Shown in pieces: positions 1 through 64,000 of a stretch of DNA of 64,000 nucleotides. The stretch is taken from NCBI GenBank assembly GCA_964247055.1, contig OZ176050.1:10540001-10604000 (forward strand), read 5' to 3'. How positions within the stretch are numbered: position 1 is the first letter of the stretch; each line of letters opens with the position of its first letter. The notes beneath the pieces were generated by a model that had not been told where the DNA came from, did no database searches, and saw only the letters and a list, made by a program, of their open reading frames with translations. This DNA is from Paragordius varius. Its lineage: Eukaryota > Animalia > Nematomorpha. The translations under genes were made by a program, and so were the position numbers.

Positions 1-1410
1 CAAAAAATTATTTTTGTGGACTTTGTTATTTTTGAAAAAAATGGCATTTTACGGGGGTAGCGGGTAAAAAGAGGGCCTAAATCAAAAGTGAGTCGACTAT
101 GTTCAGCGCGATCAAAAATAAGTAAACAAAAATCATATTTGAAATTGAATAGTCCAACACGTTCTCCAAAAATTTGACTTAACCCATTTTTCCCACGGGG
201 GGCCCGAACTAAGGACCTAATTCCAAAAAAGAACGAAGCTATTGTCGGGGCATTCATTAATGATTATATTTTTTCGAAGTTTGGATTTGAATGGGTCTAC
301 CGGTTTTCCTGTACCAGATCACAAAGCCAGCATTTTCCATTTTTATAAATATATAGATTACCATAAATAATGTATTAATATCCATATATCTTTTAACATG
401 CTATACATATGATAGATACTCCTTACTCAGCATCTATCATCAAAGAAACGCTTGACAAAAATTTTTGCCTTTTAACAGGTAATACAAAAAAACCTTCTCG
501 AATTTTTACAGTCTCATATCTTGGGCAAAAAAATACAATCAAAAAATTATTTTTGTGGACTTTGTTTTTTTTGAAAAAAATGGTATTTTACGGGGGTAGC
601 GGGTAAAAAGAGGGCCTAAATCAAAAGTGAGTCGACTATGTTCAGCGCGATCAAAAATAAGTAAATAAAAATCATATTTGAAAATGAATGGTCCAACACG
701 TTCTCCAAAAAATTGACTTAACCCATTTTTCACACGGGGTGGGCCCGAACTGGGAACCTAATTCCAGAAAAGGGCGAAGCTATTGTCGGGGCATTCCTTA
801 ATGATTATATTTTTTCGAAGTTTGGATTTGAATGGGTCTACCGGTTTTCCGGAAACGGATCACAAAGTTACATGAGGAATCAGTTTTTAGCGGGTAGCTC
901 CTTACCCAGCAGCTATCATCAAAAAACGCCTGACTAAAATTTTTGACTTTCAACAGGGAATACGTGGAATCCATATAGAATTTTTACGGTCTCATACCTA
1001 GGGTCGAAAAATCGATTTAAAAATTATTTTTGTGGACTTTGTTTTTTGAAAAAAATGGCATTTTACGGGGGGAGCGGGTAAAAAGAGGGCCCAAATCAAA
1101 AATGTGACCCCACTATGTTCGGCGCAATCGAAAATAAATAAACAAAAATCATATTTGAAATAGAATGGACCAACACGTTCTCCGGAAAATTGTCTTAAAG
1201 ACACGATTTTTGTAGACTTCTATTTTAAAAAAAACCGTTTTTCACACGGGGTGGGCCCGAACTGGGGGCCTATTTCAAAAAAAGGGCGAAGCTATTGTCG
1301 GGGCATTCATTAATGATTAAATTTTTTCGAAGTTTGGATTTGAATGGGTCTACCGGTTTTCCTGTACCAGATCACAAAGCCAGCATTTTCCATTTTTATA
1401 AATATATAGA
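1..1410 (-). mobile_element. Non-autonomous Helitron copy 1: 5' part made of ~500-bp tandem units, running off the window edge
   Basis: On the minus strand it starts A|TCTATATATTTATAAAAATGGAAAATGCTGG at 1410, a Helitron-type 5' TC after A. A second such 5' end lies at 357. The sequence is the reverse complement of 36649-38060, whose 3' end carries a hairpin plus CTAG|T. Confidence 0.85.
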
Positions 1411-1499
1411 TTAATAAATTCTAACTATGTAAGACTGCATAAGCATCTATGGTATTTAGGTTGCGATGTTTATATTTTTTAAATTATTGGCTTTCAAAA

Positions 1500-1562
1500 A
1501 GAGGAAGGGGGCACCATAAGAGTTTTACTCCCCGTGCGCCGTAAATGCTCATCACGCCACTG
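1500..1562. mobile_element. Terminal fragment of a small DNA transposon/MITE (ends ...ATCACGCCACTG)
   Basis: GC-rich patch ending in a CACGCCACTG-type terminus typical of CAGTGGCG-TIR MITEs. The partner end was not found. Confidence 0.3.
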
Positions 1563-2009
1563 TATTAATGACAAATATAACATTAAATATATGCCATTTA
1601 TAACCGGTCACAGTTATGAACATTTATAAATAAAATTCTAAACCAGATTGTTCGCATTTAATACACAAATTTATAGTATATATAGGGTATTTATTAAAAA
1701 AAAATTTTAAAGAAAGAATCAGTTTTGCCAGTCAAAAATATTTTTTTAATTTTTGCATCTCGCTTTACAGTATTTGTATTTCATCATTTACATAACAAAT
1801 GATTATGCTTCATATGCAAAAAAATTGAAATTGTACTAATAGCTTTTTATATAGTCGTGTCCTAAATCGTTGACAAACTATTCTAGACGGCATATAAAAG
1901 GGAAAAAATGACTTTTTTGTCCGAATAGTTGATAACTGATGATCGGAAATGCGCCTTAAATGAAAAAAAGTATATATAATTAATACACATCAAAATTTAG
2001 AATATATAT

Positions 2010-2560
2010 AAAATATTCATCGCAAAGTCTCGGCATTCTTGGGTTTATTTCGAACTAGCCTAGGAAGAGGAAATTTGGGACTTTCGAAGTCCACATCTAA
2101 AAATTAAATTTTAAAAAATATAGTTTTGCTTTTCATAAGTATGATACATTTTAGTATTTTCGGAAGGAAGCATTTTCACCCAAAAAGTTTATTTAAGAAT
2201 ATCGCGAAATTTGCCTTTTTCTGCTATGAAACACTTACCACAAAAGTGTAACAATCACTCGTATGGACCAAAACCAAAAGCATCCCTATAATTGATATCC
2301 TATCATATATATAGTTAAACAAGTTATTTTTTATGGACAATTAATATAGACAATATATTTTGATATAATTTTGGTATGAAATGTCTAGATTACACCAGAA
2401 AATTTCATTTAGCAAAAAGTTGAGCAAATTTCGCATTTTTTTGATAAAAAGCAATTACCATAAAATCATCATTCGTAATGCCTAATACTCAAAACACCAT
2501 GAGTATCCTGCTTTATATCAAAGATTACATATTATATTTAGATAATTATTTTTGCACATT
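2010..2560. repeat. Dispersed repeat family (related pieces at ~12060-12170, ~20170-20430, ~47900-48000)
   Basis: Shared blocks such as CACAAAAGTG..TAA..ACTCGTA.GG..C.AAACCAAAAGCA.C and GAAG.CCACATCTAAAA recur at these positions. Confidence 0.5.
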
Positions 2561-2976
2561 ATTTGTCGAAATTAAATAATAAAGCGAGGTTCCTTTTTGA
2601 ACTTCAAAAGATAAATAGATAATTTTATAAACTTTAATAACTTTAACAAATATCCGTAATTTCTGGTGTAAATTGAATTCACATATCATCATAGATATTT
2701 TATATGATTATTGGTTATATAGCATAATTAATTCATCATGAAAGTTAACTCCTAATAGCTTCACCCTGGTAACATAAATTTTTTTGATAGAATTGATAGC
2801 ATGTGGTTAATATATTTTAATTATACCCACAATGTAATTTAAACATTATTTAATTAACTTTTAGCACATCTTTTTAAAAATAATTTTTTAAACACCTGAT
2901 TAGTTTATACGTTTGATTTGTATTTATATTTAGCAAGCGGTATCAACATTGCCCTTTATTATATGATTTAAAATTT

Positions 2977-5482
2977 ATGTCAAGCCCCAAAGATATTTAT
3001 TATGAGGCAAAAAAACCTCGAACAAAATGGCAAAAATTTATGCGAGCCATATGGAATTCCGATCGTAAAGAGTTTTTAGGCAGAAATGCTGCTAGTTGGG
3101 GTATTATCATTATAATATTTAGCCAAAATTTTAATTGCTTATATAATTTTTTACCTGTTTTTGGCTGGTTTCTTTGCCATAATGATGGTTGTTTTTTTAC
3201 GTACACTAAGTCGGACGCGTCCTCGATACATTTTAAGTGACAGTATTATAGGCACAAATCCTGGTAATATATTTATTAAAAAGATCAAATCATATCTTAT
3301 GCTAAAATATTTCAATATAGGTATGGGTTATAGACCTCATCCTGATCCTGAAAAAACTCTTATTTATTTTCATCCCAATAAACCAAACACTTATTCACCC
3401 TACATCGATGATTTAAACAAATTTTTGAAAAGTATGCGCATATTTTTTGTTGCATTTATTATGTTTATGATTATTTATAATTTACTAATTTATGTAACAC
3501 TTTTAATGATGCTAGTTATATATAAATATTTTTTGGCTCTAAGCAAAATATTTTCATACACATATTTAAACGATAAATATGCTTGAAGCCTTTTTTAAAA
3601 TAAAAATAACATATATTTTTTCATCATTGGTGTTGGTGATATATTTAATAATATTTATTATTTTAGAACTTTTTTATACCATATTTTAACTTTTTTCAAA
3701 ATTTGGCTAAAAATATTTTTTTGAATTATTTTTAAAGCATATATATACAATGGATAAATATTTTGCATTGTTATATGTATATACTTTGTGTGTTGTAGCG
3801 CGATGAAAGATTTATTATTAATTTTAATAGTAAAAAAATAATGAATTTATTGATTTAGATACAGTTTATGTAGTTAGCTATATTTAGTTAGCCTACTACA
3901 TAGTATGTGCGCAATACAAAATAAAGCTATAACTTAAAGAGTAATTTATTAAGCGGTTAAATGCCGGTTAATATTTTTGATTTTGCGGATATTTTGACGA
4001 AATACTTAGCGTTGTTTTTGCATAATGTTTACGGACTAAACCTTCAAAAATTTGAGTAAGCTGTTTTTTGAATATGATTTTCAATGCACGATTAGGTTTT
4101 AGCGAATCTATGTATTTTCTGTCGATTATGGTATATTATGTTATTCCACTCATTACAATAATATATTTTATATATAGTTAAATACATCCATATTATTGAT
4201 TATATGGTCGTTAAGAGCAAAAAAAGTTTAAATGTTTGAAACGAAGGAATCTTTTTTTATTGATTACACTTTTGATCTATTTTTCCATGTCAGCTTAAAA
4301 CTTAAAATTATTTTATCTAACAAAAATATAATCACTAACATATTTATATATATTTGATTGCTAATTTTGTACAATACAACCCATTTTTAGCATATGAAAC
4401 GAGTGATCAAATGGAAGGGGAAGATTTCCTCAATTGTAATTACCAGCAAAAGGTTAGAGATGAACAAATCTGTAAAGTCGATATTAAGGACGTGAGCGAA
4501 GGTTGTGATAAATCCAGGGATTATGGTTACAAGGATGGGAAACCATGCGTCCTACTCAAACTTAACAAAGTTAATTTTTTTACGTTTATACATATTTTTT
4601 TGGGTATTACTTTAAAGTGTGGATCCATATTTATTGGTTATTGGAAAGGTAAATAAATATAAATGATTGATATAGTGTGAAAATTTGTACCTACTTTTAT
4701 TTTATACAATATCTAAAAACTCTCCGCAAGTGACGTAAACATTAAGAATAAGTCACATTATTTCATAAGTATTAAATGACATAAAAATTTTAAAAATTAT
4801 AATATTGCATGCAATTGAAAATTTACATAATATATTAATAAACATTGACTTTAAAAATAAAGCACATGATTGTGAAAATATCTCAAATTTTAGTTGAGTC
4901 ACAAGTTTATCATAAACCTCCCTTACGGTATTATTCTTATTTAATATTACAACTATATATTTACTGATATAATTTATCTTTGACTGTAATGCAAATTTAT
5001 TGGCAGAAGAAATATTTTTTGTTTTTGTTAATGATGGTACACTTAAATATGTTTTCTTTTAACTTTATTTGAACATAATTTTTTTTATTGTTGATCTGAG
5101 ATTATGTCCAAAATTTGAACTTTTTGTAAAGAAAATAGGATGGGAACTACCTCTAATGTTTTTGCAAGTTTTTTGTTAAATACCTAATTTTATATTTGCT
5201 AATGTACAATTTGTTGATTTTTAGTAACTATCATCTATTTTTCTGGTCCAATAATTTAGTTCTCTTTTTTTTCATTGCTTATAAATTATTTATGAAGCAA
5301 ATTTCCATTGTAATTAAATGTGATGCATATAATGAATGAACAGATCAAAATTGCATCTCCGATTTTAAATTTTACCATATAACTATTATACTTTTAGGTT
5401 AATTTATATTATCATATGTATACTTGATATATACCCATTTTTTGTTCATTTAATTAAACATTAAACAGTGTTTACTTTATAG

Positions 5483-5514
<32 letters not shown>

Positions 5515-8142
5515 GCAAATTTGACAACTATTAAATTTTGCCATTTTTTTTGGTTTTTCTGGAATAATTTAATAGTTTATTGAAATTTATTTTTGACAAA
5601 ACTAGTTTCAGTTAATTTATATAAATTGGGACTAATTGCTTTTAGATGCTAATATATTATTTGTTCTTAATTTTTAAGATAATATGGGATTGATCTTAAT
5701 TTTAATAATGCGTGCGTCTAACCTTTAAAACTAGCTTGCTTTGTTACTAGCATCATTCATAATTTCCATTTTTTAGCAAAACAATTTTTTTTGCTATAGA
5801 GTATTTTAGTAGGTGTTTACAAAATTTTACCATTTTAATTATGTAAATATTATATTAATTGAAATATGAAGTTATATTTTTTTCATAATTATTTATTAAT
5901 GGTGTGTCATTTGAGATCAATAAAATTATTATAAAAATAATAGAATAGACATAAGTTTGGTGCTAATTGATTTTAAAAGGAATAATAATGATATGAATGC
6001 CACACTTATATCCTGTTTTAGATTAGATATTTTAATCAGTGCTTATTTTGCACCATTATTTTATCATAAACAAATGATTCATTGAGAAGTTTTTTAATTA
6101 TATAAGTATTTAATAGAATCATATGTTGCTTAAAGAGCTTAATATAAACGGTAATATAGTCATTATGAATATATTCTTTTTCACGATAATTTTATTTAAT
6201 TTCAATATTAATAATTATTTTAGATTTTTTGATTTTAATATTGTGTAACTTGAATAATGTTTTTTATAATTAAGATTTATGGGTGGAAGCCAAAGCCTTA
6301 TGCCCCCAACAAAATACCAACTGATGTTATAGCTTCTTATGATAATAGATATGTCACAATACGATGCGAAGGCGAAGTATAACATTAATTTTTATTTTGC
6401 ATTTTATGAAATTTATTAAAACTACTAATTAAATAACCATCTTTTTTTAAGTTTGATTTATCAAGTTTAGTAAAGAGTTGTCTTAATCAAAATCTAATGT
6501 TTCATTTTCATTTATGATGTAGTCATAAGTCAATACCGGTTTAATTAAGAAAAGGTGTGAGCGAAAAGTACCCAATCAAATAATTTTATAGTTCATCTGA
6601 CATTATACTATAATCACCCACAATTTAGTCCGCCAGAAGATCGTCTTTTTAGCATTCAGTATTGCTTTTATATCAGAAAAATTATGAAGTCATCGTTTTC
6701 TGCTAAAAACATATGCTTAAGATGCTCTATCGATAAAACATGTGAAACATTCGTAAATTTAAAAGTTGTGATTTTAAGAGAGAGAGACCAGGCGCTTTGA
6801 TAAACCATACAATTGCGAAAACGATAAAGTTTACGAGTTAATTATATGTATAAGAATTAATTCATAACGAGCAATGAGAAAGACCAATAACTTGTGAATA
6901 GGTTTCACACAGTTTCAACAATATCCAAAATCGCAAAGTCGCTTAAGAAATCTTTTTTTGAGCCACGTAAGGAATTTTTACTTCGAACTCTGAAAAGTGG
7001 TTTTTTTAAAAAACTTTGCTTCATTCCAAGCCAGCCTAGTAACACCAGGTCAAATCATTTGGAAAAAACTACTCTGTGTCTGGTGGGATTAGAGCTGTAT
7101 TTTGTTTTATGAACCCTTTAGAAGTCTGGTGAAACCGTTAATACACAACGTTATCGCCAACAAATGATTCATTTAATCATGCAATAATCGAAAAATGATA
7201 AGAATGGGCCAGAACACATGGCAAAATGATTGCATAATATTGCTCTCTTTTTCGCAACGAATCCAAGTTACCTTGAAATCGTTTTGATGAGCACTTTCGC
7301 ATCCCCCATACTATCCTGTGGTTCACACTCTCGCAGAGCGGTTGAATAATTTCGAAGACGTTTGGCTTGATGAAGTGTTTGCCGGAAAAGACAATCAGTG
7401 TTTCTGGCAGTCATTCTTAAATTATCTGAAGGATTGCGTAAATCTCGATAATGATTTGGATAAAATAAATATTTATTTTTTCAAATCACACTTTTTACTA
7501 AGAAACTGGTGTAAACATATGGCCACACTCTACATTTATTTATAAATATTGATTACAATGAGAAGTCAAGGATGAGAATCATAAATCAATATATAGAAAA
7601 TATTTGAAATGTTTTATTTTTTTAAATCCATTGTCAATGATTCTACCATCTATCTTTACTTTTAGATTGTTATAACTTTTATCAGAAATTAAATTCATAA
7701 ACGATTTATTGTTGTTGAAAATATTATGCCTTTTTCTTTATTCATGATTACTTTGCACAGTCAATGTATGAGTAATAAGCCAAAACATCTGACTTGCATA
7801 TAAACAGCGTTTTTTATCCTTAAGGCATCATAAAACTTTAGCCTTTTTTACTATATAACATAGTTATTTTACATTTATGCATTGTAGAACGCAGCGGATC
7901 AAGAAAATATTGGTGAAATAACGTATTACCCATCGCCCAAGGGTATTTCCTACCTAGCTTTTCCATTCCTCAATCAAAAGGGCTATCAGGAATCGTTTAT
8001 TATGGCAAAATTTAACAATCCTCAACGTGGAATCCTTATCAATGTTATATGCAAGGCTTATGCCGGTAACATTGTTCACGATAAACCAAATGAAGAATCG
8101 AAACTCCGTGGTGCTGTACGTTTTGAGTTATTGGTTGATTAA
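2977..8142 (+). CDS. ATP1B: Na+/K+-transporting ATPase beta subunit (nervana/ATP1B family), 6 exons, 303 aa
   Basis: Exons 2977-3100, 3123-3263, 3321-3431, 4391-4569, 6275-6376 and 7888-8142 splice GT-AG, in phase, to 912 nt. Family motifs: EFLGRNAASWAKILIAYIIFYLFLAGFF (TM), [33 protein letters not shown], C-terminal RGAVRFELLVD*. Confidence 0.95.
3101..3122 (+). other. 22-nt GT-AG micro-intron (Na/K-ATPase beta intron 1)
   Basis: GTATTATCATTATAATATTTAG. Removing it joins frame 2977 to frame 3161 and restores SW-A-KILIAYIIFYLFLAGFF. Confidence 0.88.
6515..7531 (+). mobile_element. Degenerate mariner (Mos1-like) transposon in Na/K-ATPase beta intron 5
   Basis: Broken transposase: RYRQQMIHLNHAIIEK, SHPPYYP, MVHTLAERLNNFEDVWLDEVFAGKD, resembling the Mos1 C-terminus. 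Degenerate TIRs near 6517 (CATAAGT..TACCGGTTT) and 7500-7531. Confidence 0.75.
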
Positions 8143-8480
8143 AAGTAAAGGGGGAAGAGAAATTTTATTTTTGGTTATATCTAATTTTAAAAAAAATAAT
8201 TTATTTGTGTTTGATTACCATATTATAATCAAGATGTGTCTCACTAAAATGTTTTTTTACCCGTATAAATCTAAGAATATGTGTTATAATGCATATGTTT
8301 TATGATGACTGGTTTTTTATATCTCACCACTCTCTCGTAAACCCTGACATATACAGATGGATAATAAATGTATCCCCCATGTTTTTTCGTTTCTCCAAAT
8401 AATATAAATATTTCGTATGAAATTATTAATTATATCAACCTATTTTAATACTACTTATTATACGCCTCATGGTATTCATA

Positions 8481-8515
<35 letters not shown>

Positions 8516-9606
8516 CATTTAATTTTTACTGAATAAGTGCTTTCCAATTCATAACTAAGAATATTATGTTTCCACTCTTTTTTTTCCACACGAAAAGGCT
8601 TTACATCCCATTATTTTTACATACATATACTATATATCATTATTTTACAACTTATTGATTAATGATGTAGATATATTTATGGCCATCTTAAACCTTACAT
8701 ACATATACATATAGATATCTGGTCATTCATGTATTTTGTAAATAAATGATAAAATTTTTGCGTATCAAAACATATAAAATACATATTTGCCGATCCTTAA
8801 ATTATTATTTAGTACTTTAAAAAAATATCCAGGTTAGTTAGGAAATGCACCCTACAAATATTTGATCATATTTGTTTGGTTTTTAAGTAAGGATACATAA
8901 TTTACCTTTTTTTATTCATTAATAAAGAATGGTGTTAATTCACGAAACAATGATTCGTTAATTGTTTTTTTTTGCAATATTAATTATTCATTGTGATATT
9001 AGTAAAATAAAAAATTAGCGATGAGTATGCTTAGCGGAATGGTAGAGTAAGTAGGGCGCCCGAATGACCGCTTAATTATGATCGAAATTTTATTTTTTCA
9101 TAATCACTCTCAGCCCTAAGCATGCGAATTATAAGGGGATGGGACTTTGTGTATTATAACTAAATTTTTCGTTTTAAAAATACTTGGCTTTTAAAATTTA
9201 TCAGGTTTATTAGACATGTTCAAAGGTAAATTTGATTTGTAAATTTTATTTTAAAGTTATAATTTTTGTAATTTAGGTAAAATTTGAAAAAGATTCTTAG
9301 ATGATGGTGATGGCTTTCGGTATCTAATTATATAAAATAAATGATTTTATTAATTGACTCGTGCATAGTCTTGAAAATCTTCACATATTTCTATCAAAAA
9401 ATGTTTATTGCATTAAAATATATTTGTCACCATAAATGAAAGATACTCCTTTAAATTAATATTTTGTTCAGGTTTTAAAATATTTTGTATTACATTAAAT
9501 ACTCACCTATTTCCTTTTTAGTGATTTCATCCATATCGATCGCTTGGAGCTTTTTCCAAATATTTTTTTTCCTTAAAAGATTAATATTTCATTCCAAAAT
9601 ATCGTT

Positions 9607-9700
9607 TAACATTTGGATCCATCAACACATTCATTTCAGTCCTCCGATTCAAATAGGGAACCCCGAGCCTGTTTCAAATCAAATATTTTTAAAAATATGG
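9607..9700 (-). mobile_element. Right-end fragment of the piggyBac-like MITE family
   Basis: The reverse complement reads CCCTATTTGAATCGGAGGACTGAAATGAATGTGTTG..CCAAATG|TTAA, matching the ends at 23430-23482 and 40213-40263. Confidence 0.55.
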
Positions 9701-12700
9701 AACAAACTTAAATTGCAAAAGTCTGCTTGTATTTAACATTAATGCACTGAAATATAAAAACAAAATTAATTTTAAAAAATTTGATAGTACTTATTTTATG
9801 GATGAACCTCAAGGTAAAACATGTATGTGCATTTGGTTATATAAATACAAAACCTTTTTTCTGTTTATATCAATGATAGAAACAAAATATTAATTTAGTT
9901 ATTTTGGCTTATTTATACAATTTTTATTTTGATCAATAAATTTAAATTGGAACCGTTTTCAGCAGTTTTTTAAAAAATAGCATTATTATATTCTGGGGTG
10001 TTTTGACATTTGAATCGAAGTAATATTGCAACCATGTTCATAAAACAAAACAAAATTTTTGTAAATTTTAATTTAAGGATCCAAAAGTCTCATAACTTTG
10101 GCATTTTTTAAAAGGGAGTTTTCTCAAAATAATGCAAACGAAATTGCTCGATAAAATATAAGGTAAATTTTGGATCAGCAGATATTTTGGAAAAGTTAAC
10201 GTTGTTTAACATTTCATGATCTTTTCACTTTTTTGAGGCAGTTTTTTATCTCAGCTCAATTTTGTAAATAAACTACAGTTTTGAAAGTTATTTTAGTTAA
10301 ATTATTAAACATTGTATTTGTGTATTAAATAGAGCTTTATTTTTACAGTTTCGTGACTTCAAATGTCAAAAATTGGAACATTCCTAAAACATAATTACAA
10401 CAGCTGATATTAAAAAAATATATCAAATTTTTGCTAGTAAAATGTAGCCTGAAAGCTTAAAGTTTATTATTTACTTTTTCTAATCATAATAAACATTTAT
10501 TTGGCAGTTGCTTTAGCGATTTAAAAAATCGGAAACGGCAACGAAAATGTTTGAGATGAAGATTTTTTACAATTTTGCATTTTTAAAAAAAAATATATAA
10601 TGCGCTTGAAGGGCTAGAGAAAGCAATCTTTATTCGACTTAATAGCTTAATTTTATATTTAAATCTCAAATCACTCTGGGATATAAAACTACCCCAAAAG
10701 GTGATGGAGCTTTAATTTAATTTTTAGCGATTTTGTTGAAGGGTATTTTAGGGATTTTTTAAGCATAGTGGAAACGGTATAAAAATACTTTATATCACTT
10801 GAGATTTTGACTAAAAGATTTTTAATTAGAGTCAATTTTTTTTGAATTTAAAACAAATTTTTTATGCTAGATACAGAGGTGCTATAAACCAGCACATACC
10901 ACAGTCCACAAAATATCTTGGTGTAATTTATATATTATGATGGATAAATGTATTAACTTTCTCATGGTGCTTTTGGTTGTAAGGTCACAGGTTACATAAG
11001 AAATATTACCACTTTTATGGTGATAAATCCATATCTCAAAAAACCCACATTATGCTTAATTCTTTTGGTGAAAGCTTAATGCTTCATTATCATTGAACTA
11101 CATCATAACTAAATTTACAAAGCAAAATAAACATATTTTTAGATTTTGGCTCCGAAATACTCAAATTTTTGGCCCGCCCTAAAATGGGCTATATTTCTTA
11201 AAAAAACGCAATAATGCAATGATTTTGCGACAAATATTTTTAGTATATGTTAGATTATGACATCAAAAAAATATGTTTGAAAAAATGCATACATTGTATA
11301 AAAATTATATTTCGAATTTTCTTGTGAGCGCATTTTGTGTTGTTATGGAGTACGGTGAAAACGGCATAAAAACACTTTTAGATATTATAAAAACATTTTT
11401 TTTCTATATCATTGATTATGATCAGTTTTATTCTTTAAGTTTAATTTATTCGTCCTCAAATTCAAGTATATATCTCTTAAACCCCATTAATGGAATTTTT
11501 AAAATAAATTATATACATATATATATATATTTCTGGCGTATGTAGTTTTTTATCAATATATGAGGGTAAATTTAAATGAAAACCACCAAGTTTGGGTGTT
11601 TTAAATTATCAATTGGAAGTTAGTTTGGGACATCCAGTTACCCAAAGGTATCGCGTCTTCAAAAAGTAGAATTTTTTGATAAAAATATTTTATACCCAAA
11701 TTTGAAGGTTAAAGAACCTTTTGACCGAAATTCTAAGGCACTAAATTACATAGAAAGGTCTATTTCTAAATTCTTAAAATGATTTTCTACGGTTTTTTCT
11801 CGCCAAAATATTATAAAATACGGTTTATTAAAACTTTGCTAAAAATTGAATTTTAACAAAGTGTATTAATCTAAAAATATTTTTGAAGTTATTATCTAGC
11901 ATAGAAAAATATTCTTCAAATTACAGCATATTTGTGATCCCGTTTTAGAGAGGGCCATTGAAAGCTTTGAATCACATCTAATTAACATTCCTTTGCCTTT
12001 TATTTAATATAGTTTATGTTGATATTTATGATGATTTACCAAATATATTTTTTAGCATAATAGCGAGTTTCGCCATCGATATAGAACGATTAGCACAAAA
12101 GTGGTAATAACTGTCTTAAGTACCCGTAAGGCCCCAAACCAAAAGCACCATGAGAACCTGAGACATTTATCTATCATTATATATATATATATATATATAT
12201 ATTCACCAAAAACTAGCGACTCATATTTAACATTCAGTAATCATGTGTAATTTTAAAAAAAGGTTATTAAACAAGTAAACAAGTAAAGGGTGTAGCGTCG
12301 GAAGATCGTCGGCCACCTGCCGTCAAGGCAATCCCTACCCACCCGTAATGCATTGAGCTTCAGAGCGGGGAAACACATCGGAGGTTGGGGTTGACGTTAG
12401 TATCTACATACATAAATAAATGCCTTCATGTTAGATGTGTTAATGGGAGTTAGTATAGTTAATAAGCTATATATATATATATACATATATTTTTAAAAGA
12501 AATGTTAATATCGCCTTGTTAGGTAAATAAAAGCAATATTTGAGTTTAAATAACCGTACAAACAGGGTTTGATTACTCCATAAAGTAATGTCAAAGGTCT
12601 ATATTGGATCAAATGTAGAGTTAATTTTAAGCTCTTATCTTTGGTGTGGAAGGGGGTCTTCTTTTGCTTCTAAATGAGTGTGGCCTTTAGGGTAGACCAA

Positions 12701-12719
12701 TTTTGGAGATCTTAGACAT

Positions 12720-13780
12720 TACAAGCGTCAACGTTACCCCTTCGTGCGACCATGTTTCAGTTGTACTTCAACTGGGACGCTAACCCAGGATAAGTGGTCG
12801 GGGACCTTGCTCTGAGGTAAGTCTCAACTCCGACCAACAAAATGTCGGAGATTGGTAACCAGCCCTGCTCAAATATCAGCGGCTCCAACATTGCTTCCCA
12901 GGACGTCGTCCCACAATAATTGGCTAATAGTCTACTCAGAGTCGCGTCTTGCATGCTTTATACATTCAGTGGTACATTTTGTTCGTAATATATCTGTGGG
13001 AAGCAGTCTATATTCTTAACTAACTGTACAGGTGTTTACCATTAACAGATTTTGTTTTAAATATTACATCAATACTAACTGACTTTAACAGAGCGTTGTA
13101 AAATAAAAATTTATACCTTAATTACATGAATACTAACTGACATTAACAGAGCGTTGTAAAATAAAAATGTATACCTTAATTATATGAATACTAACTGACA
13201 TTAACAGAGCGTTGTGAAATAAAAATGTATACCTTAATTACATGAATACTAACTGACATTAACAAAGCGTTTTAAAATAAAAATTTATACCTTAATTACA
13301 TCAATATTAACTGACATTAACAGAGCGTTGTAAAATAAAATTCATACCTTATCCAGCAGTGGGAATTAACCTTAAAATAATACCGACTTCGCAATAGTAT
13401 CATTCAATCTGGAGCAAAGTATCCGCAAATAAAAGTTGAATATTGGTAATCAGCCCTCAAATATCAGCGGTTCCGATGTCATCGTCATATAGCAGGGAAG
13501 TTTTGCGTTGGTTTTCAACGGGATAGGATTAGTAACTCTGGTGCGTTTCCTCTTGCCAAGAGCTTAAAAGTGATCGAGGTTTTCGGGGTATAATCGTAAT
13601 TGCGTTCATCAGCGCAGCTTCAAGAGCTCAGTTGGCCACAATTATTAAAGCTTTTTCGGTAAGTTTTAAAGATCGGGGTCATTAAGGATTTACGGTCATT
13701 GTTCGATTCTAGCCTGGAGAGGATGTTGCGTCAGCCGGTGCCATACATCAAAAAGTCCTACCGAAAACTGAAATATCGGT
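12720..13780 (-). mobile_element. Two related degenerate retroelement-like fragments flanking a 58-bp tandem array
   Basis: 12860-12900 and 13445-13480 share CAGCCC..CAAATATCAGCGG.TCC, and both halves contain CCACAAT.ATT. The minus-strand translation of 13550-13760 has a weak resemblance to an R2/NeSL-type N-terminal Myb region. Family uncertain. Confidence 0.3.
13063..13351. repeat. 58-bp tandem repeat, about 4.8 copies
   Basis: Unit AATACTAACTGAC(A/T)TTAACAGAGCGTTGTAAAATAAAAAT(T/G)TATACCTTAATTACATG, starting at 13071, 13129, 13187, 13245 and ~13302. Confidence 0.95.
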
Positions 13781-13794
13781 GTGCTTGTCATATT

Positions 13795-14724
13795 TGAATG
13801 ACCCATTGTGCTAAAACCAAAAAGGTTATTAAAATTTATCGTTTGCGGGTAAAAACATATGAAACATGCACATCGATTAACACATGTGAAACATGGTTTC
13901 GAAATATTAAAAGTTGTAATTTCTGTTGTGAGGATGCTCTGGTAGACTGCACAACTGCGAAGACACTTAAATGCAAGGGTTACCGGCAGAATCATTACAT
14001 GCGTAGCAAAAAACAATCTATAGATGTCTACGAGCAATGGGAAAGACTAACGAACCCGGTAAATTTATCCACAGTTTGAATAAACGTCAAATGGAAAATT
14101 GCAAATTGACTTGTAAAATCCTGTTTCTTTGCACGAAATGAAATCTTTTTTGCATTGAATTGAGACGGGTGATGTGTGATGGTTTTACTTTGTTATTTCA
14201 AAGCGGAAAAAACGTCACTTCAATCTTCCCAAGCCGTTCCATCCTCAACAAAGCCAAATAGCTTTGGCAAAACATTATCCTCAATGTCTTGTGGAACCAG
14301 AGGTTGAATTATAAATTCTTGAAGTTACCTAAAATCGTTAATTCACAACACTTAACAAATACCTATTTCAAACCTTGAATTAATCGAAAAAGAACCGGAA
14401 TGAGCAGAAACATTGCTAAACAATTTTGCTACATGACATCGCGCAAAACTGATAAAAGACACCTTCTCTCTTGTGAGGAATTTTTCCCTCATCCGCTGAC
14501 TCTCCTGACACGGCGCGTCAGCTTTTTAATAATTTCAAAAGCGTTGTAAAATAGCCCGAATGTTTACTGCAAAAGTCAATCAGTTTTTTCTGACACGTTT
14601 TTTGTATACCGAGCAAAATGCGTAGACGCCGCAAGTACCATATTTTGAATAAAATAAATAATTGATTTTCCTCAAAAATAACATGTGTTATTACCAAAAA
14701 ACCGGTTACTTAAAAATACACCTG
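13795..14724 (+). mobile_element. Degenerate mariner transposon, 5'-truncated
   Basis: INTCETWFRNIKSCNF (mariner WFxxF motif), LHDIA (~14430, cf. LHDNA) and PHP..SPD (~14490). Right TIR AAAACCGGTTACTT..ATACACCTG ends at 14724. Confidence 0.75.
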
Positions 14725-15249
14725 ATAGGATATTTTTTGGACCCCCAATTTAATATGTAAGATATTTATTTTGATGTAATATTTGTAAGATTTTTAATGT
14801 TAAATTTTATCGGAAATCTTATATTGTGTACGGGTTAAAAGCATGGGACGAATCCGAAAACTTTCGTCTATGAGAAAGAAATATGTTAGGTTTTGGTAAA
14901 CAACTTTTTCAGTACGAGTGGGTATTACAGAAATATCAGACAGATAAGTATTTTTTACAATCCTTATTAGAGGAAGGGGTGACAAAAATAAAATTATATT
15001 ATTAGTTTAATTGAAAAAAAATATTTTTATAAAAATTTAAAAAGCAATTACTTCACCACAGTACATCGTTGCAAATTAAGACTGGGAACTATGGTATATT
15101 ACTCATAGCAACCTAGAAAATTTTGAGTATTTATAAAATATTTATCTTGATATTTGTTTGTCTAAATATTTTAAACTTATCTATGTATGAAATTCTTTTT
15201 TTTCGTTTTTTGAAAGATTGGCGATAGATTTGGAGGTGAGAAGTCTATA

Positions 15250-17030
15250 ATAATAATTACATTATATGATATCACTCTTTCGAGCGGTCATATCCGTAAA
15301 CTATTACGCCATAGAACCCTGTCTAAGGCGTCTTCGCGTTTTAGGTTCAGTTTTGCCATGTCCCTCTTAACTGTATCTATCCATCGCGTTTTAGGGCGCC
15401 CTTTTCCCCTCTTGCCTTTTACAATATAATCATCAATCTTTTTACCAATGTAATTTTTATCTCTTCTTTCAACATGTCCAAACCATCTTAAACGATTTAC
15501 CATCATCTTTTGCGTTACCGGTTTGATTTCCGTTTCCTCTTATGTAGACATTCTTCACCTTGTCATTCCTCGTTACACCGCACATCAATCTAAGCATTCT
15601 TATTTCAGTAACCTCAAAGTGCCTCTCTTCTGATTTCTTTATTGCCCATGTCTGTGAGTTGTACATCATTGTTGGTTGTACAACAGCACTGTAAATCTTA
15701 CTCTTTACTTTTAGGTCAATATTTTTGTCGCACAAAACACTTGAGATCTTTTTATAATTTGCCCAACTATTTCGAATTCTTAAATTAATATCAAGTGTTA
15801 AAGAGCCATCAGCTGTTAATATCGCTCCTAAATATTTGCATTCTTCCTGACCTTTTAATACCCACCCTTCTTCTAATTCTATTTCTCGTTTTTTCCCGCC
15901 AAAATTTATCAGTTCCGTTTTCTTTTTGTTAACTTTTAATCCGCATCGTCGTAACACATCAATCCATTTACCCACCGATTCTTTTAATTCATGCAACTCG
16001 TCGGACAGCACTATTAGGTCGTCTGCATAAAGAAAATACCAGCCATCATGTTGCCCTACTTCTTTTGAAATTTCGTCCATGCATATTATAAATAATAACG
16101 GGCTGATTGCAGACCCCTGATAGACCGCTTCGTTTATTTTAATAGGACCTGATATTCCCTGGTGTGTTTTAATTTTGGTTTGGTGTGATTCGTACATGCT
16201 TTTTAAGATCTTTATGTAACTTTCAGGGACCTTTTTCCGTCTTAAGCTCCACCATATTGTGCTCCGGGGTATTCTGCCAAATGCCTTTTCAATATTAATA
16301 CAAATACCATGCAACTCCTTTTTCATTTCTATATGCTTCTCGATTAGCCTTCTTACTGCGTGAATCGGATCAATGGTGGATTTTCCTGGAATAAAACCAA
16401 ATTGATTACCCTCTATACTAACCATTTTTCTCATTCTTTTTTCTAGTACTTTCTCAAATAACTTCATTGTATGCTACATCTATCTTATCCCTCTGTAATT
16501 ATTACAATCATTAATATCTCCTTTACCCTTGAAAATGGGAACAGTGAAACTCTCCTTCCATTCGGTTGGTATCATACCTGTAGTAACTACATTATTAAAA
16601 ATATCCACTAAAAATTCAATACCTTTCTCTGACAATATTTTCCAACAGTTTATGTTAATATCGTCTGGACCTGCAGCCTTATTTATTGACATCTCTTCTA
16701 AACCAGCCTAGACTTCTTCTTTTGTTATACTTTCAATATGCGCAGATTTATAATCTGGTGTTTCGGGTAAACTTGTTTCACTGACGCCCAATTCAAGGTC
16801 CTGGAAATATTCTTTCCACCTTTTCAATATTTTCGCTTCCTCACCGAGTAATTTGTTGTTTTTATCTTTAATAGCTGTCGCGTAAGGGGGCAAGTTTAGC
16901 TTTCTTCTGTGTCTTTGTCGAGCAATTTTAATAACTTTGTTTAAACCTTGCCTACTGTTTAACTCTTCATATAATTATGCCATCTTTTCTTTTTTGACCA
17001 ATCTTACAAGCCTTTTAAGTAAGCCTAAAA
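15250..17030 (-). mobile_element. RTE-clade non-LTR retrotransposon, disrupted RT ORF lacking the endonuclease
   Basis: KAAGPDD, WKESFTVPIFKGKGD..NYRGI, QFGFIPGKSTID, FLYADD, LRWFGHVERR..GKRGKGRPKTRW. It is split over four ORFs by stops and frameshifts. A short (TAA)-like tail at 15250-15260 abuts a 20-bp direct repeat. Confidence 0.93.
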
Positions 17031-17170
17031 TCATATATATAGGGTTAAAACAGTTTCTAAACTTTTCAAGTTTTTCCATAAAACTACTGTCGGAAAAAAT
17101 ATTTAAACAAAAAAATGTTTCGATAAAAATGTTTTTGATTAAAAAAAATTAATAAAAAGATATTAGAAAA

Positions 17171-17241
17171 CAGGGGTGTCTAACCAAATGGCTTCGCGGG
17201 CCGCACAAAGATACTTGGCATGCCGAGTTGGGCACCCGATG
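17171..17241. mobile_element. ~70-bp hAT-like mini element
   Basis: Left end CAGGGGTGTCTAAC, internal CGCGGGCCGCA and right end GTTGGGCACCCGATG form an imperfect TIR pair of the CAGGGGTG type. Confidence 0.45.
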
Positions 17242-17561
17242 AAATTATTATAAAATTCCAATATGAAGTGTTAAATGACATTTGAGATAAAAATGGTATT
17301 TTATTTTTATTTTTAATATTTCATCCGTAACTATAGATTTTGTAAGTTAGCCGCAAATAATGCGAATACATTTCAAATTCCAAAAATATGAGTTTTAAAG
17401 AATAAATCAGTAATGATTGTGCACTGGAATATACTTGAAAAATGGTCATTCAATAATTGTGTTTATATAAAAAAATAATATCCTAATATTACGCTGATAA
17501 TGGTTGAAAGTTATTTTTATGTCTTGTTTTGATATTTATTATCAAAAATAAAACCGTTTTT

Positions 17562-17749
17562 ATTGACTGGGAAAACGTTTTTATTGATTGGGAAAATGTT
17601 TTTATTGACTGGGAAAATGTTTCTATTGACTGGGAAAACGTTTCGATTGACTGAGAAAATGTTTCGATTGACTGGGAAAACGTTTCGATTGACTGGGAAA
17701 ACGTTTCGATTGATTGGTAAAATGTTTCGATTGACTGGGAAAACGTTTA
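17562..17749. repeat. 21-bp minisatellite, about 9 copies
   Basis: Unit ATTGACTGGGAAAA(C/T)GTTT(CG/TT), repeated head to tail without spacers. Confidence 0.95.
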
Positions 17750-18619
17750 TTTAGAATGGGAAATGGTATATATAAATATATATCAATTAATAAAAATGAA
17801 ATAAAATAAGATACGAATCCTAAGAATTTCGAATTGGAATATTTTACTAAGGTAATTTCGTGCATTTTTTGAATGAATGAAAACTGATAAAAAGAATAAA
17901 CTTGGAAAATAAATAGATAACAATGGTAATTATAATAGTTGTTATAAGTAATAAGAATTTAGAATTTTTCGTTTGTGAAGTGGTCGAACGCGCGCGCGTA
18001 ACAACAGTTGATTGGAGGTGAGAAGTCTATACATTTAATAAATTCCTTATAATGGTCTATTTATCTTTTTCTGGTTTTGGCCCTTACGAATGTTAAAAAG
18101 TGTTTAAGATTTTTTGGTAACTACTCCACATCATAAAATGGCGAAATTAACTAACGTTTTGTTAAATAAATTTTTTGGTATGCTTCATACAAAAATCTCT
18201 AAAATATATCATAAATAAATGCAAAACAATATTTTTATAAAAATTTTATTTTTATATTTGGGCTTCGAAAATGTCAAATTTTTGACCTGTCTAAAAGGGC
18301 ACAATCTGTTAAAATAAATGCAAAAGAGCCGAATCGGACGATTAATGTTTTAACTTGCTATATTTTAACATCAAGAAAACTTTTTTATGTATTTTCCTTA
18401 AAGATTTAGTTTACGGAATTTTTATGAAGGGAGTTTTATGGTATTTGTGTTTTCGGAATGGTAATTGGCAATCTGATTTAGAGTGCCCTATGTAACATAA
18501 TAAAGTACATGGAAGTTTACATAAAATATAATATAAATGGTAAATCATGTTAAAGCTTTTATAAACAATTACCTATTAATATTATCTTTCCCCTATTGTA
18601 AGGCTAAAGGGCTTTCGTT

Positions 18620-19900
18620 GGCCTTGTGAAAAATTAGATGTAGGTGCTGTTATACTCGGTGCCGTACTTGAGTTGCTATCATGCGTTAGCATGCCTATCG
18701 TCGTTGATTAGGTTTCAAGATCTGTGCTAGAGATATTTCTTCTGAAGTAATTGGTGTTTCGGGTTTAAGCATTTTCATTCTCGGACCTTCCATTTTTTGT
18801 TTTTAATGATCAGCGGGTGTTTCTAAGGACTCTGTCGGTTTTGCCCTTTACCACATTTGTCACCTGACCTTCATCATTTTTCAGCTTAATTTTTTATATA
18901 AAAACCTTCTGCCTTAGAACGAATAGACGAGTCAATTGTCTTTCATGATCTATGACCAAAATTGTTTGTGAGTTGGGCGATTTATTATACCATTTTAATA
19001 TTTTTTCAGAAAGACCTTAGGTGGAGTATTATAATTACACTCTGTCTGGAGTTTCGATATCCATATAAAATTGTGTTCATTTCTTCGTGCATGCATGGTC
19101 TCAGTTTTGTAGCACTATATCCAAATTTTAAGGTAATACACTTTTGTTGGATCCATTCCAATTGAGTTAGCTACGATGCGAACACCATGCTTGGTTCGAC
19201 AGTACTTGGTAAAATGATTCTACTAACCACGCTTGTAACAACGTTGCCCATTTGCATTCCATTTGTCAATATGATGTCACTTTCCACATAGTTGAAAATC
19301 TCTTTGCTCTGTAACTCTTTCTTGTTAAATTCACTTAATTGGTTCAATCAAGTCGAGAAATCGTGTCATGTCCACCATCATCTGCAATGTCACAGGCTAA
19401 TCGTGCTGACCTGTGGGAATTCGAAATTCTCTTTCAAGGTTTTATTTATCCCTATTAAGAAAACTTTTACACGTTGCCTTCAAAATTACTATCTTCGATC
19501 ACTTTTAGCTTTTCAACGGAGGTAATGATTGATTCGCCTTCACGTCTTGTCGTTTGTAAATCGTTTCTGATGAACGTACACTATAATCAGGGGCAAAGAT
19601 TTGATATGCCGATTTTCGAATTTGGACCATGTTTTGTCTTTTTTTATAATCGGAGAGGCTTAATTTTCTGATTTCGAGATTTTCTTAAATACTGCACACG
19701 CAAGGAATAGGTTATTTAATATTTCATTTGTATCGTTTTTACCGATTAAAATACGATTCAGCTTTAAGTGTTTGCAATTTGTGTTGAATCTTTCTGATAA
19801 TGATTCTGAAAATTTTATTTTCCTGAGCTCGTTAAAGCATGTTGGAAACGGTATAAAATCAGTTTTAAATATATATATACACATATTCTATTTGATTTGA
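18620..19900 (-). mobile_element. Degenerate Ty3/Gypsy-like LTR retrotransposon gag region
   Basis: The minus strand gives RREGESIITSVEKLK (gag Q.xGES motif) and ANGQRCYKRG**NHFTKYCRTK, a broken CCHC knuckle. Many stops. Confidence 0.45.
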
Positions 19901-20739
19901 TGATCTCCTCAAAATTTTAATAAAAATGTTCGTCTGCATTTAAATTTAGTAAGTTTTTATAGATCAATTTCATCATAAATTTAAAGACGAACAAATATAA
20001 TAACACAATTCGAGGTGAGAGAAACAGATCTTAAATATATAAAAGGTGCTTTATATTATTTTAAAGCTTATTTATACCGTTTCAATCATTCCTCAAAATA
20101 GTAGTAAGTAAAATCGCCAATTTTTTTAAATTATTGAAAAAAGCTTGTTTTTTAATTAATCTTGTATATTAAAAAATTATCGCGAAGTCTCGAAATTTTT
20201 CTGTTTATTTTGATAGAAATAGCCCATTTTATAAGGGGAAAAATTAAACACTTTGAAGCCCACATCTAAAATTAAAATACTATAAGTTTTTACTTTTCAT
20301 ATATAGCATGTCATATATTTTGATGGTATTTTTTGGAATAAAGCATTATTTGGCTTTAACCAAAAAAATATGAAACATAATACTCGTTAATTTTGTGCTT
20401 TTCCGATATTGAGCAATTACCATAAAAATGCAAATGAGTTTTTTATATCCGTAACCAAAAGTAACGATCCTGATACATCCATCACCTTATAAAATTTTAT
20501 CAGGAATTTTTTTACTCCCGATTTCGGACGCATAGTTTATGCATTATTTAGAATTTTTTTTTGATTATTTTAGTAGTCTCAAATTCCAAGCCAATATTGG
20601 TTATCTTTATTATAAAACATTTTAAAACAATATACAAAGCGGTTAAATTTATATAATTTTATTCTAATCAATAAATATATTGGTCTATATTTATCGGTTT
20701 GTTGTAAAAAAATTATTCACATTATACACTTTTTGATAT

Positions 20740-23700
20740 ATGTCTCCAATAGAGATGAATGTAAAACAGCCATCTAAAATTCCAATACTTAAAAGTTCTC
20801 TGCGGTCACCTTTATTAAATAAGGGACTGGAAGAATTGCATGCAAATTTTGAATCACCTAAATCTAAAAAATTAATTCCTAAATCTAAAACATCATCATC
20901 CATACCCTCAACTCCAAATAGTCTAGTTTCCAATACGAAAAATAAGATACCAATATCACCATCCATACAATTTTCTAACCTAAAGAAATTAAGGATTAAT
21001 GAAAGATTAAATATTGAAAATAAATCCCCAACATCTCAACTTAATCAGGATGAAGAGACTGAAAATGCTATGATTGATAAAAACTTGGAAGAAATGAAAG
21101 AATTAATTCAAAGAATTTCTTTTGATAATTTACACATTAATAAGTCACCAAAGTTACATTCAAACAGGTATATTTATATATTTTTGATTCATTAATCTAT
21201 AATTAGCTTTATATTAATACGATCATATTAAGTGACTTAATTTGAAAAAAGTTTTGATAAGTTTTTTTATTTACATACTTCATATTTTCTAGGTTTAGGG
21301 CAGACGAAACTAATTATGTAAACTTTTAAAATATTACTCAACTTACTACAAGTCAAAATAAAAATAATTTTAGATGCCTAAATTTAGTCTTTTAATAAAG
21401 CTAGGATTTTAGATACAACATTTTACAATACATCCGAAACATATTGTGCATGACCGATTTTAGACCTGTTACCTGCAAAATATTTTTTTAAATATGGATT
21501 TGTATGGAAGATAAAAAATTTTTTTCATATATTAAAAAAATACTAAAAATTAATTTTTTTAAGAAGGCGATATTTAGACAATTCTAAATTGCTTTAGGTG
21601 TTATTAAATAAACTAAGGTAAAATTAGCTATCAAATACATTATGGGGCGATAAAATTTTTGAAAGACAACTTATTTAAATTTCAATAAAATTTAGCTATT
21701 GATGCCTTATAATATATATCAAGGCGCATCTAAAATTTAAAAAAAAATTTGTTTGGCATTTTATAAAAATTGGCCTGAATTAATCAATTCCTTTTGCTTT
21801 TAATCTTTTTAAAATTTATGTAAAAAATGAGCTCTGTACCCATTAACTAATTATAAATCTATTTTATTTACAAAATTCCGTGGTTTAAACTCTTTAGCTC
21901 TGAAGAAATGATATTAATAAAAACCCTCTATTATGATGTTTGGTTATAAAAATATTTTTAATAGGTGGCGATATTTTCATAAATTAAGAAGATTGATCGA
22001 ATGTAAGGATCAAACTTAAGTTTACAAATATTATTATTTAATTATACTTTTGATCACATAACATTTTGAAAAATGTTTTAGATTTATAAAATATTGTAAG
22101 CTTTTTAATTATAATCTTATTACATCTTTATACATTTTAAGTATGATATTGAAATAAATTTTGATTTTTTTTCTATAAGCAAATTGGTATGAAATAAGTA
22201 TTTTATGGCAGAAATGAGCTCTTTACGCAATAGGAACGGAATATTTGTAATTAAGTCTGACCGCATAATAATGCTAACCGGTAACTACAAAGGCTCAAAA
22301 TAAATGTTTTATATTTTAATTTATGCCAAAATTCCATCCAAACATATTTAAATCTATAAATTATTTATTAACTTTATTTTATTATTTATTCTCCGTTTTA
22401 TAGAATTATAAAAGTTAAATTTTTAAGATATATTACCTTTTGCAAAACAGATATTAGCTGTCTTGACCGTATCGTAAATGTATGCATGATAATTAATATA
22501 GACTTGCAAAATTTAGCTAGCAAGAATAACATAGCCCAAAGAATTCATATTTACATTTGGCCCAATATATCATTATTTTGTTAAAAGCAACATTTTTTCA
22601 ACCAAACGAACTTCATCTAAACGCAACATTTTTTATTCAATCATGGAAAATGTTGCGTTCGTTTGAAAAAATTGCGTTTGGTTGAAAAAATGTTTGTTTA
22701 ACTGAAAAGTGTTATATCACAAATACTTTAACATTTGAATTTAGTATTAAATTGTTAAATAATTACGAGGAAAATAAGAATTCTAATTTTTACATGCTTT
22801 TTTATATTATATATATTTTTAGGATATTTCATAATTAAAGTTATTAATTTGGCTTGTTATTTTTAGCCCGATCACCATGATAATGAATGCATAATTAACA
22901 CTTCGATTTAAATTGGGGTATCTAAATACCCCAGACTAAATTATAGTTAGGATTTATAAAAAACTACTGAAGGAAACGGTCCCAATTTAAATTTATGCTT
23001 CTATCCTGATATAAATTATATAAATATGACAAAATATCTTGATAAAATTTTGTTTTAAAAAAAAGTTTTATCTCAAACTACTTCGACGCCATTTTTATTT
23101 TACAAAATTTTTGCAAAATATCGTCTTTATTTAGTTTTAAGGGCCGAACTAAAGCTAAATTTTAATATAAATTACATCTAACATTGATAGAAATAGATAA
23201 AGCGGTTTATTTTGTATTATTTTTTAATTTTACCATTTGACACATGTCACGTTGACGAAATTTTTACCTTTCGGTTTTAGCTTAAAATAAGTAATAGCAA
23301 GTATATTTGAATAAAATTTTATATATATTTCGGTTTATTAATGTTAGATAAGTGCAAAATTTTGCCATGGTTTCGATTCCTTCTATATTTTTTAAAAAAT
23401 TTAATTTTAACAGGCCTGGGGTATCCAACTACCCCAATTTAAATCGAAGGACTAAAATGAGTGTGTTGTATCCAAGTGTTAATACAACACATTTATTTCA
23501 ATTCTTCGATTCAATTGGGGGTCGTTAGTGACATCAGGCCTGTTTTTTATTATTTAAAAAATATGGAATAAATTGAAACCATTGCAAAAGTTTGCACTTT
23601 ATAACATTGATGTATCGAAATATAAAAAAAGGATTTATTAAAAAAACTTTATATTACTTCTTTTTTAGATAAACCAGAGAACGTAAAATGTACCCATATG

Positions 23701-24413
23701 ACAGTGTTAATGATATTAATTAAAAATGGCACTGGATTAGTTTGATAAGCTTTTTTTAAAACAAATTTCAGATATTTATATAATTATTAGGATAAAGGCA
23801 TAAATTTATGTTGGAACCGACCCTTTCAGTGGTTTTTTACCAATATCGATTTAAATATGGTTTGGGGATACTAGTTACCCTATTTTGAATCGAAGTATTA
23901 AATGGCTACAAGAGAAGATTAATACTTTATTTCTGACATTACCTCAATCAATATATATTATTTGGGGTGAATAATTTGAAAATTTAGCTGTACTAATTAA
24001 TTGATTGATTTATTTATTATTTGCAAAGAATCGGATAATTCCAAAACTTTCAATCCTATTTTTTATAAAATTTATTGATACAATTTAAACTTCATAAACG
24101 TAATAATATAATGATACATTTTTAACAAATATTTAAAAGTTTAAAAGATTTTTTATCACGTTAAAATAACTTTTCTTTTAAAATGTATAATCTTAATAGA
24201 TTTATCGTGTACTTGTGATATATAAGTCTTTTATAGTTAATACACTAGCTAACTAACTCCTATTATTATTCTATATATAAAGATGCTCTATTTTCTATTG
24301 TTTGTTTTGCAAACATTCTTAACGCTAAACTTTTAAATATATTTTTAATTAATTCTTTTTTTAGTATTTTAAATATATTTTCTGTCATCTCTGCATATTT
24401 ATGCGACAGAACT

Positions 24414-24465
<52 letters not shown>

Positions 24466-27400
24466 CATGTATATATTGTTTTTAAAACTATAATATGAGA
24501 TTTACTGCACACATAAAACATTATTTGATAATAGGATTATTATTTTAAAACTTTACCTTTTTTACTTATTAATTTTTTTATAATCCTTCCTGTCGGCGTT
24601 CCATTGTTTAATTAAATGATTAAATAGTAGGCGAATTTTTTTTTTGGAATCATATTTACTTTTTTTACTTCATTATTATTATTATAGATCGTCAACAACA
24701 AACTCTTCCACTAAAACTTCTCCAGTTACAAAAATTGGTTGTTCCAATACTCGATCGCGATTAAATTTGTCATTTTCTCCGCCTATATCTTCACCAAATT
24801 CTCTATCACAACCAACAAAAACAGGAAATCTTAGTAGTGGCAAAAACAAAAAAAATTGTACTGCAGGAGCAAATAAAACATCTCTTTTAACAAGAGCTAC
24901 TAAGAAAACGAGTTCAATACCTTCGCCTGCTTCTGGTTTTATGACATGTTCGCCGCTTTCTAATTCAACGCATTCACCATCATCCTCAGTCATCAGTTTA
25001 CGAAACAAACCGGTGCCACGAAGGCGCTCAGAAACGGTTCTAAATCACAAAATCGATTCAAAAACAGAACGATCAAGTCTAAAATCTCTAGCAAACGAGG
25101 ATGAATACGTAACTTTTGATCAAACGGAATACACTAGCATATTGAGTGAAATAACAGAGTTGAAATCCCAATTATTAGAGCTGCAACAATGTTTAATGCA
25201 AGAACAACAATGTCATTACAGCGATGAAATGATGGAAGAATTTAATGATGCGCCGAAATCTCCGCTTCTTAGTGACTCGCTTAATCGGATCAATAACATT
25301 AGTCAATCTTCATCTTATTTAGAGGTAAAATTATTCTATTTATACAGATATATATTAAAGACATTGGGTGGAGTGAATAAAAAAAAGGAAACACTCTTTC
25401 CTTAGCTTTTTTAAGAGATTCCTTAATTTGAAGTGAATAAAAAGCTAAGGAAACCCTAAAAAAATTAACATTAGATTTTTAAGGAAACACTTGTTTTCAA
25501 GTGAATAAAAAAATTTATTAAAGGAAACCCTACATATTTTTTAGGATGCTAAATACCATCCTTAAATATTTATAAATTTTATAACAATCGATAGTAGAGG
25601 ATCAAACAAGGCAATTAGAGCTAATATGGTTTTGATATTAGATTCGATAAGTTTAAATTTCAATTTTCAAAGCTATTTTTATATATTTTAGATTTTTCTA
25701 GTATATTTGGAATACAGTGTAGAAAATAAATGTTTGCTCAACGATCTTAGATAAAAAACAAAAAAACATATAAAATATGCATGAAAATCAATTATGTATG
25801 AAACAAATTCTACGATTTAATAATCAACCAATAAACTTTATGACAAAATACTTTTCCCTGATTTCGATTAAAGAAGAGGAAGTCGTGAGGCGACAAAAAC
25901 AAAAATTTTTTAAGATTTGCCGCAGATCCCGGGAATCAAATTTCTATTAAGCTAGTTTTTGGGGTAAACATTTTAACAAATATCATTTCTTATTGTATGC
26001 AAGCCTCAAAAAATTTAAGTCAATCAGTTTCTTATTGATTCTTGTCAAATGAAAATTTCTATAAAAACTTTTATTTTATCATAAAAAATGTATAAATAAA
26101 CTTTAATCTATTTATTATTTAATATCATAAAATTTAGATTGTCATAATAATTCAAAAATTCTTCCGATTCTGTGCGATCTTAAGAATTTAGGAAAATTTC
26201 CTCCGATTTGGTGCGATCTTTTATGACAACGTTTCTCTATTATTTAAATCATATTTTTTTGATTGAAGTTTTCATATCTATCGCTATATCTGATGTATCA
26301 CATAATAATTCTTAGTTTGTGTCAACAAATCATTTTGTAGATTTTTATAAGCTTCTTTTTTTGAATTACAATATATAGTACCATAGATTTGTTTAACTAT
26401 GGGATATCTAAATTATTAAATATTAAGTTACTTGCAAGAAGAAGTATCAATTTTTCTTTAGGTACATTTCTATCGGTTTTAGGCATGGTTTAAGGAAACT
26501 CGAGAGTTAATCAGATGTGTTTTTTATATGAATTATAAGGAAACCCTTTCTTTGAAAAAGTGAGCATAGGAAACACTTAAAGGGTTTCCTTTTTTTTATT
26601 CACTCCACCCATTTTCCTTCTGAGTTGTTTAAGCTTGAGTGTTTAAATATAGAGTAATTCAAAAAATATGCTTATTAAAAAATATTACCTATAATATTTA
26701 TGGTAACTGACCTCCCCAATACTATTTTAAATTGAAATGATATTTTGATATTATATATCAAACTCATCTTAAAGAAAACCAATCTAAATAATATAATATG
26801 TCCAACAATCATACACTCTTAAATTGCCCCCCCTATCCTTCGCGTAAACATAATGATCATACGTTCAATAAAATATAGAGTAAACTAAACATATTATTGT
26901 TGTTTCTGTGGATTTTTTAATATTTTTTTTATAATTTAATAGACCCATATAATCAATAATATGGCTGTTTATTGTACATTTATCATTCAACTTCCATTAA
27001 TTTTTTTTTGTGTTTACAGCTCATAGTTATTGAATTATCTGGAACTGTGGTGCATAATATAAAATAATTTTTAGCCAAGAGCAATAGATCTGTTTAATAT
27101 TAATTCCAGGAGTGGAAGTTGGTTTCGGTTCGCATATTTTGCAAATGGCGTTTTGTTTCATCAGATTGTTTTATGATCAAAAGATTATAATTTTGATCAA
27201 ATTTTTTTGATCTAATATTAATAATTAGTTGCAAAAACATAAGCAAAGTTATAACTTTTGTTTGGCCAATTTTACAGTATATATTTAATGATTCGAAAAA
27301 AATTAGAAAAGTATTAGTTTATATAATATTCCGATCCATGATTTGCACACTATATTTGGTATTTTTGGAAATAACTCTGCATAAAGTGCTTATTTATTTG

Positions 27401-28724
27401 GATATGATATATTATATATATATATATATATATATAAAATTTTGTTTTATTATTGATTAAAACGCCTCCTAAAAAAGATGTAAAAGGTCAGGTGCTAAAT
27501 AATTTTTAATAACATATACTTACTTAGGATTATCACAGCAGTAGTAAATCTGTATTAGTTTCGTAATTTAATCTCTCTTTAAAAACAGCTTCCTTCCACT
27601 ATCTTTAATAACGCTATTTGTATTGGATAAAATATCTAAAGGATTATGATTTTTATAAAAAACAAATGATAGCCTTAATTACTAATAGTAAACGTTTTAT
27701 TGTGATAAAAAGGGACCACATTTAATAGGCTGAACTGTATATTTTTTTTTATATTATATAATAATTTAGATTTCAGTACCTTTTATATATAACCCTATTT
27801 GGTTTAACTATATTTCCTAGGCAATTACATTTTATATTAAATTTTACACGTTACCAAAAATGGGGTATTTACTATAGCAACCAGAAATTAACTCGACCTT
27901 TTAATTTCCCGATATTTATACTACAGTGAGACTATACATTGGTAATTTTTCATTAAATATTGCCAGATAGCATATGCAACAAAGCATTACCATTGGTGAA
28001 TACCACAAAAGGCGTAAAGACTAACTTTAAGTTAAGAATATTTTTCCTTTTTGCTCGATATGCTATCTGGAAATAATGAATGAAAAATTATCAATGTATT
28101 TTATATATTGTTTTTCCCTAACAAAAATAGAACGATTACATACGCGATGATAATGGACTCTTGCATCAAACCATTCGACCTGACAGTGAAGATAACAGAC
28201 TCCCAGCTGTGGCGGCTGCTTCTTCTGATAGAACGACTTCCTTTGTTAATGGGAATTATCTTACAACGGCATCCTCGTACCAAGCCTTGACTATACCTTC
28301 TCTCTACGATAGTGGTTTGGATAATGATCAGGTTTGATAAACATTTTCATTTTTCGGGGTGTATGAAAAAAATATATTTTTGAAAAGATGTATACATGTA
28401 AGTATCACAGCGTGAATTAACATAACTATTATTTTCCCTTTCGTTGGTAAAAAGGTATATATATAGAAAATGGAAAATTACAAATTTTTTGAAATTATTA
28501 TTTAGAAACAATTACCATTCATTTTGTAAAAAATTATATATACTCTTTGGATTTGTGTTAATGGATCAATGAAGCGTTTACCTGTTCAGGGTTGACGATA
28601 ATATTAAAACCTTATAGGTTTTTCTGTTTCACACATTATAAGAATTCTAACATAAAAAACTCATCCACTACACTAGTGAATTAGCTATCATTAATATTTT
28701 TTATTAGTAAATATTTCTCAAATA

Positions 28725-28761
<37 letters not shown>

Positions 28762-29722
28762 ATTTAGTCAAACGTTACCATTTCGACACAACCGACATCT
28801 GATCAACAACCAATCTATCTGGATGCTTGTTCCCAAACCGATTCGGTATTTAAAATAATTTGAAACTTATATATAATCGGACCTTTAAATATTTTTTTTA
28901 CATAAATAATAACAATATTTTCGACAAACATTATCAATTGATCCTTATATAATATTAATTCCCTTTGTTACTAATTAGCTGTTTTTCTTTTGATTTTTTG
29001 TTGCTTTATATATTCACAATTTACTTTTTTAGATTTATGAAATTACACCACTTTTTCATAAAGCGCTGTGCTTAGATGTTCCTGTATGCGAAATTAAACA
29101 GTCATGTCTGGCTCAATCGAACGATGCGCAAGAAAATTGTAACTTAGGCAATTATGATTCATCTACATATGAAATTAGGTTAGTATAAGAAATGGATTTT
29201 TATTACTATTTTTTCATTTTATTATCATGATAATAAATAAATAAAAAATAAATTAGTTTAATTAATGATCGATTGATTAATTTTATTGCATATCTAATAA
29301 CGTAACCTTTATTTATTCCTTAGTTTTATACTAATTAACCTTATTACTCACATGTAAAGTGTCTCTTGTTTTTATATATTTTTTGCTGGTAATAAATATA
29401 TATTTAATTGGATGTTTTCCATCATATGTGATACTATATATTCAAAATTTGTATTTATTCTATCTCATAAATTTATATGGTTAAAATACACTATTTAAAA
29501 TATAACACTTAAATATTTTTTATATTTTTTTTCATGCCGCTCCACCCAGATTAGACCGTATGAATTATAGTTATTAATATATTTTATAAAAAAAATTTCT
29601 GAAAATTAAATTGATATATATTTGCCCTTTTTAGAAAAGGTCCGATAGAACAATCAAAACGAAGACCCTTGCTTTCTGATAATACATTTCAACATCACCA
29701 AATGCTTACGACGCCAATGTAA
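20740..29722 (+). CDS. Ser/Thr-rich disordered protein with one short coiled coil, possibly CCSER/FAM190-like; 6 exons, ~525 aa
   Basis: Exons 20740-21167, 24688-25324, 28131-28331, 28768-28845, 29033-29178 and 29635-29722 splice GT-AG, in phase, without stops (1578 nt). FDQTEYTSILSEITELKSQLLELQQCLMQE recalls the CCSER coiled-coil motif. The family call is tentative and extra exons in the 3.5-kb first intron are possible. Confidence 0.75.
22899..23478 (+). mobile_element. piggyBac-like MITE (TTAA-flanked)
   Basis: TTAA|CACTTCGATTTAAATTGGGGTA ... TACCCCAATTTAAATCGAAGG..CCAAGTG|TTAA. A second copy lies at 39719-40259. Confidence 0.75.
23502..23897 (-). mobile_element. Inverted, internally deleted copy of the same piggyBac-like MITE
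   Basis: Ends CTTCGATTCAATTGGGGG ... CCCTATTTTGAATCGAAGTA|TTAA. Internal blocks are reverse complements of 22960-23360. Confidence 0.65.
25366..26610. mobile_element. 1245-bp TIR element (PIF/Harbinger-like MITE)
   Basis: Perfect 27-bp TIRs GGGTGGAGTGAATAAAAAAAAGGAAAC, flanked by a 3-bp duplication ATT (25363-65 and 26611-13). Subterminal AGGAAAC(A/C)CT motifs are repeated. No coding capacity. Confidence 0.85.
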
Positions 29723-31911
29723 TATGAAACAGATATAAATATTTATAGAATTTAATCGATAGTACATTTCCCATATATTTATCTAATTTTCTTCTATTGT
29801 TATCCGAATTGGATTTGGCTTTAATGAAAAAAATGTGTCTAGTCTATACAATATATTTATAAACGGTAAAGTTTTTATATTCAATAGAAAATATGTCGAA
29901 TTTTAAAATATAAAAACTATCATGATTGTGCTAACTTCTCAAACTTCCACAAAATATTTAATGTTTTTTTAAACACTCTCAAATATGACAAATTTATTTA
30001 TGATTTTGCATATAATTCAAAGCAACGCATATTAAACCCAATTTTGTCAGTGTGTTTTATTTATTAATTAGATTAATAGCCAATAAAGATATACTATATT
30101 TGATTTCAAATACAAGAACAGTTGTTTAATAAATTAAATTGTTTCAAATTATAGGTATAGATCATTGGCTTTAAATTTTTCATCTTTGAGTCCGGTTTAG
30201 ATCGATTTAAAAGCGCTTGTTTTACAACGATTATGAAACTTAAGTTAAATTAAGTTTTGCTTTTAATTAGGATATAAATCGTAGCGGATAAAGTTGAAAA
30301 ACCTAATTTGATACATGGAAATTTTTTAATTATAAAATTTTTGATCCATGTATTTTGTGTTGAAATTCCTTAAAATTATAGGACAAACGCAAATTCTTAA
30401 ATTCACAATGAAACATTAATAATAGCTTAAAATTTGCAGAACAATAAAACCTATCTTTTATTTAAATAATTTATTTGAGACTAAGTTCGGCACTTTTTGA
30501 TGCGGGCGGCTTTAGGACACGGGAAAATTTTAGCCCTACAATTTTATTCGAGGTAATTTAAATAAAATTATATTTCAATAATAATGCATTAAAGATAATT
30601 ACTTTTGATATCGAGGGTTAACAAGTTGTTTCTATAAATACAAGTCCCCTGTCCGTCCTAAAAATTATTGTCACAGCATTTCTGATTTGTATTCAACGAA
30701 CACGCCCATTATTTAGCGCTGCTCAATTGTGTTTTAAGAATACTTTTCCAATAATTGAGTAGTACTGTATGCATCAACACACTAGAGGTCACGATAATTA
30801 CAAAACTTTTTAAAAAACGATCCGGCTTAAGAATAGTATCGTTCGAGAATTGGGATATAGAAAATTGTTTGCGACTAAATCTTACCTCAATCTATATTGT
30901 AAAAAAATACTGATAAATAAAAAGTTTGGGATGCCATCATTTAAATTTATTTTAAATGTGGAAATGCTGTGTAAAACCTTAAGACCTAACGAAAATTGCT
31001 AAATTTTTTAAAAATAATATAAGAATTTTTTCGCAAATTTCGTAAAAATTCACATAATAATTTTATCCAACCATTGTTTTGTATAAATAAATTTATATCT
31101 ATTAGCAAATTAATTTAATATGGCGGGGTCAATTTCTCCGATTCGCAAAGCTCAACTGAAATAAATTAATTTAACATATAGGTCGCTAAATCTACGTTTT
31201 TTTTCAATTTAAATTACGATAGTTGATATTTATTTAAATGTCCATATACACGATTTTTAGATTGTATTATTTACCAATATATTTTTGTACAAAAGGTTCT
31301 CGATTAAAGGCTCCTTCGTTTTATTTTTCTATAAATCATCTTTCTCCTTTCATCATCCTTTGTTTGATAACTTTACCACACATATATTTAATTGGTGTGT
31401 ACGGCTCTTATTCATTAATATGTGTGCCACATCTCTTAATGTATTAAGTCATTAAAAATGTAAACTTTTTGTCAAATTGTAAAATGTATAACGCTTGGAC
31501 GTGTTTTTGCAAATAATATTAAAAAGGTTTTTTGGAGTCTTGATGGATATTAAAAATACCAACGAAATAGGATGTGTTAGTAATTGTTTGGCTTGAAATG
31601 GGGAATATTTTATGGATAGCTGTCACACTGATGAAAAACCTTTCCCGGGTTTTCAGGTATACGGTTTTTTATTTTTTTCAGAAAACGTTGTTGTAATTGT
31701 GGATTCAATTCTTTATCATGCTTAACCATTCTTACAATCATGACCATATTTGGCATTTACTATTACAAATCTCCCTTATATATGTATTTGGAAGAATTGG
31801 AGGTAATTTTACATTGCAGTGCTCTTTAGGAGTATTTGACCAGTAGCATACTTTGAAGTTTAAACCATCATATTTAAGCATTTTTTTCTTTTATAGCACA
31901 AGTAACGTTTG

Positions 31912-33003
31912 CGTACCGAATGTATTCATAAGTTCTTACCGTTTTAGCTAAGAGAAGACTAATGAAAAGTACGCAGACGATAAATATAATAATGCACACC
32001 CCATTTCGTTCGTCTAACATTAAATTACAAACACGCACATTTTGAGTCCGTCACAAATTAGCGTCCTACTTTATTCGCTAATCAGGTCAAATTTCGTACA
32101 TGAAAAAATTTGCGGCACACATTGTGAAAAAGCTTTTGAAAGCTATCATTTATCGATTAACACATGTAAAAAATGGTTTCAAATAAAAGTTAGGATTTCA
32201 TTGGAAAGAGTGTGGTCGCTCTGGTGAACAACATAACTGCAAAGACGAACAAATCCAAGAGTAATTAAATGATGTAACAACTATAACTCAACGGAAATTC
32301 ACAGAAGCATTACATGTATTACGAAAATCGATAAAGAGATGTCTAGTAGTGATGAAGAGACCAATAAATACAATAGATTGGTCACAATTTGAATGAACGC
32401 GAATACAAAAAACCCCTAAGTGACTTGGGAAATCCAGATTTGACGTCATGAAAAAAAATTATTTTCCATTGTAGGACGGCGGCCAACGCGTTCCATCTAC
32501 AATAAGGCTAAATCGAAGCAAGAAACCAGTGCTCTGTGTCTGACGATACTAAAGCGGTATCAAATTTTGAGGTTCTGCTATATTGTTAATGCACAACACT
32601 ATCGCTAACAATATCTAATTAAACCATGCATTAATCAAAATACAATTAGAATAAGCCAGAAAACAGAGCAAAGTATTGCGAGATGACAATGCTACGTTTC
32701 ACACGGCAAAAAAGACACCATAAAATCCCGATTCCGCTGAAATTTTCTCGCCTGGCCATTTAATTAACAGCTTCATACCAATGGGGCATTTTTCCCAGAG
32801 CAGCAATTCAATAACGTTGGAAAATGGCCTGATATTTCTGCATAAGTCAATCAATTTTTATGGCACGACATTCACATACTATATTAAAGATGGGCAAAAT
32901 GTGTAGAAGCCGATGGACAATAATATTTAAATAAAATAAATAATTGATCTCCTTTCATACATTTTTTACTTAAAAACCGGTAAAAACTTATGAGCACACC
33001 TGG
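31912..33003 (+). mobile_element. Degenerate mariner transposon with both TIR remnants
   Basis: INTCKKWFQ and LRDDNATFHTAKKT (cf. LHDNARPHTA). Left TIR remnant TTCATAAGTTCTTACCGTTTT; right TIR AAAAACCGGTAAAAACTTATGAGCACACCTGGA|TA. Confidence 0.75.
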
Positions 33004-33087
33004 ATAGTGAGTGTTGACTCTTTACGTTTCTCATTTATGCCTATTAGAAATAAAATATTTTAAAGACTATATCATCTTATCTATTAG

Positions 33088-33498
33088 CTTGAAGAATCCA
33101 ATACTAATCTCGTTTCCGAAGAAGATATAAAAGATATGATATCCATATGGGTCAATAATAAGCTAGATCATTCAAATTGTGATACAGCTCCTTGGGATTT
33201 TTCATCTTGGGTCATAACTACAAATTTTGAACTATTGAATGAGTTAGTTGATCACAAAAATGATACTTTAATTTCCACGGAATTTCAATACTCGGCCTTA
33301 AAAAACAGACTTAAGACCATGATTCAAGGTTTTTATGAAGTAGATACAACAATGCAATCGTCCAACATTAAAAGAAATATAATAATTATTGAATCTTTAA
33401 AATTTGACAAGTTAAATATGTTAGATAAGCGGGAGAATAAAGAAGAAATGGGGATGGAATTAAATGCATATCTGTATGATATTTGCTCACAAATGTAG
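33088..33498 (+). CDS. Probable coding exon of unknown gene (possibly an upstream part of the STELLO-like gene)
   Basis: 411-nt stop-free frame in AT-rich DNA, starting after TTAG (LEESNTNLVSEEDIKDMISIWVNN...). No in-phase partner exon was found. Confidence 0.45.
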   Translation, partial: LEESNTNLVSEEDIKDMISIWVNNKLDHSNCDTAPWDFSSWVITTNFELLNELVDHKNDTLISTEFQYSALKNRLKTMIQGFYEVDTTMQSSNIKRNIIIIESLKFDKLNMLDKRENKEEMGMELNAYLYDICSQM

Positions 33499-34259
33499 GT
33501 ATTTTTTTTAGCACTTAATACTGAGATCGCAGACTCGGAACTAGCTTTTTTTACAAAAAACGGTTCCGAAAAGCTTCAATGTTCAAAAACATTGTCAAGC
33601 CTATTTTTTATTTTGGTTAAGGATTTATTTAAAATATAATTTAACTATAATTTTTAAATTATTTAATAATTGAGCACACAATATCTTTTTGTTTTATATT
33701 ATTTGGGGTATTTGCAATTAAAGAAATTAGTTAAAAAAATTAAACTTATAAATTAATTTAAAACAGAACCTCAACAAGAAATAAAATATTTTTCCAGATA
33801 AAGGAAATCCAAAGGAAATTTTTTTAAAAAATTCTTTGGTTCCGCATTATGGAACCGAAACTAGAGAAAAAAAATTGCTTTAAAAGCGAAAAACGGTCCG
33901 GTCTTGCTTATACCCATTACACATTATAGGATTGTCATTAAAACTTACTATTTATCCTAAAATTAATTTTATTTTAATTGTTTTTTTTTTCTTTTTTTAA
34001 ATTTTCATTTTACACCAATTTAATAATTTTTATTATATATGGAATCATTCAGCAAAAATTATATAATATAGTGTTAGAAGTAATAATTATTATTTTCCGC
34101 CATAAATGTTAAACTTAATGTTAATATTCACAAAACTAAGTGGTATCTACATTTACAACTTTTGTTCCTTTACCAATATTATGTTACTTAGCTTTCCAAA
34201 TCACTGTATCTATTTTTCCGAATCAATCTATGAATCATTGCCTCTTAAACTCTTTCAAG

Positions 34260-34477
34260 CAGGCTTGACGCATGAGAAAAAGATGGAAGAGTCAGTTATG
34301 ATTTTTGTAGGAAAGATTATGGCAATTCAAGTTAATTCGATTAATAATTTATCAATAATTGAATATCAAGATTTTTCAATATTCTTATCATAAGTTAGGT
34401 GCCATGAAAATGGATACTATTGCATCAAGACATGCGCCTTTATTATCCAGGCATAAAACAGGTATGCACGTATATAT

Positions 34478-34511
<34 letters not shown>

Positions 34512-36526
34512 ATTTTTAGAGAATTTTTAGGTTTTACTATTTAGGGTAAAAAATTTTTTTACCTAATGTCTAATTTAGTAGAAAGAGTAAATCTATATTG
34601 AATGTAGAAATCACAGGATTGAATTTTGATCAAGCGTTTTAAACGTAAAAATATTTGTATCTAAAATCTAATTTGCTAGGTAAAAGGGAATCCAAGAAAA
34701 ATCGATTTCAATTATTTTAAAAGGATTTTGGAGTTAAAAACTTGTTTTCAACCAATAATATATGTTGCACTTACAGATATAACCATAAAATTACTGATCA
34801 GATAAAATATATAAAAAATGATATAATTAAAAAAATTTAACCAATTTTTTTATGTTTAGAATTGGAATTTTTGATGACACAAATGGATCTAACGTTTATA
34901 ACCGAATTTGTCAATAGTGGTGTAAGGGATAAACTGAACATATTTCCATCATTAAAGGATTTGTACGAAACTTTAACACAAAAATGCTCAGAGAATCAAT
35001 TCAATCATGAAATAGCTTTTGATACTGCATACACGCTCAGATGCTTAAATGATGAGTTTAATCTGAACGATTCAAATAATGTAATAATTTCTGTTATAAG
35101 GAATATTTTGGACGATTTTTACCAGGCATTCATGGAACGTCAGATATTAATTCCAAAATGTTTCCACAACAGTAGGCATATCGAAATTATTCACAATCTT
35201 AGTCCCTTATTAAATTATGAATCCAACCAGGAAGCATGGGCCAAAAATGTGGGAAAAAACAATCTACCGAAAATTCAAAATTTATCTCTCAGTGTGCAAA
35301 CTTGTCCTTTAATTAATCTTATTACAAATAGTACAACGAGGGAGCAAATGAATAAAACTCTTTTATTAATAACATTTAATTATGCTTACTATGATTTGAT
35401 CCCGTATTTATTAGCCATACACAGTTCCCTATTTCCATATATAACTTTTTGTGGTCCACAAATTGATGATTCCATTGCTACAATGCCTCCAGAGAGGAGA
35501 ATTGAGATTTCAAAGATGACTAATATAAATTTCATTCCTATCGCGTCAAATATGAAAGGATTTTACCTATATGAATGCGTAATATTAGCAATCGCAAAAT
35601 ACCAATATAATAATGATATCGAAGGCATTTTGTATATAAGTGATGATATATTACTTAATGTGGCAACTCTAAATAACTTTGATTTTTCACGAATGGCCTA
35701 TCTCAATTTTGAGGCTGGGACCAAATCTTCTCTGAAAACGAATCAAATTGGGAATGCCAATAACAATCGAATGGCTGATGTTATAAATATGTCAGGATGT
35801 TATCGCAATAATAATAATAATTTAAGTATATTAAATTCGATTGATACTGTTTTGAGTATGAAGCAACATTTAAATAATATGACTACTGTTAACTTAAATA
35901 CATTAAACGGGACCCAAAGTTATAAAACATTTTTGGATGATGGCATCATATGCGATCGAAAGCTCTTAAACTTTGAAAAACGTTTACTGCAAAACAAACA
36001 ACGCCTTTTAACAGTTATGGGACAAATGAAATTCTTACTTTATATCATGCAAAAAACTAAAAGTATATATATCTATCCTGCTTCCTCTCAAGTCATTTCC
36101 AAGGCTTATGCTAGTCTATTAAATCGCACTCAAGGAGATGGTCGAGTTTATTATGGAGAATCTGATATTTTTTATATTCCTAAAAGAGTTTTTGCCCAAG
36201 CCTTACCATTACTAAATTTGTTTCGACATTATCATGTGATGTTGGAAATCGCCGTACCCACCATTTTAAACTCCATTGATTTTGATAGTGCTAATGAATC
36301 TCCTTACCCCATCACTTATGTTAAATACAATCATTATTGGAATGATAAACGGTCCCAAATTCTAACTTTAATAGATAATTTACGCAAATCTCTATATGTT
36401 CACCCTGTTAAACTCCGTGAAATTGTTAATTCGCAATCGAACGAACTGAGTGTCGATATTTTATGTCACATACTTTTGCAAATGAATAATAATGAACTGC
36501 TAAATAATAAATACCAAAGCAATTAG
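34260..36526 (+). CDS. STELLO/DUF288-like putative glycosyltransferase (C-terminal domain); 5' end unresolved
   Basis: Large exon 34860-36526, plus in-phase small exons 34260-34330 and 34371-34461. Motifs recalled from STELLO/DUF288 proteins: LLLITFNYAYYDLIPYL, GFYLYECV, EGILYISDDILLN (DD motif), SDIFYIPKR..LEIAVPTIL, YVHPVK. Confidence 0.7.
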
Positions 36527-36648
36527 AATTATATGTAAATGATGTGTAGGAAAAATTTGATTTAATTTAACTCGTCCCATAACATAAATAAAACATGGTA
36601 TCAAGCATAGGATAAATTATTAATTTATAAGGAATGTATGGTGTATAA

Positions 36649-38548
36649 TCTATATATTTATAAAAATGGAAAATGCTGGCTTTGTGATCTGGTACAGGAA
36701 AGCCGGTAGACCCATTCAAATCCAAACATTGAAAAAATATAATCATTAATGAATGCCCCGACAATAGCTTCGCCCTTTTTTTGAAATAAGCCCCCAGTTC
36801 AGGCCCACCCCGTGGGAAAAACGGTTTTTTTTTGAAAACAGAAGTCCACAAAAAACGTGTCTTTGAGAAAATTTTCCGGAGAACGTGTTGGTCCATTCTA
36901 TTTCAAATATGATTTTTAATATTTTAGATTGCGCCAAACATAGTCGAACTTTTTTGATTTAGGCCCTCTTTTTACCCGCTCCCCCCGTAAAATGCCACCT
37001 TTTTCAAAAAACAAAGTCCACAAAAATATTTTTTTAAATCTATTTTTCGACCAAGGTATGAGACCGTAAAAATTCAATATGGATTCCACGTATTCCCTGT
37101 TAAAAGGCAAAAACTTTAGTCAGGCGTTCCTTTGATGATAGCTGCTGGGTAAGGAGATACCCGCTAAAAACTGATTCCTCATGTAACTTTGTTATCTGTT
37201 TCCGGAAAACCGGTGAACCCAATCAAATCCAAATATCGAAAAAATATAATCATTAATGAATGTCCCGACAATAGCTTCGCCCTTTTTTTGAATTAGGTCC
37301 CCAGTTCGGGCCCACCCCGTGTGAAAAATGGGTTAAGTCAATTTTCCGGAGATCGTGTTGGACCATTCAACTTCAAATATGATTTTTGTTTACTTATTTT
37401 TGATCGCGCTGAACATAGTCGACTCACTTTTTTGATTTAGGCCCTCTTTTTACCCGCTACCCCGTAAAATGCAATTTTTTTCAAAAAAAAAACAAAGTCC
37501 ACAAAAATAATTTTTTGATTGTATTTTTTTGCCCACGGTATGAGACTGTAAAAATTCGAGGAAGATTTTTCGTATTGCCTGTTAAAAGGCAAAAATTTTA
37601 GTCAAGCGTTTCTTGGATGATAGATGCTGAGTAAGGAGTATCTATCATATGTATAGCATGTTAAAAGATATATGGATATTAAAACATTATTTATGGTAAT
37701 CTATATATTTATAAAAATGGAAAATGCTGGCTTTGTGATCTGGTACAGGAAAACCGGTAGACCCAATCAAATCCAAATATTGAAAAAATATAATCATTAA
37801 TAAATGTGTTGACAATAGCTTCGCCCTTTTTTTGAAATAGGCCCCCAGTTCGGGCCCACCCCGTATGAAAAACGTTTTTTGAAAACAGAAGTCCACAAAA
37901 ATCGTGTCTTTGAGACAATTTTCTGGAGAACGTGTTGGAACATTCAATTTCAAATATAATTTTTGTTATTTTTGATCGCGCCGAACATAGTCGAGCCGCT
38001 TTTTTGATTTAGGCCCTCCTTTTACCCGCTACCCCCGTAAAATGTCATTTTTTTCAAAAAACAAAGTCCACAAAAATAATTTTTAAAATCGATTTTTCGC
38101 CATAGGTATGAGACCGTAAAAATTCATTAAAGATTCCACGTATTCCCTGTTAAAAGGCAAAAATTTTAGTCAAGCGTTTCTATGATGATAGCTGCTGGGT
38201 AAGGAGCTACCCGCTAAAAACTAATTTTTCATGTAACTTTGTCTGTTTCCGGAAAAGCGGTGAACCCAATCAAATCCAAATATGGAAAAAATATAATCAT
38301 TAATGAATGCTCCGACAATAGCTTCGCCCTTTTTTGGAATTAGGTCCCCAGTTCAGGCCCACCCCGTGTGAAATATGGGTTAAGTCAATTTTTCGGAGAA
38401 CGTGTTGGACCTCTCGCTTTTTTAATTTAGTCCCACTTTTTACCCGCTTCCCCCGTAAAATGCCATTCCCCCCCTCCCCCCCCCCCCCCCCCCCCCAGAA
38501 GTCCGAAGGACTTCCTCGGGCTGCGTAGCAGCACGAGATTTACGCTAG
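36649..38548 (+). mobile_element. Complete non-autonomous Helitron (1.9 kb) built of ~500-bp tandem units
   Basis: 5' end A|TCTATATATTTATAAAAATGG at 36649. 3' hairpin CTCGGGCTGC-GTA-GCAGCACGAG (38515-38537) followed by CTAG|T (38545-38548). Inserted between A and T with no TSD. A second 5' end lies at 37700. Confidence 0.92.
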
Positions 38549-39338
38549 TATTTAATATAATAAAAATATTGTACAGAAGTAAAATGATTTTGTGTAGTTA
38601 GGTAGAAACTTTGGCATTTATTTTGGGTCTTCAAGACAAAACTAGTCCTATTTATTGGGCTTAGGCTATACCAATTAGGTATAACCATCAAACATTTAAC
38701 CTTGCATACATTAAGCTTGTTAATCGAATATTGGCAATTGATATGGAATTTATGGAAGCAAAATAAAAAGCAAACCCATAGTTTAGACATTTTAAAATTT
38801 TAAAAATCAGTATTATTGTATGGGAAGGCAAATTTAATACTGATTTGAAGGCTTAAGATAATAAGAAAACGAGTTCTATGAAGGCTTAAATCTCTATATT
38901 GACCGTAAAATATATAAATTATGTCATAAATATGCATGAACTTCTCAAAAAACGAAAGCTCAAATCGCTACGGACCTTAACAAATATTGGATTTTTATGA
39001 CGTTAATAATAAGTTTTCGATTTTATCAGTTTTTGATATTTTAGTGATTTATGAAAATAATAAACTATAATTGATAAGCCCATATCTCATTTAATGTTTC
39101 AAATTTCATTTAATTATTAGAATTATTTCTACATAGGGTTTTTAATATAATGCACTCATTTTTGGGAATTCGTAATTTATTTTAAATATAAAATTATAAA
39201 AGCCTCTGTATTTAAAGAAAGGGCATTTGAGCGTTACTATTTAACAATTTTTTTTTAACCATACAAATAAATAAAATTATTTTGCAATTTAATCGATTGT
39301 TGGTAGTTTTTTTTGATAATCGTTAATTTTTACGTAAA

Positions 39339-42300
39339 ATGGGTTCTGATAAAGCACAAGATGTTCAACCTCCAAGGATGTCACATTCTTTTGTACTTAT
39401 GGGAGTTGGTAATTTATATAAATTGCAAATTCTGTTAAAGAATGATAAATATCTATAATTTATAATAAAATTTAGCTTATATATGCGTATAAAGTAAAAT
39501 TAGTTTTTAATTTTGGACTTTTATTTAAAAATTTTTTTTACCAAAAATACATATAGTTTAATGGATAAGTTACTAGGTAACTCTTTTCAAAACAATGGTT
39601 CAGCAAACCCTCCGTTTGAAAGGTACCATTGTGTAATATTAGCTTAATTGCATAATCATAATATTTAGTAAGGAGTAAATGATTAAAGCTAATAAGTTTT
39701 TACGTAATTAAACCTTATCACTTCGAATGGGGTATCTAAATATCTTAGACCATATTTAAATTGATAATTTTAAAAAACTGAAAGAAACGTTTCAAATTTA
39801 AATTATGCTTCTATTCCAATAAAAATTATATAAATAAGACAAATTATCTAAGTAAAATTTAGTTTTGAAAAAAAATTCCGTATCAAACCACTTCGACGCC
39901 ATTTTTATTTTACAACATTTTTGCAAAATATCGCGTTATTTAATCTAATGCCAAAATTAAATGTACTTTTTAATTGAAATCACATTCAATATTGATATAA
40001 ACACAAAAAGTGGTTTATTTTGCATTATGCACACATGTAATAGCTAGATTTTTACCTTTATGTTTTTTACCTCTTTATAAGTTATATTAAGTATTTGTGA
40101 ATAAGTTTTTATATTTCGGTTCATTGATGTTATACAAGTGCAAACTTTTGCATGATTTAATTTTTTCCTTATTATTTGAAATATTTAATTTTAAACAAGC
40201 CTGGATACAACTCCCCAATTTAAATCGAAGGACTGGAATGAATGTGTTGTGTCCAAGTGTTAACACATTCAAAATAAAAAAAATTATTTTAAGGAGCACT
40301 AGTTTTGATTTTGGGCGTGTTTAGCGTTTCTGCCATAGTTGTTTCACGAGGGACAAATAGTAGATTATTTCCAAAGAATCCAATTTATGCCAAAATGATC
40401 AATCAAAGCATTCCACTTGTCTGCATAATTAGCTTCGGAGGAATATTGTGTTTCATTTTCGGTGGCGTGATGTTTGCATACGAGGTAAAAATATTTTACC
40501 GTAAGAATACTGTTTATAATTTGAAGTGCAATTTTCTAGTACTAAATATACATTAATTTATTATTCAATTTATAAATCACGTATTTAAAATTGATATCCA
40601 TGAAAAATAATTATTAAGAGGCTGTCACAGCAGAGTTGTTATTGGTGTAGTAAGCGGTTAAAACAAATCATCATCTTTCAAAAAATAAATAAAATATTTT
40701 TTATGGCCATCTGTATATGTCGATTATTTCATAGAAAAAACAAAAGGAAAAAGAGGAGCATCAAGAAATTCAAATCGTCAGAACTAAAGGTAATGCAGAA
40801 TCATTGGCTGATAATAAGAAACCAGAAGAGATAAAATTACTAACTAGTAAAGCATACAAAGGGGCAACCATAACAATTCCAAATGTTAGCGGTTCAGGAG
40901 CGCCTTCACCCACCTCACCAATGGAGAAATTAGCGGAAGATCCGTGGTGGATTTCATGGGAACATATGAGTTTAGAAAGTCAAATTCTAGGTAAGGGTAA
41001 CTTTGGACAGGTACAGAAGGGAACTGTATTCGATAAAAAAACGGGCCAAACGCAAGTTGCAGCCATTAAGACTATGAGAACCACAAAAGGTATTTTATGT
41101 CGTATACCAAGTGACATTTTAAATGTCGATATTTTCCAATCGTTAACCTTAGATTTTGAAACTTATTGACTCTAAGTTAATATAATATGAGTTTTATTAA
41201 ATAAGAAAAACATAATGTAGACATTTTGAAAATGAAACCATGCCTCCAAAATTGTTTTTAATACAAGTAGCATATTTAAGAATGCAATAAATAAATAAAA
41301 ATTCTTTTCCTGGTTATCATATCAAAAAATTGTTTAAGAATTTTATCGGATTAGGAAACAAAAACGCTGAAGAAGCATACGAGCTAATGGTTGCCGAAAT
41401 GGAGATTATGAAAAAAATTGGTTACCATCCAAACATTGTTAATTTGCTTGGATATTGTGAACATGATGGTACTTTTTAAATATTTTAGATTGTTGACTTA
41501 ATTCAGCCTTGAGTAGGCCCAAAAACCTAAATTAAATTACGTTCTGGCAGCAGTATTTTATAAAAGAATTTGATTAGAATAAAAGCAATGGAAAATAAAC
41601 CCTGAAATATCAAATTAAACAATTTTTAAGATTCAAATATATCGGCGAATCCATAAATATTCCATTGTTTTAAAGAAGAATTAGAGGCCGAATCAATAAG
41701 TCATTTTGGTATACAGTAAGATTGATAAAGAATTATCACGAAAAAGCAAATGAATGTTCAAATGAAGAAAATGATTAGCACATGGTTAAAAAATAAATGT
41801 AAGTAGATGCAGCAGAAAATCATCAAGGGTCGTATATGGGGTATTTATTACATATTTTTAATCATGTGCTAATCATTTTCTTTTGGATATTTATTCGTTT
41901 ATTCTAGAAAATCATTTATTAATCTCATATATATATATTACTACAAAAAAGGATTTTTTTAACTGTTTTGTGATTAGTACTTTTATACTAAAATTCAATG
42001 CAATTAAGTAATATTTTGGATAAGAGATAAAATTATTTTAACTGACAAGGAAACTAAATTAAAAATCCATATTGTGTTTTAGGGTCATTGTTTGTAGCCA
42101 TTGAATTTGCACCTTACGGCGATCTAAAAACTTTCCTTAAAAAGGCTAAACAAACCAAGCAGGATATGGAAAAGAAAGGAGAGAAGGGAGATCCTTTATC
42201 GGTGACGCAAATGTTAAAATTTGCTCTGGATGTCGCCAAGGGCATGGAACACTTGGCTAAACATGGGGTAAGTATCTATTTATTTATAAAAAAATAATAT

Positions 42301-42569
42301 TTACTTAAAAATATAAAATACATAAGAAAAAATTTACGATTTTGTACTAAACCTTTACATTTTTAAAGTTACGAGTTATAAAATAATTTCTTATGCAAAT
42401 TAATAAAAAATATTCATCCTAATATAGATAATTCATCGAGATTTAGCCGCACGCAATATTTTATTAGCGGAAGGTTCATACGGGCTAACTACCGTGGCAA
42501 AAGTCGCAGATTTCGGATTAGCGAGAGATATGTCAGCCGTTTATGGAATATATGTCAAGGAATCAAAGG

Positions 42570-42605
<36 letters not shown>

Positions 42606-43343
42606 GATTTATTTATAGAATAAAATCTCTTGAGCTAATTTTTGTTATCTCCTTTTTTTGTTTCCCCCTTTTTGGGCAATATTTTGGATTAGATCATTTT
42701 AAATTTAAAGACATACTCGAAAATCTTTCTTTATGGTAACAATTACCTTTTTTGTAAAAATGTTGCATTCTTAACCAAATATTATTTTTTTGAATATTAT
42801 GGTTTTATTGAAAAATTTTGATGCGCCGTGTTTTCCAACAAGTGTATATATTTTCATTAAAAATGAATATATCGAATTTAAATTTTAGACAGGAGAATTA
42901 CCGATAAGATGGACAGCACCAGAGGCTATTTTCGATCATGTGTTCACAGAAAAATCTGATGTATGGGCCTTTGGGATAATGTTATGGGAAATCGTAACTT
43001 TGGGTCAAAATCCTTACCCTGAGATTCAACAAAATGCCGATTTCTACAATAGGCTGAAATTGGGTTATCGTATGGATAAACCACCAAACTGTGACGATGA
43101 TATGTAATTTTTTGGTTTCTTTTGGTATCATTTCAAAACAATCCCCCCAATTTATATAAAGATGAATGAATAATACATATATGTTTATATAATTCTAGTT
43201 TTCAAGTAATGCGTTGGTGCTGGAAAACTGCGCCCTCAGAACGACCAACATTCGCCCTTTTGAAGAAGCATTTGGATAAAATGCTAACTCTCAGACACGC
43301 TCAAAAGTATATATCTGAGGAAGGGAGTTTTAAAAATGTGTAA
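39339..43343 (+). CDS. Receptor-type tyrosine kinase (Tie/FGFR-like kinase domain) with a ~55-aa N-terminal ectodomain; 9 exons, ~464 aa
   Basis: Exons 39339-39408, 39577-39622, 40361-40484, 40735-41089, 41355-41468, 42083-42267, 42428-42568, 42889-43103 and 43199-43343 splice in phase. TM segment [24 protein letters not shown]. Kinase motifs [65 protein letters not shown]. The first two exons are less certain. Confidence 0.9.
39719..40259 (+). mobile_element. piggyBac-like MITE copy in kinase intron 2
   Basis: Colinear with 22899-23478 and ends CCAAGTG|TTAA. Confidence 0.75.
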
Positions 43344-43359
43344 AGCCAATATTTATATT

Positions 43360-44197
43360 AAGTATAAGTGAAATAAAGGAAACACCTAATTTATATATTT
43401 TTGGAGGTTGTATTCGTCTCTTTTGCTGAGCCTTTTGCTTTTTTAACGTCCTCAAGGGTATTTTTTGGGTTTTCAATTTCATCTTTTTAAAATTCCTTCT
43501 TTTCCTCATCTCTAATTATAATCATGATTACCAAATAAATCCAAAAAGCTCATAAATACATATATGAGTAATTTGATCGTTTATCAAATTATTAAGCGAG
43601 AGTATGGAACGTATCGTTTTCATCAGATTTGGTTAAAATAATCGGGTACAGTAATGTCTGGCAAAAGATTCAAGATATCTAAAAGGATGTATAAAATTTG
43701 ATGATTCGGGGCCATATTTTCTATAAATTGTACAAAAAATATATATAATTTACCATCAAATTCGTTGAAAATATTACTAATTCAGTGTTTCTGTTACCTT
43801 TTATAATTGAATTTGTATTCTATTTAAAAATATTGTCATACTAGAAACATTCAAAAATATTTTTAATAGTTTTATTCAATACTTCAAATTTACTATTTAA
43901 CAAATAAGTCATTATTAATTAGCCCACCAGAATTATAAATTAATTAGCTATATAAAAAAAATCTTTTAATTTAGAAAGTAAAAAATTAGCTTGAATAACT
44001 TGTAAGTAAAAAGAAATAGTTTTTAACTTTTCTTCCAAGCCCTTGAGACCCAGGAATTGGTAGGTAATGCGTTGCGAAAGAGTCCCAGCATTGCTTTCCT
44101 TAATATCCCGGAGTAAATGTTCAACGCCCACTTCTTCGGCTTCCTCAGCAATCTCCGAAGGAATATGTTGGAAAGTTTTGCTTGATGGCGTACCATC
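43360..44197 (-). pseudogene. PSMD7: Unprocessed pseudogene (3' half) of 26S proteasome lid subunit PSMD7/Rpn8
   Basis: [73 protein letters not shown]. Lesions: expected donor reads CT (43989-88); deletion/frameshift with TGA at 43625-43623; out-of-phase last donor; TAA at 43489-43487. 5' exons were not recognised. Confidence 0.8.
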
Positions 44198-44407
44198 CTA
44201 TAAAATTATAAAATTGTGTAAAATAAAAAAATTTAAATTAAATAAATTGAGTGCCTAGTCTGATCGCTAAACAATTTAATGCGCCGAATAAAATACATTT
44301 TATCTTAATACCGACAACCGACAAACATCGTATAGCTTTTGAACACATATGCAAGTATTAATAAAAAATTACACTAATAAAATAAATGAATAATTTAGCT
44401 AAATTAT

Positions 44408-44450
44408 AGAGCCGCCGGGGCCTGTAGGTCGCGGTTTGAGTACCACTCTG
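44408..44450. mobile_element. hAT-type right TIR (GCGGTTTGAGTACCACT), partial second copy near 44605
   Basis: Reverse complement of the CAGTGATACTCAAACCGCG terminus at 59908. Confidence 0.55.
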
Positions 44451-44924
44451 CCGTATAATGTTATATATATTGCAGTAAAAAATATCAAAATGAAACAGCC
44501 AATTTGTTAGCTCTTTAAATTAACGGTACTTTCCAAAAAACTTTGGAGGGTCCTAATAAGTGCATTAAAATTTAATAAATATTTTCATAAAAAGCTCTTA
44601 TAAGCCCGCGGTTTGAGTATGATAGCTTTATTTTTCTCTAATGGCAACAAAATATTCACCTCCCCGTGGTGTTGGCTGGGGCATGAAAATGCGCTAATGG
44701 CAAAGGCCAGTGTTCTAATAATCTGGTAAATCATTAGTTGTACACAAGGTCATGTGTTACGTAAAAAATCGCCTCAATAAGCCATGAAGTATTAATAATA
44801 TGAATATGAAAGAATACTAAAACCTTACAACTATCTCACATAACAATAATAAACCAATTTATAATTAATTGATAATATACATTATTATACACTTTATACC
44901 AAAATAACTTGGATAATAATAAAA

Positions 44925-46200
44925 CAGTTCTGAAATTTGCCATATGGAATGTGAGTACCTTTGTTAACAAAATATTAATGGTAACAAACATTCTTAACCA
45001 AAACTAGATAGATATATGTTGCATCCAAGAAACCAGATTGAAAGGGGAGAGATTAAAAAGCTTAGACGAATACACGTTAACGACAAAGGTCAAGGTGATG
45101 TTGCGTTCATAAAAACAACTATCGTGATAACATCATTAAAAAAAGACATAATCCAGGAATGATTAAAATGAAAATTTTGATGAATGATATTGTAATAAAT
45201 ATTGTTTCAACTTACGCATCTCATTCAGGTCTAAGCAAAACATTAAAAACGAATAGGCCTCTATGATTTGATGAACATTCTTCTAGCCAACAAACTTTTG
45301 TTGATGATGATTTCAATTGCCATATTAGTAATGATAGCAATGATTACCATGGCGTTCATTTTGGAAGTGGTATTGGTATTCTCGATAAGATGGGTGAGAG
45401 TTTACTAGAGTTTCGTAATGCAATCCATTATAGTTGCCAGTACCTATTTAAAGAAAAAACCAATCAGCATATAACATATAATTCTGGAGATAGACTTCAT
45501 ATTTATTCCAAAAAACATAACCCTAAAACATACTATCAAACCTTATACCAAAACAAGCTAACAACAGCTTTGATAATTATTGAGAAAATTTGTGGACCCT
45601 AGTTCAAACACAAAAAATCAATAGAGCAGAATTAAATACCCAAAATTACTACCTGAATATATTTAAAACACAGATTTACCAATGTCGAAATCTTATGGCA
45701 AAACTTTGGATCCACTATTCTTGCATCTGCTAAAAAAACGTTGCGGCGTTACAAAACCTATGAGAAAACGGAGAAATTGGCGGTGGAAACATTATATGAA
45801 ACCATTGTTGCGCGAAAAATGTGAAGCCTATAATAAATGGAAAATTTCCAAAAATAATGATGATAAAAAGTTTATAATGATAAAAAACGAGGTGTTTAAA
45901 AGGTCATTCGTGGCGCCGTCAATGAAAATCTGTTAAAATCGCCGAAAGTTTAGAAAAAGATAACCAAATTTTTAAAAGACACAAAAACCTTAATAATAGT
46001 AAACAAAGATGGTAAACCCTTAAATTAAATATGATAATAAAATAACAAATCCCTCAAAAGTCAAAGAAATTTGAAAAAAATCTTAGAAAAACAACTCAAC
46101 CAAGTAAATCCGACCAAACATTATACGGTTACACCAGTAGCTGATCCCATACAAAATATCACCATAGATGAAGTCACAACTGCAATCAATAAATTCATAG
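44925..46200 (+). mobile_element. Degenerate RTE LINE, 5' part (APE endonuclease and linker)
   Basis: Remnants: WNVSTF (TWNV), DICCIQETRLKG, DDFNCHI (GDFN), GESLLEF, CGVTKPMRKRRNWRW, DEVTTAINK. Confidence 0.75.
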
Positions 46201-46944
46201 GCGAAAAAGGGTAAGGAAGTATAAAGATAGTTTTAAATAAATCTGTGATCGACTACCTTACAGGGTAATAAAGTGTTACGTTATAACACATGGTTATGAC
46301 TTAATATTAACTGAAATTATTATTTTTAAATTATCAATATTACACTTGAAATAAATTTATGATGAAATAAACTCTTTACGTGTTTTAATGGTGAAGCCTT
46401 TAGCGTTTATTATAAAATGAAGATTCGGAAATTTTTAACAAGATTAATACTTAAATCTTAATAATATATTTGAGAATCACTTTGCCGTTCACGGAATTGA
46501 TAAATTTAGCATATTTTTATATGCACAATATTCGCAGAGTTTTTCTAAATAATTATCCTCTTTTGTATCACCCAAGAATAGGTTAATTAGCCAAAGATTC
46601 TCAATAAAACAGCTTAAAGCATTAATAAGGGTTTAAATTATATATAAAACCTAAATTATATACATAAATAGTTTCCAAAATAAATCCACATTTTTGAATT
46701 TGTCAAGTGTGGCCCACCATACTTGCAAAATCTTTGAGTTTCACTTGATCATATGATTTTTATCAACCAAATCAATTTTTCTTTAACTTAAGTCGTTTAA
46801 TGTTAAATTTTTTTGTCACACGAAAGCAAGCCATGACTTGACTTGCAAGTCAAGTAATAAAATTTTTTTATCACCCCACCCAATGTGTGGGCATCTATTT
46901 AAGGAAGAAATACAATTTTAATTATATATAGCTATTTTTAAAAA

Positions 46945-47060
46945 TAGAACTAGGCAGTTATGATGCTGCTTTCTGCAGTTTTCTCAAACATGCCAGGAAA
47001 GTGATTTCACCGGATATTTGGTTAGATAACGCCCCAATACGCCATGCGAAATTTATTATT
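46945..47060 (+). mobile_element. Short IS630/Tc1-like transposase fragment
   Basis: FCSFLKHARKVISPDIWLDNAPIRHAK resembles the (V/I)LDNAxxH motif around the second catalytic Asp. Confidence 0.35.
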
Positions 47061-48239
47061 TATGCTTCCTTATAGTCGCCAAATTAAAAATTTCTTTGTC
47101 AAAATAAAAAAGACAGAAAAGTCGCCATTTTAAGAATGTGAAAGATTTGATTAAAATTATAATTCAAATTCTTAAAAATAATGAGCAATATTTATCTTTT
47201 TAAATATTATGAGCATACCAAAAAATTGTAAAATATGTTGGGATAAACTCCCACTAGAACCAGAAAATAACTATAGATAACTAAATGATTTATATTACCA
47301 TTTTTTATAATTTTCTCTTTGTCTAATTTTAGGGTACTATATATTATATATATATGTATGTATAAACGGCACTGTAAAAAGTTAAAAACTGTTAATTTCC
47401 TAAATATCTATATTTTAGTTTATTATTTAGGTTAATAATATGCCATCTAGTTAATGATTAATATAATCACGTATTAATACTATTACTTTTATACATACAA
47501 TCCTACTGACAAACAGAAATAAATGCATCATTTAATAATACCTCAGATTTTTAATTAAAATATTAGTCTATCGACAATTTCAAGTTATATTAAGTTGTGT
47601 TGTTAACATAAAAATCATTTAAAAGATGAAGTTAAACACATTTTGATAAGAAATCTGAGGAGATAGAAATGTTCACCATGGAATTATATGGAAAAAAAAA
47701 ATTAGAATGTTTATTTAATCGTTTTCACCATGCTTCAAAATGCTGTGAATTACATTTCTTTACGGCAATTTTGCGTTTAGTTTAAGAGAACTTGCTTATT
47801 TTAGACGTATCAGAAATTTTAGATTTTCGGACGCCATATCTTAAAAATTTTATAAAATATATTTTGAAATATTTTTATTTAGCATAATGTTGTAAAATTT
47901 GGCCATTTTCTGATATGAAGCAACTACCACATAAGCGGTAATAACTTTCCTATATCACTCGTAAGGCTCAAAACCAAAAGCACCATGATAATTCTGATTT
48001 ATCAGAATATATATATACATAACATATATGGATATTTTTTAAACCCTCCAAAATTTTATGCGAGGTGTAAACAACCACAGACAAATTTCTATGTTGTCCA
48101 ATGTTTTAATTTATTTCTAAATAAATTGTATTATATTACCGAACTTTGAGTAATCCAGATCACAATCGGCAAAAATGTATATTTTATATATAACATATAT
48201 AAAGCCCACAAAAATACTGTTGTTGTTACAGCTAAGATG

Positions 48240-48640
48240 CTGGTAAATTTGTCGCTAGTTCGTAAGTTAATTACGCCGGCTTGTATGATTATGTGTAATT
48301 AATATCAACTGTTGCATCGTTAGCTTGGTTTCTTTGGTAAAATTATTAATACAACGCATTTTACATCTCCCACGTTTTCTTGAACTTTCAACTTTGCCCG
48401 ACATAAGCTGATACTCCAAGTTTTTGGCTCTAGTGATATGGTCAAAGTTATAGAGCTTCATTTTAATGCATAAGCTGTTAAAGGATATTTCAGGTTTGAA
48501 TTTTTCAAAGCAATTTTCTCCAACACAATATTTCGAAAGCATTGATATATCTTTCATCTCCTTCTCTAGTTCCAACTCTCTGGGAATCAATTTGCAAAGT
48601 ATACATTTTAAAATTAAAGCATTGTTTATACTCAAACTTT
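48240..48640 (-). mobile_element. RTE (BovB-like) LINE 3' fragment
   Basis: KLYNFDHITRAKNLEYQLMSGKVESSRKRGRCKMR matches the RTE C-terminal pattern KLxYFGHIxR..LE..LM.GK.EG.R.RGR. Confidence 0.75.
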
Positions 48641-49206
48641 ATTACATGATTTGTGCATTTTTTGCTCGAATTACGGGTAATTTTTATGCCCTAATTTAAA
48701 ATATTACTAACTTAAAAAGTATTTATATATTGGGCCAAATTAAAAATATGCTGTCTATGGCTTTTTGAGTTTTATACACAAAGTATATTTATAGAAAATA
48801 TAAATCTAATCGGAACCTCTAATTTTAGTATCCTAATATTAAGCACCATTTGTGATGGTTTATTTTAATTGGATATGGCTAACTCTAAAACTCATAGAAC
48901 TAAAAAAATTTTTAATGTTTAAGAAAAAACCTCATTATGGACAAAAAAGCTTCGGGACAAACATAACAATATCCGTCGTTAAAGTGCAAAAATAATGAAG
49001 TGTTAAACGCTGATATGCATTCTATCACAATAAACATAAATTTTGCTTCCTTTATCAATATATTATTTATTAATACTAATATAACCATATAATCCTGATA
49101 CTTAAATAAATTTTGTAAAAAAACAGAAAGAAAGGCAGTTTAAATAATAATTAGCATATAGAGGCGCTAAAAAGTAATAGGCTGCTAATTTTTGACATGC
49201 ATTATT

Positions 49207-52200
49207 TCATAAATGAGATTGTAGAGTAGAACTGCTGGCAATATTATTGTTAACATAATTGATAGGTGTGATAAGGCAAGTATTCAATTCCGCATTATGT
49301 TCAACCAATGAATGATGGCGATAAAATTCGACCAATTCTGGCAAACTAACAAATCGTAAGGGTTCGGCAAACCCATATAAATTGGTTGTGGCATTTTTGT
49401 AAATGAGACAATGTCGAACTTGACCATGTGTAATTCTATGTTTAATAAATAGAATAACTATTGAAACGTAATTGGTAACAACAATGTGACATAATTTTAT
49501 AAAAAATAAAAAATTATAATTATTGGAATTGTTATGTATACGTAGTTACTTACACATCGATTTGAATTGAAATATAAATTGTAGGTTAGAATACGGAATA
49601 TAACTCATGAAAAAAGCATTAAACAAAAAACGGCAATGATTTATAAAAAAATGACCTATACTTTAAAATTTCAAAAACCTATCACTGAGAGAATAAGGAA
49701 ATAACATGGTAAATGCAAAAAGTACATAGCTTTACCATCAATACATTTCACCGATGATATATTAAAAAAGGTGACAATGATTTCCGCTAATACTTTTCCA
49801 AAGTTATTATATCAATCAACCTAAATTTCGAAATAAAAGGCCTATAAAACTGTATCATACGTTGCTAACCTTAAAAATTACCAAAAAATAGAATAATAAT
49901 TTGATCGAAACTTAAAAAAATATAAAAAGGTTTTATTAATTTTACAGACATAGAATTTTATAATAATTAACTATGAAATACTTAATAAAAATTTTATATA
50001 AATGGGCAGATGTTTAGAATTTTAATTAAAAAAATTATTTAAATATTTTATGTAGTTTGACCAATTATGAATGCATCTTAACCTTGACCACTTTCACAAT
50101 AACCAATCAAATATAGGATAATAAAAATTAAGAAAGAAAAAATTATGTAAAATTGTAAACTTTTTTTCGTATGCTTTATTTGATTTTTATTTAATATTTT
50201 AAAGCTTCTTGCCAGTTAAAAAACATTTATACTTTAGAAACGGCTTGAGACTATGAATGACTGCATTCTTAAACAGTGAAATAGGTTAAAGTTTTTTAAA
50301 AAACGGTCAAAAACTATTCATATGGATAAATAAATATATATAATTTACGTTATTGAAAGGGCATGAGAACTATTAGGTTTCCCGCTAGGTCTTATGAGAA
50401 ATGTCCCCATCTCTTTCCTCCTTAACAAATTTTCTGCACGATTCCTATCACAATTTGTAATGAGCCACAGTTTTTCATCGTTTGAGATCCAATCATTAGA
50501 ATCTAAAATATATAATAATTATATATTTGCTTATCGAAAAAAAAGTTTAAAAAAAATGTTGCACAGAATTTATTAAATGGTATAATAAAATTTTACACTT
50601 ACCTATATTAAATTTTTGATCTGATTCAATTTGTTCATACAATTGGTTCGATTTATGTATTAAATCTTTATCAATATCATCATCCAATAAATTAAGTTGA
50701 GCTAATGATCCGATCGTTTGATGTGCTAATTATAAAAAAAGTGCAAAAAAATATAATATATATTTATTTTATAAAAAACAAGTTTTACAAAATAATTATC
50801 CTAACTATATATAAATGTGACTGCTGCTTACCCATAAAAATGCAATGTAATATTATAAATGCATAATAAAAAATTAAATATTAGTTGATGTGTATGGTAT
50901 TATATTGTTTAAAAAATAATGAGTTTATTACAATGCTATCATTTTAATATGAAATCAATTAATAATTCACAAAGAGAAACCACCATAATGCATTTTACAG
51001 TAAAATGATGTACTGTGGAAAAAATTTACATTTTTATATATAATCTTTGCCCATTCAAAGCCAAATGTCGAAAAAATATAATGCCCCGACAATAGCTTCG
51101 CCCTTTTTTTAAATTAGCTCCTGGGGCCTATCCCGTGTAAAATACGAGTTTTTTTTAAACAAAAGTCCACAAAAATCGTGTCTTTGAGACAATTGAAAAT
51201 GCGATTTCAAAAATATTTGGGGTGGGACCATTCAATTTCAAATATGATTTGTTTTACTTATTTTCGATTGCGCCGAACATAGTCGGATCGCTTTTTTAAT
51301 TTAGGCCCTCTTTTTACTCGCTCCCCCCGTAAAATACAATTTTTTTCAGAAAAGTCCACAAAAATAATTTTTTGAATCTATTTTTCGCCCAAGACATGAG
51401 ACCGTAAAAATTCAATGAGATTTCCAGGTATTCCCTGTTAGAAAGACAAAATTTTACTCGTGCGTTTTTTTATATCGGCTGGTGGGTAAACAGATAACCG
51501 CTAAAAACTGCCCCTTCATATCGAAATAGCGTGCCTTTGGGGCTAATTCAGAAAACCTATAAGGTTATTGAGTTCAACAGGTGCTTTAAATAATACCCGT
51601 TAAAAGGCAAAAATTTAATTCGTGCTGTTTTTTTTAATTTGCCGTTAATTAGGCCCTTCACGCCCTAAAAAATGCGCTATCATTGAACTATTATTTAGTT
51701 TTAAAGCCATTCTTCCATAAACTAATGAGAGAATATGGAATCAATCATAATTCCAGATGTTCTCCGTAAAAAGACAAAAATTTTAATCAAGTGCCTTTTT
51801 TGTGTCCTGGGTAGGGGGCTACCTGCCTACAACTGCGACACCATATCGATACAGCGTGACTTGGAGGCAAATTTTAGAAAACTTATCGGGCCATATAATA
51901 AAGGCCTGAAATATTACCCGTAAAAAAGCAATAATTTAAGTAGAGCGGTTTTATTATAGTACCCCTAATTAGGCTCTTGCCCTAAAAAATGCGCCACCAT
52001 AGAATGACTTTTTGGTTTTGAGGCAATTTTTCAAAAATCACAAGATAGCATATGGAATCAATCATGACACCAGGTATTACCCGAATTGAGGCAAAAATTT
52101 ATATCGAGTTTTTTTTGTTTAACACCTTGTTAGGGGGCAATCCACGTAAAACTGCGTCATTATATCGATACAGCATGCCTTTATAGCCATTTTCAGAAAA

Positions 52201-55200
52201 CCTATGATACTAGCCTAAAATCTTTATTACCCCTTAAAAAACAAATATTTTAGTATAGGGGGGTTATTTAAATGAGTCGCTAAGTAAAATTTTACGCCCT
52301 GAAAAATGCGCCGCCATAAAACAATTTTTTGGTTTTGAAGCAATATTCCAAGAAATTATAGGAACATATGGAATCCATGATAATTCCAGATATTCCCCAT
52401 GTGTGAAGACAAAAATTTTTCCCAACGCTCTTTTTAATACCTGCCCCTATGTAAGGAGTTACCCGCTAAAAACTAGTATATAGAAATTGCGTTGTTTTGG
52501 AGCGAATTTACAGAAAATTTATGAAGCCATTAGAGCCCATTAAGGGCTTTAAATATTACCCATAACAAGGTAAAAATTAAAGTCAGGCGTTTTTTATCGT
52601 TAGTTTAGGTAGTTTATGGCCTAAAAATACGTCATTATATAACGATTATTTAGTGTTGAGGTATTTTTTCGAATAATCCATGAGACAAAAAATTGCAATA
52701 TTCTACATTTATGTAGGCTTTAAGGGTTTTTAACACTAAAGAAGTGTAGGGAATACCATTCCTAAGATGCATTAAAAGCTGTTTTGCCACCATCTTCTGG
52801 AGCTCTTCTTCTGTATATAGGATATCCATTGTTATCTGTAATCGTATTTGTTAATAAAAACCTGGGATACCGCTTGAAGCATATTCCATCTTTCATACAT
52901 GGGCACGTAGGGTTTAAATCGTTACAGGGTCCATGTATCATATATTTCATAACAACATCATTTAAATCTGTATCAATCGTAGGATCAGGTATTTTAGCGG
53001 ATATAAAAGAATCTATTTCACTTGACTGGTATTTTGGAATAAAGCCAAATCGATATATGTGCATGTGGTAGTCCCCTCTTTTGCCACTCGACTGAGTACA
53101 TCCAACATTGCACTGTACCAAACACCTCGAATCTAACTATACAATCATCAAAAATCTAAGCTTCTGAGATAGTAGTAGAATTTTTATAGATTTCCAAAGA
53201 GGATTACGTGTAAATGTAATAAATAAATCTGGCGCCCACATTGTGCCACATACGCGAGAGCATCCTGGGCATATAGATGCATATGACGAGGACTACCTAT
53301 GTATGAGGATGGTAGTATTGTAAATCTCCCAATATCGTTAATATTATATTCATTAATTAAAGCATCTCGCAGGTGTATATATATATTCTTCAGAACAAAG
53401 TTTAGCCTGATTTAACCGAAGATATAACATACGCTCTGTTTTCATTTTTGCATACATATCTACAATGTATTGGTGAAATAATTGTCGGCATCTTAAAATA
53501 TGATTATCCTGACCGTCCCTTATCATTAATCGATACGAATAATATTTCATTGCGCTACATTTTTTATTAATTTCTTGTTTGGTGATAGATTAATCATTAT
53601 AACATTAAAAATTATATCCATCTCTGCCATCCTAGAATATTAGTGGATATTGTAATAATAAATTATTGCAATGGATCAAGTTCAACTATATCATCACCAA
53701 CAAAATATATTTGTAAAAAATTGTGATGGCTCCCTTGTGCCGGAAGCAAAGAGCCTGCCTTTGGATTTGACCTTTTACTTATAAAAGTTAGTTCATTAAT
53801 TTATACTATATCAGTTCCAAACGATGTCATTTGAAAGCAAGAATTGTACCCCCTAATATTTTGCAAAAAATGTTTAGAATCAGGAGTAGTATTGGCTAGA
53901 AGATTATTTAATGTCATGGGTAAACTCTGAAATGGTGGTAAATACACCTTACGTGATGCACAACATAGCCCTTTGGATTCATTTTTAAATCTTAGAGCAT
54001 TACAATAGGAACATATTATACTCATGGAGCCAATGTCATCCTCACGTAATGCGTGATAGTCGATATCTGTATCATAATGAAAGGCTAAACGATGGTATTG
54101 AGGTTAGCATCCATTACCATTGGTGTATGTAAATTTTTAACATGGGTCCTATAGATAAAATCGCTTTATCTATAATACAAATAGAACAGCAATACGCATA
54201 CAAGGTCCATCATGCTGATCTGTTGTTTGGCTCTTGATTTGAAATTAATGTTATAACATAATGGAGTAGGAGTGCACGATACAGCGGGAACATTATGATA
54301 CAGATATCGACTATCACGCATTACGTGAGGATGACATTGGCTCCATGAGTATAATATGTTCCTATTGTAATGCTCTAAGATTTAAAAATGAATCCAAAGG
54401 GTTATGTTGTGCATCAGGTAAGGTTCATTTACCACCATTTCAGAGTTTACCCATAACATTAAATAATCTTCTAGCCGATAATACTTCTGAATCTAAACAT
54501 TTTTTGCGAAATATTAGGGCAAATTCCTGCTTTCAAATGACATCATTTGGAGCTGATATAGTACCAACTAATGAGCTAACTTTTAGGGTGAGAGGTCAAA
54601 TCTATCATAAAGCAGGTTCTTTACTTCCACAACAAGGGATTGATCACAAATTTTTACAAATATATTTTGTTGGCGAAGATACGGTTGAATTTGGTATCCG
54701 TTGCAATAATTATATCAATCTTAAGAGGCCAATATTAATGCAGTTACAGGAAATATTACATCGTCATAATCAGTTGGTGAAATTGTTCAAAACAGCTATA
54801 GATATGATGCCGTATGATACGCATAAAATTGTTATTCATGCTGACAAAGTGCCTCATGGCCAACATGAACGCAGATATAATGCTCCTACAATGGATGAGG
54901 TGGCGATTGTTATGGACGGCGATCATTTTTATTCAAGAGATATTGTTCTTCACCTGAGAAGCAATAACCTAAAAAATGTGTCCTAAACTCATAGATGTTA
55001 CGATCCACTACAATATCCACTATTATTCTGGGATGGCACAGATGGATATAATTTTAATGTTAAAATGATTAATCCTATCACTAAACAAGAAACTAATAAA
55101 AAATGTAGCGCTATGAAATATTATTCCTATCGTTTAATGATAAGGGACGGTGAGGATAATCATATTTTAAGATGCAGACAATTATTTCACCAATACATTG

Positions 55201-57457
55201 TAGATATGTATGCAAAAATAGAAACAGAACGTATGTTATATCTTCGCTTAAATCAGGCTAAACTTCGTTCTGAAGAATATATACACTTACGATGCTATAA
55301 TTAATGAATGTAACAACGATATTTGGAGATATACAATATTACCATCTTCATACATAGGTAGTCCTCGCCATATGCATGAATATGCCCAAGATGCGCTCGC
55401 GTATGTGGCACAGTGTGGGCGGCCAGATTTATTTATTACATTTAAATGTAATCTTATTTGGGAATCTATAACTGTTCTCCTACTCCCTGGACAGGCCCCA
55501 AAAGATAGGCACGACATCACAGCTCGAGTGTTTAAGCAAAAGCTTAGATCTTTAATTGAATATATAGTTAAATTAGATGTGTTTGGTGAAGTGCAATGTT
55601 GGATGTACTCAGTGGAATGGCAAAAGAGGGGATTACCAAATGCACATATATTGATTTGGCTTTATTCAAAAATAAAGTCAAGTGAAATAGATTCTATTAT
55701 ATCCGCTGAAATACCTGATCCTATGACTGATAAAAAATTAAATGAGGCTGTTTTGAAATATATGATACATGAACCCTGTAACGAATCAAACCCAAGGTGT
55801 CCATGTATGAAAGATGGAAGATGCTCCAAGCGATATCCCAGTTTATTAACAAATACGATTACAGATAACAATGGACCTTTATACAGAAGAAAAGCTCCAG
55901 AGGATGGTGGCAAAACAGCTTTAATGCATCTTAGGAATGGTGACGTAGAAATAGATAATCGATGGGTGATTCCCTACTCCCCCTTATTGTTAAAAACCTT
56001 TAAGGCTCACATAAACGTAGAATATTGCAATTCTGTAAAATCGATCAAATACATTTGCAAGTATATAAAAAAAGGCAGTGATATGGCTGTTTTTCGCGTC
56101 CAACCTGAAATTGCAAGTGAAAATATTAAAGATGAAATATCCCAGTATTAGTCAGGAAGATATATAAGTAGCAGTGAGGCTGTTTGGCGAATATTTTCCT
56201 TTCCCATACATGAACGTAGCCCTACAGTTGTTCATTTATCAATACATTTAGAAAATGGGCAACGTGTCTATTTTACACCTTCTAATGCCATAGAGGTAGC
56301 TAGAAAGCCACCAGATACTACTATAATTGCTTTCTTTAAGTTATGCCAAAAGGACGCCTTTGCGAAAACATTCCTATTACATATGGAACTCTAAAAAAGA
56401 ATTCGAACGGCGCAAGCGAGAGATTCAGTTGCTAGTCTGGTATATGTAAAGGTGCGGCATTACGAATGTTTTTTACTTCGTCTGTTATTGATAAATGTGA
56501 GAGGACCATCTTCATTTAACAATTTGAAAACCGTAAACGGTGTTTTAAATCATACGTTTCGCGGTGCATGCCAGGTGCTCAAGTTGTTGGAAAATGATCA
56601 ACATTGAGATTTATGTATCCATGATGCCCCAAACATCCTACCCTCATCAAATACGTACTTTGTTTGCTATTATATTAAAGCTTCACCCTCATAACCGGCG
56701 GAGCTATGGGAAAAAAAATCAAATGTCTGAGGACATCTTGCTGCAGTACTGTTCAGGTAATTTAATAATAATAACGATGAAGTAGAAATTTTTAATAACG
56801 CTTTGCTAAAAATAAAATTCCCCACCCCAACTTCTTCGCGCTGCGTAGCAGGCCGATTGCGCTAAATTATATTTATGTAAATAAAACCATTTGTATCCAT
56901 TTCATTGGTGTCATCCTCCATTTGAGTCGCATTCAATGTTTCTTCATCTTCGTTTATCCAATTATCAACAGTGACTTGATTAAAACCACGATTTATTAAT
57001 TGTCTAAAATGCGTAAAATAAAAAGGATTTATGAATTACCCAAATATACCAAACCGTCTATTATTCAATAAAATGTAAACAAGTTATATAACATACCATA
57101 TCATAAAAATATTTCAGCCCTTCATATAATTGAAAAATATATCATTTTACATTGTCCAATTTACTTAAAACAACGATAAATATAACTATTTAAATTTTTT
57201 TAAAATTTACGAGATTATGGTTTTTAAAGATATTTTATTGTTAGGTGACAAAGTGAGGGAGGCGACCCTTTAAAGAAAATTTATTAAATTATGGTAAATA
57301 TTTGTATATTTTAATCAGCATAAGAAAGCGAATACCGATAGCTATTTATTATGTGATTTAACATAGTCTCCTTAAAGACTTTACAGTTATAATATATAAA
57401 CATTATTTTTAGTACTCAAATGAATGCTGTTATATACTAACAGTTATGTTCATAACA

Positions 57458-57526
<69 letters not shown>

Positions 57527-59025
57527 ATACATTTTAAGATTTTCTTTCCTCCTATGTAAGTCCATAAGAACTGGTTTTAATTGATTGAAATGAGTTTCCA
57601 ACTCACCACATTTGGTTTCGTGTTGATTAATTTTTTGTTGAAGGGCCGTTAAATGGTTCAACAATTGTACACGTTTAGTTTGCATGGTTGACATGTTATT
57701 CTCAATGATAGACATATCCCTTCCACTAAGCATAGTAACGTAAGTTTGAGCATTACGGGTCAAGAGCAACATTTGACGATCAAACGCTTCAATCAGGCAA
57801 TTAAGTGCATGAGCCGCTGCAAACATAGCATATGTACTTTAAATTAATCTTTTCAAATTTACCCTTAAACAATTTAATAAGAGTTTCAACATTTTATATA
57901 TAAACCATTTACGCCTCAAATTCATTCTTAAACACTTCTGGATTCCGGATATTTTAAATCCGCAAACATTCCAACACAACAATCTCCACTTCATTTTAAA
58001 ATTCAAAAATTTAATACTTATTTCTGGGCTAAATTGACTTATGAATAAGATTAAATTTGTTTTAAACAAAGTTTTTTATTGGATAATATTTTTAAAAAAT
58101 AGGTAGTTTTGGATTTAAATGCCTGAATAATTATATTTTGTTATATGATTATCTATATTTTTGAAAAAAACAACTTATAAACTATAGTAAAACGATAAAA
58201 AATTAATAAATTTCATCTAAATTATTGATTCGGCCTAAAAACCGATAAATTATTTACAGTTTATTTGTGAAATAAATGGTATCTGGAGCTATCTCCAAAA
58301 AAATTTTACGCTTTGTTTAAAAGAACAAAAGCTTTAACAACAAATCATAATGTTTAAATATTACCTTTTCGATCTTTTTCCAATGTTGATCGGGTTAAAT
58401 TTAATTGTACATAGGTACGATTAGCAATACGGGATTTCATTAGATGTTTTTGAGCAATATTTTGCAATAAAGAACGATATGATATGGGAGATTTTTTAGG
58501 TGAACATCCTATTAAATTATCGCTATCCTCCATAAATTTGTTGCTCTCATGACCATTAGATGATTTGGATGACGATCTAGATCGGTAAGAAGATTTACAA
58601 ACAGGTTCTCCCAATTTTATATCAAGAGATCTATTATATTCAATGAGAGAATGTGATTGATAAAATTCAATTAAATTTTGAAGGCTTGTAAATGCCAAGG
58701 GTTTGGCAAACCCGTATTTTCCATGTTCAAAGTAAATCTTTATCAGTTTGTTGGTCATATCTTTTCTATATTAATGTATAATTAAAGGTCATACCTCAAC
58801 GTAAGGGTAAACTCCTTATATCGTTTTTGATTTAAAGAATATCTCACTAAAAAGGATCCGTCACTAGCTCCATTCAATAACTGGTCACAAAACACTCTGT
58901 CTACATTACCCCAAAACCAATCGATATTTTCTAAGGAATCATCGTCAATATGTTTCGCTATAATTATTAAATTAAACAATAATACATGGAGATCCATATC
59001 CCGAATCATCCGTTACTTTGGTCAT
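49207..59025 (-). CDS. PIK3R: Class IA PI3-kinase regulatory subunit, p55/p60 type (nSH2-iSH2-cSH2, no SH3/RhoGAP); 8 exons, 503 aa
   Basis: Exons 59025-58986, 58957-58795, 58765-58365, 57816-57531, 57003-56888, 50725-50603, 50502-50349 and 49435-49207 splice GT-AG, in phase (1512 nt). nSH2: WFWGNVDR..DGSFLVR..FTLTLR..NKLIKIYFEHGKYGF. iSH2: QLKPVLMDL. cSH2: RAENLLRRKEMGTFLIR..VRHCLI..YGFAEP..SLVEHNAELN. Confidence 0.93.
51420..52690. repeat. Diverged ~320-bp tandem repeat, about 4 units, within the Helitron 5' region
   Basis: ATATGGAATC recurs at ~51733, ~52051 and ~52366. GCCCT.AAAAATGCGC and (T)CCAG.T.TT recur with the same period. Confidence 0.75.
52691..54079 (-). pseudogene. Inverted, internally deleted Helitron Rep fragment
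   Basis: Minus strand: LAFHYDTDIDY, MSIICSYCNALRFKNESKGLCC, YYSYRLMIRDG, WQKRGLPHAHI, IHGPCNDLNPTCPCMKDG. It is the reverse complement of parts of 54291-56033. Confidence 0.9.
54291..56815 (+). pseudogene. Helitron Rep (HUH endonuclease) region, frameshifted, PIF1 helicase domain absent
   Basis: PDLFITF, VEWQKRGLPNAHILIW (HUH motif with His to Asn), SIKYICKYIKKGSD (YxxKY tyrosines), LLINVRGPSSF. Several stops and frameshifts. Coding homology stops just before the 3' terminus. Confidence 0.92.
57461..57523. repeat. (TA)n microsatellite, the longest of many (others ~5484, 8483, 12178, 12468, 24415, 27414, 28729, 34481, 42571)
   Basis: Direct inspection. Confidence 0.95.
58766..58794 (-). other. 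29-nt GT-AG micro-intron (PI3K regulatory subunit intron 2)
   Basis: GTATGACCTTTAATTATACATTAATATAG. Removing it restores the SH2 sequence FTLTLR|KDMTNKLIKI. Confidence 0.9.
58958..58985 (-). other. 28-nt GT-AG micro-intron (PI3K regulatory subunit intron 1)
   Basis: GTATTATTGTTTAATTTAATAATTATAG. Removing it joins MTKVTDDSGYGSP to SKHIDDDSLENIDWFWG in phase. The N-terminus is not conserved, so support is weaker. Confidence 0.7.
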
Positions 59026-59063
59026 ATTGAACACAGCACTTTTTACATGAATGTGTGGAAAAG
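59026..59063. promoter_or_regulatory. 38-bp interval between divergent start codons of the PI3K subunit and endosulfine genes
   Basis: Minus-strand ATG at 59025 and plus-strand ATG at 59064. A shared or overlapping promoter/5' UTR is inferred, not shown. Confidence 0.5.
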
Positions 59064-59646
59064 ATGAATACTATTATTGAAGAATCAAAATCGTCTCCTG
59101 AAAAGTCTGATGTCGCTAATCAATGTATCGATGAAAAGCAAAAATTTCAAGATAAATACCAAATGAAAAAGCCATTGACGTCTAATTTTTTGTGTAAGAG
59201 ATTGCAAAAAGGAGTAAAAAAATTTATAAATTTAGCAAAAATATTTTGACTCTGGTGATTATAATATGGCTCTATCGAAGAGAAAGATGTTTGCAGACAA
59301 AGTGTTAGCTGTTTCTGACGTAACTAAACAAGAAGAAATTATGAATATTCAGAAAAAATATGAAGATAATTTGCAAAACGCTCAGGAGACGGAAACTGAA
59401 GAAAAACAACAAAGCAATATCCTAATTCATGTGCCATCTATAACAACCACTACCGATAACGATGATTTGGATGAAATAACCGGACATATTATACCAACAC
59501 CTGACAATGTTCCTATGCGAAAAGCTTCGATTCCCTTATCCGGTAACACAATTGGATTGCCTGGAACCCTCAAATCTTCTCAACAATCTCACCCATATTT
59601 AACCGTTTTACAAGGTCAAGCACACCGTCATTCAACAGCCTCCTAA
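59064..59646 (+). CDS. ENSA: Endosulfine/ARPP-19 family PP2A-B55 inhibitor; 2 exons, 186 aa
   Basis: Exons 59064-59213 and 59236-59646 give SNFLCKRLQKG|QKYFDSGDYNMA (Greatwall phosphorylation site FDSGDY) and ITGHIIPTPDNVPMRKAS. Confidence 0.93.
59214..59235 (+). other. 22-nt GT-AG micro-intron (endosulfine)
   Basis: GTAAAAAAATTTATAAATTTAG. Exact removal rebuilds the invariant KRLQKGQKYFDSGDY motif. Confidence 0.95.
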
Positions 59647-59907
59647 ATTTTTTAATATATTTTTTTAATATATTGAATTTATAATATACTTGATTTCATG
59701 ATTATTCTAACTTATGTGTATAAATTTTGAAAAAAAAATATCTAATGCGTTTTATTTCTTTGCTGATCCCGTCTAATATAAATCTAAGACCTTATTTAGG
59801 GAATACTCATTATAATTACATTGTTAAAAAGGGTGCCTCTATTTTAAAGTCATAAACTAACTGAAAACGACCATAATTAGTCGGAAGACATGGCAAAGGT
59901 TTTAGAA

Positions 59908-61345
59908 CAGTGATACTCAAACCGCGGGCCGCATGGGCCCTAAGAGTGCTTTGAAATTGCCCTATGCCCATATTGATACTTAAATTATTTTTTATTCATC
60001 ACATCAACAAATTTTCGCTTATTTTAATATTAATTTATTTTCTTACAATTTGAAATGCAGAAAAATTCCCTACATTAAAATGATTTCAAAAATTTGTCAT
60101 ATGTTGTTTCTCTGTATTCTATTTTATTATTTTGAAATTTTTATTCCATTCCCTTTTGAATAATTCTTACACCCAAACTTCCATATATATTCTTTTCATT
60201 GCTATCCTATTATTTTTAATAACGTATGCCCATAAAATATTTTCGAATCAACATCATTAAATTTCGACTTATTTTTTTATAGCATAATTCAAATTATATT
60301 CCTATTTTTTGAAAAAACTTACATAATTAAAACATAAATTCAAAGGATAACATTTAATGGTAAAAAACGTAAATTATGCGAAAATTGCTCCTTTATAAAG
60401 AATATGAAGAAAAATTTTTTTTCGCGTTAAATAAAAATGTTGTTACCTGCCTTATATGTAAGGACAACATAATCAACGAGGAATTAAAATAGTTACCAAT
60501 TAAGAATACACGAAAGAAATCGATTTTCTCGAAATATAAACTCTTCACGATAATAATGGTATATCTATGAAAAAATTGGTTTCAATCTGCACAGATGGCT
60601 ATCCACTATGATTAAAATAAACAAATAATTAATTCTTTTGAAAAACAAAATAATTTGCAAAATATTTTATCCTTTCCCTGTTTTATTCATCAGCGAAACT
60701 TGGTTTCGCATGTATTAGATGAATCACCCAATTCAGTAACTAATACGTAGTGGATATAGTTAACCACATCCGTAGCAAAGACTTTAACCCCCGTATATTA
60801 AAACTTTTGATTACTAGCCTGCCTTTGCGCCATTACTAAATACAAGATAAATACACTCCTATATTTTCCAATACTTAAAACGATTCATGAAGAATATATG
60901 GAATTTACCGCAGAGATCAATTTAATAATAGGCAATTTAATATTTTTATCCAATAAGATGAAATTCAGAATTCAGGAATTTAGAAATATTAAAAATTGCC
61001 CAAAACTCGTTGAAAATCCTAGGCATATGGATATATCCAATATTAAGCAACTTGCGCATTGGGGTTTTGATCTGGCGAATATCATTTCAGTTGATTTTAA
61101 GATGATTCCGATTCGGAGGCTTTACTCAAGGAGAATCGTAGAAAAGAAAGATATGTAGACTTTTGGCAAGATGTGCCCAATAAATATGAAAAATATAAAA
61201 AAATCTGTCAAGTTATCCTAACTCTTTTTCCCTCAACTTACACCTGCGAGACGGCATATTCAGAAATGAAGTATGCCAGGAATACATATAATCGCTTAAC
61301 CGATATGGACCACGTATTTAAGATTGGCTTGTCATGAGGCGAAAC
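59908..61345 (+). mobile_element. Degenerate hAT (Buster/SPIN-like) transposon
   Basis: Left TIR CAGTGATACTCAAACCGCGGGCCGC at 59908. Transposase remnants VNHIRSKDFNPRIL (~60760) and FPSTYTCETAYSEMKYARNTYNRL (C-terminal dimerisation motif, ~61230). Confidence 0.7.
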
Positions 61346-61409
61346 TAAATTTCTCAAAAATTATTGGTATTAAAATAAATATTATCAAAATATTTTAATT
61401 TTTTAAACT

Positions 61410-62200
61410 AAATGGTGGAAAACGAGTTTTTAGCTGGGTTTACATGCGATCGGCAAAAAATTCATTGTGCGGATTTATAGTATAATCAAATAGCTATGGA
61501 TTGCCATTATCAGGTTCATGGCCCTCGAAAAAAATAAATATTTTATTTGGCCCGTCAAATTTTTTTGGTGGGTACCACTGCAAATGTTTTTGGGGATAGC
61601 GTTGTGTCTTAACGGTTTCACTGGGTTTCAGAGTGGATATTATTGTTTTGGTCTCAAACATGGAGCATGGTCTTCTTGCCAAATATTTTTTCGCTTTGGA
61701 TGTACAAAAAGAGTCATTCTCATCACCCGTCCAAATTTCATGCAAAGATACTTTTGTGACTCTTAAGTAAGGTTTCACAAGTTATTTAGTGATTTTCGAT
61801 TTGACGTTCATTTAAATCGTGTGGACCCATTTACCGAGTTAATTGGTCTTTTCCATCGCTCGTAGATATCTATTATTTTGTGATGCATGTAGTGCTTATG
61901 ACGATTGTTGTTAAATTTGAGTGTCTTCACTTTATCTTCGCAGTCGTGGGTCTAAAGCGCCTAAATTTTAATTTCGAATCGATGCTTCACATGTGTTAAT
62001 CGTTTGAGCATATCCATCATATTGCCAGTAAGCAATAATTTTCAACATCCTTTTTTTCTAATAATGCACGCCTTTCATATTGCGCACATTCGATAATTAC
62101 TGAATGGACGCTACCTTTTAACGGACTCAAATTGAAAGTTACAGGGTCTGTATCTTAATCGTCTACATGATTTTCGCTGAAGCCTTTTCTTAGTCAAACC
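61410..62200 (-). mobile_element. Degenerate mariner transposon, 3'-truncated
   Basis: The minus strand has the CGATTAACACATGTGAA block shared with the other mariner copies, and IWTGDENDSF (cf. IVTGDEKW, first catalytic Asp). Confidence 0.7.
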
Positions 62201-64000
62201 GATAATGAAATAGCCAATAATAGCTCTCGTTACTGTATAAAGAATTCAATGATCGCATAACTAATTAAAGAACTTCTAAAATTATATATACAGTAATGTG
62301 ACCAGGTTTTTAAACTTTGACGCAGTACAAAATCAAAACATACTTTCCCTGTTTTTACACCATCAGAATATATTACACAGTTTCCACATAAAATATCTAG
62401 TATCATGGTGTTTTTGGTTTTAGGTGTGGGCTCTGAAAGTCCCAATTTTTTGGCTTTTTTAAAATGAATTGTTCTGTTAAAATAAAATCAAATTTCCGAC
62501 ATTGTGCAGAATAATTTTATATATATCCTAAATTTAGTCGACTAAATATATTAAAATAATGCATAATTTCAAAATTAAATTTTTAACAAAATTTTGTTTG
62601 AGCGTACACACTATTTTGAGTTGATGGTAATGATATAAACGGTTGGATACCATTTATATATATTTCGATAATGCTAAACATTTTTTTCACTCAGAATTTT
62701 GATTAAAATATTGCTTCGTTTTCAAATTTATGTTAAATAAAAATTGTGTTGTTTTACTAAAATTCAGCCATCGCAAGCAAACAAACCTTTAATTTAAATA
62801 TCTCCACCTATAATAACAACATTAACGAATTATTCAAAAAAGGGTTGTATTATATCTTAAAGCGTACCGTTTCCATCATTTCAAAATAGTTTGATGTAAG
62901 CCTCAATAAAAATTCGTTAATGCAAAAAAATAAAAAAACTAATAAAAATTAGAGTTTAGGAAAAAATTAAGAAATATCATACCTCCCACTTAATAAGTAT
63001 GGAAAAGGTAAAAACTCTAAATTTTTTAATACTAAAAAAAAGGTTATTTCGCCCCATACATAATATATTTTATATAATAGTTACGGGATATAACAAAAAT
63101 GAACTTTATAAACTTGATCAAACATTTATTAAAATATCATAAATTATTTTGTTATTGAATTTTGAGGCACCTCTTTTTGCGGAAGCCCTGAGTTACAGAG
63201 CCATTAGCCTGAATCTTACGGTAAAATCCGAGATTTATAGAGCGCGAACTAAATCATAATCGGTTAGACTGATACAAAATCTTATCTTATGTATAATTCG
63301 AGGAGAAAATAAAATATTAACCAATTAAAAATGGGCCAATCTTAGTTTTTTACCGCAAAATAAACCATTTCTTTACAAATTATGGGTTTATCTTCACGGG
63401 CACTTTAAATATAATATTTTTTTTAATAAATAAAAGGTTATTTATAGTTATAAAATAATATTTTTTAATTTCAAAAAGCAGTACAAAAGAGCCGCAGTAC
63501 ACACGCAGTTTTCCGAAAATCCAGTACTGTACTGCGAAAAACAGCCTATCTGGTCACATTAGCATATAGCAAAAGTAGTGTTTAATTATATAAACCAATA
63601 TTTTATATAAAATACTATTTATAAATTATTTGATGTCTACGATTTTAATTTAATACTGCACAACTCAGTATTTTCTCTATTCGCATCTGCAGGATCATTT
63701 GCGGATAATTTTGTGAGATTTTACACCTCTGCAACTGTTTATTACCCACCATTCTATCTTACTAGTTTCCCCTTACCATATCTTCTAAATAATTAAGTTT
63801 TTGTTCCCGCAGTGTTATATGAGCATTAATTTTATTTGTCAGAGTCTGCCCATGTTATTCTAAATTACACAACATCTTTTTTATTTCAAATTTCACTACA
63901 ACGTGATTGGTATTAAAGCGTTTGACAATCCTAATTTGCTTTTTAGATGTGTATTAAAGGATTTTGATATCTGAGTTAGAACATCATCTGTTTATTATTA

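Follow-up and report, generated by a model that had tools for sequence, protein, structure and literature searches.

Introns shorter than about 30 bp are generally considered to be absent from animals (PMC13644364, Mol Biol Evol 2026). When 51 animal genomes were surveyed, such introns were recovered only from myxobolid Myxozoa, where the median intron measures 22-27 bp, and from Dicyema japonicum; the main text of that survey makes no mention of Nematomorpha (PMC13644364). Both are parasitic lineages with compact genomes, in which GT-AG introns carry reduced splice-site motifs and the tiny size is the median. Among protists, the introns of the Bigelowiella nucleomorph are 18-21 nt long. For ciliates, published abstracts place tiny introns at about 25 nt in Paramecium and about 15 nt in Stentor. 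In ciliates and nucleomorph alike, nearly all introns are tiny, and they are AT-rich, with the branch adenosine a few bases from the acceptor.

The locus described here lies in a 64,000-nt stretch of the genome of the horsehair worm Paragordius varius (GCA_964247055.1, contig OZ176050.1, positions 10,540,001 to 10,604,000; hereafter the window), and comprises a Na/K-ATPase beta gene whose first intron appears to be 22 nt long. Like the introns of Myxozoa and Dicyema, this is a GT-AG segment of less than 30 nt with reduced splice-site motifs in an animal of a parasitic lineage; unlike them, it shares its gene with introns of 57-1705 nt, its surroundings are rich in transposons, and its counterpart in a relative is 7 kb long. 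In its size range, AT-richness and putative branch adenosine close to the acceptor it also resembles the protist introns, but here tiny introns are a single class alongside others whose sizes vary widely. The genome of another nematomorph, Gordionus, has 26.9% GC, 63.8% repeats and 71.6% BUSCO completeness, and the paper that describes it does not discuss introns (10.1101/2023.06.26.546503); the word intron is likewise absent from a preprint that compares Mermithidae with Nematomorpha. Nematomorph introns below 30 nt appear to be unreported in the literature that we searched.

Results

The beta gene, on the plus strand of the window, was modelled as six exons and five introns (Table 1). Its first ORF opens with the ATG at 2977 and runs to ...EFLGRNAASW, which ends at 3099 and is followed by a single base, G, at 3100; the next 22 nt, GTATTATCATTATAATATTTAG, begin with GT, end with AG and are not a multiple of three in length. 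CC stands directly 3' of this segment, such that its removal yields a split Ala codon, G|CC, and the reading SWAKILIAY..., with exon 2 past the split codon translating as KILIAYIIFYLFLAGFF... and the downstream frame, as translated beyond the segment, as KILIAYIIFYLFLAGFFAIMM.... With the segment left in place, the exon 1 frame passes instead into an unrelated ORF, 87 aa in total, that stays open to 3240. The original prediction had identified this 22-nt sequence as an intron whose removal restores the frame of a 303-aa protein, and the gene model bears out sequence, frame and length: the six exons sum to 912 nt, which amounts to 303 codons and a terminal stop, and no stop occurs before codon 304.

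Table 1. Exons and introns of the Na/K-ATPase beta gene, and further tiny introns of the window (positions counted from its first letter).
Feature	Position	Strand	Intron length (nt)	Remarks
Exon 1	2977-3100	+		Cytoplasmic N-terminus, phase 1; PF00287 columns 2-31; 8k1l_B residues 26-63; Gordionus 62%
Intron 1	3101-3122	+	22	GT-AG; intron at same codon and phase in Gordionus, Limulus and Trichinella
Exon 2	3123-3263	+		Transmembrane helix, IIGTNPG motif; PF00287 columns 33-70; 8k1l_B residues 65-111
Intron 2	3264-3320	+	57	In frame, stop-free; homologues have no 19-residue insert here
Exon 3	3321-3431	+		PF00287 columns 76-112; tblastn with Gordionus protein
Intron 3	3432-4390	+	959	Boundaries from sequence and tblastn
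Exon 4	4391-4569	+		PF00287 columns 128-180; 66% identity to Gordionus protein
Intron 4	4570-6274	+	1705	tblastn
Exon 5	6275-6376	+		IYGWKPKPY...RCEGE; tblastn with Gordionus protein
Intron 5	6377-7887	+	1511	Transposon-like sequence with very high-copy core at about 7128-7176
Exon 6	7888-8142	+		Includes stop codon; PF00287 columns 207-283; about 67-68% identity to Gordionus protein
Endosulfine intron	59214-59235	+	22	GTAAAAAAATTTATAAATTTAG; phase 0
PI3K regulatory-subunit intron	58766-58794	-	29	GTATGACCTTTAATTATACATTAATATAG; GT-AG, phase 2, in N-SH2 domain
PI3K regulatory-subunit intron (probable)	58958-58985	-	28	Candidate, GTATTATTGTTTAATTTAATAATTATAG; joins short first exon MTKVTDDSGYGSP to KHIDDDSLENIDWFWG

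Searches against Pfam, solved structures and a protein library were made exon by exon. Five of the six exons match the Na/K-ATPase beta chain family (PF00287) in order, from column 2 to column 283; exon 5, searched alone against Pfam, gave no match. Exons 1 and 2 also align with the Artemia beta2 subunit structure (8k1l_B), and in this alignment, as in that with Pfam, where the segment falls between columns 31 and 33, exactly one position is absent between the two exons, that of the split codon. A phmmer search with exon 6 against a library of representatives at 50% identity returned a single outstanding match, at 68% identity, with all others at or below 54%. This best match is an annotated protein of 302 aa from Gordionus sp. 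m RMFG-2023 (the Montseny horsehair worm; assembly GCA_954871325), and when it was compared with the window by tblastn, identity was 61-67% in four exons and 51% in exon 5. A word search seeded with the Gordionus protein found nothing closer than 43-47% (chelicerates and mites), and a similar search with the 87-aa exon 1 ORF gave no candidates. The Gordionus protein reads ...GRTAASWAKITGAYIIFY..., including ...AASWAKI..., and thus the Trp-Ala-Lys junction predicted by removal of the 22 nt is found in the protein of a relative.

A search for introns at the same codon in orthologues had been suggested as a check on the prediction, and Gordionus, Limulus and Trichinella each have one between the counterparts of exons 1 and 2, after the Trp codon plus one base and in phase 1. 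The junctions read TGG G|GTAATT...CTATAG|CT AAG in Gordionus, TGG G|GTAAGC...CACTAG|CC AAG in Limulus and TGG T|GTAAGT...TTTTAG|TT GAG in Trichinella. Position and phase are the same as in P. varius, but length is not: 22 nt stand against 7,068, 11,178 and 811 nt, respectively. An Argonauta paralogue has no intron at the exon 1/exon 2 position. Where tblastn matches end in Gordionus and Limulus, the breaks correspond approximately to all five introns of the P. varius gene. The position of the 22-nt segment is common to nematomorph, nematode and chelicerate genes, and the site of intron 1 is probably old within Ecdysozoa. A GT..AG stretch that is not divisible by three in length, which sits exactly in the gap between Pfam matches and at an intron position common to three other ecdysozoan lineages, goes beyond what chance would be expected to produce, and the comparison between species lends strong support to an independent 22-nt intron in this gene. 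The Gordionus orthologue (OX940784.2 44552192-44583876) spans 19.7 kb and has introns of about 7068, 810, 1970, 8810 and 117 nt; introns 1-4 are much longer than those of P. varius and intron 5 is much shorter (117 versus 1511 nt), such that size has changed in both directions.

These comparisons also bear on how exon 1 is joined. The acceptor at 3122/3123 could be real while a different donor or a first exon further upstream is used, in which case 2977-3100 would not be joined as proposed. An in-frame donor is indeed present at 3095 and would give a 28-nt intron, also of phase 1, but its use would delete Ser-Trp, of which the Trp is present in all homologues that we inspected; we rejected it on that account. 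Exon 1 as modelled fits the PF00287 columns given in Table 1, and both the codon and the phase in which it ends are those of Gordionus, Limulus and Trichinella. Joining of either alternative kind seems to us very unlikely.

Intron 1 of the proposed model runs from GTATTA to TTTAG. Its donor is weak, without G at +5, and it has almost no polypyrimidine tract; G at +5 occurs in one of the five donors of the gene (GTATTA, GTAATA, GTATGC, GTTAAT and GTATAA). Intron positions 11-16 read TATAAT, a plausible branch site, in which the best candidate for the branch point is the second A of TAAT, at position 15; it lies 14 nt downstream of the first base, with the last G following 7 nt later. The other tiny introns of the window carry TAAT-like motifs 5-9 nt upstream of their 3' ends, and the endosulfine intron has TATAAAT. 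The donors of U12-type (minor) introns follow the consensus RTATCCTT, which the donor GTATTATC does not fit, and a U12-type intron was rejected.

The data show the sequence, the frame relations, colinearity with homologues, conservation of the intron position and selection on both frames; that the segment is in fact removed from RNA, which adenosine serves as branch point and which spliceosome acts are inferred. The 22-nt intron would be the positional counterpart of the long ecdysozoan intron, retaining little beyond a GTA donor, TATAAT with the most likely branch adenosine, and a TTTAG acceptor. The major spliceosome most likely removes it, and would be the same one that handles the 57-nt to 1.7-kb introns of the beta gene. 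Because the intron is in all likelihood too short for the usual side-by-side binding of U1 and U2 particles, recognition would have to be of the whole intron and is probably sequential, by analogy with ciliates and myxozoans.

It is conceivable that a real intron of this kind is spliced inefficiently or in a regulatable manner, retention leading to an 87-residue product or an unstable mRNA and acting as a brake on expression. The weak donor and extreme size would suit such a role, and the read-through frame remains open for 46 further codons, such that a retained form would meet no immediate stop. There is no sign of regulation, however, and the beta subunit serves the sodium pump in a housekeeping role; we give regulated retention little chance of being correct.

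To the comparison between species can be added one between samples. Four sequencing runs were placed on positions 2800-8400 (5,601 letters), and since they cover introns and intergenic DNA alike, they behave like DNA. A single search of sequencing runs for this stretch listed no RNA run that contains it. The X1 contig is identical to the window across 2903-3534, while the X4 contig, obtained from another sample of this organism, spans 2871-3696 with 15 substitutions and 7 gap letters. With only 7 gap letters in all, the X4 contig cannot lack the 22-nt segment, which is thus present in DNA contigs from two samples, and none of the 12 differences listed for X4 falls inside it. Substitutions between X4 and the window amount to about 1.8%, with small indels in addition, and a divergent haplotype is seen at several sites in X1 as well, which together indicate high diversity within the species.

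Among the best-supported differences listed, 11 are exonic and occur on both sides of the 22-nt segment; 10 of them are synonymous third-position changes (binomial chance of at least 10 of 11 at third positions, about 1e-4), the remaining one being Ser>Gly. Intron 2 holds 3 of the listed differences. The predominance of synonymous changes on both sides implies that both frames are under purifying selection, and that the frame shift between them must be resolved in the mRNA. This argues against the 22 nt as a frameshifting insertion in a decaying pseudogene, a reading invited by the break that a segment of this length makes in the ORF. No other stop or frameshift occurs within the 303 codons, the segment begins and ends precisely with GT and AG and falls on an ancient intron position, and two more conserved genes in the window, described below, show the same pattern, all of which make decay extremely unlikely.

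Hardly credible, finally, is removal or bypass without a spliceosome, whether by programmed DNA elimination, as of the internal eliminated sequences of ciliates, or by ribosomal bypassing: the segment is similar in size to those ciliate sequences, but its ends are GT..AG and not TA..TA, its position is that of a conserved spliceosomal intron, and it is retained in the DNA contigs of two samples, with neither a contig that lacks it nor a 3100>3123 joint in the four runs. On the comparative and population evidence, we regard 3101-3122 as very probably a genuine spliceosomal GT-AG intron, 22 nt long and in phase 1, which precedes four others in a functional beta gene.

The window is rich in transposons. 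Over the repeat core of intron 5, X1 contig depth reaches 4379 (bin 7101-7287) against about 350 elsewhere, numerous loose contig ends lie on both sides of the core in all four runs, and contig joints typical of transposon copies occur across 6540-7560. A 332-aa ORF on the minus strand at 15469-16467 matches a reverse transcriptase (PF00078, E 3.5e-31) and represents a retroelement fragment. Helitron-like sequence occupies 53896-56151, with a match to PF14214 (E 5e-29) at 55372-56148, and includes near-identical inverted pieces at about 53896-54021 (minus) and about 54349-54474 (plus).

Two further genes of the window contain introns of comparable size. As first proposed, the endosulfine intron has the same 22-nt length and a similar 3' end; it joins ...RLQKG to QKYFDSGDYNMA. 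The exon downstream of it has a weak Pfam match, and a word search with the endosulfine exon returned nothing at E <= 0.001. On the minus strand, the gene for a p85-like regulatory subunit of PI3K has a 29-nt intron, its upstream exon aligning up to p85alpha residue 372 (TLTL) and its downstream exon from 374, with Arg373 as the split codon. Removal of the GT-AG segment restores exact colinearity in both genes. The PI3K gene also has the probable 28-nt intron listed in Table 1 and at least one further intron of several hundred nt. It lies head to head with the endosulfine gene, across a very short gap (58986-59213), which makes a common bidirectional promoter possible.

Short GT-AG stretches in this genome are not all introns. 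One of 21 nt at 40970-40990 (plus strand), in a tyrosine-kinase gene, keeps the frame, contains no stop codon and, translated, provides the LG that precedes the GKGNFG glycine loop; a coding reading suits it better, and we rejected it as an intron. When the window was scanned for tiny GT..AG introns on the basis of ORFs, the counts matched those of a reversed-sequence control. Because such a blind scan does not discriminate, the case rests on homology and not on window-wide statistics, and we kept only candidates backed by homology.

Intron sizes identified in the window are 22, 22, 28 (probable), 29, 57, 959, 1511 and 1705 nt, such that only three or four introns shorter than 30 nt were found within 64 kb. 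The suggestion that about 22 nt may be the modal or minimal intron size of this genome found no support in this window: the four other introns of the beta gene are of 57, 959, 1705 and 1511 nt, and the other tiny introns are of 22, 29 and probably 28 nt.

Discussion

What the present analysis adds to the original prediction is a match, in codon and phase, to introns of 0.8-11 kb in three other lineages, the signature of selection on both reading frames, and a transcript that would be shared with kb-scale introns. We suggest, as a possibility that falls short of being probable, that horsehair worms have a distinct class of 21-30 nt introns that arose by collapse of ancient long introns and are spliced together with kb-long ones, even in the same transcripts; they would then be the third animal lineage with introns of this kind, and the first whose genome is large and rich in repeats.

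Annotation pipelines readily overlook tiny introns, and where this happens, intact genes can take on apparent frameshifts. Common aligners and gene predictors have minimum intron lengths near or above the sizes described here, so that tiny introns could break gene models. If so, broken gene models could explain part of the low BUSCO completeness of nematomorph genomes, such as the 71.6% of Gordionus.

For splicing itself, an intron of 22 nt in the same transcript as introns of up to 1.7 kb points to one machinery that would accommodate an approximately 80-fold range of sizes within a single gene. The same-site pair of a 22-nt intron in P. varius and a 7-kb intron in Gordionus would also offer a natural system for investigating how introns shrink and the minimal sequence needs of a metazoan spliceosome.

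Follow-up and report, generated by a model that had tools for sequence, protein, structure and literature searches.

The very short introns of the analyzed window, a 64,000-nucleotide stretch of genomic DNA, are very probably ordinary U2-type GT-AG introns, shrunk to 22–36 nt in a horsehair worm and removed by a standard spliceosome, as judged from sequence comparisons. Their presence in the same transcripts as kilobase, repeat-bearing introns, claimed in the original prediction, is borne out in two genes of the window. For the introns of 22, 29 and 57 nt, predicted removal is shown, by Pfam and PDB comparisons, to restore both frame and homology.

The first gene to be considered codes for a subunit of the Na/K-ATPase; its features are the following.

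2977..8142, + strand: Na/K-ATPase beta-subunit gene, six exons (2977-3100, 3123-3263, 3321-3431, 4391-4569, 6275-6376, 7888-8142), identified by Pfam PF00287 in exons 1-4, exon phases and translations, and PDB beta-subunit matches
3101..3122, + strand: 22-nt GT-AG micro-intron, phase 1, 14% GC
3264..3320, + strand: 57-nt GT-AG intron, phase 1; a multiple of three in length and stop-free, yet missing from homologues
3432..4390, + strand: 959-nt intron
4570..6274, + strand: 1705-nt intron, donor GTTAAT
6377..7887, + strand: 1511-nt intron (intron 5), with a dispersed repeat at about 6490-7530

All five introns (22, 57, 959, 1705 and 1511 nt) are bounded by GT-AG, and the exon coordinates agree exactly with the sizes originally given (22, 57, ~960, ~1700 and ~1500 nt). 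The attribution to the Na/K-ATPase also holds, but PF00287 and the PDB matches indicate the beta subunit and not the catalytic chain. Exons 1-4 cover positions 2-31, 33-70, 76-112 and 128-180 of the PF00287 profile: positions 31 and 33 abut on the two sides of the 22-nt intron. PDB chain 8k1l_B runs unbroken over the 57-nt intron, with ...TNPG(L) at 112 and G(L)GFRP at 111. The dispersed repeat of intron 5 (core 7059-7231) has at least 40 genomic copies, at 68–82% identity, while only one piece of the 1705-nt intron, of 30–70 nt, is repeated elsewhere in the genome.

The second gene containing very short introns is related to PI3K, and is listed below together with a tyrosine-kinase gene.

49210..59025, - strand: p85-type PI3K regulatory-subunit gene (nSH2-iSH2-cSH2), seven exons; Pfam SH2 and PI3K_P85_iSH2, PDB p85alpha
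58958..58985, - strand: 28-nt candidate micro-intron, phase 1, GTATTATT...ATTATAG, resembling the tiny class
58766..58794, - strand: 29-nt GT-AG micro-intron, phase 2, supported by p85alpha contiguity
57817..58364, - strand: 548-nt intron
50726..57531, - strand: intron 4, about 6.8 kb, with its donor adjoining a (TA)n run
50503..50602, - strand: 100-nt intron
49436..50348, - strand: 913-nt intron, cutting the cSH2 domain in two
52765..56151, both strands: two head-to-head Helitron-like copies within the 6.8-kb intron, recognized by a PF14214 match and near-identical peptides
40293..43340, + strand: 3' part of a tyrosine-kinase gene, Pfam PK_Tyr_Ser-Thr, with introns of 265, 614, 160, 320 and 95 nt

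Here too the original label was right as to PI3K, while SH2/iSH2 domains and p85alpha matches identify a regulatory subunit of the p85 type, not the catalytic chain. The introns measure 28 (candidate), 29, 548, about 6806, 100 and 913 nt. Of the sizes first reported (28, 29, ~100 and ~6160 nt), those of 29 and 100 nt are confirmed, the large one had been under-measured, and the introns of 548 and 913 nt had been missed. The 29-nt intron can be considered proven genuine from its contiguity with human p85alpha, where residues 369-372 close exon 2 and residue 373 opens exon 3. The 28-nt segment is only plausible as an intron: the unspliced frame (ORF 58782-59009) is open too, and the N-terminus is not conserved. 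At the junction between exons 4 and 5, GT-AG splicing produces a 1-nt frame mismatch, next to a homopolymer and a microsatellite, indicating that local assembly errors do exist; a hidden mini-exon was considered as a repair of this mismatch, and 87 candidates were found, none of them convincing.

The Helitron_like_N profile (PF14214) matches 55372-56151 with 102 bits, and intron 4 of the p85 gene also contains 0.5-kb repeat copies. The description of the long introns as transposon-filled is thus demonstrated in two cases only, p85 intron 4 and Na/K-ATPase beta intron 5. No micro-intron is present among the five introns of the tyrosine-kinase gene part (40293-43340). Protein searches returned no match for p85 exon 3, and only three distant, STELLO-type matches for a 554-aa ORF; neither search yielded a sequence of the same species from the collection consulted, nor did orthologous loci emerge for the genes of the window.

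A larger number of introns was obtained from the PRP8 gene, mapped by a purpose-written spliced aligner, comparing genomic DNA to database proteins, where GT-AG was the sole pair permitted; reference P0027 (3637 aa) was left out, as it produced spurious introns. 39 introns were found; for 34 of them, two full-length references give the same result, and among these 34 anchored introns 19 are tiny (23–35 nt). The alignment score is 8395 for GT-AG and 6620–7863 for five control dinucleotide pairs: the intron boundaries are therefore more than a chance result. GT and AG are the rarest among the dinucleotide pairs tested in this control, and yet the best-scoring. The top-ranking PRP8 fragment sits on a marine metagenome scaffold.

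For 8 of the 12 comparable PRP8 micro-introns, residue and phase are in common with introns of 236–1027 nt in contig L061, from another eukaryote; for longer PRP8 introns the same is true of 7 out of 12. This contig has a GC content of 37%; the PRP8 fragment it carries forms, in ENA, a cluster with a single member. Micro-introns are grouped along the PRP8 gene, where they form 10 runs (permutation p=0.004).

Anchored introns, 49 in all, are a non-random sample, 34 of them coming from PRP8. They fall into two groups, with 22 introns of 22–35 nt, none of 36–56 nt and 27 of 57–1705 nt; 15 measure 22–29 nt, and the median of this non-random sample is 76 nt. The share of micro-introns varies from 45% in this PRP8-heavy sample to about 3% (1/30) in CCT genes, whose 30 introns comprise 29 of 71–1263 nt and one of 36 nt. 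Among the introns sampled, micro-introns thus make up a sizeable minority and cluster within genes. A homology-free census, based on GT..AG segments joining two ORFs, was attempted in three versions, the last with GC-contrast filters: the background, measured with control pairs, reached the level of the signal, and 7 of the 19 PRP8 micro-introns were recovered; the census was therefore given up.

All 22 anchored micro-introns and all 27 longer ones have GT-AG ends, the only ones admitted by the aligner. Micro-introns have a GC content of 17%. At their 5' site, position +3 is A in 55% and T in 45% of cases, +4 is T in 77%, and AAGT is absent. T at +4 is less frequent in longer introns (30%; p=0.0014, 22 versus 27 introns), which retain GTAA, while the micro class may be described as GT[A/T]T. 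At the 3' end, 86% of micro-introns have T at -3 and -5, a proportion exceeding 80% in either size class. None of the 22 anchored micro-introns starts with the U12-type GTATCC or ATATCC; the U12-type criteria applied were [AG]TATCCTT for the 5' site and TCCTTAAC for the branch site. Depletion of lengths divisible by three is not significant among micro-introns (4/23, p=0.12). Micro-introns do fall, as anticipated, under the minimum intron length assumed by gene predictors, taking for this minimum the value used in the original prediction.

An unusual spliceosome had been proposed to account for these introns, but the parts tested (U1, U2, U6, PRP8, SF1, U2AF65, SF3B1) are neither missing nor altered. 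Canonical sequences are seen in snRNA alignments at the 5' end of U1 (ACUUACCUG), in the GUGUAGUA box of U2 and in the ACAGAGA box of U6; at least 35 U2 genes are present in the genome, which also encodes PRP8, U2AF65, SF3B1 and SF1, the latter with an RSRW ULM-like motif. Conservation is good for U2AF65, SF1 and SF3B1, none of which has been lost. The suggestion of a reduced dependence on U2AF and on the polypyrimidine tract finds no support, given the presence of U2AF65 and the frequency of T at -3 and -5 reported above.

Most micro-introns would thus occupy ancestral intron positions, having been reduced in length to 22–36 nt, and would most likely be removed by the standard major spliceosome, working across the intron. 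The T-rich stretch ending in AG would be read by U2AF, similarly to the nematode UUUUCAG, the branch point may be an A located about 7–12 nt upstream of the 3' end, and the weaker GTWT 5' site may depend on few base pairs with U1. Long introns would be ordinary introns, enlarged by insertions of Helitrons, dispersed repeats and tandem repeats.

Two less likely readings concern the recognition of short and long introns. A single spliceosome may work in two modes, a U2AF-anchored, largely U1-independent shortcut for GTWT introns of 22–36 nt and the classical pathway for GTAA introns: this is considered unlikely. If it were true, the empty interval between 36 and 56 nt would mark the border between the modes. 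The existence of two mechanistic classes is judged improbable as well: micro-introns would follow a modified early pathway, for instance one with hardly any U1 pairing, with an SPF45-type factor taking the place of U2AF or assisting it, or with lineage-specific changes in spliceosomal proteins, and long introns the standard one. The divergence between GT[A/T]T and GTAA is in favor of such classes, although it is based on just 22 versus 27 introns. So is the limited room within a 22-nt intron, where about 12–15 nt are available from the 5' site to whichever A acts as branch point; the spacing of U1 and U2 snRNPs, placed side by side, is thought to be far above this value. In human cells, short introns whose pyrimidine tracts are truncated are reported to use SPF45 and not U2AF (PMC8363638). 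Against two classes, the recognition sequences of U1, U2 and U6 are unchanged, U2AF65, SF1 and SF3B1 are kept, the T-rich 3' end persists in micro-introns, and myxobolids, which have comparable introns, were likewise concluded to have a conventional spliceosome (PMC13644364).

That the micro-introns are assembly insertions, or segments translated, bypassed or recoded instead of spliced, is scarcely credible: the p85 junction 1 nt off, beside a homopolymer and a microsatellite, is in its favor, but 22 out of 22 anchored micro segments are bounded by GT...AG exactly where frame and homology are restored, their GC content is 17%, the majority are not a multiple of three in length, and 8 out of 12 coincide with intron positions of another eukaryote.

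The host lineage may be deduced from mitochondrial DNA. In COX1, AGA is read as Ser and ATA as Met at conserved sites, and TGA as Trp, with six in-frame TGA codons. The cnidarian mitochondrial code assigns AGA to Arg and ATA to Ile, and Cnidaria are therefore excluded. COX1 is carried by a 15.7-kb mtDNA, featuring dozens of perfect hairpins with arms of up to 208 nt; none of the 54 + 15 inverted-repeat pairs is listed inside COX1 (7480-8820). In dicyemids, COX1 is carried on a minicircle. Long perfect mtDNA hairpins have been called exclusive to Nematomorpha (PMC10380579), and the feature is also described in PMC6649704. These mitochondrial features, by themselves, point to Nematomorpha as the probable host. 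As a point against this assignment, the genome measures 110.6 Mb, less than the 200–300 Mb reported for four hairworm assemblies.

It is accordingly very hard to maintain that the host belongs to a lineage already documented for such introns, either a myxobolid myxozoan or a dicyemid. At about 29% GC, the genome does match Henneguya salminicola (29.13%; PMC13644364), and introns of 22–30 nt fit myxobolids and dicyemids alike. Against this identification stand the mitochondrial readings of AGA and ATA, COX1 on a hairpin-rich 15.7-kb mtDNA rather than a minicircle, at least 35 U2 genes versus 1–7 in myxozoans (PMC13644364), and the status of micro-introns as a minority, below-median class. A myxozoan identity, weighed for the matching GC content and intron sizes, was ruled out by the mitochondrial code.

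Median introns of 22–27 bp are reported for the myxobolids Henneguya salminicola, Thelohanellus kitauei and Myxobolus rasmusseni (PMC13644364). Features in common with these animals are GT-AG introns of about 20–30 nt, conserved positions, a reduced 5' motif (GTa), an AT-rich genome, a weakly conserved A before AG, the tendency of short introns to neighbor short ones, and the retention of the U2 branch-site box and of U2AF (PMC13644364). It no longer holds that ultrashort introns are confined to compacted genomes: myxobolids belong to a class with genomes of about 20–200 Mb, and also have introns above 100 bp (PMC13644364). Unlike myxobolids, the hairworm has a TE-rich genome, introns of up to 6.8 kb, a bilaterian mitochondrial code and many U2 genes, and the median of its non-random sample, 76 nt, is not below 30 nt. 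The dicyemid genome is compact, whereas tiny introns coexist in the hairworm with long, repeat-filled ones. Dicyema japonicum, as far as reported in PMC13644364, is likewise a parasitic animal with introns below 30 nt and a reduced 5' signal, but belongs to a different phylum and its 3' signal consists only of AG, while the hairworm keeps T at -3 and -5.

Nematoda are the sister phylum, and their short introns peak near 47 nt. In C. elegans short introns, the UUUUCAG 3' site is bound by U2AF and a branch-point consensus is absent. The hairworm shares with nematodes the T-run immediately preceding AG, as well as introns that are rich in A/T and have no evident branch motif, but its short introns peak at 22–36 nt and the base at -3 is T instead of C.

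In eukaryotes, intron lengths usually show a sharp minimal mode followed by a long tail, and neodermatan flatworms, including tapeworms, feature bimodal intron lengths, with modes of about 32 and 58 bp in Gyrodactylus (PMC4040987). The bimodality seen here would therefore be the usual mode and tail, with the mode moved below 30 nt. Hairworm and neodermatans share a sharp short mode along with much longer introns, placed non-randomly along genes; in the hairworm, however, the short mode is at 22–36 nt, with many introns below 30, and the second class is broad, from 57 nt to kilobases, with no sharp mode. Ciliate micro-introns are similar in length (about 25 nt in Paramecium, 15–16 nt in Stentor; PMC5014332, PMC13644364), and a standard spliceosome is inferred for them also; ciliates are protists where essentially all introns are tiny, while the hairworm is an animal mixing tiny and long ones.

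What had been put forward as a new system is therefore a known phenomenon, in an apparently new animal lineage. Animal introns below 30 bp have so far been described only in myxobolid cnidarians and dicyemids, and further lineages have been predicted (September 2026, PMC13644364); no report of introns below 30 nt in hairworms was found in the literature searched. On the mitochondrial assignment, hairworms would join these two as a third group of animals having introns of this size and, among the groups named in PMC13644364, would be the first ecdysozoan case. Extreme intron shrinkage is not tied to genome compaction, since the genome is repeat-rich and tiny and kilobase introns share the same genes. 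Since both classes are present in single transcripts, as in PRP8 and in two genes of the window, the question of what sets the lower size limit of splicing can be approached by comparison within one animal. Published hairworm assemblies have a low BUSCO completeness, 71.6% for Gordionus, and one paper claims in its title that universal genes have undergone "rampant loss". Part of the apparent gene loss in hairworms may be a modelling artefact, if gene finders fail on introns of 22–36 nt.

In the window, animal DNA with a GC content of 29%, the exons of the genes were scanned singly, one by one. The resulting models are as follows.

2977-3100, 3123-3263, 3321-3431, 4391-4569, 6275-6376, 7888-8142, plus strand: exons of the Na/K-ATPase beta-subunit gene
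59025-58986, 58957-58795, 58765-58365, 57816-57532, 50725-50603, 50502-50349, 49435-49210, minus strand: exons of the p85-type gene
40293-43340: tyrosine-kinase gene, with introns of 265, 614, 160, 320 and 95 nt

The gene originally named Na/K-ATPase encodes the beta subunit. Its introns, all GT-AG, measure 22, 57, 959, 1705 and 1511 nt, in agreement with the claimed 22, 57, ~960, ~1700 and ~1500 nt. Exons 1-4 cover profile positions 2-31, 33-70, 76-112 and 128-180 of Pfam PF00287: as positions 31 and 33 flank it, the 22-nt segment separates neighbouring profile columns. Free of stops and a multiple of three, the 57-nt segment could be coding in principle; this reading was rejected, its 19 residues being missing from homologues in the alignment to PDB chain 8k1l_B, where "TNPG" on one side falls at residue 112 and "GLGFRP" on the other at residue 111.

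What had been named PI3K is the gene for a regulatory subunit of the p85 type; it lies on the minus strand and has introns of 28 (candidate), 29, 548, ~6806, 100 and 913 nt: the predicted 29- and 100-nt introns stand, while the large one had been put at ~6160 nt. At the level of the encoded protein, the 29-nt intron is proven genuine: human p85alpha residues 369-372 close exon 2, and residue 373 opens exon 3. The 28-nt segment resembles the class, but without splicing the frame stays open as well, and the protein shows no conservation at its N-terminus; it is kept as an unproven candidate. A (TA)n microsatellite (57470-57531, minus strand) directly follows the exon 4 donor, and GT-AG splicing joins exons 4 and 5 one nucleotide out of frame, the cause being a homopolymer error or else a splice site of non-canonical type.

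A larger sample was obtained from PRP8 (contig C5 of the genome assembly, 4190600-4202800), to which full-length PRP8 proteins of a representative library were aligned by a purpose-written protein-to-genome dynamic programme, allowing only GT-AG introns of at least 15 nt. Of the 39 introns found, 34 came out the same with either of two references; 19 of the 34 measure 23-35 nt. A further two, about 29-32 nt long, are probably micro-introns too. The GT-AG alignment scored 8395, against 6620-6669 for the control pairs TG-GA and GA-TG, and 7732-7863 for TA-AT, AT-TA and TT-AA, whose dinucleotides are much commoner than GT/AG.

The 34 PRP8 introns and 15 resolved window introns make a sample of 49, 34 of them from one gene, from which the size distribution was drawn up. 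Micro-introns (22 of 49) measure 22, 23, 23, 24, 26, 26, 26, 27, 28, 28, 28, 28, 29, 29, 29, 31, 31, 31, 32, 32, 33 and 35 nt; the other 27 range from 57 to 1705 nt, and none falls between 35 and 57 nt. The micro-introns are confirmed as a genuine, discrete class, as far as splicing can be inferred from DNA.

Exon positions -2 A and -1 G are found in both classes, as is T at -3 and -5 of the 3' site (above 80%). The 5' site, in contrast, is class-specific, GT[A/T]T in micro-introns and GTAA in longer ones: A at +3 occurs in 55% versus 85% (p=0.027), T at +4 in 77% versus 30% (p=0.0014). A makes up 40-50% of positions -8 to -11 in micro-introns, compatible with a putative branch point, although DNA so AT-rich offers no proof.

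Along PRP8, micro-introns (m) and longer ones (L) follow the order mmmmmmLLLmLLLLmmmLLLLLmmmLLmmmmmmL: this clustering into 10 runs (p=0.004 by permutation) suggests that some process acts regionally, over 1-2 kb. In nine CCT-family loci, the introns anchored by profile matches number 29, with estimated lengths of 71-1263 nt, beside one micro-intron only (36 nt, C2:9804720-9804755): genes are heterogeneous, the class being present in some and not everywhere.

The possibility that micro-introns are assembly artefacts is contradicted by intron positions. PRP8 on a 1-Mb ENA contig from another eukaryote (L061, 37% GC), aligned to the same reference, has introns sharing residue and phase with 8 of 12 comparable micro-introns, its own sizes there being 236-1027 nt. 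The micro-introns therefore lie largely at shared, presumably ancestral positions, rather than being artefacts or insertions. Longer PRP8 introns are matched in 7 of 12 cases, with no difference between classes in the share of common positions.

The long introns had been described as filled with transposons. This holds for the 6.8-kb p85 intron and for Na/K-ATPase beta intron 5, about 1 kb of which belongs to a dispersed repeat present in the genome in at least 40 copies (68-82% identity); for the remaining long introns no transposon origin was shown. Inside the p85 intron lie two Helitron-like copies, head to head, whose encoded peptides are nearly identical and one of which carries a Helitron_like_N domain (PF14214, 102 bits); a tandem repeat with a unit of ~0.5 kb also has copies there. 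These and other elements are listed here.

52765-54103, minus strand, and 54345-56151, plus strand: Helitron-like copies
1-1413 and 36646-38383, with related copies at 51360-52116 (p85 intron): tandem arrays, unit ~0.5 kb, copies 68-97% alike
15288-16893, minus strand: RVT_1 reverse-transcriptase ORFs of a LINE/RTE-like element, apparently intergenic (no gene modelled in 8142-20740)
34862-36526, plus strand: single-exon 554-aa ORF with no Pfam match of its own, its only database relatives being three distant STELLO-type glycosyltransferases (PF03385)

An altered or reduced spliceosome, as originally proposed, finds no support in the components covered here. PRP8, U2AF65 (C8:1375939-1380291; RRM1, RRM2 and UHM exons), SF1 (C5, ~3.07 Mb; SF1-HH, KH and an RSRW ULM-like motif) and SF3B1 (C2, 12.106 Mb) are present; the U2AF65 exons appear close to the human protein. 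U1 gave 17 matches (best 124 bits), U2 46 (best 178 bits) and U6 two copies (114 bits), with unaltered functional sequences: the U1 5' end ACUUACCUG, the U2 branch-site box GUGUAGUA and the U6 ACAGAGA box. The snRNA genes form arrays (C3:257-528 kb, C2:11.95-11.99 Mb, C5:12.73-12.79 Mb; C6:565-633 kb) with many degenerate members; these comprise a U1 cluster and U2 copies of which at least 35 exceed the threshold, beside only two U6 genes.

A myxozoan identity, which would have made this a lineage already documented, is contradicted by the mitochondrion (contig C44, 15,693 bp). Its COX1 has AGA at an invariant Ser (HLSGVSS), ATA at an invariant Met (PDMAFPRMNN) and six in-frame TGA, as read from the sequence the invertebrate mitochondrial code. 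This code rules out Cnidaria, and hence Myxozoa. Outside COX1, which has none, perfect hairpins occur by the dozen in the mtDNA, their arms 50-208 nt long. Such hairpins are called "exclusive" to Nematomorpha (PMC10380579), and PMC6649704 describes them as well; the mitochondrial features would thus point to a horsehair worm. The assembly (110.6 Mb, 44 contigs) is smaller than the 200-300 Mb reported for four hairworm genomes. Palindromic 72-nt units form an array immediately upstream of COX1 (C44, L016 6749-7451), and a nuclear copy of a COX1 fragment (profile positions 284-393, six stop codons) lies ~8 kb past the window end (C1:10612280-10612597).

Animal introns below 30 bp have been described as confined to Myxobolidae and Dicyema, with reduced splice motifs and conserved U2 box and U2AF1/2, and further such lineages were predicted (PMC13644364, Mol Biol Evol, September 2026). 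Parasitic flatworms likewise combine a micro mode with longer introns in a bimodal distribution (PMC4040987). Literature searches on introns in Nematomorpha or hairworms listed no report of intron sizes for this phylum, and two hairworm genome preprints do not mention introns. The original observation of micro-introns thus survives with small corrections, but not its reading as a new splicing system, the spliceosome parts covered being standard and the phenomenon known: Paragordius varius appears to be a new lineage for the recently described ultra-short introns.

What the first reader, a model, noticed from the sequence alone, without database searches (positions are those of the whole stretch)
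59214..59235. 22-nt spliceosomal intron fixed by an invariant protein motif
Seen: the endosulfine frame breaks at CAA AAA GGA|GTAAAAAAATTTATAAATTTAG|CAA AAA TAT TTT GAC TCT GGT GAT TAT. Removing exactly these 22 nt, which begin GT and end AG, gives LQKG-QKYFDSGDY, the family's invariant Greatwall-site motif. Known: introns this short are reported mainly from ciliates, nucleomorphs, microsporidia and dicyemids, while most animals have a lower limit near 40-70 nt. Inference: this animal's spliceosome works far below the usual animal minimum, with no room for a normal polypyrimidine tract.
Basis: partly seen in the sequence, partly recalled or inferred. Interest (0 to 1): 0.85.

Follow-up and report, generated by a model that had tools for sequence, protein, structure and literature searches.

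The report
Real 22-base intron in endosulfine gene
A 22-base stretch that interrupts a conserved cell-cycle gene is almost certainly a real, extremely small intron, one of four under 30 bases in this window, and the animal seems to be a horsehair-worm relative, a group not yet reported to have introns this short.

Summary
Window 59214-59235 is a 22-nt GT..AG segment. Removing it joins a 50-codon and a 136-codon open frame into an endosulfine/ARPP-19 protein. That protein aligns without a gap across KRLQKG|QKYFDSGDY to human ARPP19 and 119 homologues. A zebrafish-relative ensa gene has a 1957-nt phase-0 intron at the same position, so this is an old intron that shrank, not an insertion.

It is not alone. 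The window holds a second 22-nt intron (Na/K-ATPase beta, 3101-3122) and 28-nt and 29-nt introns (PI3K p85). Both p85 introns match, in position and phase, 55-nt and 1378-nt introns of the nematomorph Gordionus. All four start GTA, are 79-91% A+T, end at the first downstream AG, and are the 5'-most introns of their genes. The same genes also carry introns of 57 nt to about 6 kb.

Animal introns under 30 nt are already documented in dicyemids and, since September 2026, in myxobolid myxozoans. Here the p85 phylogeny and a uniquely shared motif place the window next to Gordionus. I read it as a probable third animal lineage, with a mixed rather than uniformly miniaturised intron regime. No transcript or raw-read evidence could be obtained.

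The parts
59064..59213 (+). Endosulfine/ARPP-19 coding exon 1 (50 codons, ends ...KRLQKG)
59214..59235 (+). The 22-nt intron, phase 0. GTAAAAAAATTTATAAATTTAG, 91% A+T, no internal AG.
   Evidence: The position matches the 1957-nt intron of Danio aesculapii ensa.
59236..59646 (+). Endosulfine coding exon 2. Starts QKYFDSGDYNMA, contains the second conserved motif IIPTPDNVPMRKAS, and includes the stop codon.
2977..3100 (+). Na/K-ATPase beta subunit coding exon 1 (ends ...GRNAASW plus 1 nt)
3101..3122 (+). Second 22-nt intron, phase 1. GTATTATCATTATAATATTTAG. Removal gives ...NAASW|AKILIAY..., contiguous with Artemia beta2 residues W63|A64.
3123..3263 (+). Na/K-ATPase beta coding exon 2 (transmembrane helix up to ...IGTNPG)
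3264..3320 (+). Probable 57-nt intron, GT..AG, phase 1. It is in frame and has no stop. Removal gives GTNPG|MGYRP, matching GTNPGLGFRP.
   Evidence: Less certain than the others because retention would not break the frame.
58986..59025 (-). PI3K regulatory subunit (p85/p55-like) coding exon 1, MTKVTDDSGYGSP plus 1 nt
   Evidence: The DSGY(I)GSP motif ends exon 1 of Gordionus p85 as well.
58958..58985 (-). 28-nt intron, phase 1. GTATTATTGTTTAATTTAATAATTATAG. Same position and phase as the 55-nt intron 1 of Gordionus p85.
58795..58957 (-). p85 exon 2 (first half of the N-terminal SH2 domain, ends ...FTLTL plus 2 nt)
58766..58794 (-). 29-nt intron, phase 2. GTATGACCTTTAATTATACATTAATATAG. Removal joins R373|K374 in human PIK3R1 numbering. 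Same position and phase as a 1378-nt intron of Gordionus p85.
58365..58765 (-). p85 exon 3 (second half of the N-terminal SH2 domain plus linker)
57817..58364 (-). Ordinary 548-nt intron of the same p85 gene (GTAATA...TGTTTGCAG). It shows that long introns with a normal pyrimidine-rich 3' end coexist with the tiny ones.

Best explanation
Positions 59214-59235 are a genuine U2-type GT-AG spliceosomal intron, 22 nt long and phase 0. It sits at an ancient intron position of the endosulfine/ARPP-19 gene and has shrunk in this lineage.

It belongs to a class of ultra-short introns in this genome (22, 22, 28 and 29 nt in this window). These introns share the following:
- a 5' site reduced to GTA;
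- very high A+T content;
- A residues 6-10 nt upstream of the 3' end, lying in TTAAT-, ATAAT- or TAAAT-like contexts;
- essentially no polypyrimidine tract (at most TTT);
- use of the first AG downstream of the donor.

What is shown: the frames, the exact junction, the conserved position and phase, and the recurrence in three genes.

What is inferred: the intron is recognised by intron definition, with U1 pairing to only about 3-5 nt. The branch adenosine lies only about 12-16 nt from the 5' splice site. 3' site choice is by proximity, not by a U2AF-bound pyrimidine tract, as proposed for myxobolid and dicyemid mini-introns and, in a different form, for U2AF-independent human short introns.

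The host genome is probably a nematomorph or a close relative. There the tiny introns are the 5'-most introns of genes that also carry introns of 0.5-6 kb.
For: - Exact junction: gapless alignment across the junction to ARPP19 and 119 homologues.
- Only one canonical deletion is possible.
- Both exons are kept open against an 8% per-codon stop rate.
- Danio aesculapii ensa has a phase-0 GT..AG intron of 1957 nt exactly between ..KRLQKG and QKYFDSGDY...
- Three more homology-fixed tiny introns occur in the window: ATP1B 22 nt; p85 29 nt, orthologous to a 1378-nt phase-2 Gordionus intron; and p85 28 nt, orthologous to a 55-nt phase-1 Gordionus intron.
- The joint chance of GT..AG at the few admissible deletions in the three genes whose junctions homology fixes exactly (ENSA, ATP1B, p85 29-nt) is of order 1e-7.
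- Published precedent: introns under 30 bp with a GTa-only 5' site and an A stretch before the AG in myxobolids and Dicyema (PMC13644364; PMC6543705).
Against: - There is no transcript evidence. The spliced protein is absent from the 15-billion-protein collection, so splicing and its efficiency are inferred only.
- The assembly cannot be checked against reads.
- Pfam Endosulfine reaches 26.9 bits on the 69-aa spliced piece, just under the 29.8 gathering score.
- The orthologous introns in the nearest available relative, Gordionus, are 55 and 1378 nt, so the tiny state is not corroborated in a second species.
- A GT..AG 22-mer that joins two long frames in a degenerate Helitron turned out to be spurious. 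ORF-joining alone is therefore weak evidence; the case rests on the homology-fixed junctions.
Confidence: 0.86

Rival explanations
1. Assembly artefact. A longer intron was collapsed or partly deleted during assembly or polishing, leaving 22 nt.
For: It cannot be excluded without reads. A+T-rich, low-complexity sequence is prone to collapse, and (TA)n tracts occur nearby.
Against: A collapse would have to keep both splice dinucleotides and leave no internal AG. It would have to do so four times in three genes. The four segments share a GTA start and a T/A-rich ...TAG end but are not repeats of each other. Exon sequence on both sides is intact to the base.
Confidence: 0.05
2. Real intron, but inefficiently or conditionally spliced. 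Much of the mRNA would retain the 22 nt and encode a truncated 61-residue product or be degraded, as reported for microsporidian mini-introns.
For: The 5' site is weak (GTAAAA) and there is no pyrimidine tract. PMC13644364 cites a median splicing efficiency of about 25% for microsporidian short introns. Retention introduces an early stop.
Against: The gene carries only this one intron, and both conserved phosphorylation motifs lie downstream of it or span it. A functional protein therefore needs substantial splicing. Nothing in the sequence distinguishes regulated from constitutive splicing.
Confidence: 0.12
3. Inactive gene copy (pseudogene) carrying a 22-nt insertion that only happens to begin GT and end AG.
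For: The window does contain degenerate genes: frameshifted Helitrons and a truncated PSMD7-like fragment.
Against: Both frames are open far beyond chance. The Greatwall-site and PKA-site motifs are intact. The insertion would have to fall exactly on the ancestral intron position and phase. A processed pseudogene would lack an intron there.
Confidence: 0.02
4. The 22 nt are removed or bypassed without the spliceosome, by translational bypass or frameshifting, or by somatic DNA elimination of a short internal segment.
For: Programmed DNA elimination is known in some nematodes, and short TA-bounded eliminated segments are known in ciliates (general knowledge, not tested here).
Against: The boundaries are GT..AG, not TA..TA. 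The positions coincide with spliceosomal introns of other animals. The read-through frame meets a stop.
Confidence: 0.01

Closest known systems
[quoted passage not shown]
   Same: The length class is the same, down to 22 nt. So are the GT-AG boundaries, the 5' site reduced to GTa, the A residues a few bases before the AG, the missing pyrimidine tract, and the occupation of conserved ancestral intron positions.
   Different: The host here groups with the nematomorph Gordionus, not with cnidarians. Here the tiny introns are a minority, 4 of about 17, sit at the 5' ends of genes, and coexist with introns of 0.5-6 kb. In myxobolids they are the median. The 3' ends here still read TTTAG or TATAG.
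Dicyemid mini-introns (Dicyema sp. median 27 bp, two thirds under 30 bp; D. japonicum mean 38 bp; PMC6543705, PMC6736024)
   Same: Animal GT-AG introns under 30 nt at conserved positions, in a repeat-rich parasite genome.
   Different: D. japonicum has 36.7% G+C, against 29.0% here. Dicyemid introns are almost all short. The proteins here are well conserved and place the window with Gordionus, not with Spiralia.
Tiny introns of ciliates (Paramecium about 25 nt, Stentor 15-16 nt) and nucleomorphs
   Same: They show that a canonical spliceosome can remove 15-25-nt GT-AG introns with a fixed A near the 3' end (PMC9505925 and PMC5014332, listed).
   Different: They are unicellular lineages in which virtually all introns are tiny. 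The window uses the standard genetic code and carries animal-specific genes (a tyrosine kinase, p85, Na/K-ATPase beta).
Human ultra-short introns (37-65 nt; PMC4463651) and U2AF-independent, SPF45-dependent short introns (PMC8363638)
   Same: They are rare very short introns inside a genome dominated by long ones, with poor splice and branch signals and a truncated pyrimidine tract. This is the same mixed-regime situation.
   Different: The human cases are 37 nt or longer and mostly G-rich. The introns here are 22-29 nt and 79-91% A+T.
Small 5' introns of Gordionus (nematomorph) p85: 55 nt and 73 nt, followed by 1.4-14 kb introns
   Same: The gene, the intron positions and phases, and the 5'-small / 3'-large polarity are the same.
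   Different: Gordionus stays at 55 nt or more. In the window the orthologous introns are 28 and 29 nt.

Membership tests
U2-type GT-AG spliceosomal intron | GT at the 5' end and AG at the 3' end | tested here: met
   59214-15 is GT and 59234-35 is AG.
U2-type GT-AG spliceosomal intron | Removal restores one continuous reading frame encoding the conserved protein, with no residue gained or lost | tested here: met
   Gapless alignment to ARPP19 and to 119 homologues.
U2-type GT-AG spliceosomal intron | Position and phase shared with introns of orthologous genes | tested here: met
   Danio aesculapii ensa has a phase-0 intron of 1957 nt at the same codon boundary.
U2-type GT-AG spliceosomal intron | Branch-point adenosine in a recognisable context, followed by a polypyrimidine tract | tested here: inconclusive
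   A residues lie 6-10 nt before the AG in TAAAT-, ATAAT- or TTAAT-like contexts (read directly from the sequences). Only TTT follows, so there is no normal tract.
U2-type GT-AG spliceosomal intron | Absence of the segment from mature mRNA | not testable with these tools
   No transcript or spliced protein of this organism is in the collections.
Animal ultra-short (<30 bp) intron regime as described for myxobolids and Dicyema | Individual introns under 30 bp with a 5' site reduced to GTa | tested here: met
   Four introns of 22, 22, 28 and 29 nt, all starting GTA.
Animal ultra-short (<30 bp) intron regime as described for myxobolids and Dicyema | Ultra-short introns are the typical (median) intron of the genome | tested here: not met
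   4 of about 17 homology-supported introns in the window; the others are 57 nt to about 6.4 kb. The sample is small: one 64-kb window.
Animal ultra-short (<30 bp) intron regime as described for myxobolids and Dicyema | Host is a myxobolid cnidarian or a dicyemid | tested here: not met
   p85 is sister to Gordionus (SH-aLRT 98). A 24-residue stretch shares 16/24 residues with Gordionus and 6/24 or fewer with the 61 others. The reverse-transcriptase family is shared with nematodes and Gordionus. Dicyema G+C is 36.7% against 29.0% here.
Endosulfine / ARPP-19 protein family (Pfam PF04667) | FDSGDY Greatwall-site motif within KRLQKGQKYFDSGDYNMA | tested here: met
   Present only after removal of the 22 nt.
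Endosulfine / ARPP-19 protein family (Pfam PF04667) | Profile score at or above Pfam's gathering score | tested here: inconclusive
   26.9 bits against a 29.8 cut-off for a 69-aa spliced piece. phmmer against human ARPP19 gives E 5.6e-10. 392 family members were hit at E<=0.1 in the large search.
Endosulfine / ARPP-19 protein family (Pfam PF04667) | C-terminal PKA-site region (IPTPxxxPxRKxS) | tested here: met
   IIPTPDNVPMRKAS in exon 2, aligned with HIPTPQDLPQRK.S of the homologues.

The most novel reading that the evidence does not exclude
A nematomorph-like ecdysozoan is a third, independent animal lineage with spliceosomal introns of 22-29 nt. Unlike dicyemids and myxobolids, it keeps them as a 5'-polar minority class inside genes whose other introns are 0.5-6 kb. 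One spliceosome would then process 22-nt and multi-kilobase introns in the same transcript. The orthologous introns in a sister lineage (Gordionus: 55 and 1378 nt) give a direct before-and-after comparison of intron miniaturisation.
Probability: 0.5. Interest if true: 0.72.

Novelty: new member of a known kind. Interest (0 to 1): 0.55.

Why it matters
Until very recently, animal introns under about 30 nt were treated as annotation errors. They are now accepted in two highly reduced parasite lineages.

A further lineage would show that the lower size limit is not tied to wholesale genome miniaturisation. That holds especially for one whose proteins are not unusually divergent and whose genes mix 22-nt and kilobase introns.

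It would also offer a natural system, with a sister taxon that has long orthologous introns, for asking two questions: how the 5' site, branch site and 3' site can be recognised within 22 nt, and why the 5'-most introns shrink first.

There is a practical consequence too. Gene predictors and RNA-seq aligners with default minimum intron lengths of 20-60 nt would break or frameshift such genes. This may contribute to apparently 'missing' conserved genes in such genomes.

Tried and rejected
- A search with exon 2 alone found nothing at E<=0.01, because a 20-residue motif cannot reach significance against 5.8 billion sequences. The spliced 100-aa query was needed.
- tRNA and Rfam scans of the window found nothing that helps identify the organism.
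- An exact look-up of the 550-aa ORF at 34874-36523 found no record. That ORF also has no Pfam or PDB match.
- The reverse-transcriptase search gave at best 42% identity, so no same-genome copies are in the collection. The best ENA contig, at 46% G+C, was uninformative.
- P0001 and P0228 looked like close relatives by rank but are vertebrate sequences.
[quoted passage not shown] I rejected it on the p85 tree and the uniquely shared motif with Gordionus and on the mixed intron regime.
- A dicyemid origin was rejected on G+C content, intron regime and phylogeny.
- A 22-nt GT..AG candidate in both Helitron copies (55235-55256 and 53428-53407) was rejected. It would delete the conserved LYLRLNQ stretch, and the real lesion is a frameshift further on.
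- PSMD7 was tried as an intron-mapping gene but is only a truncated fragment.
- Endosulfine-p85 synteny is absent from the 10 kb upstream of Gordionus p85.
- A 29-nt GT..AG candidate in the kinase gene (40790-40818) could not be checked, because the juxtamembrane region has no homology.

Full report
**1. What is there**

An ATG at 59064 opens a frame of exactly 50 codons that ends ...KRLQKG at 59213. A second frame of 136 codons starts at 59236 with QKYFDSGDYNMA and ends at a TAA (59644-59646). Without removal of the 22 nt, translation stops 11 codons past the junction.

Exon 2 alone gives a weak Pfam Endosulfine match (16.5 bits). A 69-residue piece spanning the spliced junction gives 26.9 bits. 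It also gives a gapless phmmer alignment to human ARPP19 in PDB 8ttb (E 5.6e-10).

A 100-residue spliced query found 392 endosulfine/ARPP-19 proteins. In a MAFFT alignment with 119 of them, none has a gap from -5 to +8 around the junction. The downstream PKA-site region (IIPTPDNVPMRKAS) is also present.

**2. Is it more than chance?**

I enumerated every deletion near the junction that yields KRLQKGQKYFDSGDY. There are two, both 22 nt, and one is GT..AG. From the window's dinucleotide frequencies the chance is about 0.35%.

The genome is 29% G+C, with a stop probability of 8% per codon. Open frames of 136 and 50 codons therefore have probabilities of about 1e-5 and 0.015. Both halves are being kept open, which only makes sense if they are joined.

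**3. Is the position an intron elsewhere?**

Yes. I fetched the annotated ensa gene of Danio aesculapii. One exon ends ...CAG AAA GGG and the next begins CAA AAG TAC TTT GAT.... Between them lies a GT..AG intron of 1957 nt, phase 0, at exactly the same codon boundary. The 22 nt are therefore the remnant of an ancient intron, not an insertion. This also argues against a processed pseudogene.

**4. Is it alone?**

No. A scan for short GT..AG segments flanked by long open frames, checked against homologues, gave three more.

- (a) Na/K-ATPase beta subunit, 3101-3122, 22 nt, phase 1. Exon 1 aligns to Artemia beta2 (8k1l_B) up to ...GVNW, and the next frame aligns from AKITIFY.... Removal gives ...NAASW|AKILIAY... 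with no residue lost. Of the two admissible deletions, one is GT..AG.
- (b) PI3K regulatory subunit p85, minus strand, 58794-58766, 29 nt, phase 2. It joins ...FTLTLR to KDMTNKLIKIY, equivalent to R373|K374 of human PIK3R1. Gordionus p85 has a 1378-nt GT..AG intron at the same position and phase.
- (c) p85, 58985-58958, 28 nt, phase 1. It links a short first exon (MTKVTDDSGYGSP) to the SH2 exon. Gordionus exon 1 ends ...DSGYIGSP and is followed by a 55-nt phase-1 intron at the same place.

All four start GTA, are 79-91% A+T, contain no internal AG and end TTTAG or TATAG. For the three junctions that homology fixes to the residue (ENSA, ATP1B, p85 29-nt), the joint chance of GT..AG at the few admissible deletions is of order 1e-7.

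One control is worth recording. A GT..AG 22-mer that joins two long frames in both Helitron copies proved spurious, because it would delete a conserved motif. The argument therefore rests on homology-fixed junctions, not on ORF-joining.

**5. The rest of the intron spectrum**

The same genes carry ordinary introns:
- Na/K-ATPase beta: a probable 57-nt intron, then about 0.9 and 1.7 kb.
- p85: 548 nt, with a normal TGTTTGCAG 3' end, then about 0.5, 6.4 and 0.9 kb. The 6.4-kb intron contains two Helitron copies.
- The tyrosine-kinase gene at 40.7-43.4 kb: five introns of roughly 100-600 nt.

So about 4 of 17 homology-supported introns are under 30 nt. Boundaries of the long ones are approximate. 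All four tiny introns are the 5'-most coding introns of their genes. Gordionus p85 shows the same polarity at a larger scale: 55 and 73 nt, then 1.4-14 kb.

**6. Whose genome?**

The window is an A+T-rich animal genome with a reverse-transcriptase element, Helitrons and a hAT fragment. No protein of this genome is in the searched collections.

A full HMMER search with a p85 exon gave Gordionus sp. (Nematomorpha) as the only hit that aligns over the whole exon, including the linker. I assembled the window's p85 from its exons and placed it in a maximum-likelihood tree of 63 p85 proteins. It is sister to Gordionus with SH-aLRT 98. It sits apart from the arthropod, spiralian, vertebrate, tunicate and sponge/ctenophore groups.

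This is not just long-branch or compositional attraction. In the stretch LINRGFNQVTVDNWINEDEETLNA, Gordionus shares 16 of 24 residues and no other sequence shares more than 6.

The reverse transcriptase is closest to elements of nematodes and Gordionus, and a copy of the same family lies in a Gordionus p85 intron. Gordionus montsenyensis has 26.9% G+C and 64% repeats, similar to the window.

The divergence from Gordionus is large, 44% identity over 354 columns. The source is therefore another nematomorph lineage or a close unsampled relative. I put this at about 0.75.

A myxobolid origin would need a false p85 placement. A dicyemid origin fits neither G+C (36.7%), nor the intron regime (median 27 nt with two thirds under 30 nt), nor the tree.

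**7. How it most likely works**

Shown: GT-AG boundaries, exact frame restoration, ancestral position and phase, and recurrence.

Inferred: removal by the major spliceosome through intron definition.
- The 5' site offers only GUA plus variable neighbours (GUAAAA, GUAUUA twice, GUAUGA), matching the 'GTa' logo reported for myxobolids and D. japonicum.
- Candidate branch adenosines lie 6-10 nt before the AG, in UAAAU, AUAAU or UUAAU contexts. [quoted passage not shown] It leaves only about 12-16 nt between the 5' site and the branch.
- No pyrimidine tract beyond UUU fits, and the acceptor is simply the first AG. 3' site choice is therefore probably by distance from the branch, not by U2AF65 binding. 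A U2AF-independent route exists for human short introns (PMC8363638, listed).

Whether splicing is efficient is unknown. Microsporidian mini-introns are spliced poorly.

**8. Comparison with what is known, and novelty**

Introns under 30 nt in animals were described in dicyemids (PMC6543705, PMC6736024). [quoted passage not shown] That paper surveyed 51 metazoan genomes and found such introns only in those two groups (PMC13644364). I could not see its species list.

My searches of the paper library for hairworm or nematomorph intron lengths found no report. The closed-access nematomorph genome papers were not readable.

The kind of feature is therefore known. The instance is probably a new lineage, with a different, mixed and 5'-polar regime. 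I rate it 'new member of a known kind', with interest 0.55.

**9. Limits**

- There is no cDNA and there are no reads.
- This is one 64-kb window.
- The taxon rests on one gene, with support from a transposon family.
- The conservation of the ATP1B intron position in other animals was not tested.
- The 57-nt intron and the 28-nt intron are slightly less secure than the other three.

Noticed in passing
window 59023-59066: The endosulfine gene (+, ATG at 59064) and the p85 gene (-, ATG at 59025-59023) lie head to head, with only 38 nt between their start codons. This implies overlapping or extremely short 5' UTRs, or some form of 5' end processing. Gordionus has no endosulfine gene within 10 kb upstream of its p85 gene.
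   Followed up: partly
window 2977-3320 and 58766-59025: All four introns under 30 nt are the 5'-most coding introns of their genes, and later introns in the same genes are 0.5-6 kb. Gordionus p85 shows the same 5'-small / 3'-large polarity at 55 and 73 nt, then 1.4-14 kb.
   Followed up: partly
window 52765-54103 (-) and 54270-56782 (+): Two Helitron Rep/helicase copies in inverted orientation sit inside the roughly 6.4-kb p85 intron. Both are frameshifted. A 22-nt GT..AG that appears to repair the frame is spurious.
   Followed up: yes
window 15294-16974 (-): A non-LTR reverse-transcriptase element (Pfam RVT_1). Its closest named relatives are in nematodes and Gordionus, at about 40% identity. 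A copy of the same family lies in a Gordionus p85 intron.
   Followed up: partly
window 43380-44200 (-): A PSMD7/Rpn8-like fragment. One well-conserved exon (43943-44197) matches Pfam MitMem_reg. Read by eye, the downstream piece is interrupted by an in-frame stop after ...DYFNQI, and no MPN-domain exons are visible upstream. It is probably a truncated or decaying copy.
   Followed up: partly
window 34874-36523 (+): The longest open frame in the window (550 aa from the first ATG) has no Pfam or PDB match and no exact record. I could not tell whether it is a lineage-specific gene or a transposon protein.
   Followed up: partly
window 40790-40818 (+): A 29-nt GTA...AAG segment would join the transmembrane/juxtamembrane frame of the tyrosine-kinase gene to the frame that leads into the kinase domain. 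It may be a fifth tiny intron, but no homology fixes the junction.
   Followed up: no
window 13063-13351, 17551-17763, 24414-24476, 57461-57523: Tandem repeats: a 58-nt unit x5, a 21-nt unit x9.4 (open in several frames, giving false ORFs), and two (TA)31 microsatellites, one of them inside a p85 intron.
   Followed up: no
window 60811-61334 (+): A fragment of a hAT-family transposase C-terminal dimerisation region, with a weak Pfam match of 19.7 bits.
   Followed up: no
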